A stretch of DNA of 64,000 nucleotides from the NCBI GenBank assembly GCA_050251055.1, contig JBFWNL010000003.1, forward strand, positions 192,001 through 256,000. Direction: 5' to 3'. Origin of the DNA: Bacteriovoracia bacterium. GTDB lineage: Bacteria > Bdellovibrionota > UBA1018 > JBFWNL01. Positions 1 to 64,000 of the stretch are shown piece by piece (within the stretch, counting starts at the first letter, position 1; the number at the start of each line of letters is the position of its first letter). The position numbers and the translations under genes are program-made. Under the pieces are notes generated by a model, which was not told where the DNA came from, searched no databases, and saw only the letters and a program-made list of their open reading frames with translations.

Positions 1-86
1 CACCCCGTCTGATTCTTCCCGGCGCGTCCCCACCACCATCGCCGCTTCTCAGCCGGCCGGTGGAAATCATCTTCGCCCCTCGCTAG
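1..86 (+). CDS. Possible 3' end of a gene entering from the left edge
   Basis: Open frame from base 3 (PRLILPGASPPPSPLLSRPVEIIFAPR*) ends at TAG 84-86, overlapping the stop of the convergent gene; too short to identify. Confidence 0.3.
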   Translation, partial: PRLILPGASPPPSPLLSRPVEIIFAPR

Positions 87-1237
87 CGTTTCAAACGGCC
101 CAAGATCTCGGCCGCCCGATCCAGCTCAGCTTCGGTGTTGTAGACATGGGGACTGACGCGCAGGCAGGCGCTGTCACGAAACGGCGCGATCATGATTTGC
201 AATCGGTGCTCCTGATAAATTTTTTGCATCAGGTGGAATCCCTGGGTCGCTAGCTCGGCCGGCAGCTCGTACGCCAACAAAGGACCGCGCCTTGCGCCCG
301 CGGGGGGAGAAAGCTTGCGCCAGCCCAGTTTTTCGTCGAGCCGTCGCTCGAGGTGCGCCTGTAATGCGTAGAGACGCGCGCGGATCTGATCCCCGCCATG
401 GCGTCGCCAAAACGCGAGCGTGTCGCGGATGCCGAAAAACGGCGCGAAGTCATAGCAAGCCGACATCAGCATGCGCGCCTGAAAAAGATCACCCCCGCCA
501 AATGCCGCGAACGGGCCGGGAATCTCGAACGTCGTCCAGCCGCCATACGTCGATTTCACGCGCGCGCGGTTACGCTTCGGGATCCAGCCAAACGACGTGC
601 CCTTCGGCGCCATTACCCATTTGTGCAAATTGCCGCCATAGCAATCGACGTCTTCGAGCCGCGTAAAATCCAGCGCGAGCGCACCGGGCGAGTGGGCGCC
701 GTCGACCGCGAAGAGCACCCCCCGCTCCCGGGTCACGCGCGCGATCTGCTCGACGGGTAGCACCTGGCCGTTGCCGGTAATGATGTGGCTGAGCACGAGC
801 AGGCTCGTCTCCGGCTTGAGTTCTTGCTTCACGAGCGCCACCGGATCAGCGCAATCATTCGGCAGGTGAAACCGTCGGAGCTTGAGTCCGCCCTGCTCGG
901 CCTTCAACCGACAGAGGTTGGCGATCGCTCCGTATTCGACGTCGCTGAGCAAGATCTCGCTCCCCTTTGGCAACTCCACTCCGAGAATGAAGGCGTTCAT
1001 GACCAGCGTGATATTCGGGCGAAGAAAGAGATCCTGGGGATCGGCCTTTAGAAACTGGGCCAGGTCGACCTGCGTTTCCCAAAGTTTCCCCCAAGCGGCG
1101 AAGAGCTCGGCCGTGGGGTTGCGCTCGAATTCACGTTGGTACCGGGTCACGGCGGCGGTGACCTCACGCGGGCAAATCGAATGTGTCCCCGAGTTCAGGT
1201 ACGTCAGGCTGGAATCCATCTCAAAATCTTCACGCAT
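83..1237 (-). CDS. Class V PLP-dependent aminotransferase (isopenicillin-N-epimerase / cysteine lyase-like)
   Basis: YLNSGT start motif, VDGAH, PLP-lysine motif GNLHKWVMAPKG, C-terminal LRVSPHVYN. Confidence 0.85.
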   Translation of the reverse strand: MREDFEMDSSLTYLNSGTHSICPREVTAAVTRYQREFERNPTAELFAAWGKLWETQVDLAQFLKADPQDLFLRPNITLVMNAFILGVELPKGSEILLSDVEYGAIANLCRLKAEQGGLKLRRFHLPNDCADPVALVKQELKPETSLLVLSHIITGNGQVLPVEQIARVTRERGVLFAVDGAHSPGALALDFTRLEDVDCYGGNLHKWVMAPKGTSFGWIPKRNRARVKSTYGGWTTFEIPGPFAAFGGGDLFQARMLMSACYDFAPFFGIRDTLAFWRRHGGDQIRARLYALQAHLERRLDEKLGWRKLSPPAGARRGPLLAYELPAELATQGFHLMQKIYQEHRLQIMIAPFRDSACLRVSPHVYNTEAELDRAAEILGRLKR

Positions 1238-1341
1238 ATAATGACCATTCTCCGCTTCCTACCGGACCAGGGGCCAGAAAATCTTATTTGACTCTAATTC
1301 TCAGTCTTGATACACCGCGTCATTAAGAGAGGGTAACATCT

Positions 1342-4300
1342 GTGCGGAGAGTCTTTTTTATCAATAAAAACAGGACATTAAACGCCAGATCAGGCGTCTT
1401 AGCCATCCTGCTTTTAGCTCTCACGAACCCCGCGCTCGCCAGTACCGTCGCCATTCCGCAAATCAGCCCCGGCTCGCCCGCCAATGACCTGGTTTACCAA
1501 GGCCGCGTCCTCGATCGAGACGAGGCCCTCGATCTGGCAAAAAAACGCCGCGTGGATCTCAGCCAGCTCGATCCCGAAGAGCACGATGCCTGGCAGGACC
1601 GGGCCTACGATTACTCTTCCGCCGCATGGGCCGATCTGCCCGGCGAAGGCGCGACCGTAGACTTTGATTCCTACCTCACGAGCACCAACGAGCTCTTCCG
1701 GTCACGCGCCCGCTTCATCCCCGATAGCGGCCCCTACGCCGGGGAAAACCGCATGCTCCGCGTGACGATCACGCTTGAAGGGCACGCCGCCATCATGCGC
1801 GCAGCGATGATGCGCGCCCTGGGCTACCCCGTGGCCCTCCCACGCAACTACCGTAACCTGACCTTCCGCTTCGTTGACAACGCCAAGCGCGACTCTTTCC
1901 TGAACGCGATGTCCGACGCCACCCATACCGCGCGCGATCGCTGGATCGTGAATCTCCCGGACAACCAACCGGAAGTGACATTGCGGGACGTGACCCTAGA
2001 ATCCGGCCAGGTGGATACCCCGCCTTATCACTGGGGGGTAATCACGAAGGACAAGATCCGCTCCCGCCGCTCCCTGCGCGCGATCCTACTACCCATTACG
2101 CTGCTGGATCTCTCCGAACGCATTAACTTGTATAGCTGGAATTATGCCGAAGTGACGAGCGGGCATCTGATCTTCAACCACCCGTTCGCCGAGAGTTTTT
2201 CCGAAGTCTCCCAGGACGACCTGAAGTGGATCGCGCGCAAGATCGCGCGCTTTACACGTCCGCAGCTGCAAGCGATCGTCAATGCGGGTCAGTACCCTGC
2301 CGATATCTCCGCCTTGATCTTAGAAAAACTGGTTTCGCGCCGAAATCAGATGGCCAAAGTGCTGGGCCTCAAAAAAGAGCGTGTCTCCGACTTACCCTTC
2401 AACGCCTCGTTGAACACCGGCGCGGTAAAGAACGGCAAACTCACGCAGTCGGCGTACCCTGGCTACGCGATGGAATTCGTCTATCCGGACCCGGAGTCGC
2501 CATTAAAGGCCGACGAGATCGCCCGCTTTGGCTTATTGGAAGGCATCACGTCCGCGCTGGCTCGCGGGGCGAGCGAGTTGAATGAAAAACTGCTAACGGT
2601 CCAGAGCGTACAGGACGTCGCCGAAAAACATCAGAAAGACACCCTGCAGCGAATCATCAACCACTACATGAGCAACCCGACCGAACCCTACCAAGAAACG
2701 GTACGGGCATGGGGCGGTCCCATCGGCGGATTCAATGTCAACGCCAGCCGCAACGTCGTTACCGGCACCTACTACGGCAGCGACGCGCAAGTTCAGCTGC
2801 TGGACAACGTCGCGGTCCAAGGAAGCATTGGTTACTATCTCGGTATCTCGGGCGTAGACAAGATGCTCCCGAGCGGCAGCGCGAACCTGAGCCTGCAGCG
2901 CAACTACCTTCATGTCCGCCCCGTGGGGGACATGAAGGAAGCCCTGAAAACCAAATGGAGCTGGTTATTCGTACCAAGCTTCTTCAAGCACCTGGACCGC
3001 CTGCTCGAGAAGGGCGCGAAGGTCGACGCCGACGGAAACGCCCAGGCATTTCTCGATAACCGCGAGCTAACGGAAACCGAGGCGACCGGTGAGCTCGACG
3101 ACTCCGAAAAGAACTTCAAAGCCTTCTTAGACGAGCTCAAGGAAGGCGAGATCTTCTCCGTGACCGACACGGTGCTCGCCGGCGCCCGCGCGCAGGTCAC
3201 CATCCCGCTGGCCTCGCTCTTGGGACTGGGACCGATTGGCTACGCAAACTCGATCGATATCAGTGGCGGCGTCACCGGCATGATCCTACGCCGCACGCTC
3301 TTCGTGCGGACGGAAGAAGGCATTCAAGTCTACTTGCAACGCGTGAATACGCGGTCAGCCGACATCGGCGTGGACCTGCGCTGGTGGATCACGCTCATGA
3401 GCTACAATCACACCTGGAAGCATTCCGAAGCCAAGACCAAGGCGTTCCTGCTCGACCAAGGCGAACGCACGCCGGAGCAATCCAAGAAACTCGTGATCGC
3501 GTTGCGGGCGCTCCTGCGTCGAAACAACGCCGAGGTCCTCGAGCAGGACTTCAAACCCTTCCGGCTGGATCACACGCTCGACGCCTCGATCGACAAATTC
3601 AAATTCCTCTTCTGGAGCTGGCACAACATCGAGGAAACCCACCTCGTGAAAGTGAAGCCGCCCGTGGATCCGCAGGATCGGTATAATCCAGACGATCACG
3701 TTCGTAGCCTGCTTTCTTACCGTATCGTGAAAGCAAACGGCGCCGACGGCTACTCTTTCGTTTCGGACGTCGTAAGCGAAGCGACCGAAGGCTGGGGGTT
3801 CAAAGGCAAGAGCGGAGGAAATCCCGCCAACTCGTTTTTGGGATCCGGCCGCTGGAGCGTTTACGCCTCCGAAAAGGAAACCACCCCCGGCCGCGACAAC
3901 CGGGCGGTAATCCGCGTGGAGCACCACTGGGGCGGCTGGCTCCTGCCGCGCAAGGAATTCTTCTCCATCGTCGAAGGCTTGGAGCGAAAAGCCGCGCCGC
4001 TAAACCTCGAGCGGCCACTCATCAACCGCGAAGTTTTCGGTCAGATGAAGCAGCTGCAGCTTTACGACATCCAGCAAATCCTCGTCGTGTACGACCAGGG
4101 CACCCAACGACTCCGCGATACCCTCTTTCAAGGTGGCCTGCGGGCGATCTACGACCGTCTCGTGGAGATCGCCGGCGGCCAAGCCGTCGTGGACGACTTT
4201 TGCGAGCGGGAGCGCATCGCGAGTATTGGCGAAAACTACTCCGCCTACAATGGTTACAGCGAAAAAGAAAACGGCAACCGGGTGCGCCTCAAATGCACGC

Positions 4301-4635
4301 TGCCTTGGATGCGTACGGTCCTGAAATTCCGCCACGAATACCCAGCCAATGACGCGGAGAAACAGCTAAAATGGAACGTGAAGCTGATCCGCACGCTGGA
4401 GCGCGAGCTACCGCTCGACCAGCTCTTAGGATGGCTGCAAAAGGACGGTTACTTCTTCCAAATTCACATCAACGGCTTCCGCAAGGGAGACGAGAACGAC
4501 GACATGGCGTACGCGTCCGACACGATCGGCACCATCGACGACAAGATGGGCTCGGGCATTTTCCGCGAATTTTCGAATAACTATAAGATCTTCTACTACG
4601 AAATCGCCGCGCGCTACCTGACGGAGGGATTCTAG
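1342..4635 (+). CDS. Large secreted hypothetical protein (1097 aa)
   Basis: Long ORF with genome-like codon usage, AAGAGAGGG upstream, signal-peptide-like N-terminus (LAILLLALTNPALA); stop abuts the next ATG. Confidence 0.85.
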   Translation: MRRVFFINKNRTLNARSGVLAILLLALTNPALASTVAIPQISPGSPANDLVYQGRVLDRDEALDLAKKRRVDLSQLDPEEHDAWQDRAYDYSSAAWADLPGEGATVDFDSYLTSTNELFRSRARFIPDSGPYAGENRMLRVTITLEGHAAIMRAAMMRALGYPVALPRNYRNLTFRFVDNAKRDSFLNAMSDATHTARDRWIVNLPDNQPEVTLRDVTLESGQVDTPPYHWGVITKDKIRSRRSLRAILLPITLLDLSERINLYSWNYAEVTSGHLIFNHPFAESFSEVSQDDLKWIARKIARFTRPQLQAIVNAGQYPADISALILEKLVSRRNQMAKVLGLKKERVSDLPFNASLNTGAVKNGKLTQSAYPGYAMEFVYPDPESPLKADEIARFGLLEGITSALARGASELNEKLLTVQSVQDVAEKHQKDTLQRIINHYMSNPTEPYQETVRAWGGPIGGFNVNASRNVVTGTYYGSDAQVQLLDNVAVQGSIGYYLGISGVDKMLPSGSANLSLQRNYLHVRPVGDMKEALKTKWSWLFVPSFFKHLDRLLEKGAKVDADGNAQAFLDNRELTETEATGELDDSEKNFKAFLDELKEGEIFSVTDTVLAGARAQVTIPLASLLGLGPIGYANSIDISGGVTGMILRRTLFVRTEEGIQVYLQRVNTRSADIGVDLRWWITLMSYNHTWKHSEAKTKAFLLDQGERTPEQSKKLVIALRALLRRNNAEVLEQDFKPFRLDHTLDASIDKFKFLFWSWHNIEETHLVKVKPPVDPQDRYNPDDHVRSLLSYRIVKANGADGYSFVSDVVSEATEGWGFKGKSGGNPANSFLGSGRWSVYASEKETTPGRDNRAVIRVEHHWGGWLLPRKEFFSIVEGLERKAAPLNLERPLINREVFGQMKQLQLYDIQQILVVYDQGTQRLRDTLFQGGLRAIYDRLVEIAGGQAVVDDFCERERIASIGENYSAYNGYSEKENGNRVRLKCTLPWMRTVLKFRHEYPANDAEKQLKWNVKLIRTLERELPLDQLLGWLQKDGYFFQIHINGFRKGDENDDMAYASDTIGTIDDKMGSGIFREFSNNYKIFYYEIAARYLTEGF

Positions 4636-7600
4636 ATGAAATCCACCCTCGCCATCGCCTGCTCCGTCTGGCTCCTAGCCGCTCCCACGTCCACGTCCGC
4701 CGCGCCAACTAAGCCGTCGGCTCCCCCGGCGAAAACAAACTCTCCTGCCGACGCCTCCGCCATCTGGCTCCCGGGTAAACAGCCACTGCCGAAGAGCGCG
4801 AAAATCAAGTCCCGGAAAAAAGTCTTCACGGCTTCCGAGCGCGCGTTCCTACGCAAGATCGGTCGTCCGGATCTGGCCAAGGCCGAAGTTCTGCAGTTCA
4901 AAAACGAACACGAGCGCGAACGCGTCCAACGCGAAGCCCCCGAGGCGGGATTGGATTCGCGTGCGGTCTCCATCGAGCAACACGAACAGCCAGCCCAGCC
5001 CCCGCAGCCGGCGAACATCCCGGTTTGGGCGGCCCGCCAGCAGTGGGCCCTGGACAACCCAGGGGCGAACTTCCCCATCGGCGTCGAAGAGCTCAAGACT
5101 CTCTACTTTCCCGGCGCGGCCGGCGAGGACATCGGGCTTCGGCGCGCTCCTCCCGAAGGGGCCGGCACCAAGATTCGCGTCGCCATCCTGGATTCGGGAC
5201 TGGACGTCACCCATCCGGTATTGAAGGATCAAATCTACCGGAACGAAGTCGAATGCGCGATGATCGACCAGCTCGCGGCTGAAATCAAGGAATGCCAGAA
5301 AACCAAGAAGGCCGATGAGTGCAAAAAACTCTTCCCGCCGCGTGACGCCGATGGCAACGGTTATGTCGCCGACTGCAACGGCTACAACTTCGCGGACACC
5401 ATCGACGGCAACGTGAAAGATATCGTCGGCCACGGCACCCACGTCGCGGGGATCGTCGCCAGCGTATCTAAATACGTCGAAATCCTGCCCGTGCGCGTGA
5501 TCAGTGATTCACCCAACACCCCCATCCGCCCACAAAGCACGGACGACCCTAAGCAGGATGATCCGTCGATTCCGAATGATTCCGACTACGAAAACGCCAA
5601 AGGGTTTATCGACCGAATCGCGCGCGGCGTACTGTACGCGATTCGCGCCCAGGCGAAGATCATGAATCTTTCGTTCGCTTGGCCCATCCAGGCCGATTCA
5701 CAATTCATGCGCGAGATGATCGCGCTCGCCCAAAGCCAGGGCATTCAGATCGTCTCCTCCGCCGGTAACGACTCCACCGAAGCCCGCGTCATGCCCTGCG
5801 TGTATCCGGGCGTGATTTGCGTGGGATCCCACAGCCCCGACGGCAAAATCAGCCACTACTCGAACTTCGGCGACGGGGTCGAAATCTCCGCGCCCGGCCA
5901 CTATATTCTAAGCACCTTTCCCATGAGTAAGATCCCGGTCGTGAACACCGAAGGCCAAGGCTTCGAGTTTAAAAACGGCACCTCCATGGCATCACCCTTC
6001 GTCGCCGGCCTTTTGGCCCGGCTCCGCGCGGGCGGCATGGCCGGGAACGAAGCGTTTGCGCGCCTGGCGCTCGGATCACGCCCCCAAGTCGCCGACGACT
6101 TCCACAAGTGGACCCAGTTCGGCAACGTCGATTTGCCAAAAGCCCTGGCCGAGCCCGCTGGCCCGTTCATCTACCCGCTCGACAAGCGCCCGATCACGGC
6201 TACGTTCGATCCGGAGAAGATCGTGCCTGTGGACATCCAAGTCCGCTTCGGCAGCTTTTGGAAAGACGCCAAAGTCGTGAAAGTTTCCGCGCGCGTGCTC
6301 GACGGGCCCCGGGGCGCGTTCGCCAAACTCACGACGGACACCTTCGAGATTCGCGGATTTCGCCAAGGCATGAAGGCTGATTTGGAAACCCAGATGAAGC
6401 TCCTGCCGAATTCGGCCGATCATGATGGCGTGGACCTAGGTCGCGTTCCGGGAGAAGCGAAGATCGAGTGGACGCTACAAGCCGACGACGCGAAACCGCG
6501 CCAATTCCGTACCACCGTGGACTTCCGCATGGCCGTGAACCCTAAGACCCAGCTCCCGGGCGCACGCATCAGTCCGCTCGCGGGAAACCCGCCGAACAAG
6601 TCGGCTGATTTCCGTTCCGTCGTCAACATGGATGGGAGCGCCGGCGCCGACTACTTTGCCATTTCGAAAATTTCCGTGGAAAAATCGAAGCTCACCCTGA
6701 TTCGTGAAGACGTGGCGGTTAAACACCACATAGTCGCCGCCACGGCGGATATTGACGCGCTTCCGGGAACCCTGCTCACTATCCAGCGCGTGGATGTCGA
6801 CCAAGACGGCCAGCCAAACTACGTCTTCGTCTCGAAGCTTCCCCCTACCGAAAAGGGCAAAGCCCCGCCGTTCAAGTTCACCACTTTTGATGCCCGACTC
6901 GCGCCCGTGGCCGATTACACCTTCGAACACGACAGCGATAAGACCGTCGTGTCCGACCGGTTCCAATGGCTACGCACGAACACGGGCGGGATGATGATGG
7001 TGTGGATTGGCCTAGGCTTCCCGCCCAAGAACGAAAACGCCCCTTATGATCCATGGGATCCGGAACCAAAAGAACCGCTGAAATTCCGTATGTACGCCTT
7101 GGGCGCCAAAGGTAAGCTGCAGGCACTGAGCTTGCCGGAAAACCATACTTTCGTGGAAATCGCTAGCCCCACCGCGGCCGACCAGGCGGCCGGCATCGTG
7201 CGCGCCTACACCGCCGAAAATTTCGACCCGAATGAAGAAGACGTGATCTTTCATCGTGTCGACATCAGTCCGGATGTTGCCCAAGGCCTAAGCCTGGGGA
7301 CCCAGCAACTAGTCCAGCTGCCACGTCACCGCACGCTCATGGCCATGAACCAAGTCACGGCTGCGTACTCCTTGGCGCCGGGCGACGCTATCTACGGAAC
7401 CGCTTTCACGGGCTCCTCCATTCGCGGCACCCAGCGCACGACCGTGGTTAGTGGAAATTCCGCTCCGATGTCTTCGGACGGGCGTCTCTTGCCCCTATCC
7501 CCGATCGAGCCCGTGGCCCAGATCTCCGGAGTGTTTGCGAGCGACACCCAGCTATCGGTGTTTGGGATCACGGGTTTTCAGGTGATCTATGCCGATCTCG

Positions 7601-7947
7601 CTCGCGACGAAAGCGCGGGCTTCACGCGTCGCCGTTACAGCTTCCTGCCGAAGTTCATCTCCGCTCGCCACTTCTTCCCCACCGTCGTTCGCGGCGTAGA
7701 GGGGGAAAAGGTGCCCGCACTCTGGATCACCGCCGCGCTGGGCGCCCTGGACACGCTCGAAGTCCTGGTGCCGGAGTATGGCCGTTCGGGGGAACTCCAA
7801 GGAATCGCTTCGCCCGCGGCGTTCCGCTACTTTGCGGAAGATGGCTGTCGTTTGCTCGGCAACCCGATTCCACCCACGGATACGCAACCCGCTCAGGCCG
7901 CGTTCTATTGTGGCGATCACTTCAAGTTCATGCCTCTCCAACGCTAG
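4636..7947 (+). CDS. Secreted S8 subtilisin-like serine protease with long C-terminal extension
   Basis: Signal peptide; catalytic motifs ILDSG, HGTHVAG, SAGND, GTSMASP; C-terminal ~600 aa includes FG-GAP-like DVDQDGQPNY. Confidence 0.9.
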   Translation: MKSTLAIACSVWLLAAPTSTSAAPTKPSAPPAKTNSPADASAIWLPGKQPLPKSAKIKSRKKVFTASERAFLRKIGRPDLAKAEVLQFKNEHERERVQREAPEAGLDSRAVSIEQHEQPAQPPQPANIPVWAARQQWALDNPGANFPIGVEELKTLYFPGAAGEDIGLRRAPPEGAGTKIRVAILDSGLDVTHPVLKDQIYRNEVECAMIDQLAAEIKECQKTKKADECKKLFPPRDADGNGYVADCNGYNFADTIDGNVKDIVGHGTHVAGIVASVSKYVEILPVRVISDSPNTPIRPQSTDDPKQDDPSIPNDSDYENAKGFIDRIARGVLYAIRAQAKIMNLSFAWPIQADSQFMREMIALAQSQGIQIVSSAGNDSTEARVMPCVYPGVICVGSHSPDGKISHYSNFGDGVEISAPGHYILSTFPMSKIPVVNTEGQGFEFKNGTSMASPFVAGLLARLRAGGMAGNEAFARLALGSRPQVADDFHKWTQFGNVDLPKALAEPAGPFIYPLDKRPITATFDPEKIVPVDIQVRFGSFWKDAKVVKVSARVLDGPRGAFAKLTTDTFEIRGFRQGMKADLETQMKLLPNSADHDGVDLGRVPGEAKIEWTLQADDAKPRQFRTTVDFRMAVNPKTQLPGARISPLAGNPPNKSADFRSVVNMDGSAGADYFAISKISVEKSKLTLIREDVAVKHHIVAATADIDALPGTLLTIQRVDVDQDGQPNYVFVSKLPPTEKGKAPPFKFTTFDARLAPVADYTFEHDSDKTVVSDRFQWLRTNTGGMMMVWIGLGFPPKNENAPYDPWDPEPKEPLKFRMYALGAKGKLQALSLPENHTFVEIASPTAADQAAGIVRAYTAENFDPNEEDVIFHRVDISPDVAQGLSLGTQQLVQLPRHRTLMAMNQVTAAYSLAPGDAIYGTAFTGSSIRGTQRTTVVSGNSAPMSSDGRLLPLSPIEPVAQISGVFASDTQLSVFGITGFQVIYADLARDESAGFTRRRYSFLPKFISARHFFPTVVRGVEGEKVPALWITAALGALDTLEVLVPEYGRSGELQGIASPAAFRYFAEDGCRLLGNPIPPTDTQPAQAAFYCGDHFKFMPLQR

Positions 7948-8162
7948 CCGTACAAAACAAACGAACCGCACGAACCGGAAGCCTCTTGCCACCAGCGGTC
8001 ACCGGAGAGGCTCCCAAAATGCCACCTCACCGCGAAAGATTTACAATGCACTGCGTCTAAGCTCGCGTTATTTTCTGACTTTTTTGATTATCCATTTGTC
8101 TCTTTTCCGTGAATTTTCAGGCATGCAATTAAAGGCTTACAAAATTTATTACCGTCAAAACT

Positions 8163-8179
8163 TTGGCCCCCTGCTTGCA
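8163..8179 (+). promoter_or_regulatory. Putative sigma-54 (-24/-12) promoter
   Basis: TTGGCCCCCTGCTTGCA: GG-N10-GC with TTGCA, in an AT-rich intergenic region upstream of the 8256 gene. Confidence 0.6.
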
Positions 8180-8255
8180 CTAAGCCGCACTGCACATTGG
8201 AAAATGAGTTCCTGTTTGTGAGAGGGTAAGAAACTTGACTACTTTAGGAGGTATT

Positions 8256-9005
8256 GTGAAATTCTTTACTCAAACGAAAAAGACTGCTCTGTCCGCGCTC
8301 GCGGTCTTGAGCTTGGTAGTGGTCGGTTGCGGCGGCGGCGGCGGTGGCGGCAACAGCGATCCTTATTATCACGCTTGGTATGACGTTTACGGCAACTACT
8401 GCGGCACCGGCTACCCGGCCCCTGGCTGTAACTTCTATTGGGACGGCTCGAAGATCCTGGATTTCGAAGATCCATACTACACGACCGCCAACTACAATCT
8501 GCTGTACGCCCTCTGGGAATACACCGATTCTTACGGCCTCCCGGCCCTCTACCTGGGCTACGCCTGGTTGAGCGTCAACAACATCCTATATGATGAATAC
8601 GGCAACGCCCTGAACGAAAGCAGCGAAGAAACCGGCAAGGACATCATCGAAAGCGCAGCGCAAGCGGCCGAAGCGAAGATCCTCGAAGCCGGTAAGGGTT
8701 TCGCTGAAAAGTACGTTCTCCAAGAAGAACAAGGTGTCGAAGTCGCCCGCAGCCTCAACGGCTGGGCGGAACTCGTGAAGGACCGCAAAGAACGCGTCCG
8801 TACCGCGAAGGACATCACGGACTTCTCGAAGCGCCTGTTTAACATCGACCCGAACAGCAAGGCTGCGCAATCGGCCCTGGGCGCGGCGAAGAGCGGCGAC
8901 CTCACCCAAGCCCACGAGCTGAACAAGCAAGTGGCCGACAAGTGGGGCACGAGCCCGGAAACTTCGGAAGAAATCCTGAAGTCCTGGTTCAAGGACGTTC
9001 TGTAA
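8256..9005 (+). CDS. Tyr-rich hypothetical lipoprotein
   Basis: GTG at 8256 after AGGAGG; lipobox VVVGC followed by poly-Gly; Tyr/Trp-rich N-half and helical, charged C-half. Confidence 0.8.
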   Translation: MKFFTQTKKTALSALAVLSLVVVGCGGGGGGGNSDPYYHAWYDVYGNYCGTGYPAPGCNFYWDGSKILDFEDPYYTTANYNLLYALWEYTDSYGLPALYLGYAWLSVNNILYDEYGNALNESSEETGKDIIESAAQAAEAKILEAGKGFAEKYVLQEEQGVEVARSLNGWAELVKDRKERVRTAKDITDFSKRLFNIDPNSKAAQSALGAAKSGDLTQAHELNKQVADKWGTSPETSEEILKSWFKDVL

Positions 9006-9018
9006 TCTAATTCAATTG

Positions 9019-9057
9019 ACCGGTCCCTCGCTTCACTGCGGGGGACCGGTTTTTTTT
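9019..9057 (+). terminator. Rho-independent terminator
   Basis: ACCGGTCCCTCGC-ttcact-GCGGGGGACCGGT hairpin followed by a T run. Confidence 0.85.
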
Positions 9058-9140
9058 GCTACCCGCCTAGTTCTTTCAACTTAAATCCGGTAATAGGGTA
9101 CCGAGTTTAGGGAATCTAAAAATATCTCTTTGGGGGGATC

Positions 9141-10841
9141 ATGAAATCCAATCAAGTCAGTATCATTGCGTTCGCCTTGGTTTCGGCCATGGCGCTAAAC
9201 GGCTGCGGCGTGGGCCTAGGGCCCCGTCCCGCGTTGAAGCCTCAAACGGAACCAGCCAACAAGCAAGGTGACACCGAACGCCTACCGGGCGAAGGTACCG
9301 AAGCGGCCGACTGGTTCACGAAAGGCCCGGCCGATGGCGTGCAAGGCGTGGACGTAGAGGCCGTCTACAAGAAGCTCGACCTGAGCCGCGGTAAGGAAAT
9401 CGTCGTCGCCGTGATCGACAGCGGTGTCGACGTCAACCACGAAGATCTGCAGGGCCGCATCTGGGTGAACGAGAAGGAAGCCAACGGCAAACCGGGCGTC
9501 GACGACGACGGTAACGGGTACATCGATGACATCAACGGCTGGAGCTTCCTGGGCGGCAAGGATCAAGACGGCAAGATCGTCAACATCGGCGCCGAAACCC
9601 TGGAAGTGACCCGCGAACTCGTGCGCCTGCGCAAGCTCAAGGCCGAACTCGAAGCCAAGGGCGAGAAGCTTTCCGAAGCCGACGCCAAGCTCTTCGAAAC
9701 CTACGGCGCCGAAGTGGCAAGCAGCCGCGCCCAGGCGGAAGTGCTCAAAGCTCCAAATGCCGCCGCGCTCGAAGCCATCAGGGCTCCCTTTGAAGTCTTG
9801 AAGGAAAAAATCGGCGACATGGAAAAGATCGTTCTGGCCGAGATTGAGAAGCTCGAGACGTCCAACGACGCCGAAGCCGCGGCCAAGGCCGAGATCATCA
9901 AGGCCCTTAAGGGCGCCAATGCCGCGTCCGTCGCCCGCCTGCGCGCGCGCGTGCAGTACGCCGATGACCAGTTGAACTACTACTATAATGAGGCGTTCAA
10001 TCCCCGCGCGGAAATCGTGAAGGACAACCCGAACGACTTCAACGACGTGAATTACGGCGTGAACGACGTCACGGGCCCAGACGCCGACCACGGCACGCAC
10101 GTGTCCGGCATCATCGGCGCGGTACGCGATAACGGCTTGGGTATTAAGGGCATCGCTACAAACGTGAAGATCATGGCCCTGCGTGCGGTTCCGAACGGAG
10201 ACGAACGCGATAAGGACATCGCGCTGGCCGTCCGCTACGCGGCCGATAACGGTGCCAATATCATCAACATGAGCTTCGGCAAGTCCGTTTCCCCCGGGAA
10301 GGGTAAAATCGACGAAGCGTTCCTCTACGCAGCCAACAAGGGCGTGCTCATCGTGCACGCGGCGGGCAACAGCAGCGAGGACATCGACACCGCCGCCAAC
10401 TTCCCGAACCGCAACGTGCTCGATCCGGCCCGCCACGGCGGCGTCGCCGAGATCCCGACGTGGCTCGAGATCGGCGCTTCCTCCCAGTTTAATGACCAGC
10501 GCCTCACAGCCGTGTTCTCCAACTACGGGAAGAAGAACGTCGACGTGTTCGCTCCCGGCGTGGACCTGAACTCCACGACCCCCGGCAACACCTACTCGGT
10601 GTTCAGCGGCACCAGCATGGCCTGCCCGGCCGCGGCTGGCGTCGCCGCCGTGATCTGGTCGCAGAACCCCGAGCTCAGCGCCAGCCAGGTAAAGGCCGTG
10701 CTCCTGAAGAACGCCCGCGACAAAGCGGATCTTCCGGTGCTGATCCCTGGCACGATGACCCTCGCGCCGTTCGGCACGCTTTCCCAAACGGGTGGCGTAG
10801 CGGAAGTGTTCTCGGCACTGCGGGCTCTAGGAAAAATCTAG
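9141..10841 (+). CDS. S8 subtilisin-like protease, lipoprotein
   Basis: Lipobox LNGC; VIDSG, HGTHVSG, AAGN, GTSMACP; helical insertion between the Asp and His motifs. Confidence 0.92.
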   Translation: MKSNQVSIIAFALVSAMALNGCGVGLGPRPALKPQTEPANKQGDTERLPGEGTEAADWFTKGPADGVQGVDVEAVYKKLDLSRGKEIVVAVIDSGVDVNHEDLQGRIWVNEKEANGKPGVDDDGNGYIDDINGWSFLGGKDQDGKIVNIGAETLEVTRELVRLRKLKAELEAKGEKLSEADAKLFETYGAEVASSRAQAEVLKAPNAAALEAIRAPFEVLKEKIGDMEKIVLAEIEKLETSNDAEAAAKAEIIKALKGANAASVARLRARVQYADDQLNYYYNEAFNPRAEIVKDNPNDFNDVNYGVNDVTGPDADHGTHVSGIIGAVRDNGLGIKGIATNVKIMALRAVPNGDERDKDIALAVRYAADNGANIINMSFGKSVSPGKGKIDEAFLYAANKGVLIVHAAGNSSEDIDTAANFPNRNVLDPARHGGVAEIPTWLEIGASSQFNDQRLTAVFSNYGKKNVDVFAPGVDLNSTTPGNTYSVFSGTSMACPAAAGVAAVIWSQNPELSASQVKAVLLKNARDKADLPVLIPGTMTLAPFGTLSQTGGVAEVFSALRALGKI

Positions 10842-10874
10842 ACCTCGTTTAGTGTATTGATAGCTTAGGTAGTC

Positions 10875-10922
10875 AAGAGCCCGGTTTGCCGCAGGGATCT
10901 GCGGAAAGCTGGGCTTTTTTTT
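10875..10922 (+). terminator. Rho-independent terminator
   Basis: AAGAGCCCGGTTTGCCGCAG-ggat-CTGCGGAAAGCTGGGCTTTT imperfect hairpin plus T run. Confidence 0.8.
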
Positions 10923-11018
10923 AGATTTCGAATTTCAATTTGAGCCACATTGTTTTCCCGCTTGGGACAAATCTGACGGAGCCTACCCCGCCCGTCGTGC
11001 CTTATCCCACCCTAAAGC

Positions 11019-11034
11019 CGGTACAACGCTTGCA
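11019..11034 (+). promoter_or_regulatory. Putative sigma-54 promoter
   Basis: CGGTACAACGCTTGCA (GG-N10-GC); the predicted start site falls almost on ATG 11047, which lacks an RBS (possibly leaderless). Confidence 0.45.
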
Positions 11035-11046
11035 GTCGCTCTTGGC

Positions 11047-12384
11047 ATGAACAAAAAAAATGGGTGCATGGGAGTTTTCGCTACGTTCGCGGTAATCATG
11101 GGGACGCAGGCCTGTAGTCATACGCCAACGGTTACGGAGTTTCCGGCCACGGCGAGCGCGGTCGATGAAACGGCGCGACTAAAGAAAGACCTAGAGGAAG
11201 CGCGCCTCCGGCAAGTCAACGTGCTTTCCCCAAATCACTACGCAGACGCCCAAGATGCGTTAGCGGACGCCCAAGCCGAGCTGAAACAGCCCAAGAGTGA
11301 CCAAGATTCGCGGGATGCGCTCCACTCCGTGGCGATGGGCCGGGCCTATCTGGATCTCGCCACCCGGACGGCGGCGATCGGCGAAAAAAATCTCGAGCCG
11401 GTGCTCGCGGCGCGGCGCCAAGCCCTGACCGCCAAGGCCCCCCAGTACTTCGAGGACGATTTCCGTCGGGTGGACGGGGATCTTCGGGACGTAGGAGAGG
11501 ACCTCGAAGACCGCGAGCTCCAGAGCGCCATGGACCGCCGCGACGAACTCCAGGCCGCCTTCTTGGATCTTGAGCTACGCGCGCTCCAGGAAGGCGCCGT
11601 TGGTCAAGCAGAACGGCTAACGGAAAAAGCCCGCGATGAAGACGCGCGACGCTTCGCGCCCCGCACGCTGGCTATCGCCGAAAAGAACATCGAGGACACG
11701 CGGGCCTACATTTTTGGAAACCGGCACGATCAGGCCGGAATCGAACGCCGGGCCACAGAGACCCTGGCCAGCGCCCAGCACGCCTTGAAAATTACGCGCG
11801 AAGCGAAGGCCACGAATTCGACTTCACCCGAAGACACCGCCCTCCGCTTGGAGAGCGAGCGAAATCGCCTGGAGTCGCGCAACGATCAGCTCGCGCTGCA
11901 GCAAGCCGCGACCACCCACCTTATGTCGGAGAACGTGGCCCTCGCAAAGAAAGCGGCGGCCGACCGTCGATTTGAAATCGCTCGCCAGGCGTTCTCGGAG
12001 GACGAGGCTCAAGTTTACCGGCAAGGCGATACCCTGACGATCCGCCTACGCGCGCTGCAGTTCCCCACCAATCGCGCGACCCTCAAGGATCGCGACTTCG
12101 CCCTCTTGGGGAAAGTGCAGAAAGTGATCAAAGACTTCGGAGAAACGGAAGTGACCGTGGAGGGGCACACCGACTCCGTCGGAAGCAAGGCGAGGAATCA
12201 GACCCTCTCGCAACAGCGAGCCGAAGCGGTCAGGAAGTATCTCGTCGCGAATAACACTCTAGACACTGAATCGGTCACCGCCGAGGGTTTCGGTTACGAT
12301 CGGCCGCTGGCGTCGAACAAGTCGGCCGAAGGCCGCGCGCAGAATCGTCGGGTGGATATCGTGATTCAGCCCGGTGAAGAGTGA
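11047..12384 (+). CDS. OmpA-family lipoprotein with helical N-terminal region
   Basis: Lipobox-like TQAC; C-terminal OmpA peptidoglycan-binding motifs VEGHTDSVG, NQTLSQQRAEAV, GRAQNRRVDI. Confidence 0.9.
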   Translation: MNKKNGCMGVFATFAVIMGTQACSHTPTVTEFPATASAVDETARLKKDLEEARLRQVNVLSPNHYADAQDALADAQAELKQPKSDQDSRDALHSVAMGRAYLDLATRTAAIGEKNLEPVLAARRQALTAKAPQYFEDDFRRVDGDLRDVGEDLEDRELQSAMDRRDELQAAFLDLELRALQEGAVGQAERLTEKARDEDARRFAPRTLAIAEKNIEDTRAYIFGNRHDQAGIERRATETLASAQHALKITREAKATNSTSPEDTALRLESERNRLESRNDQLALQQAATTHLMSENVALAKKAAADRRFEIARQAFSEDEAQVYRQGDTLTIRLRALQFPTNRATLKDRDFALLGKVQKVIKDFGETEVTVEGHTDSVGSKARNQTLSQQRAEAVRKYLVANNTLDTESVTAEGFGYDRPLASNKSAEGRAQNRRVDIVIQPGEE

Positions 12385-12420
12385 GCAGAGGCAATTCTCC
12401 GCGTCCATTTTAGCTTCAGT

Positions 12421-13623
12421 TCAAGTTTCAGCTAAGCCGCCAGCTCGCAGCTTGAGGTCTTGCCGCAGGATCGCATAGAAATCCGCGTCCCAGTAGCGCT
12501 CGCGGTGGAAGAGCGCGGCCCGGCGCGTGCCTTCGAACTTCATGCCGAGCTTTTCCATCACGCGGGCGCTGGCGCGGTTCTCGGATTTGCAATGCGCCTG
12601 CACTCGGTTTAGATCGAATTCCTCGAAGGCGTAGCGCATGATCTCGCGTGCGGCCTCGAGGATGATTCCTTTGCCCCAATGCGCTTCATCCAGAGCGAAG
12701 GCCATTTCCATGCAGCGGCTCCTCTCGGAGGCCCAGAACAGCCCTACCGTGCCGATCACCCGTGAAGGTTCCGTCGCCAGGGTGATTCCCAAGGGCTCGG
12801 GAATGCGCTGCCGATAATAGGGAAAGGCATAGTCGAGAATATAGGCTTCGGTGTCCTTAACCGAAAGATGGGGCTCCCACATCGTCCAGCGAGAAACGTT
12901 GGGATTTTGCGCGTAAGCGAAGATCGCCGGCGCATCGCTCAGGGCTAATGGCCTCAAGATTAGGCGCTCGGTCTTTAAATTCGGTAGCCGGCGCGGAGCC
13001 TCTGACTTCACCGGCGCATTGGGGACTGGCTCCAGGATTTTCGCGATGAAATACTCGTCTTGATATTCACCGTCGATGAAGGCCGCGTACTTTCGCGTGC
13101 CCTCGACCACGAAACCCGCGCGCCGATAGAGGCGCATCCCGTGTTCGTTCGCCACCCGGGCCATTCCCTCTAGACGACAAACCCCGTGCTGCCGCGCGAA
13201 CTTCTCTTGGACCGCGAGCAGCCGTTGGCCGATGCCCTGGCCCCAGTATTCGCGCCGCACCATCATGCCGAATACCAGAACGTGCTTAATCCAAGGATGT
13301 CCGGGCCGTTCCGGTCGGGCGCTCAGATAGCCCACCACTCTTTCGCCATCAAAAGCACCCAGGTTGATTTCCGGCGAATCGGCGGCCTCCGAGGCTTCCA
13401 GAAACCGGGCCGCCACCTTTTCGGGGTCGCGTGCAGGCATACCCACGTACTGCATCGTGTGCGTCGACTCAAACGGGATACGCTCGATAAACTCAAGGAA
13501 CGCCGGCGCGTCCGCCGCCGTAAGATGGCGCACAACTAACTCGCGGACCGGTTGCGCGGGATCGGAAGGGCGGGTCGAGAATTTTTCCGCGATCCACTGA
13601 CCCACGTCGTGCCCCCGTCGCAA
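12421..13623 (-). CDS. Tandem GNAT N-acetyltransferase (two domains, second RimJ/RimL-like); start uncertain
   Basis: Two acetyl-CoA motifs YWGQGIG and HWGKGI; LKTERLILRP; NRASARVMEKLGMKFEG. Confidence 0.85.
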   Translation of the reverse strand: MRRGHDVGQWIAEKFSTRPSDPAQPVRELVVRHLTAADAPAFLEFIERIPFESTHTMQYVGMPARDPEKVAARFLEASEAADSPEINLGAFDGERVVGYLSARPERPGHPWIKHVLVFGMMVRREYWGQGIGQRLLAVQEKFARQHGVCRLEGMARVANEHGMRLYRRAGFVVEGTRKYAAFIDGEYQDEYFIAKILEPVPNAPVKSEAPRRLPNLKTERLILRPLALSDAPAIFAYAQNPNVSRWTMWEPHLSVKDTEAYILDYAFPYYRQRIPEPLGITLATEPSRVIGTVGLFWASERSRCMEMAFALDEAHWGKGIILEAAREIMRYAFEEFDLNRVQAHCKSENRASARVMEKLGMKFEGTRRAALFHRERYWDADFYAILRQDLKLRAGGLAET

Positions 13624-13626
13624 GCC

Positions 13627-14778
13627 CTACTTGGGCGGCGCGTAGTCTTTCTTCAGCGCCCGCCGACGCTCGTGGCGCGAGATCGCCAGATCGATTAGTT
13701 TAGACAAAAGTTCCTTATAAGGAATTCCGGAAGCTTCCCAAAGCTTGGGATACATGCTGATGCTCGTAAAGCCCGGCAGCGTATTCACCTCGTTGAAGTA
13801 GAACTCACCCGTATTGCGATCCAGGAATAAATCTACCCGTGCCATCCCTTCGCACTCGAGCGCGTCGAAGGCCTGCGCCGCCATCACCTGCGCCTGCTTG
13901 AGCTGCTCGGGCGTCAAGCGGGCGGGAATCAAAAGCTCCGCGCCATTGTCATCGAGATACTTCGCCTCGTAAGAATAAAATTCGTGTTTCGGGATGATCT
14001 CCCCGGCCACGCTCACGAGCGGCGGTGCCCCGTGATCTGGATTCTCCAACACCGAGAATTCAATCTCGCGCGCGGCGATTCCCTTTTCGAGCAAAACTTT
14101 CAGATCGTAATCGAACGCGTCTTTAAGCGCGGGTTGCAGATCTTCCCACTTCTTCACCTTGTGCACGCCCACGCTCGAGCCCTGGCAAACGGGCTTCACG
14201 AAGAGTGGGTAGCCCAGGGCTTGCACGGCTTCCTTTAAAAACGCCTCGGCTCCGCGCTGCCACTCGGCCTTCTTTAAAACCCGATACGGCGTCACCTTCA
14301 CACCGGCATATTCAGCGAGGCGTTTCGCCACGGCCTTATCCATCCCCACCGAGGAAGCCAAAACTCCCGCGCCCACGTAGGGAACGTCGGCCAGCTCCAA
14401 GAAGCCCTGGATCGTTCCGTCTTCGCAATATTGGCCGTGCATCACGGGAAACACGACATCAAAGGACTCGGTTCGTGCGGGTGCGCTAGCCGCCTGCGGT
14501 ATAGGCAATAAAGTGGGCGCCCCGTCGGCCGGATGCGGCGGAAGCACCACCGGCACCTGGTTCAAAACCTCGGGAAGTGCCTCCCCTGCGTGCTTTTGGA
14601 GCAAGGCCAGGCTCCCCAGTTGCCACTTCCCCTGCTTATCAATCCCGATGGGAATGATCTCGTACTTGGCCGGATCGAGGTTTTTGATCACCGAAGATGC
14701 CGAACGCAGGGAGATTTCGTGCTCACTGGACCGTCCGCCATAGAGCACCGCGATACGAATTTTCTTTATGGGGGCCAT
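13627..14778 (-). CDS. ddl: D-alanine--D-alanine ligase
   Basis: GGRSSEHEISLRSA, HGQYCEDGTIQG, GSSVGV, FYSYEAKY, NEVNTLPGFT; start taken at MAPIKK. Confidence 0.95.
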   Translation of the reverse strand: MAPIKKIRIAVLYGGRSSEHEISLRSASSVIKNLDPAKYEIIPIGIDKQGKWQLGSLALLQKHAGEALPEVLNQVPVVLPPHPADGAPTLLPIPQAASAPARTESFDVVFPVMHGQYCEDGTIQGFLELADVPYVGAGVLASSVGMDKAVAKRLAEYAGVKVTPYRVLKKAEWQRGAEAFLKEAVQALGYPLFVKPVCQGSSVGVHKVKKWEDLQPALKDAFDYDLKVLLEKGIAAREIEFSVLENPDHGAPPLVSVAGEIIPKHEFYSYEAKYLDDNGAELLIPARLTPEQLKQAQVMAAQAFDALECEGMARVDLFLDRNTGEFYFNEVNTLPGFTSISMYPKLWEASGIPYKELLSKLIDLAISRHERRRALKKDYAPPK

Positions 14779-14879
14779 GATTGTGAATATAACGAACAAC
14801 ACTCTTGATTCACAGAAAAACCGTCAGTAATGTCGGCTGTATTTTCAAGCACATAGGCCAGTAGAGGGAGAGATACCGG

Positions 14880-16184
14880 ATGGCAAGAACCACTCATGAC
14901 TTGAGCTCGCACCTTTGGGATACCAGCGCTCTGTACCGCAACGCCGTCATGGCGCTCGACAAAGCGGGCAACAGCATGAAGATGGATCCGAACATCCTGG
15001 AGCGCCTGAAGGTTCCGAAGCGCGCCCTGATCGTGAGCGTGCCGATCCGCCTCGACAACGGCGAAGTGCGCGTGTTCGAAGGCTACCGCGTTCAACACAA
15101 TATGACCCTCGGGCCCGGCAAGGGCGGCATCCGCTATCACGAAGACGTGAACCTCTCCGAAGTCGCGGGCCTCGCGATGCTCATGACCCTGAAGTGCTCG
15201 CTCATGGACCTCCCCTTGGGTGGCGCCAAGGGCGGAATTCGCGTCGATGCGACCAAGCTCTCGCGCCAGGAAGCGCAAGCGCTCACCCGTCGTTATACGA
15301 TGGAAATCAGCAACATCATCGGCCCCGAAAAGGACATTCCGGCCCCCGACGTCGGCACCGACGGCCAGACCATGGCGTGGATGTTCGATACCTTTTCGCA
15401 GCAAAAGGGTTACACCGTCTCCGGCGTCGTCACCGGCAAGCCCGTCGAAATCGGCGGCTCCCTGGGACGCGCGGAAGCGACCGGCTTGGGCGTGGTCTTC
15501 ACCATCGAAGAAGCGGTGAAATACCTCAACAACAAAGGGCTCTCGAAAGTTCGCTTGGATTCCTCGACGACCGCGGCCATTCACGGCTTCGGTAAGGTGG
15601 GTAACATCGCCGCGCTCGAGCTTTACAACCGCAAGGTCGCGGTCGTGGCGATCAGCGACCACACGGGCGGCATCTACAATAAGAATGGCATCAACATCCC
15701 GCAAGCCATGGCTTACCTGAAGGAAAATCGGGTACTAAAAGGCTTCCAAGGCGGCGACGTCATCACCAATGAAGAGCTGCTCGCGCTGGATGTCGATGTA
15801 CTGGTGCCAGCCGCCATCGACGGCGTGATCCATTCAGAGAACGTCAGCAAGGTAAAGGCGCGTATCATCGCCGAAGGCGCCAACGGTCCCATCAGCCAGG
15901 ACGCCATGAAGGTACTCGAAGACCGCGGCGCGTTCATCATCCCCGACATTCTTTGCAACGCCGGCGGCGTGACGGTTTCCTACTTCGAATGGGTGCAAGG
16001 CCTGCAGAGCTTCTTCTGGAGCGAGCAGGAAGTGAACCACCGGCTGAAGGAAATCATGGTTCGCGTCTTCAACAAGGTGATTCACACCAAGGAGAAGATG
16101 AATTGCGGCATGCAGAACGCGGCTATGGTGACGGCCATCGACCGCCTTTCGCGCGCGATGTTGCTCAAGGGCTTGTTCCCGTAG
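14880..16184 (+). CDS. gdhA: Glu/Leu/Phe/Val dehydrogenase (glutamate dehydrogenase)
   Basis: GYRVQHN, GPGKGGIRY, GGAKGG, DIPAPDVGT, GFGKVG, EGANGP, NAGGVTVSYFEWVQ. Confidence 0.93.
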   Translation: MARTTHDLSSHLWDTSALYRNAVMALDKAGNSMKMDPNILERLKVPKRALIVSVPIRLDNGEVRVFEGYRVQHNMTLGPGKGGIRYHEDVNLSEVAGLAMLMTLKCSLMDLPLGGAKGGIRVDATKLSRQEAQALTRRYTMEISNIIGPEKDIPAPDVGTDGQTMAWMFDTFSQQKGYTVSGVVTGKPVEIGGSLGRAEATGLGVVFTIEEAVKYLNNKGLSKVRLDSSTTAAIHGFGKVGNIAALELYNRKVAVVAISDHTGGIYNKNGINIPQAMAYLKENRVLKGFQGGDVITNEELLALDVDVLVPAAIDGVIHSENVSKVKARIIAEGANGPISQDAMKVLEDRGAFIIPDILCNAGGVTVSYFEWVQGLQSFFWSEQEVNHRLKEIMVRVFNKVIHTKEKMNCGMQNAAMVTAIDRLSRAMLLKGLFP

Positions 16185-16218
16185 TCGATCCCGGCAAAAG
16201 CCGAACCGTCCGCTTATC

Positions 16219-16581
16219 TTAAACTATCGCGAGACTGCCGGCGGCGAACAACGCCGGCAGTGCTTGGATAAAAAAGATCCGCCGGTTCGCCGTGGCCGCG
16301 CCATAAACTCCAGCTACGATTACGCACCCTAGGAAAAAAAACAAAATCTGCCGGGAAAACTCGGCATGCGGGTTAACGAGGCCCCACACGAGGCCCGCCG
16401 CCAAAAAACCATTGTAGAGTCCCTGGTTGGATGCCAGGACCGCCGACGCCTTCGCTTGTTCTAGGGTTTGTCGAAAAACCTGGAGGCCCTTGAGCTTAGT
16501 CCAAAGGAACATCTCAAGCACGAGGAAATAGACATGGAGAATCGCTACGACCGCGATCAGTAACTTCGCCAACCACTCCAT
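16219..16581 (-). CDS. DUF1304 family membrane protein
   Basis: LHVYFLVLEM, NQGLYNGFLAAGL, IQALPA; start MEWLAK after AGGAGGGAG. Confidence 0.88.
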   Translation of the reverse strand: MEWLAKLLIAVVAILHVYFLVLEMFLWTKLKGLQVFRQTLEQAKASAVLASNQGLYNGFLAAGLVWGLVNPHAEFSRQILFFFLGCVIVAGVYGAATANRRIFFIQALPALFAAGSLAIV

Positions 16582-16600
16582 CCGGAGCTCCCTCCTTGAA

Positions 16601-17983
16601 TCACTCTTCCGAACGCTTGATACCAAGCTCTTTGAGTTTGAGCTGAAGTCCCTTGCGCGAGAGTCCAAGGGCCTCGGCCGTGCGGGTGACGTTGCCGTCG
16701 TTTTCGGCAAGCGATTTTTCGATCAGCTCGCGTTCCACGCTCTGGGTTTGGCGGCGTACGATCTCTTTGAACGAGCTCTCTCCCTCTGCGGGCGGCGGTG
16801 TGCCTCCGGTGGCGGCGAACTTGGCGATTTCCTCGGGCAGATCGGCTAGCCGCAGCGAAGATCCGTCGGCCATGAGAATCATGCGCTCGATCGTGTTCTG
16901 CAGCTGGCGGATGTTACCCGGCCACGCGTAGGTCTTGAACACTCCGAGCACCTCATCTGGCAGATTCGTAACCTTGCGCTCGAGCTTGACGTTGAACTGA
17001 TCCATAAACGTGCGCACGAGCTGCTCGATGTCGTCCCGGCGCTCACGCAGGGGCGGCAGCTGGATCGGCACGACGTTGAGCCGGTAAAAAAGATCCTCGC
17101 GAAAACGCCCTTCTTTTACTTCCTGTTCCAGGTTGCGATTGGTCGCGGTGATGATCCGGACATCCACGGTGGTGCTGTGGATGCCCCCGACGCGCTCAAA
17201 TTGATGCTCTTGTAACACCCGCAGAAGCTTCACCTGCATCTCGAGCGGCATCTCCGCCACCTCATCTAGAAAAATCGTCCCCGTGTTGGCGAGCTCGAAG
17301 CGACCCGGTTTGGCGGTCACCGCGCCCGTAAACGCGCCTTTTTCGTAACCGAAGAGCTCGCTCTCGATCAGGGTCGCCGGAATGGCGCCGCAGTTGATCT
17401 TCACGAAGGGCTTATCCGCCCGGTCCGATTGCTTATGGATCTCGTATGCGACGAGCTCCTTACCGGTACCGCTCTCCCCCAGGATGAGGATCGTCGAAGG
17501 GGAGCGCGCCACCTTGTGGATGACGTTCAGAACTTCCTTCATCTGAGGGTTGTGGCTCACGATCGAGGATACCTGAACGTTGTCCTCCTCGCGGAGACGG
17601 AAGGTCTCCACCGCCTTGCGGGCAACGTTGAGGAGCTCCGTCTGATCGAAGGGCTTGGTGATGAAATCGAACGCGCCTTTCTTCAGCGCCGCGACCGCCG
17701 CCTCGACGGTGCCAAACGCCGTGATAATCACGACGGGAAGATCGGGTAGGTGCTCCTTGCAATATTCCAAGATCTCCATCCCCGTCGGTCCGGGCATGTA
17801 GAGATCGGTGATGACGGCGTGCGGACGCTCTTGTTTGAGCGCCCGCAAAGCTCGGGCGCTGTCGTTAAATACGACGGGCGTGAAGCCCGCGCGCGCGAGC
17901 ATCGCTTCGATCACCAAGGTGATATTCTTTTCGTCATCGACGACGAGGACCTTACCCAAATTCGGAACGGTGGCCGTGCTCAT
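16601..17983 (-). CDS. Sigma-54-dependent response regulator (NtrC/AtoC family)
   Basis: Receiver (VVDDE, TDLYMP, FITKP), AAA+ GESGTGKE and GAFTGA, C-terminal Fis-type HTH; ATGA overlap with the kinase stop. Confidence 0.95.
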   Translation of the reverse strand: MSTATVPNLGKVLVVDDEKNITLVIEAMLARAGFTPVVFNDSARALRALKQERPHAVITDLYMPGPTGMEILEYCKEHLPDLPVVIITAFGTVEAAVAALKKGAFDFITKPFDQTELLNVARKAVETFRLREEDNVQVSSIVSHNPQMKEVLNVIHKVARSPSTILILGESGTGKELVAYEIHKQSDRADKPFVKINCGAIPATLIESELFGYEKGAFTGAVTAKPGRFELANTGTIFLDEVAEMPLEMQVKLLRVLQEHQFERVGGIHSTTVDVRIITATNRNLEQEVKEGRFREDLFYRLNVVPIQLPPLRERRDDIEQLVRTFMDQFNVKLERKVTNLPDEVLGVFKTYAWPGNIRQLQNTIERMILMADGSSLRLADLPEEIAKFAATGGTPPPAEGESSFKEIVRRQTQSVERELIEKSLAENDGNVTRTAEALGLSRKGLQLKLKELGIKRSEE

Positions 17984-20106
17984 GCGGCGGGCTCCCAAAC
18001 CGGGAACGTTACGACAAAACGCGCATATTGGCCTTCTTCCGACATGACCTCGATCCTACCAGAATGGGCTTCCACAATCTTCTGACAAATGGACAGTCCC
18101 AAGCCCGTTCCACTCGGGGAGGTCGTGAAAAATGGGATAAACAGCTTCTCGAGGTGCTCACGCTTGATGCCTGGACCGTTATCTTCCACGCTAAGGATTA
18201 CCCGACGGGTCGAAGCTTCGCCCTCGAGCCGGACGCTTACCCAAATCTTGCCGTCCTTGCGAACGCTCAGGGCTTTCACGGCGTTCTCGAGCAGGTTAAT
18301 CGCCACCTGCTGGATCTGAACCGGTGCTCCCGCGACGAAGGCCTCTCGGTTTAACGCGCGGAAGTCGATGGCGACCTCCGGGTGCACGGCCTGCATGCGC
18401 TCGCAGGTCTTACGCGCAAGCTCGGCGAGGTCGATCTGTTGGAACTCCACGGCGTTGGGTCGGGAATAGTCCAAGAACTGCGTCACCACGTGATTCAAGC
18501 GATCGGTCTCCTCGACGATCACCTTCAAAAAACGGCTGTCCGGACCGCCGGCGTTGGGATCCAGAAATTGCGCTGCCCCTTTGATGGCCCCTAACGGATT
18601 GCGGATCTCATGGGCAAGACCCGCCGCCATTTCCCCAAGGGCCGCCAACCGCTCTTTCTCGCGCTGACGCACGTAAATCTCGAGATTGCCCAAGGTACGC
18701 GCCACCTGCTCGAAGTAGGGATAAATGATCTGCAGCAGACCCCAGTTCGTGCCCCACGTCGCCGGCGGGGTAGGCGCGTCCAGCGCGACGAACCCTAGGA
18801 TCTTGCGATTGGCGACGAGCGGAATGAGCAGATTGGCCTCCAGGGCCCGCAGGCCTTGGAGTAGGTTCTTGAGATTCGCCCGTTGGGTGCGACTCGCCGA
18901 ACGCTCCATCTCATTCTCAAAAACCTGTCCCAGCAAGACCGGAAGCTCCCCCCGCGACTGCAGGAAAAGGCAGTGCTGTAGGAGCGGGTGATCCAGCAGC
19001 AACTCCCGAATCGGATTGCCCTGGCGATCCTCCTCGTCGCGCCCCTCTCCTCCAGAAAGCACGTGAGGCCGACGCACGCGTGAGACCTGACGGTATTTTG
19101 TTCCCTCGCTTCCCAGTACGTAGAACGCGGACACCCGTGGCTCCAGCGTGGTTGCCAAGAATCGCGCCGCCGCATCGACGAGCGCGCGCAGATCCACGAC
19201 GCCGGTGAGCTCGCGCTGCGCCTCTAGCATCTTCGTCTCCAGCCATTGCTGCTCCTGCGGCAGGAGCTGCCGCGTGAAGTAGGCCACGGCCGCGCGTAGC
19301 GGCTCAAGCAGCATCAAAAGCAGGAAGCTGACGATGAAGGAATTCAGGAAGAAAAGCGCCGGCCGATCCTGAATCCACGCGAACAGTAGCGAGTAAATCG
19401 CGGTGAGCACCAAAGCCACCGCGATCAGCACGAGGAAGCGGGTGAGAAGCGCGCTGAAATTCAAAAGCCGCTGCTGGGAAATCGCCTGACTCAGGAAAAA
19501 CAAGTACACCGTGAGCGCGATGTTGCCCAAAGCCGGTATGATCGGCCCCAGGAAAGGCACGTGGTCCATCGAGGACGTGCCGAGCGCGAAGAGCGCGCCC
19601 ACGTAAATGAGCGTACGTCGTCCCTGGCCGGTCGCGGGGTTGGCGACTTTTGGAAACTGGCGGATTCCTTGGCGCACCCGTCGATCCGCCAGCATCAGGT
19701 ATACCGTCTGCGCGGCGATCAGCGCCGGCGAAAAAAGCACGATGAAGCGCACGCCCGGGAAGTCGTCGAGCCCTAGCACTAGCGCGATGGTCAGGGCGAT
19801 GGCGAGAAACAAGCTAATGTCGAAAAGCCGGCGGACCAAGGGATGCTGGATCCTGACCATAACCCGAATAAAAGCCAATGCCACCGGCGTCAGCCACACG
19901 TTGCACACCAGATGCACCCGGTAGAAAAGCCCGCCCCCTTCCACCGTCTTGTCGAGGAAGAAGCTCATGGCCCAAATGGAAGTGACGATGCAGAAAACCG
20001 CGAAGGCTAGGTACAGCTTGTTGCGATAGTTGCGCGCCAAGGTGGAAGCGGCGAACCCGAAGCTGGCTACCCCCACCAGGAGCGCGGTTTGGCTGAGAAC
20101 GTCCAT
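17980..20106 (-). CDS. Membrane sensor histidine kinase (multi-TM, GAF-like, HisKA, HATPase)
   Basis: Many N-terminal TM segments; H-box LAHEIRNPL, NLLENA, DNGPGI, GTGLGLSI. Confidence 0.93.
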   Translation of the reverse strand: MDVLSQTALLVGVASFGFAASTLARNYRNKLYLAFAVFCIVTSIWAMSFFLDKTVEGGGLFYRVHLVCNVWLTPVALAFIRVMVRIQHPLVRRLFDISLFLAIALTIALVLGLDDFPGVRFIVLFSPALIAAQTVYLMLADRRVRQGIRQFPKVANPATGQGRRTLIYVGALFALGTSSMDHVPFLGPIIPALGNIALTVYLFFLSQAISQQRLLNFSALLTRFLVLIAVALVLTAIYSLLFAWIQDRPALFFLNSFIVSFLLLMLLEPLRAAVAYFTRQLLPQEQQWLETKMLEAQRELTGVVDLRALVDAAARFLATTLEPRVSAFYVLGSEGTKYRQVSRVRRPHVLSGGEGRDEEDRQGNPIRELLLDHPLLQHCLFLQSRGELPVLLGQVFENEMERSASRTQRANLKNLLQGLRALEANLLIPLVANRKILGFVALDAPTPPATWGTNWGLLQIIYPYFEQVARTLGNLEIYVRQREKERLAALGEMAAGLAHEIRNPLGAIKGAAQFLDPNAGGPDSRFLKVIVEETDRLNHVVTQFLDYSRPNAVEFQQIDLAELARKTCERMQAVHPEVAIDFRALNREAFVAGAPVQIQQVAINLLENAVKALSVRKDGKIWVSVRLEGEASTRRVILSVEDNGPGIKREHLEKLFIPFFTTSPSGTGLGLSICQKIVEAHSGRIEVMSEEGQYARFVVTFPVWEPAA

Positions 20107-20207
20107 AAATGCCGGCCCACTTTAACATGGCGCCCGGCGGGGGTCGTCAGGAATTTGACCGCAAAAAGTCCTCCGGTCTGCCTGTACCACGCCGATAAGA
20201 ACCCTGT

Positions 20208-20702
20208 ATGAGCGTATCCCGCAATTCCACGCGCTTTCGCATTAACCCGGTCGAACTGGTGATTTTTTCCATCGTTTCGCTCGTGTTCCTGAACTCGGTT
20301 TATAAGCTATTTTATGACTGGCAAAGCGTGAAGACGGCGGCGCTCACTCCCACGCGCCCGGATGGGGACTCCGACCGTCAACCGGCGGCGATCAAGCAAT
20401 CTTTCACGAACCTCGACATCGGGTGCGACCAGGAGAAGATTGATCCCGTGGCTTCGGCCAAGGTGAAGCTCTCGCTCCCCATCTGCGGCCTGAACGCCAA
20501 GGCCGACCTCGCCAAGCTGCGCACGACGGAAATCACGAACTCGGCCAACAAGGCCACCGCCGTGGTTTTTGTGGACTTGAACCTTGCCACGATCTCCACC
20601 GATCTCATCCCGCTGAACGCCGGCGAGAACCCGATTACCGTGAAGTTCAGCTACGACGGCGGCAAAGTCGTCACGCGTCAGTTCGTCATTCAGAAAAAAT
20701 AA
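20208..20702 (+). CDS. Membrane-anchored hypothetical protein with beta-rich C-terminus
   Basis: One N-terminal TM helix; C-terminal IPLNAGENPITVKF is Ig-like; GCCGATAA at 20191-20198. Confidence 0.7.
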   Translation: MSVSRNSTRFRINPVELVIFSIVSLVFLNSVYKLFYDWQSVKTAALTPTRPDGDSDRQPAAIKQSFTNLDIGCDQEKIDPVASAKVKLSLPICGLNAKADLAKLRTTEITNSANKATAVVFVDLNLATISTDLIPLNAGENPITVKFSYDGGKVVTRQFVIQKK

Positions 20703-20716
20703 GCGAAAAACCAGCT

Positions 20717-21592
20717 CTAGAAAGCGATGCCGTAGTTCAGGCTAACCGAACGCTCGCCCTCGGGAGGTAAATTCGTGCGTGCGCGATCCATGCCTTGGCT
20801 GGAAGCTACCGCCGCGCTCAGGTTCGGGGTCAGCGCACGGCTCAATGAAGCCGTCAGATTCGTTGTCGTCCCTCCATACCGGAGACCGCTCTGCAAACTG
20901 AACACGGGCAGTGGGCGGCTGAAACTCAACGAATAACGCTCAAAATCGTAGGGTTTCAGCGGATCGATCTCCTTGGTCGTGACGTCGACGGATCCATCGA
21001 CTAGGGCCGAGGTCATCCACAGCCTGCCTCTTTGGTCCGGGATATTGGTCTGAGTCCCAAACCGGAACTGTTCCGAAACTTGAACGGAGGTGCTTCCATT
21101 AGCAATCGCCTGGACTTGCGCCTGAACCTTCTGGAAAGTGCGGATATTCTCGGAATTCTTCTCCGCCTTCTTCATGTTCTCCGTCATCTGGTAAGCGAAA
21201 ATATGACGTAGGATGTACCGGGTAAAATCGACGGTGCGGTCGAAGTAGCTTCGATCGTCGTAAGGTGCGACGAGGTTTTGGTTCCGGCGGAGCTCGTACT
21301 CGTCCATCATTTGCTCGTACTGCCGGCGCAGCTGGGTGGCGCTGGAGGGGTCGATGATCTTCGAGTTGAAAACGGCCGACTGGCTCTCCAAACCCAGCCC
21401 TAGGTTCGCTAAGTACCGATCATTGGGCTCCATCGAGCTATGGCGACTCACCAACGCCAGCGGGGAACGGTGAGCCACGGCGCGCTGCGGCGTCGCGGCG
21501 ATTGCCGTATTCTGAAACAAAACTGGGATTATGACTAATAGCAGCAAATCTATCTCCCGACCCCTTATAAAGCAACGGATGTACCACTGCAA
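20717..21592 (-). CDS. Hypothetical exported protein, probable small outer-membrane beta-barrel; start uncertain
   Basis: Hydrophobic signal-like segment, helical middle, amphipathic strands ending VSLNYGIAF (terminal Phe). Confidence 0.65.
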   Translation of the reverse strand: MQWYIRCFIRGREIDLLLLVIIPVLFQNTAIAATPQRAVAHRSPLALVSRHSSMEPNDRYLANLGLGLESQSAVFNSKIIDPSSATQLRRQYEQMMDEYELRRNQNLVAPYDDRSYFDRTVDFTRYILRHIFAYQMTENMKKAEKNSENIRTFQKVQAQVQAIANGSTSVQVSEQFRFGTQTNIPDQRGRLWMTSALVDGSVDVTTKEIDPLKPYDFERYSLSFSRPLPVFSLQSGLRYGGTTTNLTASLSRALTPNLSAAVASSQGMDRARTNLPPEGERSVSLNYGIAF

Positions 21593-21688
21593 TAGTCAGA
21601 TTTTGATAATAATTTCAAATAGATAGTAAAGTAAAACGGCGCATGACGCAATGCGACCATATAAAAAAGAAAGGGATATAGTCAGGAT

Positions 21689-22336
21689 TTAAACGCCCAG
21701 CAGAATAAAGGCCAACCACAGCACAAAGCCCGAAACCATCGGGATGCTGAAGTTGTCGTCCACTTCGAGCGGGAGTAGCTCCGCCATCCCGCCGGCCATG
21801 CCGCCGATCAGGGAGAGCAAGAACCAGGTGCCCAAAGATACGGGCAGGCTGCTCAACAGCACCAGTGAAGCGAGAAAGCAAACCGCCACGCCCGCCAAGG
21901 TACCGATGAGCGACTTTCCGTTGGCGAAACGAATGGAGCGATCACCATAGAGAATACCAAAGAGCGACGCCAAAGGATCGCCGACGGCCAGGTAAATCAA
22001 GCAAAGTACGGAAATAGTCTTAGGAAAAATGGCGATGGCGATTAAGGCCGCCGCTACATAATAAGGCGTACCGCTGAAGCGGTTGATTTCGGAAGCGCGC
22101 ATCAACGGGCCCATGACCCGGATGGCGAGCGAATTCACGGCCGGAATGCGCAGACGCGCGGTTTCCGTTACGAAGAAGAAGGCAAACGCGAATCCCAAGA
22201 TGACGACCGCCGTGCTGCGATCCATCTGCGTTGCGGTGTAAATGGTCACGATGAGGAAACCCATAAGCATGTGCCAGAGTTTCCTGGCGAGATGCAGATC
22301 GGTTCGCATGTGAAGTTTCGTGTTCATTGAATTCAT
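21689..22336 (-). CDS. CTP-dependent polyprenol/diacylglycerol kinase-like membrane protein (dolichol/phytol kinase family)
   Basis: RKLWHM, GDPLASLFG, KSLIGT, DDNFSIP motifs in a polytopic protein. Confidence 0.85.
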   Translation of the reverse strand: MNSMNTKLHMRTDLHLARKLWHMLMGFLIVTIYTATQMDRSTAVVILGFAFAFFFVTETARLRIPAVNSLAIRVMGPLMRASEINRFSGTPYYVAAALIAIAIFPKTISVLCLIYLAVGDPLASLFGILYGDRSIRFANGKSLIGTLAGVAVCFLASLVLLSSLPVSLGTWFLLSLIGGMAGGMAELLPLEVDDNFSIPMVSGFVLWLAFILLGV

Positions 22337-22353
22337 TAACCTAGTTGATATAG

Positions 22354-22370
22354 AGCAATTCGGGTGCCAA
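22354..22370 (-). promoter_or_regulatory. Sigma-54 promoter
   Basis: Minus strand TTGGCACCCGAATTGCT matches the TGGCAC-N5-TTGC consensus, just upstream of the lipid kinase gene. Confidence 0.75.
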
Positions 22371-22692
22371 GAATGTTTACCAAAGTGGTATTTTTTGGGT
22401 ATCTAAGAGTAAAAAATATCATTTAATTTTAGGTGGTTACAAACGTCAGCCACTTGGCGCAATCCGCTATTTTTATTGCGTTGAGTTAGTTGACTGAGAA
22501 GTGGGAAACCCGCTTCGCAGACCCCCGCCCCCTCCGCGAAGTCAACTTCGCACCTCCCCTCCATGCCCAGAGGGACCGGCTTTAGTCTTGACTCTGCACG
22601 GAGCGCCACTGATCCTAATAGAAGGTGTGCCAAGCCATGGCCAAGGATGGGAGATGGGGGCATTGAAGGTCGTCGGTTTTCCAAAAAACAAA

Positions 22693-23751
22693 ATGAAATC
22701 AAACGAATCGGGCGATCCAGCCACCGAGCCATCTGAATTACCGAACCCCCCAATTGCTGAGCCCGACCACCGCGAGAATACCTCCATTCTCGAAAACCCA
22801 TTCGACTCACTCGCGGTTCCCGGCACGAGCCGCATTAAGCAGATCTGGGCCATTGGCGGGGGCAAAGGCGGCGTCGGCAAGAGCCTAGTGTCCTCGAGCT
22901 TGGCGATAGCGCTCGCGCGCACCGGCAATAAGGTGGTCGCCGTGGATCTCGATCTGGGCGGCGCGAACCTGCACACCGCCTTGGGCGTGGGACTGCCTCG
23001 CCAGACCCTGAGCGACTTCTTCGCCGGGCGCGCGAACGATTTGCAAGATTGCGTTTCGCCCTCGGGCATCCCGAATCTCGACATCATTAGCGGCGCGCAG
23101 GACTCCGTAGGCGTCGCGAACATTACGCACGAAGACAAAGTGAAGCTTTTTCAAAAGTTCCGGGAAGTGGATGCGGACTACCTGATGTTCGACCTGGGCG
23201 CGGGCACGAATCAGAATACGTTGGATTTTTTTCTGTACGCGGACGTGGGCATCATCATCTTGTTACCGGAGCCCACCTCCATTGAGAACGCGTACCGATT
23301 CATCAAGAGCACTTACTATCGCCGCCTGCTGCTCGCCCCCCGCCTCAAAAGCGTGCGGCATCTGATTGAAATCGCGCTGGACGCGAAGAACAAGCTGGGG
23401 ATCAAAACGCCATCGGATCTTTTCCGCGAGATCAACCGAGCGAACCCCGAAGCTGGCATGGCGTTAAAAGAAGAGATCGAGAAGTTCCGTCTAAAGCTCA
23501 TCGTCAACCAGGCGCGCACCCAGACCGACGTCGACATCGGCTTCTCCGTAAAAAGCGTCTGTAAAAAGTATTTCGGGATCGAGATGGATTATATCGGTTA
23601 TCTCGACTATGACAGCGCCGTTTGGCAGGCGGTGCGGCGCAAGCGGCCGCTCATGGTCGAATTTCCCAACTCCCAACTGGTTTCCAGCATTGAAAGAATC
23701 GCGAATTACCTGGTAAAAAGATACGGACACTTAAGAAACAATCTCTACTAA
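22693..23751 (+). CDS. MinD/FlhG (ParA-family) ATPase; start uncertain (22654 or 22693)
   Basis: Deviant Walker [35 protein letters not shown]. Confidence 0.88.
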   Translation: MKSNESGDPATEPSELPNPPIAEPDHRENTSILENPFDSLAVPGTSRIKQIWAIGGGKGGVGKSLVSSSLAIALARTGNKVVAVDLDLGGANLHTALGVGLPRQTLSDFFAGRANDLQDCVSPSGIPNLDIISGAQDSVGVANITHEDKVKLFQKFREVDADYLMFDLGAGTNQNTLDFFLYADVGIIILLPEPTSIENAYRFIKSTYYRRLLLAPRLKSVRHLIEIALDAKNKLGIKTPSDLFREINRANPEAGMALKEEIEKFRLKLIVNQARTQTDVDIGFSVKSVCKKYFGIEMDYIGYLDYDSAVWQAVRRKRPLMVEFPNSQLVSSIERIANYLVKRYGHLRNNLY

Positions 23752-24636
23752 ATGGTATTCGGCGAAAAGGTTAACTATTACGACGTACTCGAGCTCGCGC
23801 CGGACGCGACTCCCCAGGAAATCCGTGAGGCCTACACGCGGCTTAAATCCGCCTACGGTAAGGACAGCGTCGCGCTCTATAATTTGATCAGCAAGGAAGA
23901 CACCGACGACGTCCGCGGTCAAATCGAAGAGGCTTATCAAGTCCTCTCCAATCCCGAACGCCGCAAGGAATACGACCGCGGCCACGGCGTGCTCGACCCC
24001 GAGCACATGGACCCGCCGGTGCGTGCCCAGAAGAAAATCATTTCCATCGACCGCGTGCCGCCCATGGAAAGCGACGCGGGCGAGGACGAGCTCTTGGTCG
24101 CGCCTTCCACCGATTTTGAATCCAGCCCCGGCATGTCCTACGCGAAACCCGCGCCAAAGACCAAGCCCGCGGAGACCTTCGGCTCGCCCGTGGATCTCGA
24201 AGCGGAGGCCCGCGTATTGAATCCGGCGCCCCGGACGACCCAAAGCAATCAGATGAGACCAGCCCCGGCCGTGTCCGCCGCCGCGGAGCCCACGCCAACC
24301 CCGGTACCTACCCCCGTCTATCAAGCGCCAGTCGAGGACACGACGCCCGACGGGCTCAGCGCGAAGATTAACGACCAAGTCGAATGGCGCGGCATATTCC
24401 TGAAGGAAATACGCGAAGCGCGCAACATCTCGATCGAGGAAATGGCCGACTACACGAAGATCAGCCGCAGCTACCTGCGCGCTATCGAGGAAGATGACTT
24501 CGACAAGCTTCCCGCGCCGGTTTACATTCGCGGATTCGTGGTCCAAATCGCCAAGAAACTGAAGTTACCCCATGAAAAGGTGGCCCTCGCCTACCTCGCC
24601 CGCTACCGCCAGATGGCGGAATCCAAGAAAGCCTAG
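23752..24636 (+). CDS. J-like domain + Pro-rich linker + RodZ-type HTH protein
   Basis: NYYDVLEL...IEEAYQVLSNPERRKEYD; C-terminal LKEIREARNISIEE...TKISRSYLRAIEEDDF..LPAPVYIRGF; ATG abuts the ATPase stop. Confidence 0.85.
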   Translation: MVFGEKVNYYDVLELAPDATPQEIREAYTRLKSAYGKDSVALYNLISKEDTDDVRGQIEEAYQVLSNPERRKEYDRGHGVLDPEHMDPPVRAQKKIISIDRVPPMESDAGEDELLVAPSTDFESSPGMSYAKPAPKTKPAETFGSPVDLEAEARVLNPAPRTTQSNQMRPAPAVSAAAEPTPTPVPTPVYQAPVEDTTPDGLSAKINDQVEWRGIFLKEIREARNISIEEMADYTKISRSYLRAIEEDDFDKLPAPVYIRGFVVQIAKKLKLPHEKVALAYLARYRQMAESKKA

Positions 24637-24639
24637 CCC

Positions 24640-25683
24640 GTGCCACGAATCTGGATCTGGCAAATCGAGGAAAGCCCGGCGGGTTCGCGTAGCGATGTCG
24701 TCATCTTCCAGGCCCTGCAGTCCGGGGCCGGAGTATGGCAAGGCAACGCAAGCCCACCCAGCCTATCCCGCACGCAGGTACAGCGATTGCTCGAGTCGGA
24801 CGGCGCATGGGTCAACGGGGAGCCCTTCAGAAAAAAAACGAGGTTGCAGGCCGGTGACGAAGTTCGTCTGACGGTGGCGGACGCGAAACCCGCGGCGGCC
24901 GTTGCCCAGGACCTTCCCGTGGAAATTTTATTCGAGGACGAGCACCTGGCGATCGTCAATAAACCCAAGGGAATTTCGGTACACCCTTCGCCGGCCGAAC
25001 GGGACGGCACTCTTGTCAACGCGCTCCTCTACCGGATCAAGAAACTGAGCGGGGTCGGCGGCATCTTGCGGCCTGGCATCGTTCATCGCATCGACAAGGA
25101 TACCAGCGGCGTGCTGGTCGTGAGCAAGTCGGACGAGGCCCATCACCGTTTGGCGAAGACTTTCGCCAAACATGAGATCGAGCGCCGCTACCTAGCGCTT
25201 TGCTACGGCCGGCCGAAAGCAATTAAACCTTTCACGATCGAGAGCCTGATCGGACGGAATCCGAAAGACCGGAAAAAAATGTCCATGACGGTGAAGGAAG
25301 GGCGCCGCGCCGTGACCCACGTGAAGGTGCTCGAGGCCTATCACACGGCATCGCGCCAGCCCATGGCGTGCCTCGTGGAGGCGACCTTGGAGACGGGCCG
25401 CACGCACCAGGTCCGGGTGCATCTGGCTGGCATCGGCTGCTCAATTCTGGGCGACCCTACCTACGGCAAGCCCACGGAGAATCAGAAGAAGTGGAAGGAC
25501 CTCGCGGTCGGGGTTCGCGAAGCCGTGCGCGGCCTGCGGGGGCAAGCGCTGCACGCCCAGCTCCTCGCTTTTGCCCATCCCATTACTGGAGCTCCGCTTC
25601 GCTTTGAGGCCCCGCCACCCGCCGACTTCCAGGCCGTGTGGGATGCGCTGAAAGCTTCGCAAGCCAAAGGGGCAAGGCGATGA
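24640..25683 (+). CDS. rluD: RluA/RluD-family 23S rRNA pseudouridine synthase
   Basis: S4-like N-terminus, NKPKG, GIVHRIDKDTSG, TGRTHQVRVH, GDPTYG, QALHA. Confidence 0.9.
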   Translation: MPRIWIWQIEESPAGSRSDVVIFQALQSGAGVWQGNASPPSLSRTQVQRLLESDGAWVNGEPFRKKTRLQAGDEVRLTVADAKPAAAVAQDLPVEILFEDEHLAIVNKPKGISVHPSPAERDGTLVNALLYRIKKLSGVGGILRPGIVHRIDKDTSGVLVVSKSDEAHHRLAKTFAKHEIERRYLALCYGRPKAIKPFTIESLIGRNPKDRKKMSMTVKEGRRAVTHVKVLEAYHTASRQPMACLVEATLETGRTHQVRVHLAGIGCSILGDPTYGKPTENQKKWKDLAVGVREAVRGLRGQALHAQLLAFAHPITGAPLRFEAPPPADFQAVWDALKASQAKGARR

Positions 25684-26393
25684 ATACCGGCCAGGAGCAA
25701 GCTTGGTTCACGGGCCAGGAACTCGCGAAAGTGCCGGGCATTCGCCATGGTTTCGGCAGCGCGCTCGCGCCGATCGCCGATCCCTTCCTCAAAGACTGGC
25801 CGGAAACCTCGCCGCGCTGGAAACAGGTGCACGGCGATCGCTGTGTGGAAGTACGGGCGCGCCAGCAGGTCTGTGGAGAAACCGACGCGCTCTGCACGGC
25901 CCAGACCGGGCTGCCGGTGGGCGTAGTGACCGCGGACTGCGTGCCGATCCTGCTCGCGCACGCCGACGGCGGTCACGTCGCCGCGATCCACGCCGGTTGG
26001 CGCGGGACGATCGCGCGGATCGTGCGTCATACCTGGGATTCATTTCCGAAGGACTGGCCCCGCCGGGACTGGGTCGCGGCTATCGGGCCCGCGATTGGAC
26101 CCTGCTGTTACGAGGTCAGCGAAGAGCTGGCCGCACGCTTTGCCTCCGATTTTTCGAATCTGCACCCCGCCGAAATCTTGCCGCGGCGACGCCACCTCGA
26201 TCTCCAGGCGGTGAACCGCCAAGAACTGACCGCGCTCGGCATTCAGAAAATTGACGTTCTTCGGCTCTGCACGCGTTGCCAAGAAACGACGGCCGCCGGT
26301 GAAAATCCCGTGAAAAAGCCGCTTTTTCACAGCTTCCGGCGTGATGGCGCGGGCACCCGGCAATGGTCCATTATCGAGATTCTGGCGAAATAA
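25680..26393 (+). CDS. pgeF: PgeF/YfiH family peptidoglycan editing factor
   Basis: QVHG, TADCVPILL, HAGWRG, GPAIGPCCYEV, CTRC, SFRR; ATGA overlap with rluD, a conserved gene pair. Confidence 0.92.
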   Translation: MNTGQEQAWFTGQELAKVPGIRHGFGSALAPIADPFLKDWPETSPRWKQVHGDRCVEVRARQQVCGETDALCTAQTGLPVGVVTADCVPILLAHADGGHVAAIHAGWRGTIARIVRHTWDSFPKDWPRRDWVAAIGPAIGPCCYEVSEELAARFASDFSNLHPAEILPRRRHLDLQAVNRQELTALGIQKIDVLRLCTRCQETTAAGENPVKKPLFHSFRRDGAGTRQWSIIEILAK

Positions 26394-26596
26394 TGGCGCC
26401 GTTTTCGCGCCAAGTTCAAGACGGCCACCTCTAAATTTCCCGAGCTTTTTCGTATATTTCCGACGATTAATCGCGTCACATCAATCAACCTAGTTGGGTT
26501 CAATTTCCTAAAGGCGTAGGCAGAAAAGGCCGAATTGAGTCTTAGAACAAGCTTGAAAACAAGCTTTGGGTACAAGGCTCGGAGGAGACTGACTGA

Positions 26597-29053
26597 ATGG
26601 TCACCAACTATGACGGCGAACAAGTAGAGATACCAGAAGTACTTCCCATGCTACCGGTACGGGACATCGTGGTTTTCCCGTACATGATCATCCCGCTCTT
26701 CGTGGGGCGCGATTCCTCCATCCAAAGCGTCGAGGAAGCGCTCTCGCGCTCCGACCGCCTGATCCTCCTGGCTTCCCAGAAAGACATCACGGACGAGCAC
26801 CCAAGCCCCGACCGCATCTACAACGTCGGCACCGTCGCCATGATCATGCGCATGCGCAAGCTCCCCGACGGTCGGATCAAGATCCTGACCCAAGGCCTGT
26901 GCAAAGCTAAGATTAACGAATTCACCCAGACGCAGCCTTACTTCCAGGTCCGCGTGACCAAGGTGGAGAACACCGTCACCGGATTGGTTTCGGAGCATGA
27001 AGCGCTTATCCGCAACGTGCGCGAGCAGCTGGAGAAGATTATCAACCTGGGTAAGGTGCTCGCCCCGGACATCCTGATGGTCCTTGAAGACATCAACGAC
27101 CCTGGGCGCATGGCGGACCTTATCGCCTCGAATCTGGGCCTGAAAGTCAACGACGCCCAAGACGTGCTCGAAGTCACCGATTCGTTCGAGCGCCTGAAGC
27201 GCGTGCACGACCACCTGATTAAGGAATACGAAGTCCTCACCTTGCAAGCTAAGATCCGCTCGCAAGCCAAGGACGAGATGACGAAATCGCAGAAGGAATA
27301 CTTCCTCCGCGAGCAAATCCGCGCCATCAAAAACGAGCTCGGCGACGCCGACTCGAAGGGCGAAGAGATGGACGAGCTCAAGGATAAGATCATCAACTGC
27401 AAGATGCCCCAGGAAGTCGAGCACGAAGCCCTCAAGCAGCTGGGCCGCCTCGAGCGGATGCACCCGGAAGCTTCCGAAGCCTCCATGCTCCGCACCTACA
27501 TCGACTGGCTGATTGATACCCCTTGGAGCAAACAGAGCGAGGACAACCTCGACCTAGCGCGCGCCAAGGCGATCCTGGACGAAGACCACTTCAATCTTCA
27601 GAAGATCAAGGAACGCGTGCTTGAATATCTCGCGGTCCGCAAGCTGAAGAACAAGATGAAAGGCCCCATTCTTTGCTTCTCGGGCCCCCCGGGCGTGGGT
27701 AAAACCTCGCTGGGCCGCTCGATCGCGCGCGCCTTGGGCCGCAGCTTTGTGCGGATCTCCCTGGGCGGCGTGAAGGACGAAGCCGAAATCCGTGGTCACC
27801 GGCGCACTTACGTCGGCGCGCTCCCCGGCCGCATCGTGCAGGGCCTGAAACAAGCCGGCACGAACAACCCGGTCTTCGTACTCGACGAAATCGACAAACT
27901 TGGCAGCGACTTCCGCGGTGATCCGTCGGCGGCGCTCCTGGAGTTGCTCGACCCCGAACAGAACTTTTCTTTCCGGGATCATTACTTGAACGTCCCGTTC
28001 GACGTCTCGAACGTGATGTTCATCGCGACCTGCAACATGCTGGATACGATTCCGTCCGCGCTTCGCGACCGCATGGAGATCATCCAGCTGTCGGGTTACA
28101 TGGAAGAGGAAAAGTACCACATCACCAAGCGCCACCTCATTCCGAAGCAGATCGAAGAGAATGGCCTGAAGGAAAAGCAGATCCAGTTCACCGAAGAAGG
28201 CGTGAAAACCATCATCGGTCAGTACACCCGTGAAGCCGGGTTGCGTAACCTAGAGCGCCAAGTCGCCACGGTTTGCCGCAAGACCGCGCGCCGCGTGGCG
28301 GAAGGCACGGCCGAAAAAACCGTGATCACGCCGGAGTTGGTCTACAAGTTCTTGGGGCCCCCTCCGTATATCCGCGAAGACGAGCAGGAAAAGGACGAAG
28401 TCGGCATCGCCACGGGCTTAGCCTGGACGGCGGTCGGCGGGGAGATCCTCTACGTGGAAACCACGGCGAACAAAGGCAAGGGAGGCATTAGCCTCACCGG
28501 CCAACTGGGCGACGTGATGCGTGAATCCGGCCAAACCGCTCTCGGTTTGATCCGGTGGCGCGCGAAGGATTTCGGCATCAACGAGAACGTGTTCGCGAAC
28601 ACCGATATCCACATCCACTTCCCGGCGGGCGCTGTGCCCAAGGACGGTCCGTCGGCAGGTATCACCGTCACCAGCGCGATTATCTCGCGCCTGACGGGCG
28701 TACCCCTCCGCAAAGACGTCGCCATGACGGGTGAGATCACCCTCACCGGCCGCGTGCTCCCGATCGGAGGCTTGAAGGAAAAAGCACTGGCCGCGATGAG
28801 ACATGGCATCAAAACCATCATCATCCCGGACAAGAACAAGAAGGATCTCGAGGATATCCCGGACGAGTTCCGCGAGCAGATGGAATTCATCCCCGTGAAG
28901 ACCATCGACGAAGTCCTCGATATCGTTCTCGTGAAGAAGATCACCCGCCTGAACGTGAAGAAGGGCGGCGGCGGCAAGGAATCCAAGTCGAAGGCGACGA
29001 AGAAAATCCTGCCGACGGCGGCGGCCAACTCGATCGCCGCCAAGTCGAAGTAG
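26597..29053 (+). CDS. lon: ATP-dependent Lon protease
   Basis: LPVRDIVVFP N-domain, GPPGVGKTS, RGHRRTYVGA, PKDGPSAG, GGLKEK; GGAGGAG RBS. Confidence 0.97.
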   Translation: MVTNYDGEQVEIPEVLPMLPVRDIVVFPYMIIPLFVGRDSSIQSVEEALSRSDRLILLASQKDITDEHPSPDRIYNVGTVAMIMRMRKLPDGRIKILTQGLCKAKINEFTQTQPYFQVRVTKVENTVTGLVSEHEALIRNVREQLEKIINLGKVLAPDILMVLEDINDPGRMADLIASNLGLKVNDAQDVLEVTDSFERLKRVHDHLIKEYEVLTLQAKIRSQAKDEMTKSQKEYFLREQIRAIKNELGDADSKGEEMDELKDKIINCKMPQEVEHEALKQLGRLERMHPEASEASMLRTYIDWLIDTPWSKQSEDNLDLARAKAILDEDHFNLQKIKERVLEYLAVRKLKNKMKGPILCFSGPPGVGKTSLGRSIARALGRSFVRISLGGVKDEAEIRGHRRTYVGALPGRIVQGLKQAGTNNPVFVLDEIDKLGSDFRGDPSAALLELLDPEQNFSFRDHYLNVPFDVSNVMFIATCNMLDTIPSALRDRMEIIQLSGYMEEEKYHITKRHLIPKQIEENGLKEKQIQFTEEGVKTIIGQYTREAGLRNLERQVATVCRKTARRVAEGTAEKTVITPELVYKFLGPPPYIREDEQEKDEVGIATGLAWTAVGGEILYVETTANKGKGGISLTGQLGDVMRESGQTALGLIRWRAKDFGINENVFANTDIHIHFPAGAVPKDGPSAGITVTSAIISRLTGVPLRKDVAMTGEITLTGRVLPIGGLKEKALAAMRHGIKTIIIPDKNKKDLEDIPDEFREQMEFIPVKTIDEVLDIVLVKKITRLNVKKGGGGKESKSKATKKILPTAAANSIAAKSK

Positions 29054-29091
29054 CGCGCCACGGTGGTTTGGGTTAGACTCGACCGTACTCC

Positions 29092-30132
29092 GTGACGGCA
29101 TTCGAAGCGATTTTCTGTATATTTCTCATGGCGACCTCCGCGATATTCTCGTCGTCGGAGGTCGCCCTCTTTAGCCTTTCCCGCTTCCAGCTCCGCTATC
29201 TCCGCGAAAACTTCGGAAACGCCTACAAGAAAATCCGTAGGCTGCTCTCCGATCCCGGTGGATTGCTTTTGACCATCCTGATCGCGAATGAGGTGGTGAA
29301 CATCTCGCTTTCGACCGTGATCGAAAGCGCCATTGCCCGCAACTGGGAGGCGATCGCCGCCACCCTGCCCGGTACCTGGCCGACGACCATCCCCCCTTGG
29401 CAGCTGCAGATGGCAATGGGCATCCTGATCACCACCCCGATCATCCTGCTCATCTGCGACGTCACGCCGAAAGTCTTCGGTGCCCGGGCAAATCAGATGA
29501 TCGCGACGCTGCTCGCGGGCTTTGTCCTCCAGGCCTTTCGTGTGACCGGACCGCTGCGGATACTCACGAAGCGCGTCGTCTACCTGCTAACGGGACAGCG
29601 GAAGGACTTTCGCGATCACGATTCGCACCCCACTAAGATCATCAAGGAAGAGGACTTTTTGCTGATGGTCGAAGAGGGCCATAAGGAAGGCATGGTGAAC
29701 GAAAGCGAGGTGGACCTGATCCAAAAGGTCTTCAAGCTCGATAACACCCAAGTTTCCCAAATCTTTACGCCGCTGCAGCAAGCCTTCACGATGCCCGCCA
29801 CGACCACGATCTCGATCGCCTTGGCCGAGATCCAGCGCCGCAAATTTTACCGCATCCCCATCTACGGCAAAAGCCGCTCGGCCATCATCGGCATCCTATA
29901 CGCGAAAGACCTTATGGCCGCAAAGCTCAATCCCCAGCTCGGATCCCAGCCGGTGGACCGGATGATCCGCAAACCCCTCTTCGTGGCCGCCTCTTTGCCG
30001 GTGAATTCACTGTTCACGCAGCTCAAGCGCAACAAAACCCACATGGCGGTGGTGGTAGACGACAGACAAAACGCACTAGGCATCGTGACCCTGGGGGACA
30101 TTATCGATGAGCTATTCGAGGACATCCTATGA
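29092..30132 (+). CDS. CNNM/DUF21-CBS (hemolysin/CorC-like) membrane protein
   Basis: FSSSEVALFSL, TILIANEVVN, DVTPK, YRIPIY, HMAVVVDD. Confidence 0.88.
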   Translation: MTAFEAIFCIFLMATSAIFSSSEVALFSLSRFQLRYLRENFGNAYKKIRRLLSDPGGLLLTILIANEVVNISLSTVIESAIARNWEAIAATLPGTWPTTIPPWQLQMAMGILITTPIILLICDVTPKVFGARANQMIATLLAGFVLQAFRVTGPLRILTKRVVYLLTGQRKDFRDHDSHPTKIIKEEDFLLMVEEGHKEGMVNESEVDLIQKVFKLDNTQVSQIFTPLQQAFTMPATTTISIALAEIQRRKFYRIPIYGKSRSAIIGILYAKDLMAAKLNPQLGSQPVDRMIRKPLFVAASLPVNSLFTQLKRNKTHMAVVVDDRQNALGIVTLGDIIDELFEDIL

Positions 30133-31406
30133 ATTTGGCCCTCGATATCGTCGACATGATAAAGATCATCCCCGCGCTCATCTTGCTCGAGGGTTTTTTT
30201 TCGGGCTCCGAACTCGCGCTGCTATCGGCGGACCGGATCAAGCTAAAGATGGCCGCAAAGGATGGTTCGCCCGGAGCCGGCTTGGCGCTACGTCTGCTGG
30301 ACCAGGTGCATCGCATTTTCTCCACCACCATCTTAGTGGCGGTCGCTTCGGTGGTCGCCGTTTCCGGATTGATTACGATCTATATTAATGAGCGTGGATA
30401 TGCGCACGGGACCTTGCTGGCGATCCTAGTGACTTCGCCTTTGATCGTGATTTTCGGAGAGCTCATCCCGAAGGTGATCTTTCAACGCCACGCCAACCGC
30501 CTGGCCCCTTGGGTTTCATATCCCGTCTACGGTCTTTATTTGCTGCTATATCCGATCACCTTCCTGCTCTCGGCGGTAACTTCGCGGCTCGAGAAGCTCG
30601 TGGTCCCCATGCAGGAGCTCATCATCGGACGCCAGCAAACCACCCGCGACGAGCTGCGCTCGCTCTTGAGCATGGGCAAGAAGGAAACCGCGATCAAGAC
30701 GACCGAAAAACGCATGATCAAGCGCATCTTCGACTTCACTAATAGTGAAGCGCAGCAGGCCTTGATCCCGTTGGTTAAAGTCGATGCCCTGGAGTCCTCT
30801 TCCACCGTTCAAGAAGCCCTCCTCGAGTTCCAGCGCCATCGGCATTCGCGCGTCCCGGTTTACACGGAACGCGTGGATAACATCATAGGCTTGCTCGAGG
30901 TGTCCGATCTTTTCAGCGCCGCGGATCTTTCCACGCGCATCGATACCCTGGTCACCCCCGCCCACTATATTTCCGAGACCCAGTCCCTGGAGGACGCGTT
31001 CGTGGAGATGCAAAACGCGAAATGGGAAATGGCGATCGTCGTAGACGAATACGGCGGAGCCGTCGGAATTCTGACGATCGAGGATATCGTGGAGGAAATC
31101 GTCGGAGAAATCAGCGATGAGTACGACACCGAATCCTCCCTGTTCCGGGCGCTCTCCGAAACGAGCTGGATTATCCCCGCCCGGACCGAAGTGAAGAAGA
31201 TCAACGAGGCCCTTCCGTTGTCGTTGCCCGAGGGCGATTACGAGACGTTGGCGGGCTTTCTGCTGCAGCAGTTCGGACGGATCCCCAACATCAACGACGA
31301 GCTTTTCTTCACCACGCGCGCCGGCCAAGTGAAGTTCATCGTGATGGAAGCGAGCCGTCGATCCATCGACAAAGTCACCGTCGAGCTCACGCCGTCAAGC
31401 GAATGA
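30129..31406 (+). CDS. CNNM/DUF21-CBS-CorC membrane protein
   Basis: FFSGSELAL, FGELIPK, HSRVPVY, VVDEYGG, EDIVEEIVGEISDEYD, YETLAGF. Confidence 0.92.
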   Translation: MNLALDIVDMIKIIPALILLEGFFSGSELALLSADRIKLKMAAKDGSPGAGLALRLLDQVHRIFSTTILVAVASVVAVSGLITIYINERGYAHGTLLAILVTSPLIVIFGELIPKVIFQRHANRLAPWVSYPVYGLYLLLYPITFLLSAVTSRLEKLVVPMQELIIGRQQTTRDELRSLLSMGKKETAIKTTEKRMIKRIFDFTNSEAQQALIPLVKVDALESSSTVQEALLEFQRHRHSRVPVYTERVDNIIGLLEVSDLFSAADLSTRIDTLVTPAHYISETQSLEDAFVEMQNAKWEMAIVVDEYGGAVGILTIEDIVEEIVGEISDEYDTESSLFRALSETSWIIPARTEVKKINEALPLSLPEGDYETLAGFLLQQFGRIPNINDELFFTTRAGQVKFIVMEASRRSIDKVTVELTPSSE

Positions 31407-31430
31407 CGCTAGCCCGGCAAGCCCCGCCGA

Positions 31431-31459
31431 TGGACGTCCAAGCGCGGCTTGTATAGAAT
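31431..31459 (+). promoter_or_regulatory. Putative sigma-70 promoter (likely leaderless cheY transcript)
   Basis: TGGACG-N17-TAGAAT, with ATG 31466 only 6 nt after the -10 box and no RBS. Confidence 0.45.
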
Positions 31460-31465
31460 GAATGC

Positions 31466-31870
31466 ATGGCGAGGACCGTGCTCATCGTGGATGACGTCAG
31501 TTTCGTGAGGAAGACCTTGGCGGACATCCTCACTAAAGCGCATTTTCAAGTCGTCGGCGAAGCCGAAACCGGCGTGCAAGCCGTGGAAATGTACATGCGG
31601 CTCAAGCCGAATGTCGTCACCATGGACGTCGTGATGCCGCAGATGAGCGGCATCGAAGCCACCCGAAAAATCGTCAAGAAGGACAAGAACGCCCGCATCA
31701 TCATCGTCTCGGCCATGGGGCAAGAGCACATGGTGATGGAGGCGATCAACGCTGGCGCGCGCGACTACATCCTCAAGCCCTTCACCGAAAATGAGATCAT
31801 TCGGACCGTGGAGCACGTGATCACGTCTGATCAAGGTGGAGGATCAGCCCGAAAGGTGGCCAGCAAATGA
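31466..31870 (+). CDS. cheY: Single-domain response regulator, CheY-like
   Basis: IVDD, TMDVVMP, SAMGQ, YILKPF; no output domain. Confidence 0.85.
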   Translation: MARTVLIVDDVSFVRKTLADILTKAHFQVVGEAETGVQAVEMYMRLKPNVVTMDVVMPQMSGIEATRKIVKKDKNARIIIVSAMGQEHMVMEAINAGARDYILKPFTENEIIRTVEHVITSDQGGGSARKVASK

Positions 31871-32337
31871 TCCGACTGGTGAACTCCGACACCCTAGATC
31901 TGGCGATGCCGCGCTCTTTTCAGTTTTACCACTTCGGCGCCGTTGAAAAAGCGGTGACCCCTTCCGCGCCCAGCCCAGAGGACCTGAAAGCCATCGTCCA
32001 TGGCTCGACCGTGGTGGCATTCCAAATCTACTCCTTGGCCGATCGCCAACGAAACCTGATGGTCGCCCTATTTGACGAAGCCCTCGAACACCAAGCGCAC
32101 GTAGAGCTCGGCAACACGCTGGCGAGCCGGCTCGCGGCCAATCTCGGCGCGGAGGTCGACGAAAGCATCTTGGTATCGCCGCCGATCGCGACGACCGATG
32201 AATACATCGAAAAATTACTCGACTCCGGCAGCGTTTCACAGCTGTTCAGCTACGTGCTCAAGTCCTCGGATGGACCTCGAGCGGTGAACGTGCTGTTCTT
32301 CTCGTTCCGCCCGCAAATGGAGCGGTTCCATGTTTAG
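31867..32337 (+). CDS. Hypothetical protein with CheC/CheX-like ExxN motif
   Basis: HVELGNTLASRLA followed by ILVSPP; ATGA overlap with cheY. Confidence 0.6.
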   Translation: MIRLVNSDTLDLAMPRSFQFYHFGAVEKAVTPSAPSPEDLKAIVHGSTVVAFQIYSLADRQRNLMVALFDEALEHQAHVELGNTLASRLAANLGAEVDESILVSPPIATTDEYIEKLLDSGSVSQLFSYVLKSSDGPRAVNVLFFSFRPQMERFHV

Positions 32338-32590
32338 AATGATTGGCTGGATCTTTCGCGCGACGCTCGTCACGCTGGCCGTCCTGGTCTTCGGCAATGC
32401 CGTCAGTTTGCGGGGTCGTACGGTGTCCGAGCACGTGCGCGTGCAAATGAATGAGATCGGAAAGACGTCCGCTGCGGCTCGCGTGCGGAGATGGCTCGCG
32501 CGCGAGTCAAACGCCGCGACCAAGCCCGCCACGCCCGACTCCGTGTCGGCGCTTCTCAGGGAACTGAATTCTAAGCCCGTTCGCGATTAA
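32330..32590 (+). CDS. Small membrane-anchored hypothetical protein
   Basis: Overlaps the previous stop, GGAG upstream, single hydrophobic helix. Confidence 0.6.
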   Translation: MFRMIGWIFRATLVTLAVLVFGNAVSLRGRTVSEHVRVQMNEIGKTSAAARVRRWLARESNAATKPATPDSVSALLRELNSKPVRD

Positions 32591-32595
32591 GCGAA

Positions 32596-32811
32596 TTAGC
32601 GCGCTTGCGCCGCGGAGGCTGCCTTCACGGCGCCCTTGGTTTCCAGGCGATCCAAAGCATCGATATCGACGTTGTTCTTCAGCATCGCCGCCGTCACTTC
32701 ACAAAACGCCGAGCGAGCGTCGGTCGGGGAAGAAAGCTCTTCCGCGCGGACGCTGATCGCTGCCATATTCAGTCCGAATACCACGATGGCCAACCACAAC
32801 AAGTTTTTCAT
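32596..32811 (-). CDS. Small secreted protein (71 aa), positional analogue of Bdellovibrio hit-locus small proteins
   Basis: Sec signal MKNLLWLAIVVFGLNMAAISVRA, GAGGAG RBS, single Cys, own sigma-54 promoter. Confidence 0.75.
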   Translation of the reverse strand: MKNLLWLAIVVFGLNMAAISVRAEELSSPTDARSAFCEVTAAMLKNNVDIDALDRLETKGAVKAASAAQAR

Positions 32812-32914
32812 GGCTCACTACTCCTCTGTTCTCTGCTTCTTCAACTCTGCTACTACAGCACTGGCGGCTCTTGAGAGTCCCTCTCGGGAGTCACCAGTAG
32901 ATAAGGGTAGGTAG

Positions 32915-32930
32915 TGCAACACCGGTGCCA
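32915..32930 (-). promoter_or_regulatory. Sigma-54 promoter
   Basis: Minus strand TGGCACCGGTGTTGCA, a perfect TGGCAC-N5-TTGCA. Confidence 0.8.
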
Positions 32931-33084
32931 CGTTGACACAGGCCTAGGTCGTCGATCTGTTTGGTTTTTTCCCGGCGCTGGATTTGCGGGGGGTGGGTCG
33001 ATTTCGACAGCCACCGATCAGCTGTAAACTCTTTGATCAGGCGGGGAAGCGGCGGAACGGCGAGAATAGCGTGGGCAGGTTTCC

Positions 33085-33125
33085 AAAAAAACAAAAAGGC
33101 CCACGTGGTACTCCACGTGGGCCCT
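33085..33125 (-). terminator. Rho-independent terminator
   Basis: 11-bp stem GGCCCACGTGG/CCACGTGGGCC with a 4-nt loop and a T run on the minus strand. Confidence 0.85.
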
Positions 33126-33148
33126 ATAGGTAAGTCTAAAACTTTTTA

Positions 33149-33334
33149 TTAGATCGCGGAATCGGCCGCAGGAGCGCCCACCGGAGGCACCGGCACTGGA
33201 GTGCCAGGCTGACCAACGACAGTGGGGGTCTTCACGGTTTCATCGGCGGCTACGGTGCAGTTGCCTTTCACTTCCCCGGCGAAAGCGGGAGCGGCCATCA
33301 CGAGCGCCAAGATCATCAAAGTAATTTTCTTCAT
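33149..33334 (-). CDS. Small secreted Pro-rich, probably disordered protein (61 aa), Hit/Bd0108-like by position
   Basis: Sec signal MKKITLMILALVMAAPAFA, GGAGGAG RBS, single Cys, PGTPVPVPPVGAP tail; directly downstream of the YD-repeat gene. Confidence 0.8.
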   Translation of the reverse strand: MKKITLMILALVMAAPAFAGEVKGNCTVAADETVKTPTVVGQPGTPVPVPPVGAPAADSAI

Positions 33335-33374
33335 AACCAATCTCTCCTCCAAAAAAACCTTCCACCCACTATAA

Positions 33375-33391
33375 AGCAAGCAAGGTGCCAA
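33375..33391 (-). promoter_or_regulatory. Sigma-54 promoter
   Basis: Minus strand TTGGCACCTTGCTTGCT, perfect consensus. Confidence 0.8.
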
Positions 33392-33475
33392 GCTCCGTCC
33401 CGAAAAGCCCTGGCTTTACCGGGGTTTAGCCGAACCCACGGCCGGCAAAGCGTCTAATGATTAGACAGCTGCCGA

Positions 33476-35194
33476 TCAGAACGAGAGATTCACGCCCGCC
33501 GGACGAATGATATCCAGTAACGTCTGGAACGCCGTCGTGACCTGCATGGCGATTTTCCGTCCCGCCGTGGAATCCACGTTCTTGATCTCGCCCGAATTCG
33601 TATAAGCCACGTTGATCGCGCCCAGTTGGGGATCGGTGATCTTGATCGGCTTGGAGTTCTCGTTGTATTCGAACTTCAGCACGCGGTTGGACTTATCGCG
33701 CATGCGGGCGATGCGGCCCTGGGTATCGTAAAACAGCTGAACGAAACGCGCGTCGGAATCCTTGGCCGTCACCAGATTGCATTTCGGATCGTACTTGAAG
33801 CTCGACCATTTCTTCTTCTGAGTCAGTTTCGAATAGAGCTGAACGTGCGTTACTTTCCCGCAAGATTTGTCGTAAGCCAGGCGCTTCACTTCGGTCGGTC
33901 CGGACTTTTCCGTCACGTGTCCCTTGGTGTCGTACTTGAACGCCGTAACTTCCTTGCCCCGCTTGATCATGATGGGCATGCCGCAGCACTCGTTGAAAAT
34001 GGTTTCGGTGCGATCGCCATCGATCGTCGTGGCCAGGCTGTAATTGTAGAGCTCACCCGTATCCTTGACCTTCATTACGTATTCGTAGGTGCTACGCGAA
34101 ACGACCTTGCCGCCTTTGGTCTTGACGTCCACACCCACGGTGAAGTGATTACGATCGCTGTCCTTGTACTTGTAGCTATACTCGGTCAGCGTACCGTCAC
34201 GATCCTTGAGGCTCTTGACGTTCTGGTTCAGGTCCTTTCCGAAATACTCCACGTTCATGCTCGAGTTGTCGGCATACCCGATCTTCGTCAAGTTGTGCCA
34301 CTGGTCCGTGCTGTATTCGTAAGTGTAGACGTTGGCGTCGGTATCCTTGCAGTAAACCAGCTCGTTCTGCTTATTATACTTATAAACCGCCTTCTTGCCG
34401 TTGAGGCCTTCCACGCTTTCCACCAGGCCTTGGCTGTTGAACGTGAAGTAGATCTTGCGGCTGAAGTTGTCTTCGATCTTGTTGAGGTGATTGTCCTTGC
34501 CGTAGGTAAACACGATGAAGTTATTATTCTTGTCGGTGACCTTGCCCAAACGTCCCGCTTCGTTGAAACGCTCCACGCGTCCGTTATCGAAGCTACGCAC
34601 GTAACCGCCGGCCACTTTCGTCAAAAACTGGTAGCTGAATCGATTCGAGGTAAACTGCGTGCCGTCCTTAACCGTGCGCGCCTTAAGGAGGCCCTTGGCG
34701 ACGAACCCTTCCCAGGTTTCATTCCGGAAGATGGCGTCGGTGCTGAGTTTCTTCTTGAAGGCGTCGATCTGGGCCTTAGCCGTCACCATGCCCTGTTTCT
34801 TGGCCGTCTCGGTGAGGCTGTCGACCGCGGTAGCGAGCTCCGCCTTATTGAAACCGACGGGGGTAAAGCGATTCTGGGCGCCCCCGCCGTACTCGTTCAC
34901 GACCACGCTGCCGTCGGCGGACACCGTGAGGTAAACTTCGTACTCGGTGCCCCAGCCGTAACCGAAGATCCCTTGGAAGCCGGTCTTGGAGTTGTAAACC
35001 CGCTCGACCTTCGGCTCGAATCCGCCGGGATAATAAAGATCGCGGTACGCGACGAAAAAATTACCGTTCTTGAGACTCACGTTCGACGAGGCGGTCGGAG
35101 CCAAGGCCAATCCGAAAACCAATCCCAAGCCGGCGCCGATTTTCGCCGAGCCACGTACCAAGCCAGAAAAATGACGGACCATGATTACCCCCAC
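33476..35194 (-). CDS. Secreted RHS/YD-repeat protein (DUF6531-like N-terminus), no toxin domain
   Basis: Signal peptide; VSLKNGNF, ERVYNS, GIFGYGW; many YD-type repeats (FKYDTKGH, LFYDTQGRI, FEYNENSK); no DPxG cleavage motif before the C-terminus. Confidence 0.88.
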   Translation of the reverse strand: MGVIMVRHFSGLVRGSAKIGAGLGLVFGLALAPTASSNVSLKNGNFFVAYRDLYYPGGFEPKVERVYNSKTGFQGIFGYGWGTEYEVYLTVSADGSVVVNEYGGGAQNRFTPVGFNKAELATAVDSLTETAKKQGMVTAKAQIDAFKKKLSTDAIFRNETWEGFVAKGLLKARTVKDGTQFTSNRFSYQFLTKVAGGYVRSFDNGRVERFNEAGRLGKVTDKNNNFIVFTYGKDNHLNKIEDNFSRKIYFTFNSQGLVESVEGLNGKKAVYKYNKQNELVYCKDTDANVYTYEYSTDQWHNLTKIGYADNSSMNVEYFGKDLNQNVKSLKDRDGTLTEYSYKYKDSDRNHFTVGVDVKTKGGKVVSRSTYEYVMKVKDTGELYNYSLATTIDGDRTETIFNECCGMPIMIKRGKEVTAFKYDTKGHVTEKSGPTEVKRLAYDKSCGKVTHVQLYSKLTQKKKWSSFKYDPKCNLVTAKDSDARFVQLFYDTQGRIARMRDKSNRVLKFEYNENSKPIKITDPQLGAINVAYTNSGEIKNVDSTAGRKIAMQVTTAFQTLLDIIRPAGVNLSF

Positions 35195-35217
35195 GAAAAA
35201 TAACTTTCCTCTCTGTA

Positions 35218-36081
35218 CTATACGTCAATATTGACGATTTTCCTTATGACAAAAGAACCGACGATTAGATTTAACAAGATCCCGAACAGAATGATCCAAC
35301 CAAGATTCGTCTGCACGAGCGGGCTGATGAATTCAGGATCGGTGTAATAAAGCACGAGGCCCATCACGGGAGGGACCGCGAGCAAAATCATGCCTTGGGT
35401 CTTCGCTTGGGCCGTGAGCGCGTCGATCTTGTTTTCCACCTTGATGCGCTCGCGAAGCGTGTTGACGATCGTATCGAAAGTTTCCGCCAAGTTCCCGCCA
35501 GTTTCCTTCAAAATATTGACGGAGGTAACGAACATCTCCACATCGTCAGACTCGACCCGTTTAGACAGGTTCAAAAAGGCCTCCTCGAGCGGAACACCGA
35601 GCTTGTTCTGGCTTAAGATCAAGCTGAACTCCTGCTTAATGGGATTCGGCATTTCGTTCACCACCAAGCCCATGGCTTGACTAATGGATAGACCCGATTT
35701 CATCCCGTTAGCCATCAAGGCAAGGGCGTCGATCATCTGGAGAACGAACTTTTTCACGCGCCGGCCATAGAGATAGTCAACGATGGGCTTGGGCGCGCGC
35801 CACCCCAAGGCGGTTACGGTCGCTCCGAATAAAAACCCCGGGATCACCTTGGGCAAAAGCAATAGGAACACGAGCGCGCCCGAGCCAAAGCTGATTACGA
35901 ACTGCCCCACGAGGATGTAATTTGAAGGCAGCTCCACGAACATGATGGAAAGCTTCTCGACGATGTAGTCGCGGGTTCCCAACGACTGGAAACGCAGCCA
36001 CTCCAAGAAACGTTTGTTGTACGAGTACGTCAGACCGAATGCGGCCACGCCAAACGTCAAGTATGCGATGTACTTCAACAT
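35218..36081 (-). CDS. tadB: Tad pilus platform protein TadB (T2SS F family)
   Basis: DALALMANGMKSGLS, ETGGNLAE, LRERIK..KIDALTAQAK, C-terminal KIVNIDV. Confidence 0.9.
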   Translation of the reverse strand: MLKYIAYLTFGVAAFGLTYSYNKRFLEWLRFQSLGTRDYIVEKLSIMFVELPSNYILVGQFVISFGSGALVFLLLLPKVIPGFLFGATVTALGWRAPKPIVDYLYGRRVKKFVLQMIDALALMANGMKSGLSISQAMGLVVNEMPNPIKQEFSLILSQNKLGVPLEEAFLNLSKRVESDDVEMFVTSVNILKETGGNLAETFDTIVNTLRERIKVENKIDALTAQAKTQGMILLAVPPVMGLVLYYTDPEFISPLVQTNLGWIILFGILLNLIVGSFVIRKIVNIDV

Positions 36082-36090
36082 GCCGTTCCC

Positions 36091-38262
36091 CTATTTCGCC
36101 GCGAACAGACCGCGCGAAATCTTCATGCCCTTGGCTTCCATGTCCTCCACGAACTTCGGAACGAAGCCCGTCGGCACGAAACGACCGAGCACTTTGCGTT
36201 TCTTGTCCAAACCTTCCTGACGGAACTCGAAAATATCCGTGAGGGTAATCACATCGCCCTGCATTCCGTTCACTTCCGTGATCGCCGTAACCTTGCGGGA
36301 CCCGTCGCTCAAACGGCTTTGCTGAATAATCAGATGCACCGCAGAAGCGATGGTTTCCTTGATCGCCTTGGAAGACAAGCCTAGGCCCGCCATCATAACG
36401 AGCGTCTCCAGGCGGGAAATCGCTTCGCGCGGGTTGTTCGCGTGAATGGTCGTGAGTGACCCGTCGTGGCCAGTGTTCATCGCCTGCAGCATGTCCAAAG
36501 CCGCGCCGTCACGGCACTCGCCAACCACGATGCGCTCCGGGCGCATACGCAACGAAGCCTTGACGAGATCGCGGATGGTGACCTCGCCTTCGCCTTCGAT
36601 GTTCTTCGGCCGCGACTCCAGGCGCACCACGTGATCTTGGCCCAGCTGCAACTCGGCGGAGTCCTCGATGGTAATAATGCGCTCGTTCTGCGGAATAAAA
36701 TTAGACAGCACGTTGAGCAGAGTCGTCTTACCGGAGCCGGTGCCCCCGGAAACCACGATATTCAAACGCGCTTCGACGCAGCAGCGCAGAAAGTCGGCGA
36801 TCTCCTGGGTCATGGATCCAAAGCCGATCAGGTCCTTGGCGACGATGCGTTTCTTGGGGAATTTACGGATAGTGATGGTCGGTCCCCGCAAAGCCAGCGG
36901 GGGAATGATGATATGGACGCGAGAGCCATCGGGCAGGCGCGCGTCCACGAAGGGAACCTTTTCATCCACGCGCCGACCGAGCGGGGTGACGATACGCTCG
37001 ATCACGTTGCGCATCTGCAGCTCACTCGAAAACGTCACCTTCGACATCTGCGGCTTGCCGGCGCGTTCGATATAGATCTGATCGCGGGCATTGACCATGA
37101 TTTCCGTCACGCTCTCGTCTGCGAGCAAGTCCTCAAGGGGCCCCAAGCCCAAGGCCTCGTCCAAAACCTCCTTAAGCATCTGGCTTTTCAGCTCGCGCGT
37201 ATTCAGGAGCGTTTCGGTGTCTTCGGTGGCCATGATATCCAGGATGCCCTTACGGGTCTTTTCGTAGAGGATTTTGCGCTGTTTGGGATCGTTGCTTTCG
37301 GTATTGGTGTTCTTGAGATCCATCGTCTCCACCAAGGCCTTGTGGATCCGCAGCTTCATCGCCGTCCAAGGATCAATTGGCGCGGAAAGGCTGCGCCCCC
37401 CCGGCCCGCTTCCTTCGGAAGCCGATCCGCCTTCGGCACCCGCGACATCCTGGGTCTTCAGAAGGGTCTGCGTCTTAGCGACCAGCCCCGTTGGTTTTTT
37501 TAACTGGGACAAGGTCTCGAGCAATTTTCCTTGCTGGATTTTGCGAACCAGGTCGCTGTAGGCACGCGCGATAGGGGCGCTCGGGGCGGCCAGACAGAGC
37601 GGAATGCCTTTGGCGAGCGAACCATCGCACGTCGTGACGTCGTCCGGAATGGCGGCGTAGATCGGTCGGTTCAGATTTTTCTGGATGATCTGCGGATTGA
37701 TGAGGTTCGCCTGCGAATACTTGTTCACGATGATCTGCACCATTTCAGGAGGGAAGAGCAGCTCCTGAATCTTGCCCAAAATGCGCTTGGTCTGGTTGAC
37801 CACGATGACATCCGCGGTAGTCACCACGAAGATCGCGGTAGCGAACTCCAGCGTCTTCATCACGTGCGCGTCCATCGTGCTACCGCAGTCGACCACGACC
37901 AGGCTGAACACGTTCGTGACCGCCTTGAAAAAACGGCCCAGTCCATCCAGATCCAAATCGGCCACCGCAAAGGCTTCGCGAGGCGCGGCTATGTAGCTAT
38001 AGCCCGCCGGTGAGTTAGTCATGTACGGGGCCAGCGTCTTGGGATCGATCGGGCCCGGGGGCATGCGCGTGACGTCGACGATCGACTGCTTCGGGTTTTG
38101 GCCCAAGATGATGTTCTGGTCGCCCAGGCTGTTGAGATCCAGGTCGACGATCAGCGGGCGCTGCTTGAAGTTCTGGAGGTATGCGATTGAAAGGTTGGCC
38201 GCGAGCACGCTCTTGCCCACGCCGCCCTTTCCGCCTACCACCGCTATGATATGACCCGGCAT
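36091..38262 (-). CDS. tadA: Fused TadZ/CpaE-like MinD domain + TadA/CpaF assembly ATPase
   Basis: N-terminal GGKGGVGKS; C-terminal [40 protein letters not shown]. Confidence 0.92.
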
Positions 38263-38270
38263 TCGACTCC

Positions 38271-39881
38271 CTATTTCACCTTGACCCGGAAGTTCTTTTC
38301 CAAGTCCTTCGTTCCCTGTGAAGCGTTCGCGATGATCTGGGGGGTGACGAAGATCACGAACTGCGACTTCTTCTTCGAGTAAGCTTTTGAGCGCAGCAAG
38401 CTGAACAACGGACTCGTCGTCGGATTGGCGAATCCGCCCGCGGCCGGGTCGTCCTTATTGAAGTTCGTCTGCACATCCGCCGAATTTACACCCGCCAAAG
38501 CCGCGCTTTCGTTGGATTTGATGTAAACCTTGGTCGTGACCTCATGCTGGGCCGTGATGGGCGCCGTGCCCGCCTTACCGACTAAGTTCGACTGCTTGAG
38601 CTCGAGGTCCATCGAGATATCCTCGCTCTGGCCGACGATCGCCGGGGTAATCTTGAAGGAAATTCCGACCCCTGCGGTGGAGGTGGCGACCTCGCCATTT
38701 GGTCCCTGCACCGCGAACGGAATCTGCGTTTCGTCGCGCAACACGCCAGACTCGCGGTTGCGGATCACGAGGGTACCCGTCTTAAGGATCCGGGCGAAAC
38801 CTGCGTTCTGCGCGCTTTGCAGCTTGGGAAAGAGGCTCGAGAGCGTCGCCGTAAAAGAGGCCGTGGTGGAGCTATCCGCGCCGCTACTACCCGTGCCCGT
38901 GGTGCCCACGGTCACCTGCGGATCGGCGGTGAAGCCGGGCTGCCACTTGAATCCGAAGACGTCTTGGTAGTCTTTGGAGAGCTCCACGAAGTGCACCGTG
39001 ATACGCACCAATTTTTCCTGCTTCTTCTGGGGCGGTGGATTCACGACCATGAAGTTCTGAATGAGGCTTTGCGGAGGCAGGCGCTGCGCGGTGGCGTCGG
39101 CGGCCAGTGCGTTGCCGGGCCGAATCTCCGGAATATATTGGAAAGCGATGCGCTCTACGCGCTTGGCCTGATCGACCCGATCCACGGTTCCTTCAAGCCA
39201 AATACGGCCGTTCACCACGCGAGTGGTAACGTTCGGAGCGATCGCGTTCACGTCCTTCTTGATCCGGTCCGCCAGGTACTGCAGCGCAATTGGCGAGAGC
39301 GTGACGAGGTTCAGGACGTTTTCCCCGTAAGTCTTGTCCGAAAGGATTTGCGATAGGCGCGCGTAGTCGGCGGGGACCAGCACCTCGCCATCGATTACGA
39401 TCTTTGTGCCCATGATGCGCGTCTTAACGCCCTCTACGTCGCGAAGCAGGGCTTCGATTTCAGCCTGTGTTTTCGTGAGGTGGGTCGCCGCCACCTGAAC
39501 GTGGAAAATCAGGCGCAGGTTGCCCTTGTCGTCACGCACGGAAACGTTGGTTTCGCCCGGCTTGAGTGGCTTGAAGATCAGCTGCCGGCGATCGCCGTCA
39601 CTGATGCGCACGAAGGTGGTCTTCACGACGGTCTCGTTACCCGAGGTGATGCCGCCCGGATCCACGTTGGCGTCGAAGTCCAAATCGATCACCCGATCCT
39701 CGCCCTGCACGAGCAGGACTTCGCGCCGGTCCGCATCTCTTTCCGAGCGATCGCTCGTTAGGCGCGGCTTGGCCGGAGGTTTCGCGCCCGAATCCGGCGC
39801 CCAAGCTCCAACACAAACCCAGGCGCACGCCGCCACCGCGACCGCCCACCCAGATTTCAAGCCTTTGCGTCTACTCAACAC
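38271..39881 (-). CDS. cpaC: Tad secretin CpaC/RcpA with BON-like domains
   Basis: KPGETNVSV N-domain, BON-like segments, VHFVELSK, PLFSLLRSK..SKKKSQFVIFVTP. Confidence 0.85.
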   Translation of the reverse strand: MLSRRKGLKSGWAVAVAACAWVCVGAWAPDSGAKPPAKPRLTSDRSERDADRREVLLVQGEDRVIDLDFDANVDPGGITSGNETVVKTTFVRISDGDRRQLIFKPLKPGETNVSVRDDKGNLRLIFHVQVAATHLTKTQAEIEALLRDVEGVKTRIMGTKIVIDGEVLVPADYARLSQILSDKTYGENVLNLVTLSPIALQYLADRIKKDVNAIAPNVTTRVVNGRIWLEGTVDRVDQAKRVERIAFQYIPEIRPGNALAADATAQRLPPQSLIQNFMVVNPPPQKKQEKLVRITVHFVELSKDYQDVFGFKWQPGFTADPQVTVGTTGTGSSGADSSTTASFTATLSSLFPKLQSAQNAGFARILKTGTLVIRNRESGVLRDETQIPFAVQGPNGEVATSTAGVGISFKITPAIVGQSEDISMDLELKQSNLVGKAGTAPITAQHEVTTKVYIKSNESAALAGVNSADVQTNFNKDDPAAGGFANPTTSPLFSLLRSKAYSKKKSQFVIFVTPQIIANASQGTKDLEKNFRVKVK

Positions 39882-39885
39882 GCCG

Positions 39886-40725
39886 TTATCTCCTCAACCC
39901 GTTGTTGGCCGGCAGGCGCGCGGCATCCCCGAGCACGTCTTGCATGCTGAGGCCGGGCGCCGAAACCCGATCGTTGTCGTCGTTGTTGCGCAAGGAAAGC
40001 GCGATCGTGTTCTTGTTGTCGGCCGCGATGAGCGCGAGCTTCTGGGCGTCGCCCGGCTCGACCTCCACCGTCACGGAAGCGAACCCGTCGAAGCGCGTAA
40101 GCGACTTCAAGCTCATCTTGTTGTCTCCCATCGAGTCTTCCAGCACGCGGGCCACGTTGTTGGTGACGTTGCGGCCCACGGCGAGCACGCCCACATCCTG
40201 CAATACCGTTTTGGCCACCTTCACGGCGCCCAGACCCACGCCTACTTCCATCACGGCAATCAAGTCTACCCGGTCGCCAGGCTTCACAAGCTTGCCCACG
40301 CCGGTTACCTCGTTCACGGGAATGGTCACCGCCCGACGTCCCGGCGTCACCTGCGGGGCGAGCCCCGTGCGAATGCTGGGTTCAGTAAGCTTGTTGTAGG
40401 TCAGCTGTTCGCCTTTTTTGATGGGCACGATAGCGACGGAACCCGACAGCGCGCGCATGTCCTTCGGGAGCGAATCATCGTCCTTCACCTTCTGGTTGAA
40501 CCAAACCGACGCCGGCTCTAAAAACTGCTTTGGAACGCTCTTCATCTCGAGCATGTTTTCGGTAATGGTGTCCATCTCGCGGATGTCCTTGGCGGCGACG
40601 ACCACCAGGACCTGCGTCCCGAACTTCTTCTCGGCCTCGTTCTCGATGCTGCTCACGTAAGTCTGCATGAAGAACACCGCCAAGCCGGCCATGAAGATGG
40701 ATAGTACAATCGCGCGGTTATTCAT
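39886..40725 (-). CDS. cpaB: Flp pilus assembly protein CpaB/RcpC
   Basis: SAF-like VVVAAKDI, GRRAVTIPV..VTGVGKLVKPGDRVDLI, LQDVGVLAVG, LSLRN. Confidence 0.92.
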   Translation of the reverse strand: MNNRAIVLSIFMAGLAVFFMQTYVSSIENEAEKKFGTQVLVVVAAKDIREMDTITENMLEMKSVPKQFLEPASVWFNQKVKDDDSLPKDMRALSGSVAIVPIKKGEQLTYNKLTEPSIRTGLAPQVTPGRRAVTIPVNEVTGVGKLVKPGDRVDLIAVMEVGVGLGAVKVAKTVLQDVGVLAVGRNVTNNVARVLEDSMGDNKMSLKSLTRFDGFASVTVEVEPGDAQKLALIAADNKNTIALSLRNNDDNDRVSAPGLSMQDVLGDAARLPANNGLRR

Positions 40726-41237
40726 CAGTAAGGCCTCCCACAGTAGGTGGGTGAAACATCATTGGTTACGACGGAATTCGATTGCGTGCAGATCGCGACG
40801 GTGTTGCGGATGCGCACGTTCGCGCGCTGGGCGCGCGGATCGCCCGGGTCATCCAATCCCGCTGGCACCCGCTGTCCCGGGCGGGTGATCGCCTGGATGC
40901 TCGCCTCCGGAATATAAGCGCCTTCATTGTCGGCGTCGGGCGCGAGGTTGTTGGTCACGCCGACGACCATCATGCCGACGTTTTGCTCCCGCATGCGCAC
41001 GGCCACCCGTTTACTCAGCTCGGGAAACGTCGGGCTATTGAAAGCCAGGAACAAAGCCTGCGCGCGTGCGTACTGCTGGTTGACGATGGACATCTGGATC
41101 GCCGTATTCACGCGGACCAACGTGACGGTGACACCGACGAGAATGGGTAATAAAAATAGGAATTCGAGGACGCTTTGGCCTCGAGAGTCGGACGCGAATT
41201 GCTCCGGGCGCGACGCCCGCCTAACATCCGTTATCAA
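40725..41237 (-). CDS. TadE-like pseudopilin
   Basis: Class III signal RGQSVLEF followed by a hydrophobic helix. Confidence 0.8.
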   Translation of the reverse strand: MITDVRRASRPEQFASDSRGQSVLEFLFLLPILVGVTVTLVRVNTAIQMSIVNQQYARAQALFLAFNSPTFPELSKRVAVRMREQNVGMMVVGVTNNLAPDADNEGAYIPEASIQAITRPGQRVPAGLDDPGDPRAQRANVRIRNTVAICTQSNSVVTNDVSPTYCGRPY

Positions 41238-41835
41238 AAATCGCTCCTACCGAGTCCCCGTCCGCCCCACGCAGGGCATCCAGGAACTGGTCACATTCAT
41301 CAAAACTGGGTTCGCGGCCCAACCAGCTCTCCGACGTCAATTCAATGGCGCTCGCGGTAGTGCCTCCCAGTGGGATCCTGATGAGTCTCCCTCGAAAGGT
41401 GTATCGGACTCCGTCTTGCCAACTTAAAGCCCTATTTTTCTTGTCCGTTACGCCCTGTTTGCCGAATCCGACCTCCGCGCCGGTGACCTCTTCGACCCCT
41501 TCCCGGGCGCCCGCCCCGACATTCTGGCCCTTCACCAGGCCGGGCCAACGATCCAGGGTGGAACCGTCCTTCTTGAGCATCTGCTTGAGGACGGCGTTGG
41601 CGTTTTCGAACTGCTGCGACGGCGATCCCGTGGCCGAGAGGTAGGCCCGCGCCGCCATAAAAGTGGCGTAATGAACGTAGTTCCCCGCCGCGAACATCAA
41701 GGCGAGCTGCAGGAAAAACAGTACGAAGAAAAACATGATGGAGAGCGTAAGAATGAACTCGAGCACGGACTGCCCGGAGCGGCCGAGTTTTCTGGCCTCA
41801 CTTTTCTCGCGCCCACGCGCACCACCCGGAAACAT
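41221..41835 (-). CDS. TadE-like pseudopilin
   Basis: SGQSVLEF, hydrophobic helix, YATFMAARA. Confidence 0.82.
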   Translation of the reverse strand: MFPGGARGREKSEARKLGRSGQSVLEFILTLSIMFFFVLFFLQLALMFAAGNYVHYATFMAARAYLSATGSPSQQFENANAVLKQMLKKDGSTLDRWPGLVKGQNVGAGAREGVEEVTGAEVGFGKQGVTDKKNRALSWQDGVRYTFRGRLIRIPLGGTTASAIELTSESWLGREPSFDECDQFLDALRGADGDSVGAIFDNGC

Positions 41836-41842
41836 ACGTTAC

Positions 41843-42145
41843 TCACCTCTGCGGGTTAAAGAAGATACGAAAGTTACCTCGATCCTGAAAACGGGGATGG
41901 AGCTTCGGCCCCCCGCTCTCGTCCGGGCCGATGGTCTGCGGATGCCCGAACTGGTAAGCATGCTTGAAGCCTTTTCCCAAATGGCCCGTCAGCCGGTCAT
42001 TGATGTCCAGGCCCACGATCGCCCGCTTCAGGAGCAGGAAAAACAGCACGACGGCCGAGAGCACGATGATGTACTCGAAAATCGCCTGGCCTCCCTGATC
42101 ACTGGCCGAGGGACGTACCGGTTGGGCGCTTCGACTCAACGCCAT
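41843..42145 (-). CDS. Minor pilin-like protein
   Basis: GGQAIFEY followed by a hydrophobic helix; start at MALSR inferred. Confidence 0.75.
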   Translation of the reverse strand: MALSRSAQPVRPSASDQGGQAIFEYIIVLSAVVLFFLLLKRAIVGLDINDRLTGHLGKGFKHAYQFGHPQTIGPDESGGPKLHPRFQDRGNFRIFFNPQR

Positions 42146-42687
42146 AGATCCAACCCCAATCTCGCCACCGGATTGTCCACGGCGACCCAAACCGCCGCGA
42201 CCGCGATGGGAATCCCGAACGGCATGCGTAAGCGCCGGTCGATCTCCGGAAAACGAAACTTGAACCCTCGATTAAAAAGCGCCATGAATGGCGCGGAAAC
42301 CCGGTAAAAAAAATCGGGAAGCCGCCCCTTGAAGAGCAAAACGAAGAAAGCGATCACGGCGCCGACCGCCACCGAGAAAACCGCGACGTCAGCCGTATAA
42401 GCCAAACCTCCCCAAGCGCCCAAGGCCATCAAAAGCTTCACGTCGCCCGCGCCCATGAACCCCAGCCAGAAGATCCAGCCGAAAAGCAGGAGGCCCGCCC
42501 CCGCGCCCAGCAACGAGTCGGACGCTCCCGACCAGCCCGCTAAACTCGCGGAAACCGCGATGCCCAGCAGGAGCGCCGGCAGCGTGAGCCAATTGTAGAT
42601 TTTTCCCCGCGCCACGTCCGTAGCCAAAGCGATGAGCGAAATCAGCACGATCGCGACGAGATAGGTCTCAGTTGCTCCAAATCGCAC
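42136..42687 (-). CDS. cpaA: A24 prepilin peptidase CpaA/TadV
   Basis: TDVARGKIYNWLT, MGAGDVKLL, MPFGIPI. Confidence 0.9.
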   Translation of the reverse strand: MRFGATETYLVAIVLISLIALATDVARGKIYNWLTLPALLLGIAVSASLAGWSGASDSLLGAGAGLLLFGWIFWLGFMGAGDVKLLMALGAWGGLAYTADVAVFSVAVGAVIAFFVLLFKGRLPDFFYRVSAPFMALFNRGFKFRFPEIDRRLRMPFGIPIAVAAVWVAVDNPVARLGLDLWR

Positions 42688-42892
42688 CAGCAGGAGCCCT
42701 CCCCGTCTTCAAGTTCTTCTCGAAGCTCGCGCCAAACTTCAGGAGCGATTCATCGATGCGCGGAACGATGTTTTGCAAAATAGCCACGGTGGCAACGATG
42801 GCGAAGGTAAGCAGAAAAATGTACTCGAACGTCGCCTGTCCGGCGCGGGCCGATGATTTTTTTGGATTAGAATTTTTAAGGACGCTGTCCAT
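42668..42892 (-). CDS. Flp-like minor pilin
   Basis: AGQATFEY followed by a hydrophobic helix; start at MDSVLK inferred. Confidence 0.75.
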   Translation of the reverse strand: MDSVLKNSNPKKSSARAGQATFEYIFLLTFAIVATVAILQNIVPRIDESLLKFGASFEKNLKTGRAPAGAIWSN

Positions 42893-42957
42893 CTGAGTGC
42901 CACCCCGCACTTTGCTATGGACCAACCAATGCTGTCCGGGCCGATGCTTGGCGCCGG

Positions 42958-43149
42958 CTACTCCGACATCGCTTCGTCGATCTTTCCACCCAGATCGGTC
43001 GTCGCCTTGGAGATACGACCCGCGATTTCTTTCTTGAAACGCAGGGCGATCAAGACCACGGCGAAGAGAATGAGGATGTACTCCAGCGTCGATTGGCCTT
43101 CCTCGTCGCGGATGAAACTGGCGATTTTCTTTGAAACGAACTTGAGCAT
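42958..43149 (-). CDS. flp: Flp major pilin
   Basis: 63 aa, FIRDEEGQSTLEYILIL; purine-rich RBS AAGGGAGAGAGAGG. Confidence 0.9.
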   Translation of the reverse strand: MLKFVSKKIASFIRDEEGQSTLEYILILFAVVLIALRFKKEIAGRISKATTDLGGKIDEAMSE

Positions 43150-43219
43150 AGTTACCAGTTGCCTCTCTCTCCCTTCATCGTCAGAAGTCCGCCCAAACTA
43201 AAGCGAACCCCGTCTAAAA

Positions 43220-43249
43220 AGTATAACTTTATCCGATTATTTGGGTCAA
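43220..43249 (-). promoter_or_regulatory. Putative sigma-70 promoter for flp
   Basis: Minus strand TTGACC-N18-TATACT in the AT-rich gap upstream of flp. Confidence 0.55.
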
Positions 43250-43255
43250 CAAAAC

Positions 43256-44011
43256 CTAACCCTTTAATATAACTAAAGAAAAAGTAGCATTTTGCGCAAA
43301 CCCGGCCCCCTGCATCTCTGCACTCAGTTTTTGGTAAAGATCTTGAATACTTAGGCCATGCCCCTGGAGTTGGCTGAGGGTTTCCCGAAAGTCCGAAGTA
43401 ATTCCATGAGTTTGAAAGAGGTACCAGTCCCCCGGCTGAGCGATGACTTCGATCACCTCGGGCTCCAGATCTTCGCTCATCCCTAATGCCGCCATCGGAA
43501 TGTCCGTCGTGGGGCCCGTGTCGGTACCGAACGGATCGAGCATCCGCCCGTAACTTCGAGGCGTTACCAGCTCCACCGAACGGCAACCGCGAATCATCCA
43601 CGCCGAGCAAACGCCCAGATTCGCGAGCACCATTCGATTGCCTTCCAAATACCCGGCGACCATCGAAGCCCCGCCGCGATCGTGGATCCCGCGGCCATCA
43701 TTATACTGGATGATCTCGCGGTTCGCGTGCACGAACGAGTTAAACAGTACATTGCCCGCGAGCGAGTAGTTGGCCCGCAACTCGAAAGGCAATGTGGCCT
43801 CCAGGTCACCGGCTTCGCGCTCCAAAAAGTGCAGCACCGACTCGCAAGCCTTGCGCGCGGCCTCGGCACCGGCCTTCACGCCGCCAAAGCCATCGGCCAC
43901 CGTGAAGATGCGCCGCTGCTCGTTCATCGCCGCGTGATCTTCCTGGCACGGGGCCGCGCCCGACGAGGAAACCGTGGTAGCCGCCTGGATCTCGCAAGGC
44001 TTCAGGATCAT
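43256..44011 (-). CDS. PP2C/PPM-fold protein with degenerate active site (probable pseudophosphatase)
   Basis: QED and VADGFGG retained; GDS is replaced by GVC, SDG by THG and DN by QN; ATGA overlap with the FHA gene. Confidence 0.8.
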   Translation of the reverse strand: MILKPCEIQAATTVSSSGAAPCQEDHAAMNEQRRIFTVADGFGGVKAGAEAARKACESVLHFLEREAGDLEATLPFELRANYSLAGNVLFNSFVHANREIIQYNDGRGIHDRGGASMVAGYLEGNRMVLANLGVCSAWMIRGCRSVELVTPRSYGRMLDPFGTDTGPTTDIPMAALGMSEDLEPEVIEVIAQPGDWYLFQTHGITSDFRETLSQLQGHGLSIQDLYQKLSAEMQGAGFAQNATFSLVILKG

Positions 44012-46527
44012 AATCCCGACCCTCCCGCCGGCGCATGTCCACCTTCGCCTTCCGACTTGAAACGGTCGAAGCGGCTGATGCGATTACGCGCGCGCTCGTA
44101 ATAGATATCGTCTTGAGGAGCGATGTTCATGGTTTCCGCGTACTTCCGCTTGGCCATCTCGAAATCGCTATAGCTTTCAGCGATGATCGCCTCCGAGTAC
44201 GCGAGCTTCGCGCGCTGGTGGAGCACCCCACGGATCCGCTCCATCCCCTTAAATCCCGTCTGATCCCTGGGATCGATCTTGGTCGCCCGTTCGTAGAGCT
44301 TAAACGCCTGCACTAAATCGCCGCCTTCCTCGGCGGACTTCGCCTGCTCGAGCACGGGATCGAGTAGGGCCTTCAGCGAAGCCAGGCATTCGGCGATGCG
44401 GGACTTTGCGCGCGCGAGCAGCTTGCGGTCAGTGGCTCCCAGATCGTTGATCTGACGGTAGGCGCCCACGGCCGAGAGATATCGTCCTCGCTTCTGGAGC
44501 TTCTGGCCATCCCGATAGATGCGCCAGGCGTTTCCATTGATGGCCTGGCGATCCTTGCGAGCCTGTTCTTCTTGCGCGATTTTCTCCAGATGATCCCGGA
44601 TCACCTGCTCCCACTGGGCCAACTGCTTGTTGTCCGGGTCAAGCTGCAGGATTTCCGGGAATACTGCCTTGGCATCCTCGTACTTCTCGGCCGCCATGAG
44701 CTTTCCAACCGCGTCTACGAGCTCGGCCACGCGCAGCCGGATGCGCTCCTGCTCTTCGCGGCGGCGCTTTTCCTCTTCTTTATCCTGCATCCGCTTCTTG
44801 CCTTCGCGCGCGTAGCGCTCGATGTCGCGCGAATCCTCGTAGTCGTCGACGACCTCGAATATTTTCGCAACTTCATACAGCGCCTTATCGAACTCGCCGT
44901 TCTTGTAGTGATCGAACGCGAGCGTGTGGTGCGATTTTACGAATTCCTTCTTGTCGGGACTGAGCTTATCGAAGGACGGCTTTCCCTTCGCGGCTCCCGG
45001 CGCGGTGGCGGTCTTCGCCGCTGGTTTTGCTGGCGCGGACGGCTCTTCCTCGTAGTCCAGGAGGGAGAACAGGATTACCAGGCCGACGATACCAACGATC
45101 ACGCGCCGACGCGGAGGCATCTCGCGGAACTGCTCGACCAAGCTCTTTCTGCCCTTCGGGGCGCCCAGGCCCGGAATCGGTCCGGCGCCGAAGGCCGCCA
45201 TCGGGTCCGCTCCCATGCCGCCCACGGGCGCGCCGACGATCTCGGGTTGAAAATCCAGCCCCGAGGGAGAAGCGTAGTTCTGCCCCCCGGCCGTGAGCTG
45301 TAGGCCGCCATCGGCGCGGGAAAAGCCGGCGGAAACGCCCGGCGGGCCGTCCTGCTCTTCGGGCTCATCCGGGACGGTCATGAAATCATTTTGTTTCGCC
45401 TGATAGTCCGCGCTCAAAGCTTGGAAATGGCAATACACGTCGCCGACCCGAATCTCGTCATCTCCGGTCAGCTCCTGCTCGGTCACGCGCACGCCGTTTA
45501 CGTACGTGCCGTTGGATGAGCCGAGGTCTTTAATGATGAAACGTATGCCTTCGCGCCGGATCGTGGTGTTCTTGCGCGAGGATTTCTTGTCATTCAAGAC
45601 GATATCGCAGTTCTTGCCGCGGCCCAAGACGACCTCGTCCTGGGTGATCTCGAATTCCCGTACGTTGGCGGCGCCCGGAGCAAAAACCAGTTTGGCGCGC
45701 AGTTTACCCGTGGCGGCGACCCGGGTATTCCCGTCGTTCACGTCGGCGGGCACGAACTCCGTGCCCGTGCGGGCCGCGGGCGTTCCGGCACCCGACATCT
45801 CTCCACCCTCGAGATTCACTTCGAGCGGGGCTTCGCCGCTGGAGGCACCGATGCCCTTGCTGAACTCCTCGAGCGAAAGGGGGCCGTTGCTGGAAGAAGC
45901 CGCCGCCGAGCTTTCCGGCGAGCCATTCAAGTTCGCGAACGGATCGGAGGCGGGCTCTCCGCTCGCGGCTAGATCAGGATCTGGATCGGCGGATGCTTCC
46001 GCAGGGGCGGCGAAATCGCCCGGAGGATCAAGATTCTCCGCCGGGAACTGATTGGACGGGAAGTCTTTCGGCGTCTCGACCGGGGTTCCGAATTCACTGG
46101 CTACGGGCAGGGTCGCTCCGGAAGGCGCGGCCGAGACCGTGGGCAAGTCCATGGGCGGAAGCGGATCGGGCGTCGGGGAAGGCTCCGCCAAGGAACGCGT
46201 ACCGGCCCGCGGCGAAACGTTGCCTTCCTGAATCGCGGCGGCAACCTGAATGAGGAAGGGGCCGATATTGATAACGTCGCCACCCTTGAGCACGGCCTTC
46301 GTGCATTCCAGCCCATTCACCGACAGCGGCGCAAAGCCGCTTTTCTTTTCGACCTGGATGCCGCCTTCGGAGGGGCGGACGACGGCGTGCTGGCGCGAAA
46401 CCATGCGGTGATCCAGCCGGATCACGCAGCCGGCATCCCGCCCGATCGCTAATTCGCGATCGACCGGAATTTCCTGGATCATTTCGCCGTCCCGCAGGAC
46501 GGTCAGCTTCGCGGCTCCCATCCTCAC
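44008..46527 (-). CDS. FHA-FHA-TM-TPR membrane protein
   Basis: Two FHA domains (IGRDAGC..SRQH; LGRGKNC..SSNGT) separated by a Pro-rich linker, one TM, C-terminal TPR-like helices. Confidence 0.88.
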   Translation of the reverse strand: MRMGAAKLTVLRDGEMIQEIPVDRELAIGRDAGCVIRLDHRMVSRQHAVVRPSEGGIQVEKKSGFAPLSVNGLECTKAVLKGGDVINIGPFLIQVAAAIQEGNVSPRAGTRSLAEPSPTPDPLPPMDLPTVSAAPSGATLPVASEFGTPVETPKDFPSNQFPAENLDPPGDFAAPAEASADPDPDLAASGEPASDPFANLNGSPESSAAASSSNGPLSLEEFSKGIGASSGEAPLEVNLEGGEMSGAGTPAARTGTEFVPADVNDGNTRVAATGKLRAKLVFAPGAANVREFEITQDEVVLGRGKNCDIVLNDKKSSRKNTTIRREGIRFIIKDLGSSNGTYVNGVRVTEQELTGDDEIRVGDVYCHFQALSADYQAKQNDFMTVPDEPEEQDGPPGVSAGFSRADGGLQLTAGGQNYASPSGLDFQPEIVGAPVGGMGADPMAAFGAGPIPGLGAPKGRKSLVEQFREMPPRRRVIVGIVGLVILFSLLDYEEEPSAPAKPAAKTATAPGAAKGKPSFDKLSPDKKEFVKSHHTLAFDHYKNGEFDKALYEVAKIFEVVDDYEDSRDIERYAREGKKRMQDKEEEKRRREEQERIRLRVAELVDAVGKLMAAEKYEDAKAVFPEILQLDPDNKQLAQWEQVIRDHLEKIAQEEQARKDRQAINGNAWRIYRDGQKLQKRGRYLSAVGAYRQINDLGATDRKLLARAKSRIAECLASLKALLDPVLEQAKSAEEGGDLVQAFKLYERATKIDPRDQTGFKGMERIRGVLHQRAKLAYSEAIIAESYSDFEMAKRKYAETMNIAPQDDIYYERARNRISRFDRFKSEGEGGHAPAGGSGL

Positions 46528-47528
46528 GTATCTCCCTTGATGGCCTTACTGACCTTCACGAGTTGGTCCTTGGCCTCGATGTAATACGGGCTCGCCTGGT
46601 CGCGATAAAGCAAACGCAAGATAGCTTCGTAATGCCCCTTGGACTCGCGAAGTTTTCCCGACTCGTAACCCTTTAGACCGCGATCCAGATGGAATTTCAC
46701 TTCCTCTTGAATGGCCTTGTCGCAGTTTTGCAGGTAAAGATTGGAAAGCTTGTGGCCGGGGCTGACTTGCAGCGCGGTTTCGAACTGCACCTTGGCCCGC
46801 AAGTAATTTCCCGCCTGATACTCCTTGAACCCAGCCTTAAAGAACATCGTCGCCGTCTTGTTGACTTCGGGCGAATCGTCGGGCGGAAGGAGCGAGGCTA
46901 AGTCGCGGGCTTCCACCGAGGTCGTGCGTTTCTTGCGCTTCTGGACCTGTTCGCCTTCCGTTCCCACCAGGAAATAAAGGAGCGCGCCCAAAGCGCCGTA
47001 AATCAGCAACCGCCGCTGGCCGGCGGGATTCAAGTTTGGCCGGGCCACCGCCGCCTTCATCGCCTCGCCGCCGCCAAAACTCGTCATCGCGCGGATGCGT
47101 TGGCGATGAGCATCGAGCGCCGCCTGATCCGCTTTCATCTGGGCGGGACTCTTCGCCGGAGCCTTGAGCATGAGAGTGTTGGAATCGCTGGCCGCCATGA
47201 ATTCCAGCACGGTCTCGCCGATGGTCACGGTGTTACCGGTGCGCACATCGGCGATCTTAGCCTCGTTTCCGTTGAGCAGGATCCCGTTCGCGCTGCCGAG
47301 ATCACGTACTTTCCAACCGCCTGGGACGGCGATGAACTCTGCGTGTTGCCGGGAGGACTTTAAATCCGAGATCATCACGTCGCAGGTCTCACCCCGCCCG
47401 ACCGTCGCCCGCGCACCGGTGACGACGAAAATCGCGCCGTAGTCAGGCCCCTGAATGACCTTAAGCCGCATCAACTCGCCGGGCTGGCGGGGAAGGCTGT
47501 TTTGTCGGAAGCGCGTGGCGTTTGGCAT
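46524..47528 (-). CDS. FHA-TM-TPR membrane protein
   Basis: VGRGETCD..SRQH..SANG; TM LLIYGALGALLYFLV; TPR-like FKAGFKEYQAGNYLRA. Confidence 0.88.
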   Translation of the reverse strand: MPNATRFRQNSLPRQPGELMRLKVIQGPDYGAIFVVTGARATVGRGETCDVMISDLKSSRQHAEFIAVPGGWKVRDLGSANGILLNGNEAKIADVRTGNTVTIGETVLEFMAASDSNTLMLKAPAKSPAQMKADQAALDAHRQRIRAMTSFGGGEAMKAAVARPNLNPAGQRRLLIYGALGALLYFLVGTEGEQVQKRKKRTTSVEARDLASLLPPDDSPEVNKTATMFFKAGFKEYQAGNYLRAKVQFETALQVSPGHKLSNLYLQNCDKAIQEEVKFHLDRGLKGYESGKLRESKGHYEAILRLLYRDQASPYYIEAKDQLVKVSKAIKGDT

Positions 47529-47532
47529 ATCC

Positions 47533-49191
47533 CTACGCTTCCTCCTCTGCCCGGATGACGGAGAACACGAATCCTGCCGGCGTGCCCATGCCCACGGCGA
47601 CGCCCGAAACCTTGTAATTGATACCGGCCATCTCGGTCTCTTCGGTGATGGTCAGGCCGACCGAAGCCGAGGCTTGGCCAAGCATGTCCTCGAACAGGAC
47701 GCCAAGCGCCTGGTCGCGCGCGACGCTCGTGATGGGCTGCCCCACGGCTTCGTGCGAATGTATACCGCTCAACTCCTCGAAAAACGGGTTGATATACGCG
47801 ATGGCTTTGTCCCGATCGAAGACCACGACGCCACTTCGGGCGGAGGCTCCCAGGACCTTGAGTCCTTCCAAGTAGGCCTCTAGGCTCGCGGCGGCCGCGC
47901 CACCGCCGCCGCCCGCGCCGTCCGAACCCGTGCCCAATTCATGGGGAACTCGTTGAAGCGCGGAGTTGATGACATCCCAGAGCTGGTTCAGCTCCGAGCG
48001 CTTGAATTCACGCGTCACCTGACTCATATCGCCCTTCAATACTTTGTCGATATCGTCGTTGAGGATCTCGAGCGGCTTCAACGTCAGGCGGTAAACCGCG
48101 AAGAAAATCAGCGCTCCTACCGCCAGTAGGGCGATCAGCGTCTTGGAATAAATCATGCCCACGTCCCCGCCGGATGGGGTGGACAACGTGGTGTCGATCG
48201 AGACTACCGCCATGGCCACGATGGCGTTGCGGCCGGTCTGCGGATCCAACACCTTCAGCGGCTCCACCGCCACCACGGTTTCGTCGTCCGCGCGGACCAC
48301 GTAGCCCGACTCGGCTCCCCCCGCAGTATAGCGCTTGGCGGCTTTCGCCGCGACCACGCCCTCGGGCGCCGCCGTAAGATACTGATTGAGTTTTTTCGAG
48401 GGCGCCAGGATGCGGTTGCGCAGGTCGATCAACACGGCCTCTCGCACCCCGTCTTCATTCTCGAGGTTTCCGATAATTGTTTTGGTTTCCGCATTGGCCG
48501 CGATGTAGGCGGAGTTTTTCTCCACGATCTCGCGCGCCAAGGCCGCCGCGCGCTTACCGGTTTCCTTCACGACCGCGACCTCGTTCAGCTCAAGCAGCGG
48601 ATACACGGAAATAAATAGATTAAGAAATGCGAAGGCCGTGAAGAGGGAGATGCAGATCACCCGCCACTCGTGCCGCAGATTCAGGCCGTAAAACACCGGC
48701 ATCACGAATTTTTCGAAATACCAACCCGCCTTGCCCAGGGGATCGGTCGGAATCCCCTGACCCATGCCCTCGAAGCCGCTGCCCAGTCCGACGCCGCCCG
48801 CGTTCGGAGGCGCCGAAGCGGGGCCACCCGAGGTTTTCTGCGAGGGAAACTGAATCACGTTGCCGAAGTCGGCGATCGCGGGTGCCTGCAAAGAATTCTT
48901 CACGACCGGCGTGCGGATCTCCATGACGTACTCGCCGACGCTGATCTTGTCACCGGAAGCGATTTTCTTTACCTTGGTGAGGATGCCGTTGACGAAAGTG
49001 CCGTTGGAGCTGCCCTCATCGCGCACGGTGATCTCGCCGTTATCGACGACGAGCACGCAATGGGTTTTGGAAACACGCTGGGATGGCAACACAATCACGT
49101 TGCCGTCTTGACGGCCGATCGAGTTCCTGCCCTTTTGAAGGACGTAACTCGTTCCGCGATTTGGTCCTGACACGACGGTCAGTTTATACAT
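47533..49191 (-). CDS. FHA-TM-periplasmic-TM-HAMP-PAS protein without output domain
   Basis: IGRQDGN..SKTH..SSNGT; two TMs; HAMP-like LKPLEILN..SELNQL; PAS-like GVVVFDRDKAIAYINPFFEELSG. Confidence 0.8.
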   Translation of the reverse strand: MYKLTVVSGPNRGTSYVLQKGRNSIGRQDGNVIVLPSQRVSKTHCVLVVDNGEITVRDEGSSNGTFVNGILTKVKKIASGDKISVGEYVMEIRTPVVKNSLQAPAIADFGNVIQFPSQKTSGGPASAPPNAGGVGLGSGFEGMGQGIPTDPLGKAGWYFEKFVMPVFYGLNLRHEWRVICISLFTAFAFLNLFISVYPLLELNEVAVVKETGKRAAALAREIVEKNSAYIAANAETKTIIGNLENEDGVREAVLIDLRNRILAPSKKLNQYLTAAPEGVVAAKAAKRYTAGGAESGYVVRADDETVVAVEPLKVLDPQTGRNAIVAMAVVSIDTTLSTPSGGDVGMIYSKTLIALLAVGALIFFAVYRLTLKPLEILNDDIDKVLKGDMSQVTREFKRSELNQLWDVINSALQRVPHELGTGSDGAGGGGGAAAASLEAYLEGLKVLGASARSGVVVFDRDKAIAYINPFFEELSGIHSHEAVGQPITSVARDQALGVLFEDMLGQASASVGLTITEETEMAGINYKVSGVAVGMGTPAGFVFSVIRAEEEA

Positions 49192-49604
49192 ACTTCATCC
49201 CCCGCGCTGACTCCGCAGCGCTGGATCGTTCCCAATGGCAACTCGAGCGTCTCCGTCGCCCGGAAGTCCGCCACCGGGAGCAATTTCCACGGACGCACGT
49301 TCTCGCGCACCGAGGAAACTTCCCAGCGGTCTCCCGCCCGGCGAATAAACACGACGTCGATCGGCATCCGCATGAACCACATGTGGATGTTGTTGCAACG
49401 AGGGAAGAACATGCCTTCCCCCGCATTCAACGTCGCGCGACCGATGAGCCCCACTAGGCGCTCCAGAAAACGCTCGGCCACGATACACTTTTCGGCTAGA
49501 ACGGCTTTGTTTTTGAGGGTTTGGATGGTGACGCGGCGAGATTTGTCGCGGGCGCGGACGGCGCCGGCTGAGTTTTGACGGTCGATACCGCTCATTTCCG
49601 CCAT
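49179..49604 (-). CDS. DUF192 family protein
   Basis: VAERFLERLVGLIGR, IHMWFMRMPIDVVF, TLELPLG. Confidence 0.88.
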   Translation of the reverse strand: MAEMSGIDRQNSAGAVRARDKSRRVTIQTLKNKAVLAEKCIVAERFLERLVGLIGRATLNAGEGMFFPRCNNIHMWFMRMPIDVVFIRRAGDRWEVSSVRENVRPWKLLPVADFRATETLELPLGTIQRCGVSAGDEVCIN

Positions 49605-49632
49605 AAACTTGACGTCTCCCCTGTCCGCGCGT

Positions 49633-50571
49633 TTAAAACGGCGAACCCTCGCCGCTCATGAACTGCAGGATCACCGGCCCCAGGATCATCGCGACCACCG
49701 AGGGCATCACGAAAATGACGGTGGCGATGATGAGCTTCGGTCCGGCGGCCGCGCCCGCCTTCTCCGCGCGGGTGAACCGCTCGTTACGAATCTGTTCCGA
49801 CTGCTGGCGCAGGGTGCGCCCGATCGACGCGCCCATCTGATCCGCCGAAACCAAGATTGCGACGAAGGAGTTCACCTCCGACATGTCGATTCGAATCGCC
49901 ATTTCCCGCATAGCCTCACCGCGCGAGGAACCGACTTTGATCTCTTTTAAAAGCTGCTCGAATTCTTCTACCAGCGGACTGGGCGCGGCCTTTTCGACGA
50001 CCTTGCCGATAGCGCCGATAAAATCCAGACCCGCCTCGGTCGAGAGCGCGAGGAGATCCACGATGAACGGCATCGCGTTGCGGATCTTCTTCTGTCGCTG
50101 CTCGATGCGGCTTTTGATCCAGATATCCGGGTAAAACCAGCCAAAAATCGCGGAAAGCACCGAATAGTACCAATCCACCTCGGTCTCGCCCACGTAGCGC
50201 ACCAAAAGCAGGATGACCGGAAAGAAGCCGATCAGGAACATCTTGAACGCGATGAACTCGTCGGCCGTAAGCTCGTTCTTCAGGCCCGCCGTCACGAGCT
50301 TGCGGCGATAGTGCTTGCGCTTCACATCCCAGAACGCCTTACCCCGGATGATGGGCACGAGGTACTGGGAAAAGAACGGGCGCGTGAGCGCCACGAGGGG
50401 ATTGGAGGCCTTGCGGTTCCGGTTTTCCTCGAGGTTTTCCTCCGCCGCCCGCGCCTCCTGCTCTTTTAGAAGCAGATACGAGACGTAGAACACCCCCACG
50501 CCGATGAGCGCATAAGCCGCATAGATTACGAGACTGCCACCACCGATCAGTGAATACATAATCCTACCCAC
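49633..50571 (-). CDS. tadC: Tad pilus platform protein TadC (start 50559 or 50571)
   Basis: MPFIVDLLALSTEAGLDF, GSSRGEAM, ADQMGASI, RAEKAG. Confidence 0.9.
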   Translation of the reverse strand: MGRIMYSLIGGGSLVIYAAYALIGVGVFYVSYLLLKEQEARAAEENLEENRNRKASNPLVALTRPFFSQYLVPIIRGKAFWDVKRKHYRRKLVTAGLKNELTADEFIAFKMFLIGFFPVILLLVRYVGETEVDWYYSVLSAIFGWFYPDIWIKSRIEQRQKKIRNAMPFIVDLLALSTEAGLDFIGAIGKVVEKAAPSPLVEEFEQLLKEIKVGSSRGEAMREMAIRIDMSEVNSFVAILVSADQMGASIGRTLRQQSEQIRNERFTRAEKAGAAAGPKLIIATVIFVMPSVVAMILGPVILQFMSGEGSPF

Positions 50572-50575
50572 TAAG

Positions 50576-50626
50576 TTATCGGTAAAAACATAAGACTAAT
50601 TGAGGACCTAGAAGAACTGCCGATAA
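50576..50626. promoter_or_regulatory. Back-to-back putative sigma-28 (FliA)-type promoters
   Basis: Minus strand TCAAT-N15-ACCGATAA toward tadC; plus strand TTGAG-N14-GCCGATAA toward yihY. Confidence 0.5.
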
Positions 50627-50648
50627 GCTGGTATAGGCCTATTTTAGC

Positions 50649-51488
50649 ATGAAATTGACGAAGCGTTTGGAAGTGCCGACGTTTAAAGCGGCCTGGAAAG
50701 GCCTCCTGGGTGTCACCCGCGACACACTCAAACTCGTGTCGGAATCCCGTTTATTAATGGTGGCTTCCGCCCTCGCCTATACGACCATCCTCTCGATCGT
50801 CCCCCTTTTGGCGGTGAGCTTTACGATCTTCCGGGCGTTCGGGGGTTTGGAAAACCTTTTCCACAACATCGAGCCCATCATCCTAGAAAACCTGGCTGAA
50901 GGCACCGCCGAGGAGGCCGCCGGGAATTTTCGCTCCTTCATCACGAACGTGCACACCGGCGCCGTGGGCATCAGCGGCTTCATCATGCTCGTGTTCACCA
51001 GCATGAGCCTGCTCTCGAACATCGAAAAGGCCATCAACGGCGTTTGGGGCCTCACTGTAAAGAAGACGTGGTTTCAGCGCATCGCGGGCTATTGGCTTTT
51101 CATTACCTTGGGCCCCTTGGGCCTCGCCTTCGCCGTCGGCGCGGTTACGTCCTCCGGGGAGCAGATCGGCGCGCTCATCCCCAAGGGAACCTTCAGCTAC
51201 ATCCTCGTCGTGGGCATCTTCTTCGCCCTGTATAAATGGGTCCCGCAACGGATCGTGCGCTGGCGACCCGCCCTCATCGCCGGGATATTCACGGCCACCC
51301 TGATGGCCCTTGCGAAAATGGGCTATTCCCTCTATACCCAAAAAGTCATCAGTTATAGCAAGATCTACGGTAGTTTAGGCGCCGTCCCGATCGTTCTGTT
51401 GTGGATCTACATCTCCTGGGCGGTGATTTTATCGGGCGCCGCCCTCAGTGTTTCTTTGCAAAAACGTATCGAACGGATGTCAGCATGA
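50649..51488 (+). CDS. YihY/BrkB family membrane protein
   Basis: ASALAYTTILSIVPLL, IEKAINGVW, IYGSLGAVPIVLLWIYISW. Confidence 0.92.
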   Translation: MKLTKRLEVPTFKAAWKGLLGVTRDTLKLVSESRLLMVASALAYTTILSIVPLLAVSFTIFRAFGGLENLFHNIEPIILENLAEGTAEEAAGNFRSFITNVHTGAVGISGFIMLVFTSMSLLSNIEKAINGVWGLTVKKTWFQRIAGYWLFITLGPLGLAFAVGAVTSSGEQIGALIPKGTFSYILVVGIFFALYKWVPQRIVRWRPALIAGIFTATLMALAKMGYSLYTQKVISYSKIYGSLGAVPIVLLWIYISWAVILSGAALSVSLQKRIERMSA

Positions 51489-52303
51489 AATCAAAAGACA
51501 CGATCGGATTCCGCAATCTCGCAACTCTAATCGCGCTCGCCGTTTCCGCCGCCGGCGCGACCCCGGCCTCCGCGGCCAATGCCGCGAATCCGGCGAAAGT
51601 AACGAAGTCCGCCGCCGCCGCCCCGGCCGCCAAGCCCGCCGCCGGCCAGGTGATCTGGAACAACTGGTACACCGTCACCCTGAACGGCAAGACTCCTTAC
51701 GCCTACTATAATGAACGCCTCAGCATCAAAGATGGCAAGCTTCACTACCAGAATGACGTTTGGAAGAAGGAAGAGGACTTCATCAACCGCGAGTCCTTCG
51801 GCGGGTTCGCCGAGAACAACTCCACCTACACCCCCATCTTTTATAACTTTTTCTCCACGTACCGCACGAGCGAAACCAAGATCGATGGCACCGTGGGCGC
51901 CGACAATGTACTGAGCCTGAAGATCCGCAAGGACGGCAAGGATCTCCCGGTGGTAAAGAAGCACCTTCCCAAGGGAGTTTTCTTCTCGACGTACTTCCCG
52001 CTCTGGCTTCGCGATAACGTAGCGGACATGAAACCCGGTCAACCCCGATCTTTTTCTACGATCCTTGAAGACAGCATCGATACGGGCTTCAAGGTGGAGT
52101 CCGGCCACGCGCGCGTGGAAGCGCCGGATGAGTTCGCCAAGAAAACGGGTACCAAGCGCGTTGCCGTGCAGTATCGGGACATGCCTTCGATCTGGTGGAC
52201 GGACGATAAAGGCAACTACGTGCGCATGGAGATGGGTCGTGGAGTGAGTGCCGCCGAGCTCGTGCCCGAAGCCAAAGCCAAAAAATTTCTCGACACCAAG
52301 TAG
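51485..52303 (+). CDS. Secreted beta-rich hypothetical protein
   Basis: ATGA overlap with yihY; signal peptide and Ala/Pro linker followed by an aromatic, beta-strand-rich domain. Confidence 0.75.
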   Translation: MKSKDTIGFRNLATLIALAVSAAGATPASAANAANPAKVTKSAAAAPAAKPAAGQVIWNNWYTVTLNGKTPYAYYNERLSIKDGKLHYQNDVWKKEEDFINRESFGGFAENNSTYTPIFYNFFSTYRTSETKIDGTVGADNVLSLKIRKDGKDLPVVKKHLPKGVFFSTYFPLWLRDNVADMKPGQPRSFSTILEDSIDTGFKVESGHARVEAPDEFAKKTGTKRVAVQYRDMPSIWWTDDKGNYVRMEMGRGVSAAELVPEAKAKKFLDTK

Positions 52304-52315
52304 TCCCAATCTTCC

Positions 52316-53230
52316 ATGTGGCTCGCGCGCTCCCTCACCTTTCTGCTCGCGATCCTGCTGGTTTTCTTCCTTTCCCGCACGCTCGTGCGTTGGCTGCCCG
52401 GCGACCCCCTGGAAACCCTCATGGCCGAAACCGGCACGAGCTGGGATCCCGACCTACTAAAAAAAGAATTTCACCTCGACCGTCCCTGGAGCGAGTCGCT
52501 GTGGCTGGATCTGAAGCGGGCCGCGCGGGGAGACTTCGGCCGCTCGTTGCTGAGCCGTGAGGCGGTGGGCCCGCTCGTCCAGCGGCGCTTGGCGAACACG
52601 CTCGTTTTGGCCGGGACGGCGCTAGCGCTGACGCTCGTTTTTAGCCTGAGCTTAGCCCTACTTTCGCAGTCGGAGTCTTTCCCATTCCGGCGCCAAGCCG
52701 ATTGGCTTTGCTCGACATACGGAGGCCTCTCCGCCGCGCTACCGCTTCCCTGGCTGGGCCCCATGATCACCTACCTGCTCGCGGTGAAGTTCCCGATCTT
52801 CGATCTGGGTGAGTCCGTGGCGCTACCCGCACTCTCCATCGCGCTCGTGATGGCGGGCTTTTGGGCGCGCTTCATCCGTGCGCGCATTCGCGAATCCCTG
52901 CGCACACCCTACGCGATGAACGCGCGCGCGCGCGGCCTCCCGGAGCTGAATGTGCTCTTGAAGTACGGCCTCTTCCCCGTCAGCGGAGCGCTCGTGGGGT
53001 TCCTCGGCACCCAGGCGGGCCAGCTGCTCACGGGCAGCGTGGTTGCGGAAATCATCTTCGATCGCCCGGGCATGGGATCGCTCCTGGTAGAGTCCGTGCT
53101 CAAGCGCGACTACCCCATCGTGGAAGCCGCCGCGTTCGCGGGCGGAGTATTCTGCCTGCTCGGCAACTGGCTCGGAACCTTTGCCCAGACGCGCGTACTG
53201 AGGCGCGCGGCGGGCGAGGAGGCGGCATGA
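52316..53230 (+). CDS. Peptide/nickel ABC transporter permease (OppB/DppB-like)
   Basis: LPGDP, GDFGRSL, EAA-like YAMNARARGL, EIIFDRPGMG, RDYPIV. Confidence 0.9.
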   Translation: MWLARSLTFLLAILLVFFLSRTLVRWLPGDPLETLMAETGTSWDPDLLKKEFHLDRPWSESLWLDLKRAARGDFGRSLLSREAVGPLVQRRLANTLVLAGTALALTLVFSLSLALLSQSESFPFRRQADWLCSTYGGLSAALPLPWLGPMITYLLAVKFPIFDLGESVALPALSIALVMAGFWARFIRARIRESLRTPYAMNARARGLPELNVLLKYGLFPVSGALVGFLGTQAGQLLTGSVVAEIIFDRPGMGSLLVESVLKRDYPIVEAAAFAGGVFCLLGNWLGTFAQTRVLRRAAGEEAA

Positions 53231-54024
53231 GCAATCCGATGAAATTGAGGGCGAAGAAAATTCACGCCCACTGGCCCGTCGCGTGGCTTGGCTTCTGGCT
53301 CACGGCCGCGATCTATTTCGGCGTGCAACGACTGCCCTTCGCGCTAGAGTATTCGCTGGTGCGGCCGCAGTGGGTCGCCCCGCTTGGCTTCGATGTATTT
53401 GGACGAAATCTGGCGACGCTCATTCCGCATTCCGCACTCATCAGCCTGATTTTTGCCGCGTTTTGCGGCGCCCTTTCCCTCGGCGTAAGCATCACCGCCG
53501 GTTGCGCCATTGGCCTGGGCCCGCGCTGGATGCGACTCCTGGGAGAGCGCGCGCTCGATTTTCTGCTCGCATTTCCGCCGTTGCTACTCGCGCTCGGATG
53601 GAGCGCCGTGCGGGGTCCGGGCTGGAGTTCGCTTCTCATTTCCCTGCTGATGGCAACGGTACCGAACTTCACGCGCTTCGTGTACGTGCGCGTACGCGAG
53701 CTACAAACCGAACCTTATGTCGCCGCCGCGCGGGCGCTCGGGGCGAATCGTTTTCAAATCGCGACCCGGCATCTTTTGCCGCATATATTGTCGCTATGCG
53801 CAATTCGCATTCCCAGCCTGTTTGCGCACGCAGTACTCGCCGAAGCCACTCTGTCATTTATCGGCGTGGGCGCGCCGATCGGAACGGATTCGTGGGGTAC
53901 GTTGCTCCTGCAAGGCCGAGAGTATTTGATCGAAGCGCCACACATCTCCATCGCCGTGGGTCTGCCTTTGATTTTAACGGTGTTGGCCTTGCAGCGTCTC
54001 ACCGAGCCGGACTATAATCGATAG
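53227..54024 (+). CDS. Peptide/nickel ABC transporter permease (OppC/DppC-like)
   Basis: PLGFDVFGRN, YVAAARALGA, RHLLPH, EATLSFIGVG, SWGTLL; ATGA overlap. Confidence 0.9.
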   Translation: MSNPMKLRAKKIHAHWPVAWLGFWLTAAIYFGVQRLPFALEYSLVRPQWVAPLGFDVFGRNLATLIPHSALISLIFAAFCGALSLGVSITAGCAIGLGPRWMRLLGERALDFLLAFPPLLLALGWSAVRGPGWSSLLISLLMATVPNFTRFVYVRVRELQTEPYVAAARALGANRFQIATRHLLPHILSLCAIRIPSLFAHAVLAEATLSFIGVGAPIGTDSWGTLLLQGREYLIEAPHISIAVGLPLILTVLALQRLTEPDYNR

Positions 54025-54028
54025 TTCC

Positions 54029-55111
54029 ATGAGCCTCATCCAAGATGCGCAAAAAAAACTGGGTGAGCTCTTCCTGGTCGGATTCGACGGGACAGAGCTC
54101 TCCGATGACACCGCCGCTTTTATCTCGCAGGCGGGAATCGGCGGGATCATCCTCTTTAGCCGCAACTATCAAACGCCGGAGCAAGTAGGCGCGCTCGTCA
54201 ACCAGATCCAGGAATGCCGCGTGGATCTCCCGCTCTGGATCGCCGTCGACCAAGAAGGCGGCCGCGTCCAGCGCTTCAAGGCACCCTTCACGATCCTTCC
54301 CACCGCCGCCGAAGTCGCCGCGGCCAACTCCCCCAAGCTTACGTTTGAAATCGCCGAGATGTGCGCGAAAGAGCTCGCCGCCGTCGGCGTGAACCTAAAT
54401 TTCGCGCCCGTGGCTGACATCAACACCAACCCGAACAATCCCATCATTGGCGATCGTGCCTACGGATCGGATGAAGAAGAAGTCACCAAGCACGTGACGG
54501 CCATCGTGCGCGGCCACGTCGTCCAGGGCGTGCAGCCGTGCGTGAAACATTTTCCCGGCCACGGCGAAACGGACGTCGACTCGCACCTGGCATTGCCGAA
54601 ACTGCGGTTCTCGCTCGAAGAATTGAAAAATCGCGAACTCAAGCCGTTCGTCAAATCGTTCAAATCCCGCTGCAACATGGTGATGACGGCGCACATCCTT
54701 TTCGAGAAGCTTGATCCGGAAGTTCCGATCACGCTCTCGAGCAAAGTGCTGCGCGATCTCCTGCGCAAGGATCTCCGCTATAGCAAGATCATCTTCAGCG
54801 ACGATATGGAAATGCAAGCCATCACCGACCACTACGGCGCCGAAGAGGCCCCGCTCATGGCCGTGAAGGCCGGCTGCGATATCCTCATTTACCGTTCCGA
54901 AGGCGCTGCTCGCAAAGCATATGCGTCCCTCTATAAAGCGCTCGATCAGGAAAAACTGCCTGCGGATATGGTCATCGAAGCCGCGAACCGCAGCATCGAA
55001 GTAAAAAAAGAAGTTCTCGGCGCGTATCAGCCGGTAAATATCGCCGAGATCAAGACTAAGGTCGGCTTACCGGAGCACAAAGCGTTGCTCGAGCGCCTGA
55101 AGAACCCCTAA
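54029..55111 (+). CDS. nagZ: Beta-N-acetylhexosaminidase (GH3)
   Basis: DQEGGRVQR, NFAPVAD, KHFPGHGETDVDSH, SDDMEM; no signal peptide. Confidence 0.93.
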   Translation: MSLIQDAQKKLGELFLVGFDGTELSDDTAAFISQAGIGGIILFSRNYQTPEQVGALVNQIQECRVDLPLWIAVDQEGGRVQRFKAPFTILPTAAEVAAANSPKLTFEIAEMCAKELAAVGVNLNFAPVADINTNPNNPIIGDRAYGSDEEEVTKHVTAIVRGHVVQGVQPCVKHFPGHGETDVDSHLALPKLRFSLEELKNRELKPFVKSFKSRCNMVMTAHILFEKLDPEVPITLSSKVLRDLLRKDLRYSKIIFSDDMEMQAITDHYGAEEAPLMAVKAGCDILIYRSEGAARKAYASLYKALDQEKLPADMVIEAANRSIEVKKEVLGAYQPVNIAEIKTKVGLPEHKALLERLKNP

Positions 55112-55118
55112 CAACCAG

Positions 55119-56012
55119 CTAACTGTCTACCAATGCGATCAAAGGCAGGTGATCTGATAGATCGCCCGTGCTGATGATCCGGTGCCCTTCCATTCGAGCC
55201 TCCGCGTCCACGAACAAGTAGTCCAAACGGCGCGTAGGCGCCACCGACGGAAACGTGAAATACCGGCTCTCCTGCGCGACGTATTCATCAATCCCGACCA
55301 CTTCACGGAATCCGGCCAATCCGCGCAGCGTCTCGATCGCGCGATCGCCCCGATAATCATCCCGCGTGTAATCAGCGAAGCCATGCTTCACGGTCGCCTC
55401 CGGTGGCGTCGTATTCAGATCCCCGCCGAATCCCAGTACGCGCGCTCCATTCATTCGCATTTCTTCCGCAAACTGCCCGAGCCGCCGTGCATGTGATTCG
55501 CGATTCTCGCCGTCGTAGGCATCAAAATGATTGTTCGCGACCCAAAACTCGCCGCCCGGTCCCTGTATCTTCACCCACTGCGAGTAGCGACCGAGGTAAA
55601 ACCAGTTGTACCACCACGGATTCTTCCGTGGCTTTTCGTGCAACACCGGCCGATTCTCCAAAACGGGAAAACGGCTCAGCACCGCCCCACCCGATTTCAC
55701 TCGACCGAAGTGATACGACAAAGGCCAATAAGGAAACGGTACGTAGGGATGATTCCAGCTCACGCAGGCAGCCGCGTACGCTAAACCGGAGCGTTCGCGC
55801 AGGTACTCCATTTCGTCGATAAAGTGGCTGCGGCGGGCATGGAAGTCGACCTCCTGCAAAAGCACGATGTCGGCCTGCTCCCGGCGAATCAGCTCGGCCA
55901 TGTCCGTAAGCCTGCGCTCGAATTCGGCGCGCGGCTTTGGACGGTACTGTACGCCATCGGAACCGATGCCGTACCCGTACGCAATATTCCACGTCATCAG
56001 CTTTAAATGCAT
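55119..56012 (-). CDS. Endonuclease/exonuclease/phosphatase family protein
   Basis: TWNI, LQEVD, GGDLN, RLDYLF, SDHLP. Confidence 0.9.
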   Translation of the reverse strand: MHLKLMTWNIAYGYGIGSDGVQYRPKPRAEFERRLTDMAELIRREQADIVLLQEVDFHARRSHFIDEMEYLRERSGLAYAAACVSWNHPYVPFPYWPLSYHFGRVKSGGAVLSRFPVLENRPVLHEKPRKNPWWYNWFYLGRYSQWVKIQGPGGEFWVANNHFDAYDGENRESHARRLGQFAEEMRMNGARVLGFGGDLNTTPPEATVKHGFADYTRDDYRGDRAIETLRGLAGFREVVGIDEYVAQESRYFTFPSVAPTRRLDYLFVDAEARMEGHRIISTGDLSDHLPLIALVDS

Positions 56013-56068
56013 AGCGTCAATTATACACCTTCATTGATGGGGGCTGAGGGGCATGTTACGACAACCGG

Positions 56069-57577
56069 ATGAAAACACATCAGATAAAAGTCTTCCCATC
56101 GAAAGTCACCCTCGCGAAACAAGATCAATTCGCCTGGAAGCTGGCCGAGATGGCCACCGACCCCGTCGCCGTAGAACCCGCGGTCACCGACATGATCATC
56201 AATCGTATAATTGATAACGCCTCGGTGGCGATTGCCGCCATCAACCGCGAACCCGTCGCCAATGCCCGCTCCCAGGCCTTGGGGCATCCGCGTGCGAACG
56301 GCGCCACTGTTTTCGGGATGCCGAACTCGCAGCGCTTCGACGCCGAGTGGGCCGCCTGGGCGAACGGCACGGCTGTGCGCGAGCTCGACATGCACGACAC
56401 TTTCTTGGCCGCCGACTACTCCCACCCGGGCGATAACATCCCACCCATTTTGGCCGTCGCCCAGCAATGCGAAAAGTCCGGCGCGGAAATGCTGCGCGGG
56501 CTCGCCACCGGCTACGAAATCCAGATCAACCTGGTAAAAGGAATCTGCCTCCACAAACACAAGAAAGACCACATCGCGCATCTGGGGCCCTCGGCCGCCG
56601 CCGGCATCGGCACGATGATGGGCCTTTCGACCGATCAGATATACCAGTCGATCCAGCAAGCCGTGCACGTCTGCTTCAGCACGCGGCAATCGCGCAAAGG
56701 CGAGATCTCGAGCTGGAAAGCCTACGCCCCCGCCCACGCCGGCAAGCTCGCCATCGAAGCGGTGGACCGTTGCATGCGCGGTGAGAAAGCCCCCTCGCCG
56801 ATTTACGAAGGCGAAGACAGCGTGATCGCTTACATGCTCGATGGCGCGAAGGGCATGTACGAAGTCCCGCTTCCGACGAAGGGCGAGCCGAAGCGCGCCA
56901 TTCTGGAGAGCTACACCAAGGAACACTCGGCCGAGTACCAGGCGCAAGCCCTGATCGATCTCGCTTTCAACATGCGAAAGAAAATCAAAAACTTCGCCGA
57001 CATCGACAAGATCATCCTGCACACCAGCCATCACACGCATTACGTGATCGGCACGGGCGCGGGAGATCCGCAGAAGATGGATCCGAAGGCGTCTCGCGAG
57101 ACCCTCGATCACAGCATCATGTACATCTTCGCGGTGGCCCTGCAAGACGGCGAGTGGCACCACGTGAAGAGCTACACGCCCGAACGCGCCGGCCGCGCCG
57201 ATACCGTGGCCCTTTGGCATAAAATCGAAACGCGCGAAGACCCTAAGTGGACCGAGCGCTACCATGACGAGAATCCAAAGAATAAAGCGTTTGGTGCCCG
57301 CGTAGAAATCATCATGAAGAATGGCGAAAAGATCGTCGACGAAATGGCGCTCGCCAATGCCCATGCGTTCGGCGCCAAGCCCTTCGCCCGGCCCGACTAC
57401 ATCAAGAAGTTCAAGACTCTGACGGAAGAATGGCTCGACGCCCGCGAGTCCGATCGCTTCTTGGACTTGGTGCAAAACCTGCCCAAGCTCACCGCCAAGG
57501 ACTTGCTGGATCTGAACGCGCAAGTGGACCTGAAGCGCCTCTCCCACAACGCGCGTGATCGCCGAGGCATCTTCTAA
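56069..57577 (+). CDS. prpD: 2-methylcitrate dehydratase (MmgE/PrpD)
   Basis: [44 protein letters not shown]. Confidence 0.93.
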
Positions 57578-58476
57578 TGTTGTTTGGAAAAAAATCCGCC
57601 ACTGAGAAACGCGCCGCCTTCCGCAAGGGCCTGAAGTCGGGCAAGCTGCTCCGCTTTCCAGGAGCGTTCTCGCCGCTCGTCTCCATGCTGATCGAACAGC
57701 AGGGATTCGACGGGGTATACGCGTCAGGCGCCGTGATTGCCAATGACCTGGGACTCCCCGACATTGGACTGACCACGCTCACGGAAGTTTCGCAACGGGG
57801 CCGCGCCATCGCGCGCGTGACCGATCTACCCACGATTATCGACATCGATACGGGCTTCGGCGAACCCATGAGCGCCGCCCGCACCGTGCAGGAGCTCGAA
57901 GAGATGGGCCTAGCGGGCTGCCACCTGGAAGACCAGATCAACCCCAAGCGCTGCGGACACCTCGACAATAAATCGGTCGTGGAAACCTCCGCCATGGTCC
58001 AAAAGGTGAAGGCCGCCGCCAACGCCAAGCGCGACCCTAACTTCCTGCTCATTGCCCGCACCGATTCGCGTGCCATCGAAGGCCTGGATAAAGCGATTGA
58101 TCGCGCCAACGCGTACGTTGACGCAGGGGCCGAGATGATTTTCCCGGAAGCATTGGCCGATGAAAAAGAGTTCGAAAAATTCCGCAAGGCGGTGAAGGTG
58201 CCGTTACTCGCGAATATGACGGAGTTCGGTAAATCCAAACTCCTCAACGCCAAGCAACTCACCGACCTAGGCTTTAACCTCGTGATCTATCCGGTTACAG
58301 GACTGCGCCTAGCGATGAAAGCGGTTGAAGACGGCTTCGCGACTATCCTGAAGGAAGGCACCCAAGAATCGCTGCTCGATAAGATGCAGCACCGCAAACG
58401 CCTGTACGAAGTCGTGCGTTACGAAGAGTACAACGCGTTCGATCAAGGAATCTTTAATTTCAAAGTACAGAAGTAA
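57577..58476 (+). CDS. prpB: Methylisocitrate lyase
   Basis: LGLPDIG, DIDTGFG, EDQINPKRCGH, IARTD, LANMTEFGK. Confidence 0.95.
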   Translation: MLFGKKSATEKRAAFRKGLKSGKLLRFPGAFSPLVSMLIEQQGFDGVYASGAVIANDLGLPDIGLTTLTEVSQRGRAIARVTDLPTIIDIDTGFGEPMSAARTVQELEEMGLAGCHLEDQINPKRCGHLDNKSVVETSAMVQKVKAAANAKRDPNFLLIARTDSRAIEGLDKAIDRANAYVDAGAEMIFPEALADEKEFEKFRKAVKVPLLANMTEFGKSKLLNAKQLTDLGFNLVIYPVTGLRLAMKAVEDGFATILKEGTQESLLDKMQHRKRLYEVVRYEEYNAFDQGIFNFKVQK

Positions 58477-58495
58477 AGCATAGAAGGAGCGAATC

Positions 58496-59638
58496 ATGGC
58501 GACTGAATCCAAAGAAGTGATTGTCCGCAAAGGCCTCGAAGGCGTCATCGTCGACTCCACCTCGGTGTCGAAAGTAATGCCCGAGATCAACTCCCTGACC
58601 TATCGTGGTTACAAAGTACAGGACCTGGCCGAACAGTGCTGTTTTGAAGAAGTCGCTTACCTACTCTGGCAGGGCGAGCTCCCCAACAAGTCGCAGCTCG
58701 ACGCCTTCACCCAGGACGAGCGCTCCCGCCGCCAACTCACCCCCACGATGCTCGAAGTCATCCGCAAGTACCCCAAGCACGCCCACCCCATGGACACGGT
58801 ACGCACCTCGGTGAGCTTCCTGGGCATGGAAGACAAGCAAATTTGGGAAAATGACGCGAAGACCAACCTTCGCAAGTCGATGGACATGCTGGCCAAGATC
58901 CCGACCATGATCGCGGCGGATTACCGTTGCCGCAAGGGGAAGGATCCCATCGCCCCGCGCACGGACCTCGGCTTTTCGGAGAACTTTTTCCACATGTGCT
59001 TCGGCGAAGTCCCTCACCAGGAAATCGTAAAAGCGTTTGACGTCTCGCTCACGCTTTACGCCGAGCACGGCTTCAATGCCTCCACCTTTGCTTCGCGCGT
59101 GGTGAGCTCCACGCTCTCGGATATCTACAGTGCGGTCGTCGGCGGCATCGGCGCGCTCAAGGGACCGCTCCACGGCGGAGCCAACGAGCAGGTCATGCAT
59201 GTGCTCAAGGAAATCGGCGATCCCGCGAAGGCCGATGCCTGGATGAAGGACGCGCTGGCGAATAAGAAAAAGATCATGGGTTTCGGCCACCGCGTGTACC
59301 GTAACGGCGACTCCCGCGTTCCAACCATGAAGAAGTACGCGCTGAAGCTCGCCGAGCTCAAAGGCGAACGGAAATGGGCGCAGATCTCCGACGTCCTGGA
59401 AGCGGCCATGCTCAAGGAAAAGAACATCCAACCGAACTTGGATTTCCCGGCCGGCCCCGCGTACTACCTGATGGGTTTCGACATCGACATGTTTACCCCC
59501 ATCTTCGTCATGGCCCGCATCACGGGCTGGACCGCGCACGTCATGGAACAGACGGCGAACAATCGCATCATCCGGCCCCTGAGCGAATATACCGGCAGCA
59601 AGGAACGTCAAGTTGCTGCCATGACCGCTCGCCCGTAG
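58496..59638 (+). CDS. prpC: 2-methylcitrate synthase / citrate synthase
   Basis: LTYRGY, AHPMD, EHGFNASTF, GPLHGGANE, MGFGHRVY, PNLDF; follows prpD and prpB. Confidence 0.92.
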   Translation: MATESKEVIVRKGLEGVIVDSTSVSKVMPEINSLTYRGYKVQDLAEQCCFEEVAYLLWQGELPNKSQLDAFTQDERSRRQLTPTMLEVIRKYPKHAHPMDTVRTSVSFLGMEDKQIWENDAKTNLRKSMDMLAKIPTMIAADYRCRKGKDPIAPRTDLGFSENFFHMCFGEVPHQEIVKAFDVSLTLYAEHGFNASTFASRVVSSTLSDIYSAVVGGIGALKGPLHGGANEQVMHVLKEIGDPAKADAWMKDALANKKKIMGFGHRVYRNGDSRVPTMKKYALKLAELKGERKWAQISDVLEAAMLKEKNIQPNLDFPAGPAYYLMGFDIDMFTPIFVMARITGWTAHVMEQTANNRIIRPLSEYTGSKERQVAAMTARP

Positions 59639-59673
59639 CTTCGCACGGAAGTGAGTGCTACCCTATTAGACGG

Positions 59674-60348
59674 ATGAACCGCCGGTTCGAATTCTTCAAA
59701 CGATTCCTATTAGTCGCCTGGGCCACCACCAGCATGGCCACGGCCAGCGCGCACGCCGGCATGGGAGACCTGTATTTCGAGACCGGCTTCGGCCTATCGA
59801 AGATCCGCAATGGCTCCCTCGCCTTGGATTCGAGTTTTTCGGATTCGCCCGGCTTCGGGCTAGGAGGGGCCTTCACCTTAGCCTACAACATCACGGCGCC
59901 GTCCTCGCTTTTACAGGTGCACGTCGGCATCAAGGATCGAGTCAGCACGAGCGGTGACGACAACGGCAACTCCTATATGCTGCACTCCATTTATCCGGTG
60001 ATCCGCCTGGAGACTCCGCGTATTTATATCGGCGGCGGCCTCACTCCCTATCTCTTCAAACGTCCGGGGGGCCTGGGCTTTAGCGGCTTCGAAAAAATCG
60101 AGTCGAGCATGGGTTACTTTACCGAGCTGGGGCTACTGTGGCGCGTGGTGAATTATTTTCACGTCTCGATCGAATCGTCGCTTTATTTTTTTTCCACGCC
60201 CCGCGGAACGAGTCCCAGCATGGCGCTCGACTTCACTTTCAACATGCGGTTCTTTCTCTATAACGAGACCGGAAGCGGCGCCGGGGCGGGCGGACGGCAA
60301 TACGACGGATGGCGCTATCCGTTCGGGATTGAAATCGGCGGAAAATAA
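59674..60348 (+). CDS. Hypothetical exported beta-barrel-like protein
   Basis: Start MNRRFEFF; signal ending ASAHA; alternating hydrophobic strands; C-terminal Gly linker plus WRYPFG tail. Confidence 0.7.
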   Translation: MNRRFEFFKRFLLVAWATTSMATASAHAGMGDLYFETGFGLSKIRNGSLALDSSFSDSPGFGLGGAFTLAYNITAPSSLLQVHVGIKDRVSTSGDDNGNSYMLHSIYPVIRLETPRIYIGGGLTPYLFKRPGGLGFSGFEKIESSMGYFTELGLLWRVVNYFHVSIESSLYFFSTPRGTSPSMALDFTFNMRFFLYNETGSGAGAGGRQYDGWRYPFGIEIGGK

Positions 60349-60363
60349 GCTTTGCGCCGACTT

Positions 60364-61089
60364 TTATCGCGGCTCACCGCTTCCGCCGCAGTCCGGCGGT
60401 GAAATCCGGCCCAGATTGAGATTCCGGGTGACTCCTTGGCGAATCACGCTGGTGTCATCCGGATCCACCATTCCGTTGACATCCACGTCCGAGCGAAAAC
60501 TGAAGTCACTGGGTGCTCCGTCTACACGAAAGTAAGCTTGAACCGAATTGAGGTCTCGAGATTCCACCTTGCCATCCCCATTAATATCACCCGGCAACCG
60601 GGCGAACCGCCGATAGAGCACGGTTTCGATGGCACCGAGTTCGTCTTTCACTTCAAAGCGCAAGCAGTATCGCCCGGGAAGGCTGGGGAGAGCCACGAAC
60701 CCCCAGTCGGATCCGTCCAACCGATGGGAACTCCGAAACGGCTCGATCACGTAAAATGCATCGCCGGATTCACTCCCCACGCCACTAATTCGCACATCCA
60801 CTTGTAGACGCCGATCGCCATCACGCAAATTACCTATCCGGAAAAGCCCGTACGTCCACGTACGGGACTCGATCAATTCCCGATCGGCCCCGACGACAAA
60901 GTCACCTTGGACGCCGTCGTGACTCGCGGTCGAATACAAAAGCAGCTCCGGGGTGGACCGCTGCGGCTGCGCCCCCCGCCCAGCACCTCTTTCCGGGCCA
61001 ACTTCCAGGGCACACCCGAATAAAAAAAAACCAAGTACACCAGCTGCCGCATGAACGCCGACAGACCACAGATTATTCGAAACCTTCAT
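60364..61089 (-). CDS. Lipoprotein with C-terminal dockerin type I-like domain
   Basis: Lipobox LFGC; duplicated Ca-binding repeats GDINGDGKVESRDL and SDVDVNGMVDPDD. Confidence 0.75.
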   Translation of the reverse strand: MKVSNNLWSVGVHAAAGVLGFFLFGCALEVGPERGAGRGAQPQRSTPELLLYSTASHDGVQGDFVVGADRELIESRTWTYGLFRIGNLRDGDRRLQVDVRISGVGSESGDAFYVIEPFRSSHRLDGSDWGFVALPSLPGRYCLRFEVKDELGAIETVLYRRFARLPGDINGDGKVESRDLNSVQAYFRVDGAPSDFSFRSDVDVNGMVDPDDTSVIRQGVTRNLNLGRISPPDCGGSGEPR

Positions 61090-61211
61090 ACATCCGAGAA
61101 TAAGTCCGGACTCCTAAAACTCGAATGGGTATAGCGGGACACGGTGGCCACCTTCGGAGCATTTTGTATCCTAGCTGAATACACCCCGCGCGAGGCTGAC
61201 TTGAGCCCAAT

Positions 61212-61243
61212 AAAAAAGCCGGTCACGTTTCCATGACCGGCTT
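61212..61243 (-). terminator. Rho-independent terminator
   Basis: AAGCCGGTCA-cgtttcca-TGACCGGCTT with an A run on the plus strand (T run on minus). Confidence 0.85.
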
Positions 61244-61269
61244 CCCTAAATTCCTAGTGATTAGTCGAC

Positions 61270-62889
61270 TTAGGCCGCGCCTTCGCCTTCACCCGGGCCA
61301 CGCTGATTGCCGCCCGCCGCGGCCGCGGCGGCCGCCATTTTACGCTTATCTAGGCCGTACTTCTCGACCTTCATGATGAGGCCGGCGCGGGAGATGCCGA
61401 GCTCTTTGGCGAGCCGGCTCTTGTTCCACTTCGTACGGCGAAGACCTTCGCGGATCATCGTCTTTTCGAGCTCTTCCAAGGCGTCCTTCAGCTTACCCGA
61501 AACACGCACGCCTTGAACCTTGGCATTGGCGCCGTGCTCACGGATGCGTTGCGAGAGCATATCCGCGGAAACTCGGACTTCATCGCCCGATAGCACGATC
61601 AAACGCTCAATCTCGTTCTGCAGCTCACGAATATTGCCGGGCCACGGATAGTCGAAGATCTTTTCCATCGCGCGCTTAGCGAGCGCCTTAAGCGGAACCG
61701 CTTTTTCTTTGCATCCATTCATGAGGAAGTTATCCACGAGCAGCGGGATATCTTCCTTGCGGTCGCGCAGCGGCGGGACCACGATATTGATCACGTTGAT
61801 GCGATAGTATAAATCTTCACGGAACGTGCCCATTTCGACCATCTCTTTTAGATCTTTATTGGTCGCCGCGAGCACGCGGACGTCGACCTTGCGCTGCTCG
61901 GTGCCGCCGACCGGCGTCAGCGTTCCTTCCTGCAGGACGCGCAAGAGCTTCACTTGCATCGCAAGCGTCATGTCTCCGATTTCGTCCAGGAATAAAGTCC
62001 CGTGGTTCGCGGCCTCGAACAAACCCTTCTTGTCCTTGAACGCGCCGGTGAACGCACCTTTCAAGTGACCGAAAAGCTCGCTATCGAGCAAGTTTTCGTT
62101 GAAAGCCGAGCAGTTCACGGTGACGAAGTTAGCGTCTTTTCGCGACGAATTGTAATGGATCGCGCGCGCGATGAGCTCTTTACCGGTGCCGTTTTCGCCC
62201 TGAATCAAGACCGTCGACTCCGAAGTCTTGATCTTGTCGAGCATCGAGTAGAGTTCCTGCATGGGCTTCGACTTGCCGATCATCGAATCGTAGCTATAAC
62301 GTTCGCCCAGCTGATTATTCAACGCGCTGATGCGTTCTTCACGTTTCGTGATCTCGGTGTGAAAAGCGATGATTTCTTGGGCGACCAGGTCCACGAGCTC
62401 GTGGAAGTACTTGCCTTCGCCCTCGTCGAGCACGCGGAGGCGGGCTACGGCCTGTTCGAAGTGCTCGCCGTCCACGCCGTATTGCTCGGCGCGGGCTTTG
62501 GCTTTTTTCTTATTGGCTTCGCTCACTTCCTTCTCGATGAAGGAGTACGCGAAAACACTGCCTAAAAATTCGCCATCCATCGTGATGGGCGTGATGAAAG
62601 CCTTTTCGACGCCCATGGGGCCATCGACTACTTTATGGGCAGGGTCGCCCTTCAGGAAGCTTTCGTTGGCTTCCGTCATGTGCTTGAGTACCAGCTCGCG
62701 CCCCTTGTCGGTCGGCAAAAGCAACGCGCACAGCGGGTTCTTGAACATGCGCTGACGATCCAGCGGATCGTAATTTTTTACGTTGCCGCGCTCGTCGAGG
62801 AAGAAGACTTCGGTATTGAACCATTGCGCGAGGATGTGCTCGAGCTTGCGGATGACGTGGATGTGTTTTAGCTCTTCCCAATTGATCAT
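61270..62889 (-). CDS. Sigma-54 enhancer-binding protein with PocR-like N-terminal sensor domain
   Basis: N-terminal NPLC, PITMDGEFLGSV (PocR-like); GENGTGKE, GAFTGA, FREDLYYRI, WPGNIREL; Fis HTH. Confidence 0.9.
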   Translation of the reverse strand: MINWEELKHIHVIRKLEHILAQWFNTEVFFLDERGNVKNYDPLDRQRMFKNPLCALLLPTDKGRELVLKHMTEANESFLKGDPAHKVVDGPMGVEKAFITPITMDGEFLGSVFAYSFIEKEVSEANKKKAKARAEQYGVDGEHFEQAVARLRVLDEGEGKYFHELVDLVAQEIIAFHTEITKREERISALNNQLGERYSYDSMIGKSKPMQELYSMLDKIKTSESTVLIQGENGTGKELIARAIHYNSSRKDANFVTVNCSAFNENLLDSELFGHLKGAFTGAFKDKKGLFEAANHGTLFLDEIGDMTLAMQVKLLRVLQEGTLTPVGGTEQRKVDVRVLAATNKDLKEMVEMGTFREDLYYRINVINIVVPPLRDRKEDIPLLVDNFLMNGCKEKAVPLKALAKRAMEKIFDYPWPGNIRELQNEIERLIVLSGDEVRVSADMLSQRIREHGANAKVQGVRVSGKLKDALEELEKTMIREGLRRTKWNKSRLAKELGISRAGLIMKVEKYGLDKRKMAAAAAAAGGNQRGPGEGEGAA

Positions 62890-63076
62890 GGCTTAGTCCC
62901 TCGGTTATTGACTCAAGTGACTCTTCGGCAAAAGCGTCAAAAGAGTTAACAAGATTTTCCAACTCTTTGACACCGATGTACGTTTTCTAGGCATGTCCAA
63001 CACTTAGCCAGCCCGAAACTGTTAAGAAATAGGCCTTGGCAGCAGCCTTAATATCCGATAAAAAGACTAAATTCTT

Positions 63077-64000
63077 ATGGCTTTTAAGTTCTTTGATAGC
63101 GCCTCGACCACTCGCTGTTGCGACGCCGCTACCCGCGTGCTTCGTCAATTCAGTGACGAGGATTACGGAAATCCGTCCTCCAGTCACGCGATGGGCGAGA
63201 AAGCCTCACAGGCGATCCGAGACGCTCGCCAATTTTTCGCGCGTTACTTCCAGGTCCAGCCCGACCAAGTGATTTTCACCGGCAGCGGCAGCGAGTCCGA
63301 CAACCTTGCCGTCTGCGGTGTCGCCATGGCCGCGATGGCCGAACCCAAGCACCGGCCCACCGATCCGGCCCCGATGCGGGTGATCGCCTCCTGCATCGAG
63401 CACCCGGCCGTTAAAAGCGCGGTCGAGTCACTCAAAGCCTTCGGGTTCGACGTTCAATTCGTAAAAGTCGATCAGGATGGCAAGATCAATGAGCAGATGC
63501 TCGATGAGATGCTCACGCCGGCAACCCTGCTCGTGAGCATCATGACCGTGAACAACATCGTGGGCTCCGTGCAAGACATCGAAGGCTTAGCCAAGAAAGT
63601 GAAGGCGAAGGTTCCCCACGCGATTTTCCACACCGACGCCGTCCAGGCCTTTGGAAAAGTCGATATCCCGCGCGCGCCTTCGGCGGTGGACCTCGTTTCG
63701 ATCTCTGGCCATAAAGTGTACGGTCCCAAGGGTATCGGCGCACTCATCGCGCTGAACCCGACCCTCATGAAAACCGGGCGTTTGCGTCCGCTCATCTGGG
63801 GCGGCGGCCAAGAGGGCGGATGGCGCTCCGGCACCCAAAACGCGGGGCTCATCGGCGGGTTTCACGCCGCGGCCGCGCACATGATCGAGAATCGCCAGCA
63901 CTTCCAAGAACACACGGCCCGCCTACGCGATCATTTTAAGAAGTCGCTCGAGTCCCGGGGCCTCCTCACGAGCGACGCAAAATCACCGCTGCACTGGAAC
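63077..64000 (+). CDS. Cysteine desulfurase (IscS/NifS family), runs off the right edge
   Basis: Read manually from ATG 63077: MAFKFFDSASTT, YGNPSSSH, FTGSGSESDN, IEHPAV, HTDAVQAFGK, SGHKVYGPKG, RSGTQN. Confidence 0.92.
   Translation, partial: MAFKFFDSASTTRCCDAATRVLRQFSDEDYGNPSSSHAMGEKASQAIRDARQFFARYFQVQPDQVIFTGSGSESDNLAVCGVAMAAMAEPKHRPTDPAPMRVIASCIEHPAVKSAVESLKAFGFDVQFVKVDQDGKINEQMLDEMLTPATLLVSIMTVNNIVGSVQDIEGLAKKVKAKVPHAIFHTDAVQAFGKVDIPRAPSAVDLVSISGHKVYGPKGIGALIALNPTLMKTGRLRPLIWGGGQEGGWRSGTQNAGLIGGFHAAAAHMIENRQHFQEHTARLRDHFKKSLESRGLLTSDAKSPLHWN

Follow-up and report, generated by a model that had tools for sequence, protein, structure and literature searches.

The 64,000-nucleotide stretch of DNA analysed here (the window) carries the chromosomal Tad/Flp pilus locus (type IVc, Kil-like) of an uncultured Bdellovibrionota bacterium, which probably belongs to the class UBA1018 or lies near it. 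The locus is best explained as two adjacent operons of a Kil-like Tad system in which the pilus machine has a transmembrane accessory complex made of three FHA proteins, a reading that we consider likely. Among 80 relatives surveyed, the joined layout seen in the window is the majority state and apparently also the older one, split arrangements being derived.

All 19 ORFs of the cluster are co-oriented on the minus strand between positions 50571 and 32596, with plus-strand genes on both sides (BrkB-like, 50649-51488; response regulator, 31466-31870). At E<=0.01, Pfam returned matches in 14 of the 19 proteins: T2SSF twice (tadC and tadB), DUF192, Peptidase_A24, RcpC with SAF, Secretin with BON, RHS_repeat with DUF6531, PP2C_2, T2SSE with a ParA/MinD-type domain in one protein, and FHA in three proteins, with two copies in the one of 839 aa, besides matches of lower score. 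Flp1_like, TadE, PAS and the TPR of the 334-aa protein scored under the Pfam cut-offs, and five proteins (flp85, pil115, tadE170, sp80 and sp71) had no match in the scan: in flp85, pil115 and tadE170 a hydrophobic helix comes after the prepilin motif G/Q(S/A)xxE(Y/F), and sp80 and sp71 have signal peptides. Intergenic gaps range from -20 to +35 nt, except at the PP2C/flp63 (+106), flp63/flp85 (+65) and RHS/sp80 (+141) joints. The initial annotation had listed 19 co-oriented genes with their domains and order, and had placed the FHA genes between tadC and the other tad genes on the tadB side; the ORFs, Pfam, TIGR03177 and the gene order bear out both descriptions.

The first predicted operon (50571-43256) encodes TadC, a DUF192 protein, three FHA membrane proteins and a PP2C-like protein, and is tightly packed, with overlaps of 4-13 nt. 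At its head stands tadC (49633..50571), coding for an inner-membrane platform protein of 312 aa (T2SSF E 1.5e-17) with three hydrophobic segments; 39/47 loci have an orthologue, 47-72% identical. The DUF192 protein that follows (49179..49604; 141 aa; Pfam E 4.1e-17) is present in 43/47 loci and matches the uncharacterised proteins of PDB 3pjy and 3m7a. FHA552 (47533..49191) combines an N-terminal FHA domain (E 9.5e-15) with a WalK-like sensor module composed of a TM segment, a periplasmic alpha/beta domain, a second TM segment, HAMP-like helices and PAS (AF2 mean pLDDT 83.9), and its top Foldseek match is the WalK model 9a5d (E 7.5e-15). The HAMP/PAS assignment proposed initially for this protein thus stands on the AF2 model and the WalK likeness, whereas the Pfam scores do not carry it. 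FHA552 has no kinase domain, and no kinase extension was seen in the best 150 of 210 family representatives (E<=1e-30); one homologue, from a Bdellovibrio sp., shows 27% identity (E 2e-43). FHA334 (46524..47528) has an FHA domain (E 8.4e-13), a weak hydrophobic segment near residues 173-189 and a short TPR-like C-terminal domain (TPR_2 under cut-off), and FHA839 (44008..46527) has two FHA domains (E 2.9e-26, two stretches), long disordered linkers, a single TM segment (472-490) and a C-terminal TPR (TPR_2 28.2 bits). In the models, the TPR regions of both proteins would lie beyond the hydrophobic segment, in the periplasm. The last gene (43256..44011) encodes the PP2C-like protein of 251 aa (PP2C_2 28.2 bits, cut-off 24).

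The second predicted operon (43149-33149) runs from the prepilins through the small secreted protein sp80. Its pilin section opens with two Flp-type prepilins: flp63 (42958..43149; Flp1_like E 8.1e-7, under the cut-off), with G/QSTLEY and a hydrophobic helix, and flp85 (42668..42892), with G/QATFEY, which starts either at TTG 42925 (85 aa) or at ATG 42892 (74 aa) and finds matches in 46/47 loci. They are followed by the prepilin peptidase gene cpaA/tadV (42136..42687; Peptidase_A24 E 5.3e-15), in which both Asp motifs can be recognised and which occurs in 36/47 loci, and by a third prepilin-like gene, pil115 (41843..42145; G/QAIFEY), whose ORF opens at TTG 42190 and which occurs in 37/47. Next come a minor pilin, tadE204 (41221..41835; TadE 22.6 bits, cut-off 22.9), and a minor pilin-like protein, tadE170 (40725..41237), both with G/QSVLEF and each present in 46/47 loci. 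The core machine consists of cpaB/rcpC (39886..40725; TIGR03177 155.8 bits, cut-off 71; RcpC and SAF); the secretin cpaC/rcpA with BON (38271..39881; Secretin E 1.5e-13, BON E 3.7e-4), found in 44/44 loci; tadZA (36091..38262); and the platform gene tadB (35218..36081; T2SSF E 2.5e-17), found in 43/44, its absence in locus L063 probably being an ORF-calling artefact. The 723-aa product of tadZA, a single ORF, fuses a ParA/MinD-like TadZ (CbiA, residues 6-211) to a TadA ATPase (T2SSE, 371-648), and all 44 of 44 loci have an orthologue (66-78% identity, 100% coverage). Behind tadB, in all 44 of 44 loci, lies a gene for a secreted, Rhs-core-like YD-repeat protein (33476..35182; 568 aa from ATG), the counterpart of Bd0109. 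It is followed by sp80 (33149..33334), a small, Cys-containing, Pro-rich secreted protein of 61 aa from ATG that is probably disordered. This is the positional counterpart of Bd0108: about 39 of the 43 loci have a similar ORF no more than 300 nt from the YD-repeat gene, and BLAST detected no similarity between sp80 and its positional counterparts, even among close relatives.

Each of the two units has its own promoter-like site. Five nt ahead of the tadC start codon GTG (50571) lies CCGATAA (50576..50582, minus strand), which we take to be a sigma-28-like -10 element. Of 31 related loci, 16 have CCGATA no more than about 21 nt before tadC; in random 150-nt windows its frequency is 3.2%. The true tadC start may be ATG 50559. 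The 106-nt gap before flp63 contains a sigma-70-like promoter (TTGACC-18 nt-TATACT, 43220..43249, minus strand), the top promoter match of the region with 10/12 positions, and a similar motif is found in the PP2C/flp gap of 25/53 loci (background 0.8%). At the other end, the highest-ranked site in the terminator scan is a hairpin (33096..33125, minus strand) with a 13-bp stem, nine G-C pairs and a T tail, beginning 24 nt past the sp80 stop. Since the second small secreted protein, sp71 (32596..32811), is placed 337 nt beyond sp80 and behind this terminator-like hairpin, the unit most likely ends near 33096. The membership of sp71 is doubtful; related ORFs with one aligned Cys occur in seven related loci. 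The cluster had been described at first as one unit that included both secreted peptides; these signals point instead to two operons, with sp80 inside and sp71 outside.

The survey of relatives supports the view that the FHA genes and the pilus genes belong together. FHA module counts were limited to the 47 species (loci) whose upstream flank measures at least 9.3 kb, and in 44 of them FHA552, FHA334, FHA839 and PP2C lie co-oriented directly upstream of flp; PP2C and FHA839 are present in 52 of the 56 loci with at least 4 kb. This layout is kept although FHA839 identities are only 30-43%. Because it recurs in so many related species, the joined layout is far beyond chance and is not unique to the window: the wording of the initial annotation, in which the modules are fused 'here', overstates this as a peculiarity, but its proposal that tad and FHA genes form one functional unit gains real support from the adjacency of FHA/PP2C and flp, the FHA genes being linked to tad in the relatives. 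The cluster is split at the PP2C/flp joint in four of the 56 loci (L020, L052, L057 and L071), as well as in Bdellovibrio bacteriovorus HD100. The four correspond to two nested clades in a 63-row TadZA tree that has contiguous loci on either side of its midpoint; the split state takes two changes there. Both the natural splits at this joint and the promoter-like site before flp indicate that linkage in cis is dispensable.

Compared by published domain descriptions and by the Bdellovibrio sp. homologue of FHA552, the window cluster is colinear with two separate HD100 loci, bd0470-0475 (tadC and FHA genes) and bd0119-0108 (tad locus 1 and the hit locus). In that strain the gene for TadC (Bd0470) is not part of tad locus 1 (preprint section 5; eLife supplement 2), and the initial annotation was therefore right about a separate tadC/FHA locus. 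As published, bd0470-0475 form one operon of six genes that includes FHA proteins; Bd0473 carries FHA, and Bd0474 has the layout FHA-FHA-TM-TPR, which is also that of its counterpart FHA839. The second locus shares with the window the order flp, minor pilins, CpaB, secretin, TadZA, TadB, YD-repeat and small secreted protein, as well as the TadZ-TadA fusion ATPase published for Bd0111; bd0108-bd0111 are co-transcribed, and Bd0108 binds Bd0109. Apart from being contiguous, the window differs in having a prepilin peptidase and three Flp-type genes, and in a flp promoter that looks sigma-70-like, whereas that of flp1 in HD100 is FliA-dependent.

Could the FHA/PP2C genes be an independent signalling operon (for instance in polarity, gliding or the cell cycle) that merely sits beside tad, with tadC as its sole true pilus gene? 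Three observations would fit: flp has a promoter-like site of its own in the window and in 25/53 loci, the halves are unlinked in HD100 and the four split loci, and Bd0474 binds Bd0075, which is encoded elsewhere. We nevertheless regard this as unlikely: the co-oriented adjacency has persisted through deep divergence, a core platform gene heads the same packed operon, and FHA genes flank kil genes in Myxococcus xanthus too. Moreover, mutants of Bd0470 and of Bd0474 are both defective in predation: a Bd0470 transposon mutant does not attach, and a Bd0474 mutant attaches but its prey is neither killed nor rounded, placing the need for Bd0474 after attachment. [quoted passage not shown] The conserved linkage supports, at the level of genome comparison, an FHA module that belongs to the pilus machine.

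Control by phosphothreonine signalling, for which the initial annotation argued, is a candidate mechanism only. Pfam scores FHA about equal to the phospho-independent cytoplasmic domain of the T3SS protein YscD (Yop-YscD_cpl) in all three proteins, and YscD (4a0e, 4d9v) is among the Foldseek matches. The FHA proteins could then be structural inner-membrane ring or alignment parts like T3SS SctD/YscD/PrgH, with the PP2C-like protein as a non-catalytic partner; MXAN_4649 is annotated as PrgH-like, and no protein kinase family was matched among the window proteins scanned against Pfam. The PP2C site is also degenerate. Three acidic metal-site residues are replaced in the window copy (V, H, Q): GDSR D->V and SDG D->H in the alignment with tPphA, and DN D->Q as read off the sequence. 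Among orthologues the SDG Asp is kept in 30/46, the DN Asp in 21/46 and the GDSR Asp never. Against this, the PP2C motifs ED and DGFGG are nearly invariant, and the pThr-contacting GR / S(R/K)xH / SNG residues are conserved in at least 90% of 47-53 sequences in all four FHA domains (for FHA334, GR/SRxH/SxNG in at least 90% of 49). To our knowledge, YscD is without these residues. The nearest structures to the FHA domain of FHA552 are, moreover, the pThr-binding GarA, OdhI and FhaA (target-normalised TM-scores 0.86-0.97). A purely structural role is therefore rather improbable.

The YD-repeat gene raises another question. Its RHS_repeat and DUF6531 matches, its top Foldseek matches to T6SS Rhs effectors and the small gene directly behind it, as in Rhs toxin/immunity pairs, might suggest a toxic cargo sent into prey by the pilus, with an immunity factor downstream. 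However, the protein, at 568 aa, covers roughly one third of an Rhs shell (TM-score 0.33, target-normalised; AF2 pLDDT 87.7), the DPxG[LW] cleavage motif is found in none of 45 sequences, and the C-terminal 68 residues, instead of being variable, rank with the most conserved (column identity 0.78); a toxin-type Rhs is ruled out on the last two grounds. Its signal peptide sets the small protein apart from cytoplasmic immunity proteins, and Bd0109 and Bd0108 are published as periplasmic regulators of the pilus and the growth switch. A cargo role is thus scarcely credible: the protein is a short, conserved, non-toxin form, and 'RHS' brings no killing payload.

The M. xanthus Kil system (MXAN_3102-3108, MXAN_4648-4661) is likewise a Tad-like machine with a single ATPase and several linked FHA and FHA+TPR proteins, whose genes adjoin the platform genes KilH and KilG and flank kilH/kilG and kilF. 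TadG, RcpB and TadD are published as missing from Kil, and neither TadD pilotin nor TadG was found in the window's cluster. The two differ in that KilF has an N-terminal FHA where the window ATPase carries TadZ, in that kil genes lie in two clusters in another order, and in that the published kil gene table is without the YD-repeat/small-secreted pair, DUF192 and the PP2C-like gene. FG-1 (locus L036) and FG-2 (locus L007), two magnetotactic Bdellovibrionota MAGs of class UBA1018 ('Bdellonasia'), keep the window order from DUF192 through the YD-repeat gene; TadZA of FG-2 is 76% identical to that of the window, and tadC is inverted in FG-2. The Kil synteny of FG-1 is already drawn in Fig. 6 of PMC13200544, whose text makes no mention of FHA and speaks of a Kil system 'as described in HD100'. 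With the canonical Aggregatibacter tad and Caulobacter cpa loci the window shares the Flp pilin motif (G/XXXXEY), TadV, TadE/F-like minor pilins, RcpC/CpaB, secretin, TadA, TadB and TadC; unlike them, it has TadZ fused to TadA, tadC moved to the head of the FHA operon, neither TadD nor TadG, and the added FHA/PP2C module and YD-repeat gene. An analogy drawn in the eLife discussion concerns T6SS PpkA / PppA / Fha1, where an FHA protein and a PP2C-type phosphatase accompany an envelope-spanning, contact-fired machine; in contrast, the window has no linked kinase gene, its PP2C site is degenerate, and its FHA proteins are membrane proteins with sensor or TPR parts outside the cytoplasm according to the models.

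In most bacteria, the role of Tad pili is adhesion. A non-predatory bacterium with an ordinary pilus for adhesion or surface sensing would agree with one paper's statement that some class members may not live by predation alone, and the organism is uncultured; for this last reason we infer predation from orthology with B. bacteriovorus genes. B. bacteriovorus requires its pilus to stay attached to prey and to invade it, and the combination of TadZA fusion, FHA module and YD-repeat/small-secreted pair marks its predation locus. All relatives with organism names are, in addition, Bdellovibrionota, and a non-predatory pilus seems very unlikely.

In the mechanism that we propose, the three FHA proteins would form the transmembrane accessory complex. 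Their sensor and TPR parts, periplasmic in the models, would sense or touch either the envelope or the machine on its secretin/CpaB side. In the cytoplasm, the FHA domains would bind phosphothreonines that a Ser/Thr kinase encoded elsewhere has set, and the PP2C-like protein may reset these sites or only bind them. TadZA, TadB and TadC would thereby be licensed to assemble the pilus or to drive its activity. Among the closest related species, a Tad locus that keeps its FHA genes is the rule.

Nineteen open reading frames, all on the minus strand and bordered by plus-strand genes on either side, run from position 50571 down to 32596. Pfam searches (E ≤ 0.01) gave matches in 14 of the 19 proteins. 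T2SSF domains occur in TadC (49633-50571) and TadB (287 aa; 35218-36081), giving two GspF-like platform proteins, and a DUF192 domain is present in one protein. FHA domains occur in three proteins, named here by their length (FHA552, FHA334 and FHA839), the last with two copies, which makes four domains. Further matches identify a PP2C-like protein (PP2C_2, 28.2 bits, cut-off 24), CpaB/RcpC (RcpC and SAF; the NCBIfam model TIGR03177 scores 155.8 bits, which exceeds the cut-off of 71), a secretin (BON and Secretin, the latter with E 1.5e-13), a YD-repeat protein (RHS_repeat and DUF6531) and a TadV-type prepilin peptidase (Peptidase_A24, E 5.3e-15), in which two catalytic Asp motifs were read from the sequence against what we take to be the TadV consensus. 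A single 723-aa protein, TadZA, carries a ParA/MinD-type domain (residues 6-211) and a T2SSE domain (371-648, E 1.2e-66); as a TadA-type ATPase it scored 321.9 bits with TIGR03819 (NCBIfam), under the cut-off of 373. Scores for Flp1_like, TadE, PAS and the TPR of FHA334 were also under the curated Pfam cut-offs.

The five proteins with no Pfam match are flp85, pil115, tadE170, sp80 and sp71. The first three, two Flp-type prepilins and a minor pilin, show the prepilin motif G/Q(S/A)xxE(Y/F) followed by a hydrophobic helix, and the last two are small proteins with signal peptides. In all, the motif, which agrees with the Flp signature G/XXXXEY, is found in five proteins of the locus. Neither a TadD pilotin nor TadG was detected among the 19 proteins with Pfam and NCBIfam. 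The locus encodes a Tad/Flp (type IVc) system: ATPase, TadB and TadC, CpaB, secretin, Flp and TadV are all present. Neighbouring genes overlap or lie at most 35 nt apart, except at the PP2C/flp63 (+106), flp63/flp85 (+65) and YD-repeat/sp80 (+141) junctions. The initial annotation had listed 19 co-oriented genes, and ORFs, Pfam matches, motifs and spacing all bear this list out. Across the 64-kb window, Rfam gave no match at its gathering threshold and ARAGORN no tRNA.

Several other genes of the window deserve mention. On the plus strand, 1342-10841 encodes a 1097-aa protein without Pfam match and two large subtilases (1103 and 566 aa); with the OmpA-domain protein that follows at 11047-12384, these genes may form a secreted protease set. 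At 22501-24636 (plus strand), a ParA/MinD-type ATPase of 416 aa that has a long N-terminal extension adjoins a DnaJ plus HTH_25 protein, and is a second MinD-like protein close to the TadZ-bearing locus. Two sigma-54 activators are encoded on the minus strand (16601-20106 and 61270-62889), one with a histidine kinase partner and the other with a PocR-like sensory domain.

The best non-self matches of CpaB share 62-64% identity, and those with a name are almost all from Bdellovibrionota MAGs, one being labelled simply 'bacterium'. A scan with a CpaB alignment over one genome per species (GTDB r232) returned 223 relatives, of which the best 80 (46-63% identity) were analysed and are designated here by L numbers; B. 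bacteriovorus is not among these 80. A few odd labels aside, they are Bdellovibrionota MAGs, including UBA1018 (L006), FG-2 (L007), FG-1 (L036) and CAIRTR01 (L013), which all belong to the class UBA1018 / 'Bdellonasia' (PMC13200544). The closest TadZA is that of L006 (79%). One contig labelled as a Nitrosovibrio MAG (L029) bears a typical Bdellovibrionota tad locus that nests among Bdellovibrionota in the TadZA tree, and is probably mis-binned.

ORFs were called in the 80 loci and each was assigned by BLASTP to the best-matching window protein. The upstream flank could be judged in 47 loci with at least 9.3 kb before cpaB and, for the nearest genes, in 56 loci with at least 4 kb; the other 24 are too short. 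In 44 of the 47 loci, FHA552, FHA334, FHA839 and the PP2C-like gene are co-oriented and directly upstream of flp. DUF192 was found in 43 of these 47 and tadC in 39, co-oriented in 36 and inverted in three (L007, L013, L030). With at least 4 kb upstream, PP2C and FHA839 are present in 52 of 56 loci. On the other side, the secretin, TadZA and YD-repeat genes each occur in all 44 loci with at least 7 kb downstream, and tadB in 43, its absence from L063 being probably an ORF-calling artefact. The initial annotation had proposed a synteny survey of this kind and had presented the joined layout as a trait of this locus; the FHA genes are indeed linked to tad in most of these relatives, and the joined layout turns out to be the common one among those examined.

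Four loci are split (L020, L052, L057, L071), with unrelated genes upstream of flp, such as pst-phoU in L020 and exbB/exbD with a TPR gene in L052. On a TadZA tree (63 rows, quick IQ-TREE, LG+G4, midpoint root), the split state corresponds to two changes, one in the clade (L052,(L057,L071)), with SH-aLRT 96, and one in L020, within a starred clade; contiguous loci are found on both sides of the midpoint. As the tree has no outgroup, the polarity of the split state is an argument from parsimony only. Neighbouring genes are partly syntenic, with a convergent response regulator downstream in 16 loci and BrkB-like/orf300 genes upstream, and the region therefore fits a chromosomal segment inherited vertically. 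In the window, 31466-32590 (plus strand) holds this convergent stand-alone response regulator (134 aa), then two small ORFs without Pfam match.

The gene content varies in other respects. The prepilin peptidase gene is missing from 12 loci (L005, L028, L030, L034, L037, L038, L042, L059, L072, L076, L077, L078), most of which also have no flp63, and in which the FHA module is still joined to the tad genes; this subgroup parallels Bdellovibrio, in none of whose genomes TadV is reported to be present. The most labile gene of the cluster is tadC, divergent in the three loci with an inverted copy and missing from the flank, despite available room, in at least two others (L032 and L054).

In B. bacteriovorus HD100, the available text of one report (10.64898/2026.07.08.737194) describes a tad locus 1 with a TadZA fusion, a TadC encoded apart, no TadV in the tad loci, nearby TPR, FHA, PAS, PilZ and histidine-kinase genes, and a tadG standing alone elsewhere. 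One supplement (eLife 2021, supplement 2) identifies TadB with Bd0110, the ATPase with Bd0111, the secretin with Bd0112, CpaB with Bd0113, a TadE-like protein with Bd0115, flp with Bd0117/0119 and the orthologue of KilH/TadC with Bd0470. Bd0470-0475 are described as one operon, in which Bd0473 carries an FHA domain; in Bd0474, two FHA domains on the cytoplasmic side are joined through a membrane helix to a TPR domain outside the cytoplasm, and Bd0475 is a hypothetical protein predicted to bind Bd0473 (PMC12034629, available text). The separate tadC/FHA locus of B. bacteriovorus, mentioned in the initial annotation, is thus documented. Gene count agrees, as do the architectures of Bd0470, Bd0473 and Bd0474 in the published descriptions through which the HD100 genes were matched; the window locus therefore corresponds to bd0470-0475 joined head-to-tail to bd0119-0108. 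The TadZA fusion is common to both genomes, whereas the tadC/FHA genes lie apart in HD100 and are joined here. The most direct sequence check is a homologue with the full architecture of FHA552, named Bdellovibrio sp. SKB1291214 (27% identity over residues 1-417, E 2e-43).

Phenotypes have been reported in B. bacteriovorus. A Bd0470 transposon mutant does not attach, and a Bd0474 mutant attaches without killing or rounding prey (PMC6561027), Bd0474 being required for the step that follows attachment. The Tad machine is located at the invasive pole, and lasting attachment and invasion depend on it (10.64898/2026.07.08.737194). From the hit locus, co-transcription of bd0108-bd0111 has been described, as has the secreted YD-repeat protein Bd0109, which binds the small secreted Bd0108 (PMC3818213).

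The candidate counterpart of this hit-locus pair lies directly after tadB, where the secreted YD-repeat gene is found in the window and in 44/44 loci. Within 300 nt downstream of it, an ORF of 59-104 aa for which a loose criterion indicated a signal peptide was present in 41 of 43 loci; two of these look false on inspection, leaving about 39. Most of these ORFs have a single Cys, and their tails are rich in small, polar residues; none of 44 showed BLAST similarity to sp80. Location, signal peptide and composition agree with Bd0108 in about 39/43 loci, and the ORFs are its positional counterparts, without sequence likeness among the loci. A complex prediction for YD-repeat residues 32-568 with mature sp80 scored 0.15 (mark 0.32) and speaks neither for nor against binding. 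Further on, sp71 (32596-32811, minus strand) resembles ORFs of seven related loci, located 400-640 nt after the YD-repeat gene (L005, L014, L055, L063, L066, L074, L075); all eight ORFs have a signal peptide and one aligned Cys, with little else in common.

In the AF2 model of the YD-repeat protein (pLDDT 87.7, pTM 0.77), the signal peptide is followed by a beta domain, a three-helix insert, the YD hairpin array and a C-terminal helix. Rhs polymorphic toxins have a full shell of some 1000 residues or more, a DPxGL motif for cleavage and a C-terminal toxin that varies, and we considered whether the protein belongs with them. At 568 aa it spans about one third of solved Rhs shells (target-normalised TM-score 0.33), the motif DPxG[LW] occurs in 0/45 orthologues, and across these 45 few parts are as well conserved as the C-terminus. 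The missing motif and the conserved C-terminus therefore show that it is not a polymorphic toxin.

The transcriptional organization of the locus was examined with promoter and terminator scans. Among the sigma-70-like sites of the region, the best match (TTGACC, 18 nt, TATACT; 43249-43220) lies in the 106-nt gap upstream of flp63, and the strongest terminator-like hairpin (33125-33096, 13-bp stem) begins 24 nt past the sp80 stop. The total of sigma-70 promoters equals chance (5, for a shuffle mean of 5.3); the scan carries weight only through where its best site lies and through the return of this site in related loci. A TTGAC-N17-20-TAxAxT/TATxxT motif is found in the PP2C/flp gap of 25/53 related loci, against 0.8% of random windows. 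Likewise CCGATA, the core of a sigma-28 -10 element, is found in the roughly 21 nt before tadC in 16/31 loci, against 3.2% of random windows. These recurrent promoter-like sites and the hairpin after sp80 therefore point to two adjacent predicted operons, from tadC to PP2C and from flp63 to sp80. The single contiguous unit of the initial annotation holds in so far as the genes are adjacent and co-oriented; it divides into two operons, and sp71, 337 nt beyond sp80, falls on the far side of the terminator-like hairpin. Two loci have an extra ORF without Pfam match exactly at the PP2C/flp joint (L011, 5849-7501, 550 aa; L026, 6607-7674, 355 aa). By consensus match, the flp promoter of the window is sigma-70-like, whereas flp1 is described as FliA-dependent in B. 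bacteriovorus and B. exovorus (PMC5430801, available text); the difference may be genuine.

What the FHA module might do is suggested by its domains. The GR, S(R/K)xH and SNG pocket residues are kept in at least 90% of orthologues (n = 47, 49 and 53) in all four FHA domains, with Asn at the His position in the second domain of FHA839. With these Gly-Arg, Ser-x-x-His and Asn-Gly residues, the domains are predicted to bind phosphothreonine. In its AF2 model (mean pLDDT 83.9), FHA552 starts with an FHA domain, a disordered linker and a membrane helix that is prolonged as a long helix. Next come an alpha/beta domain, another membrane helix, HAMP-like helices and finally a PAS domain. The alpha/beta domain between the membrane helices can be read as periplasmic. 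By Foldseek, FHA552 is closest to a WalK model (9a5d, E 7.5e-15, 416 columns), and its FHA part can be superposed on GarA, OdhI and FhaA. A search of 1.84 billion representatives gave 210 matches at E ≤ 1e-30. Nearly all of the 150 best ones are 510-585 aa long and match over the whole length, and these 150 include no kinase extension or histidine-kinase fusion. They therefore form a stable family of sensor modules in which FHA is the sole other domain, and FHA552 is a sensor module without output domain.

In the PP2C-like family (n = 46), ED and DGFGG are nearly invariant, while the Asp of GDSR is found in 0/46 orthologues, that of SDG in 30/46 and that of DN in 21/46. The window copy has ED and DGFGG, with D replaced by V in GDSR, by H in SDG and by Q in DN; it thus lacks three of the acidic metal-binding residues of an active PP2C (PPM), and the PP2C-like partner is, judging from these residues, often degenerate. 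No protein kinase family had a Pfam match among the window proteins scanned. A serious variant, by analogy with SctD of the T3SS, is that the FHA proteins would act as a phospho-independent scaffold, which is to be weighed with the conserved pocket residues on one hand and the often degenerate phosphatase-like partner on the other.

In the phosphothreonine-based mechanism that we propose as the most likely, the three FHA proteins would assemble into an accessory complex that spans the membrane and serves the pilus. Within it, FHA552 would sense an envelope or periplasmic cue, and the TPR domains of FHA334 and FHA839 would make periplasmic contacts. An unlinked kinase would produce the phosphothreonine sites to which the FHA domains bind, and the PP2C-like protein would remove these marks, or merely bind them where degenerate. 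The outcome would be an assembled or active TadZA/TadB/TadC motor.

A related arrangement is known from M. xanthus, where kilH/kilG and kilF have FHA and FHA+TPR genes as neighbours (eLife supplement 1), and where TadD and TadG are reported missing from the Kil system (eLife 2021). The Kil-like subclass has several linked FHA proteins (Seef et al. 2021); the window locus has three. The Kil ATPase carries an N-terminal FHA fusion, whereas that of the window has a ParA/MinD-type TadZ instead, like B. bacteriovorus. A bolder reading would go further: the FHA trio and the PP2C-like protein would be an ancestral, integral transmembrane sub-complex of the Tad machines of predators that replaces TadD-type parts and couples contact to TadZA docking, the B. 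bacteriovorus and M. xanthus splits being derived. We offer this reading tentatively, as possible if somewhat doubtful. If true, the FHA/PP2C proteins would be integral and more than a neighbouring regulator; their inner-membrane-anchored periplasmic TPR/sensor domains would stand in for the TadD-type pilotin and alignment parts that are missing; prey-envelope contact would be coupled to phosphothreonine-gated TadZA docking; and the split loci would be fragments of one machine, with the flp-promoter joint as a natural breakpoint.

We found no published text placing the FHA/tadC operon beside the tad locus in other Bdellovibrionota, although figures or supplements may depict it. The TAD loci of eight BALOs were drawn without mention of FHA or tadC (Avidan 2017), and the FG-1 locus has been drawn (PMC13200544, Fig. 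6) with a text that leaves out FHA, which the figure, tables or Data S3 may show. All components have been described before in B. bacteriovorus, and most of the relatives examined share the layout; the window is one further example and no new kind of system, and the comparative insight is modest. It concerns the tadC/FHA operon and the main tad locus of B. bacteriovorus, so far studied as two loci. The FHA genes stand directly before the pilin genes, in the same order, in 44/47 relatives at about 35% protein identity; this kept adjacency therefore argues, on comparative grounds, that they are part of the pilus machine, and it provides a defined gene set and a natural breakpoint for bench work.
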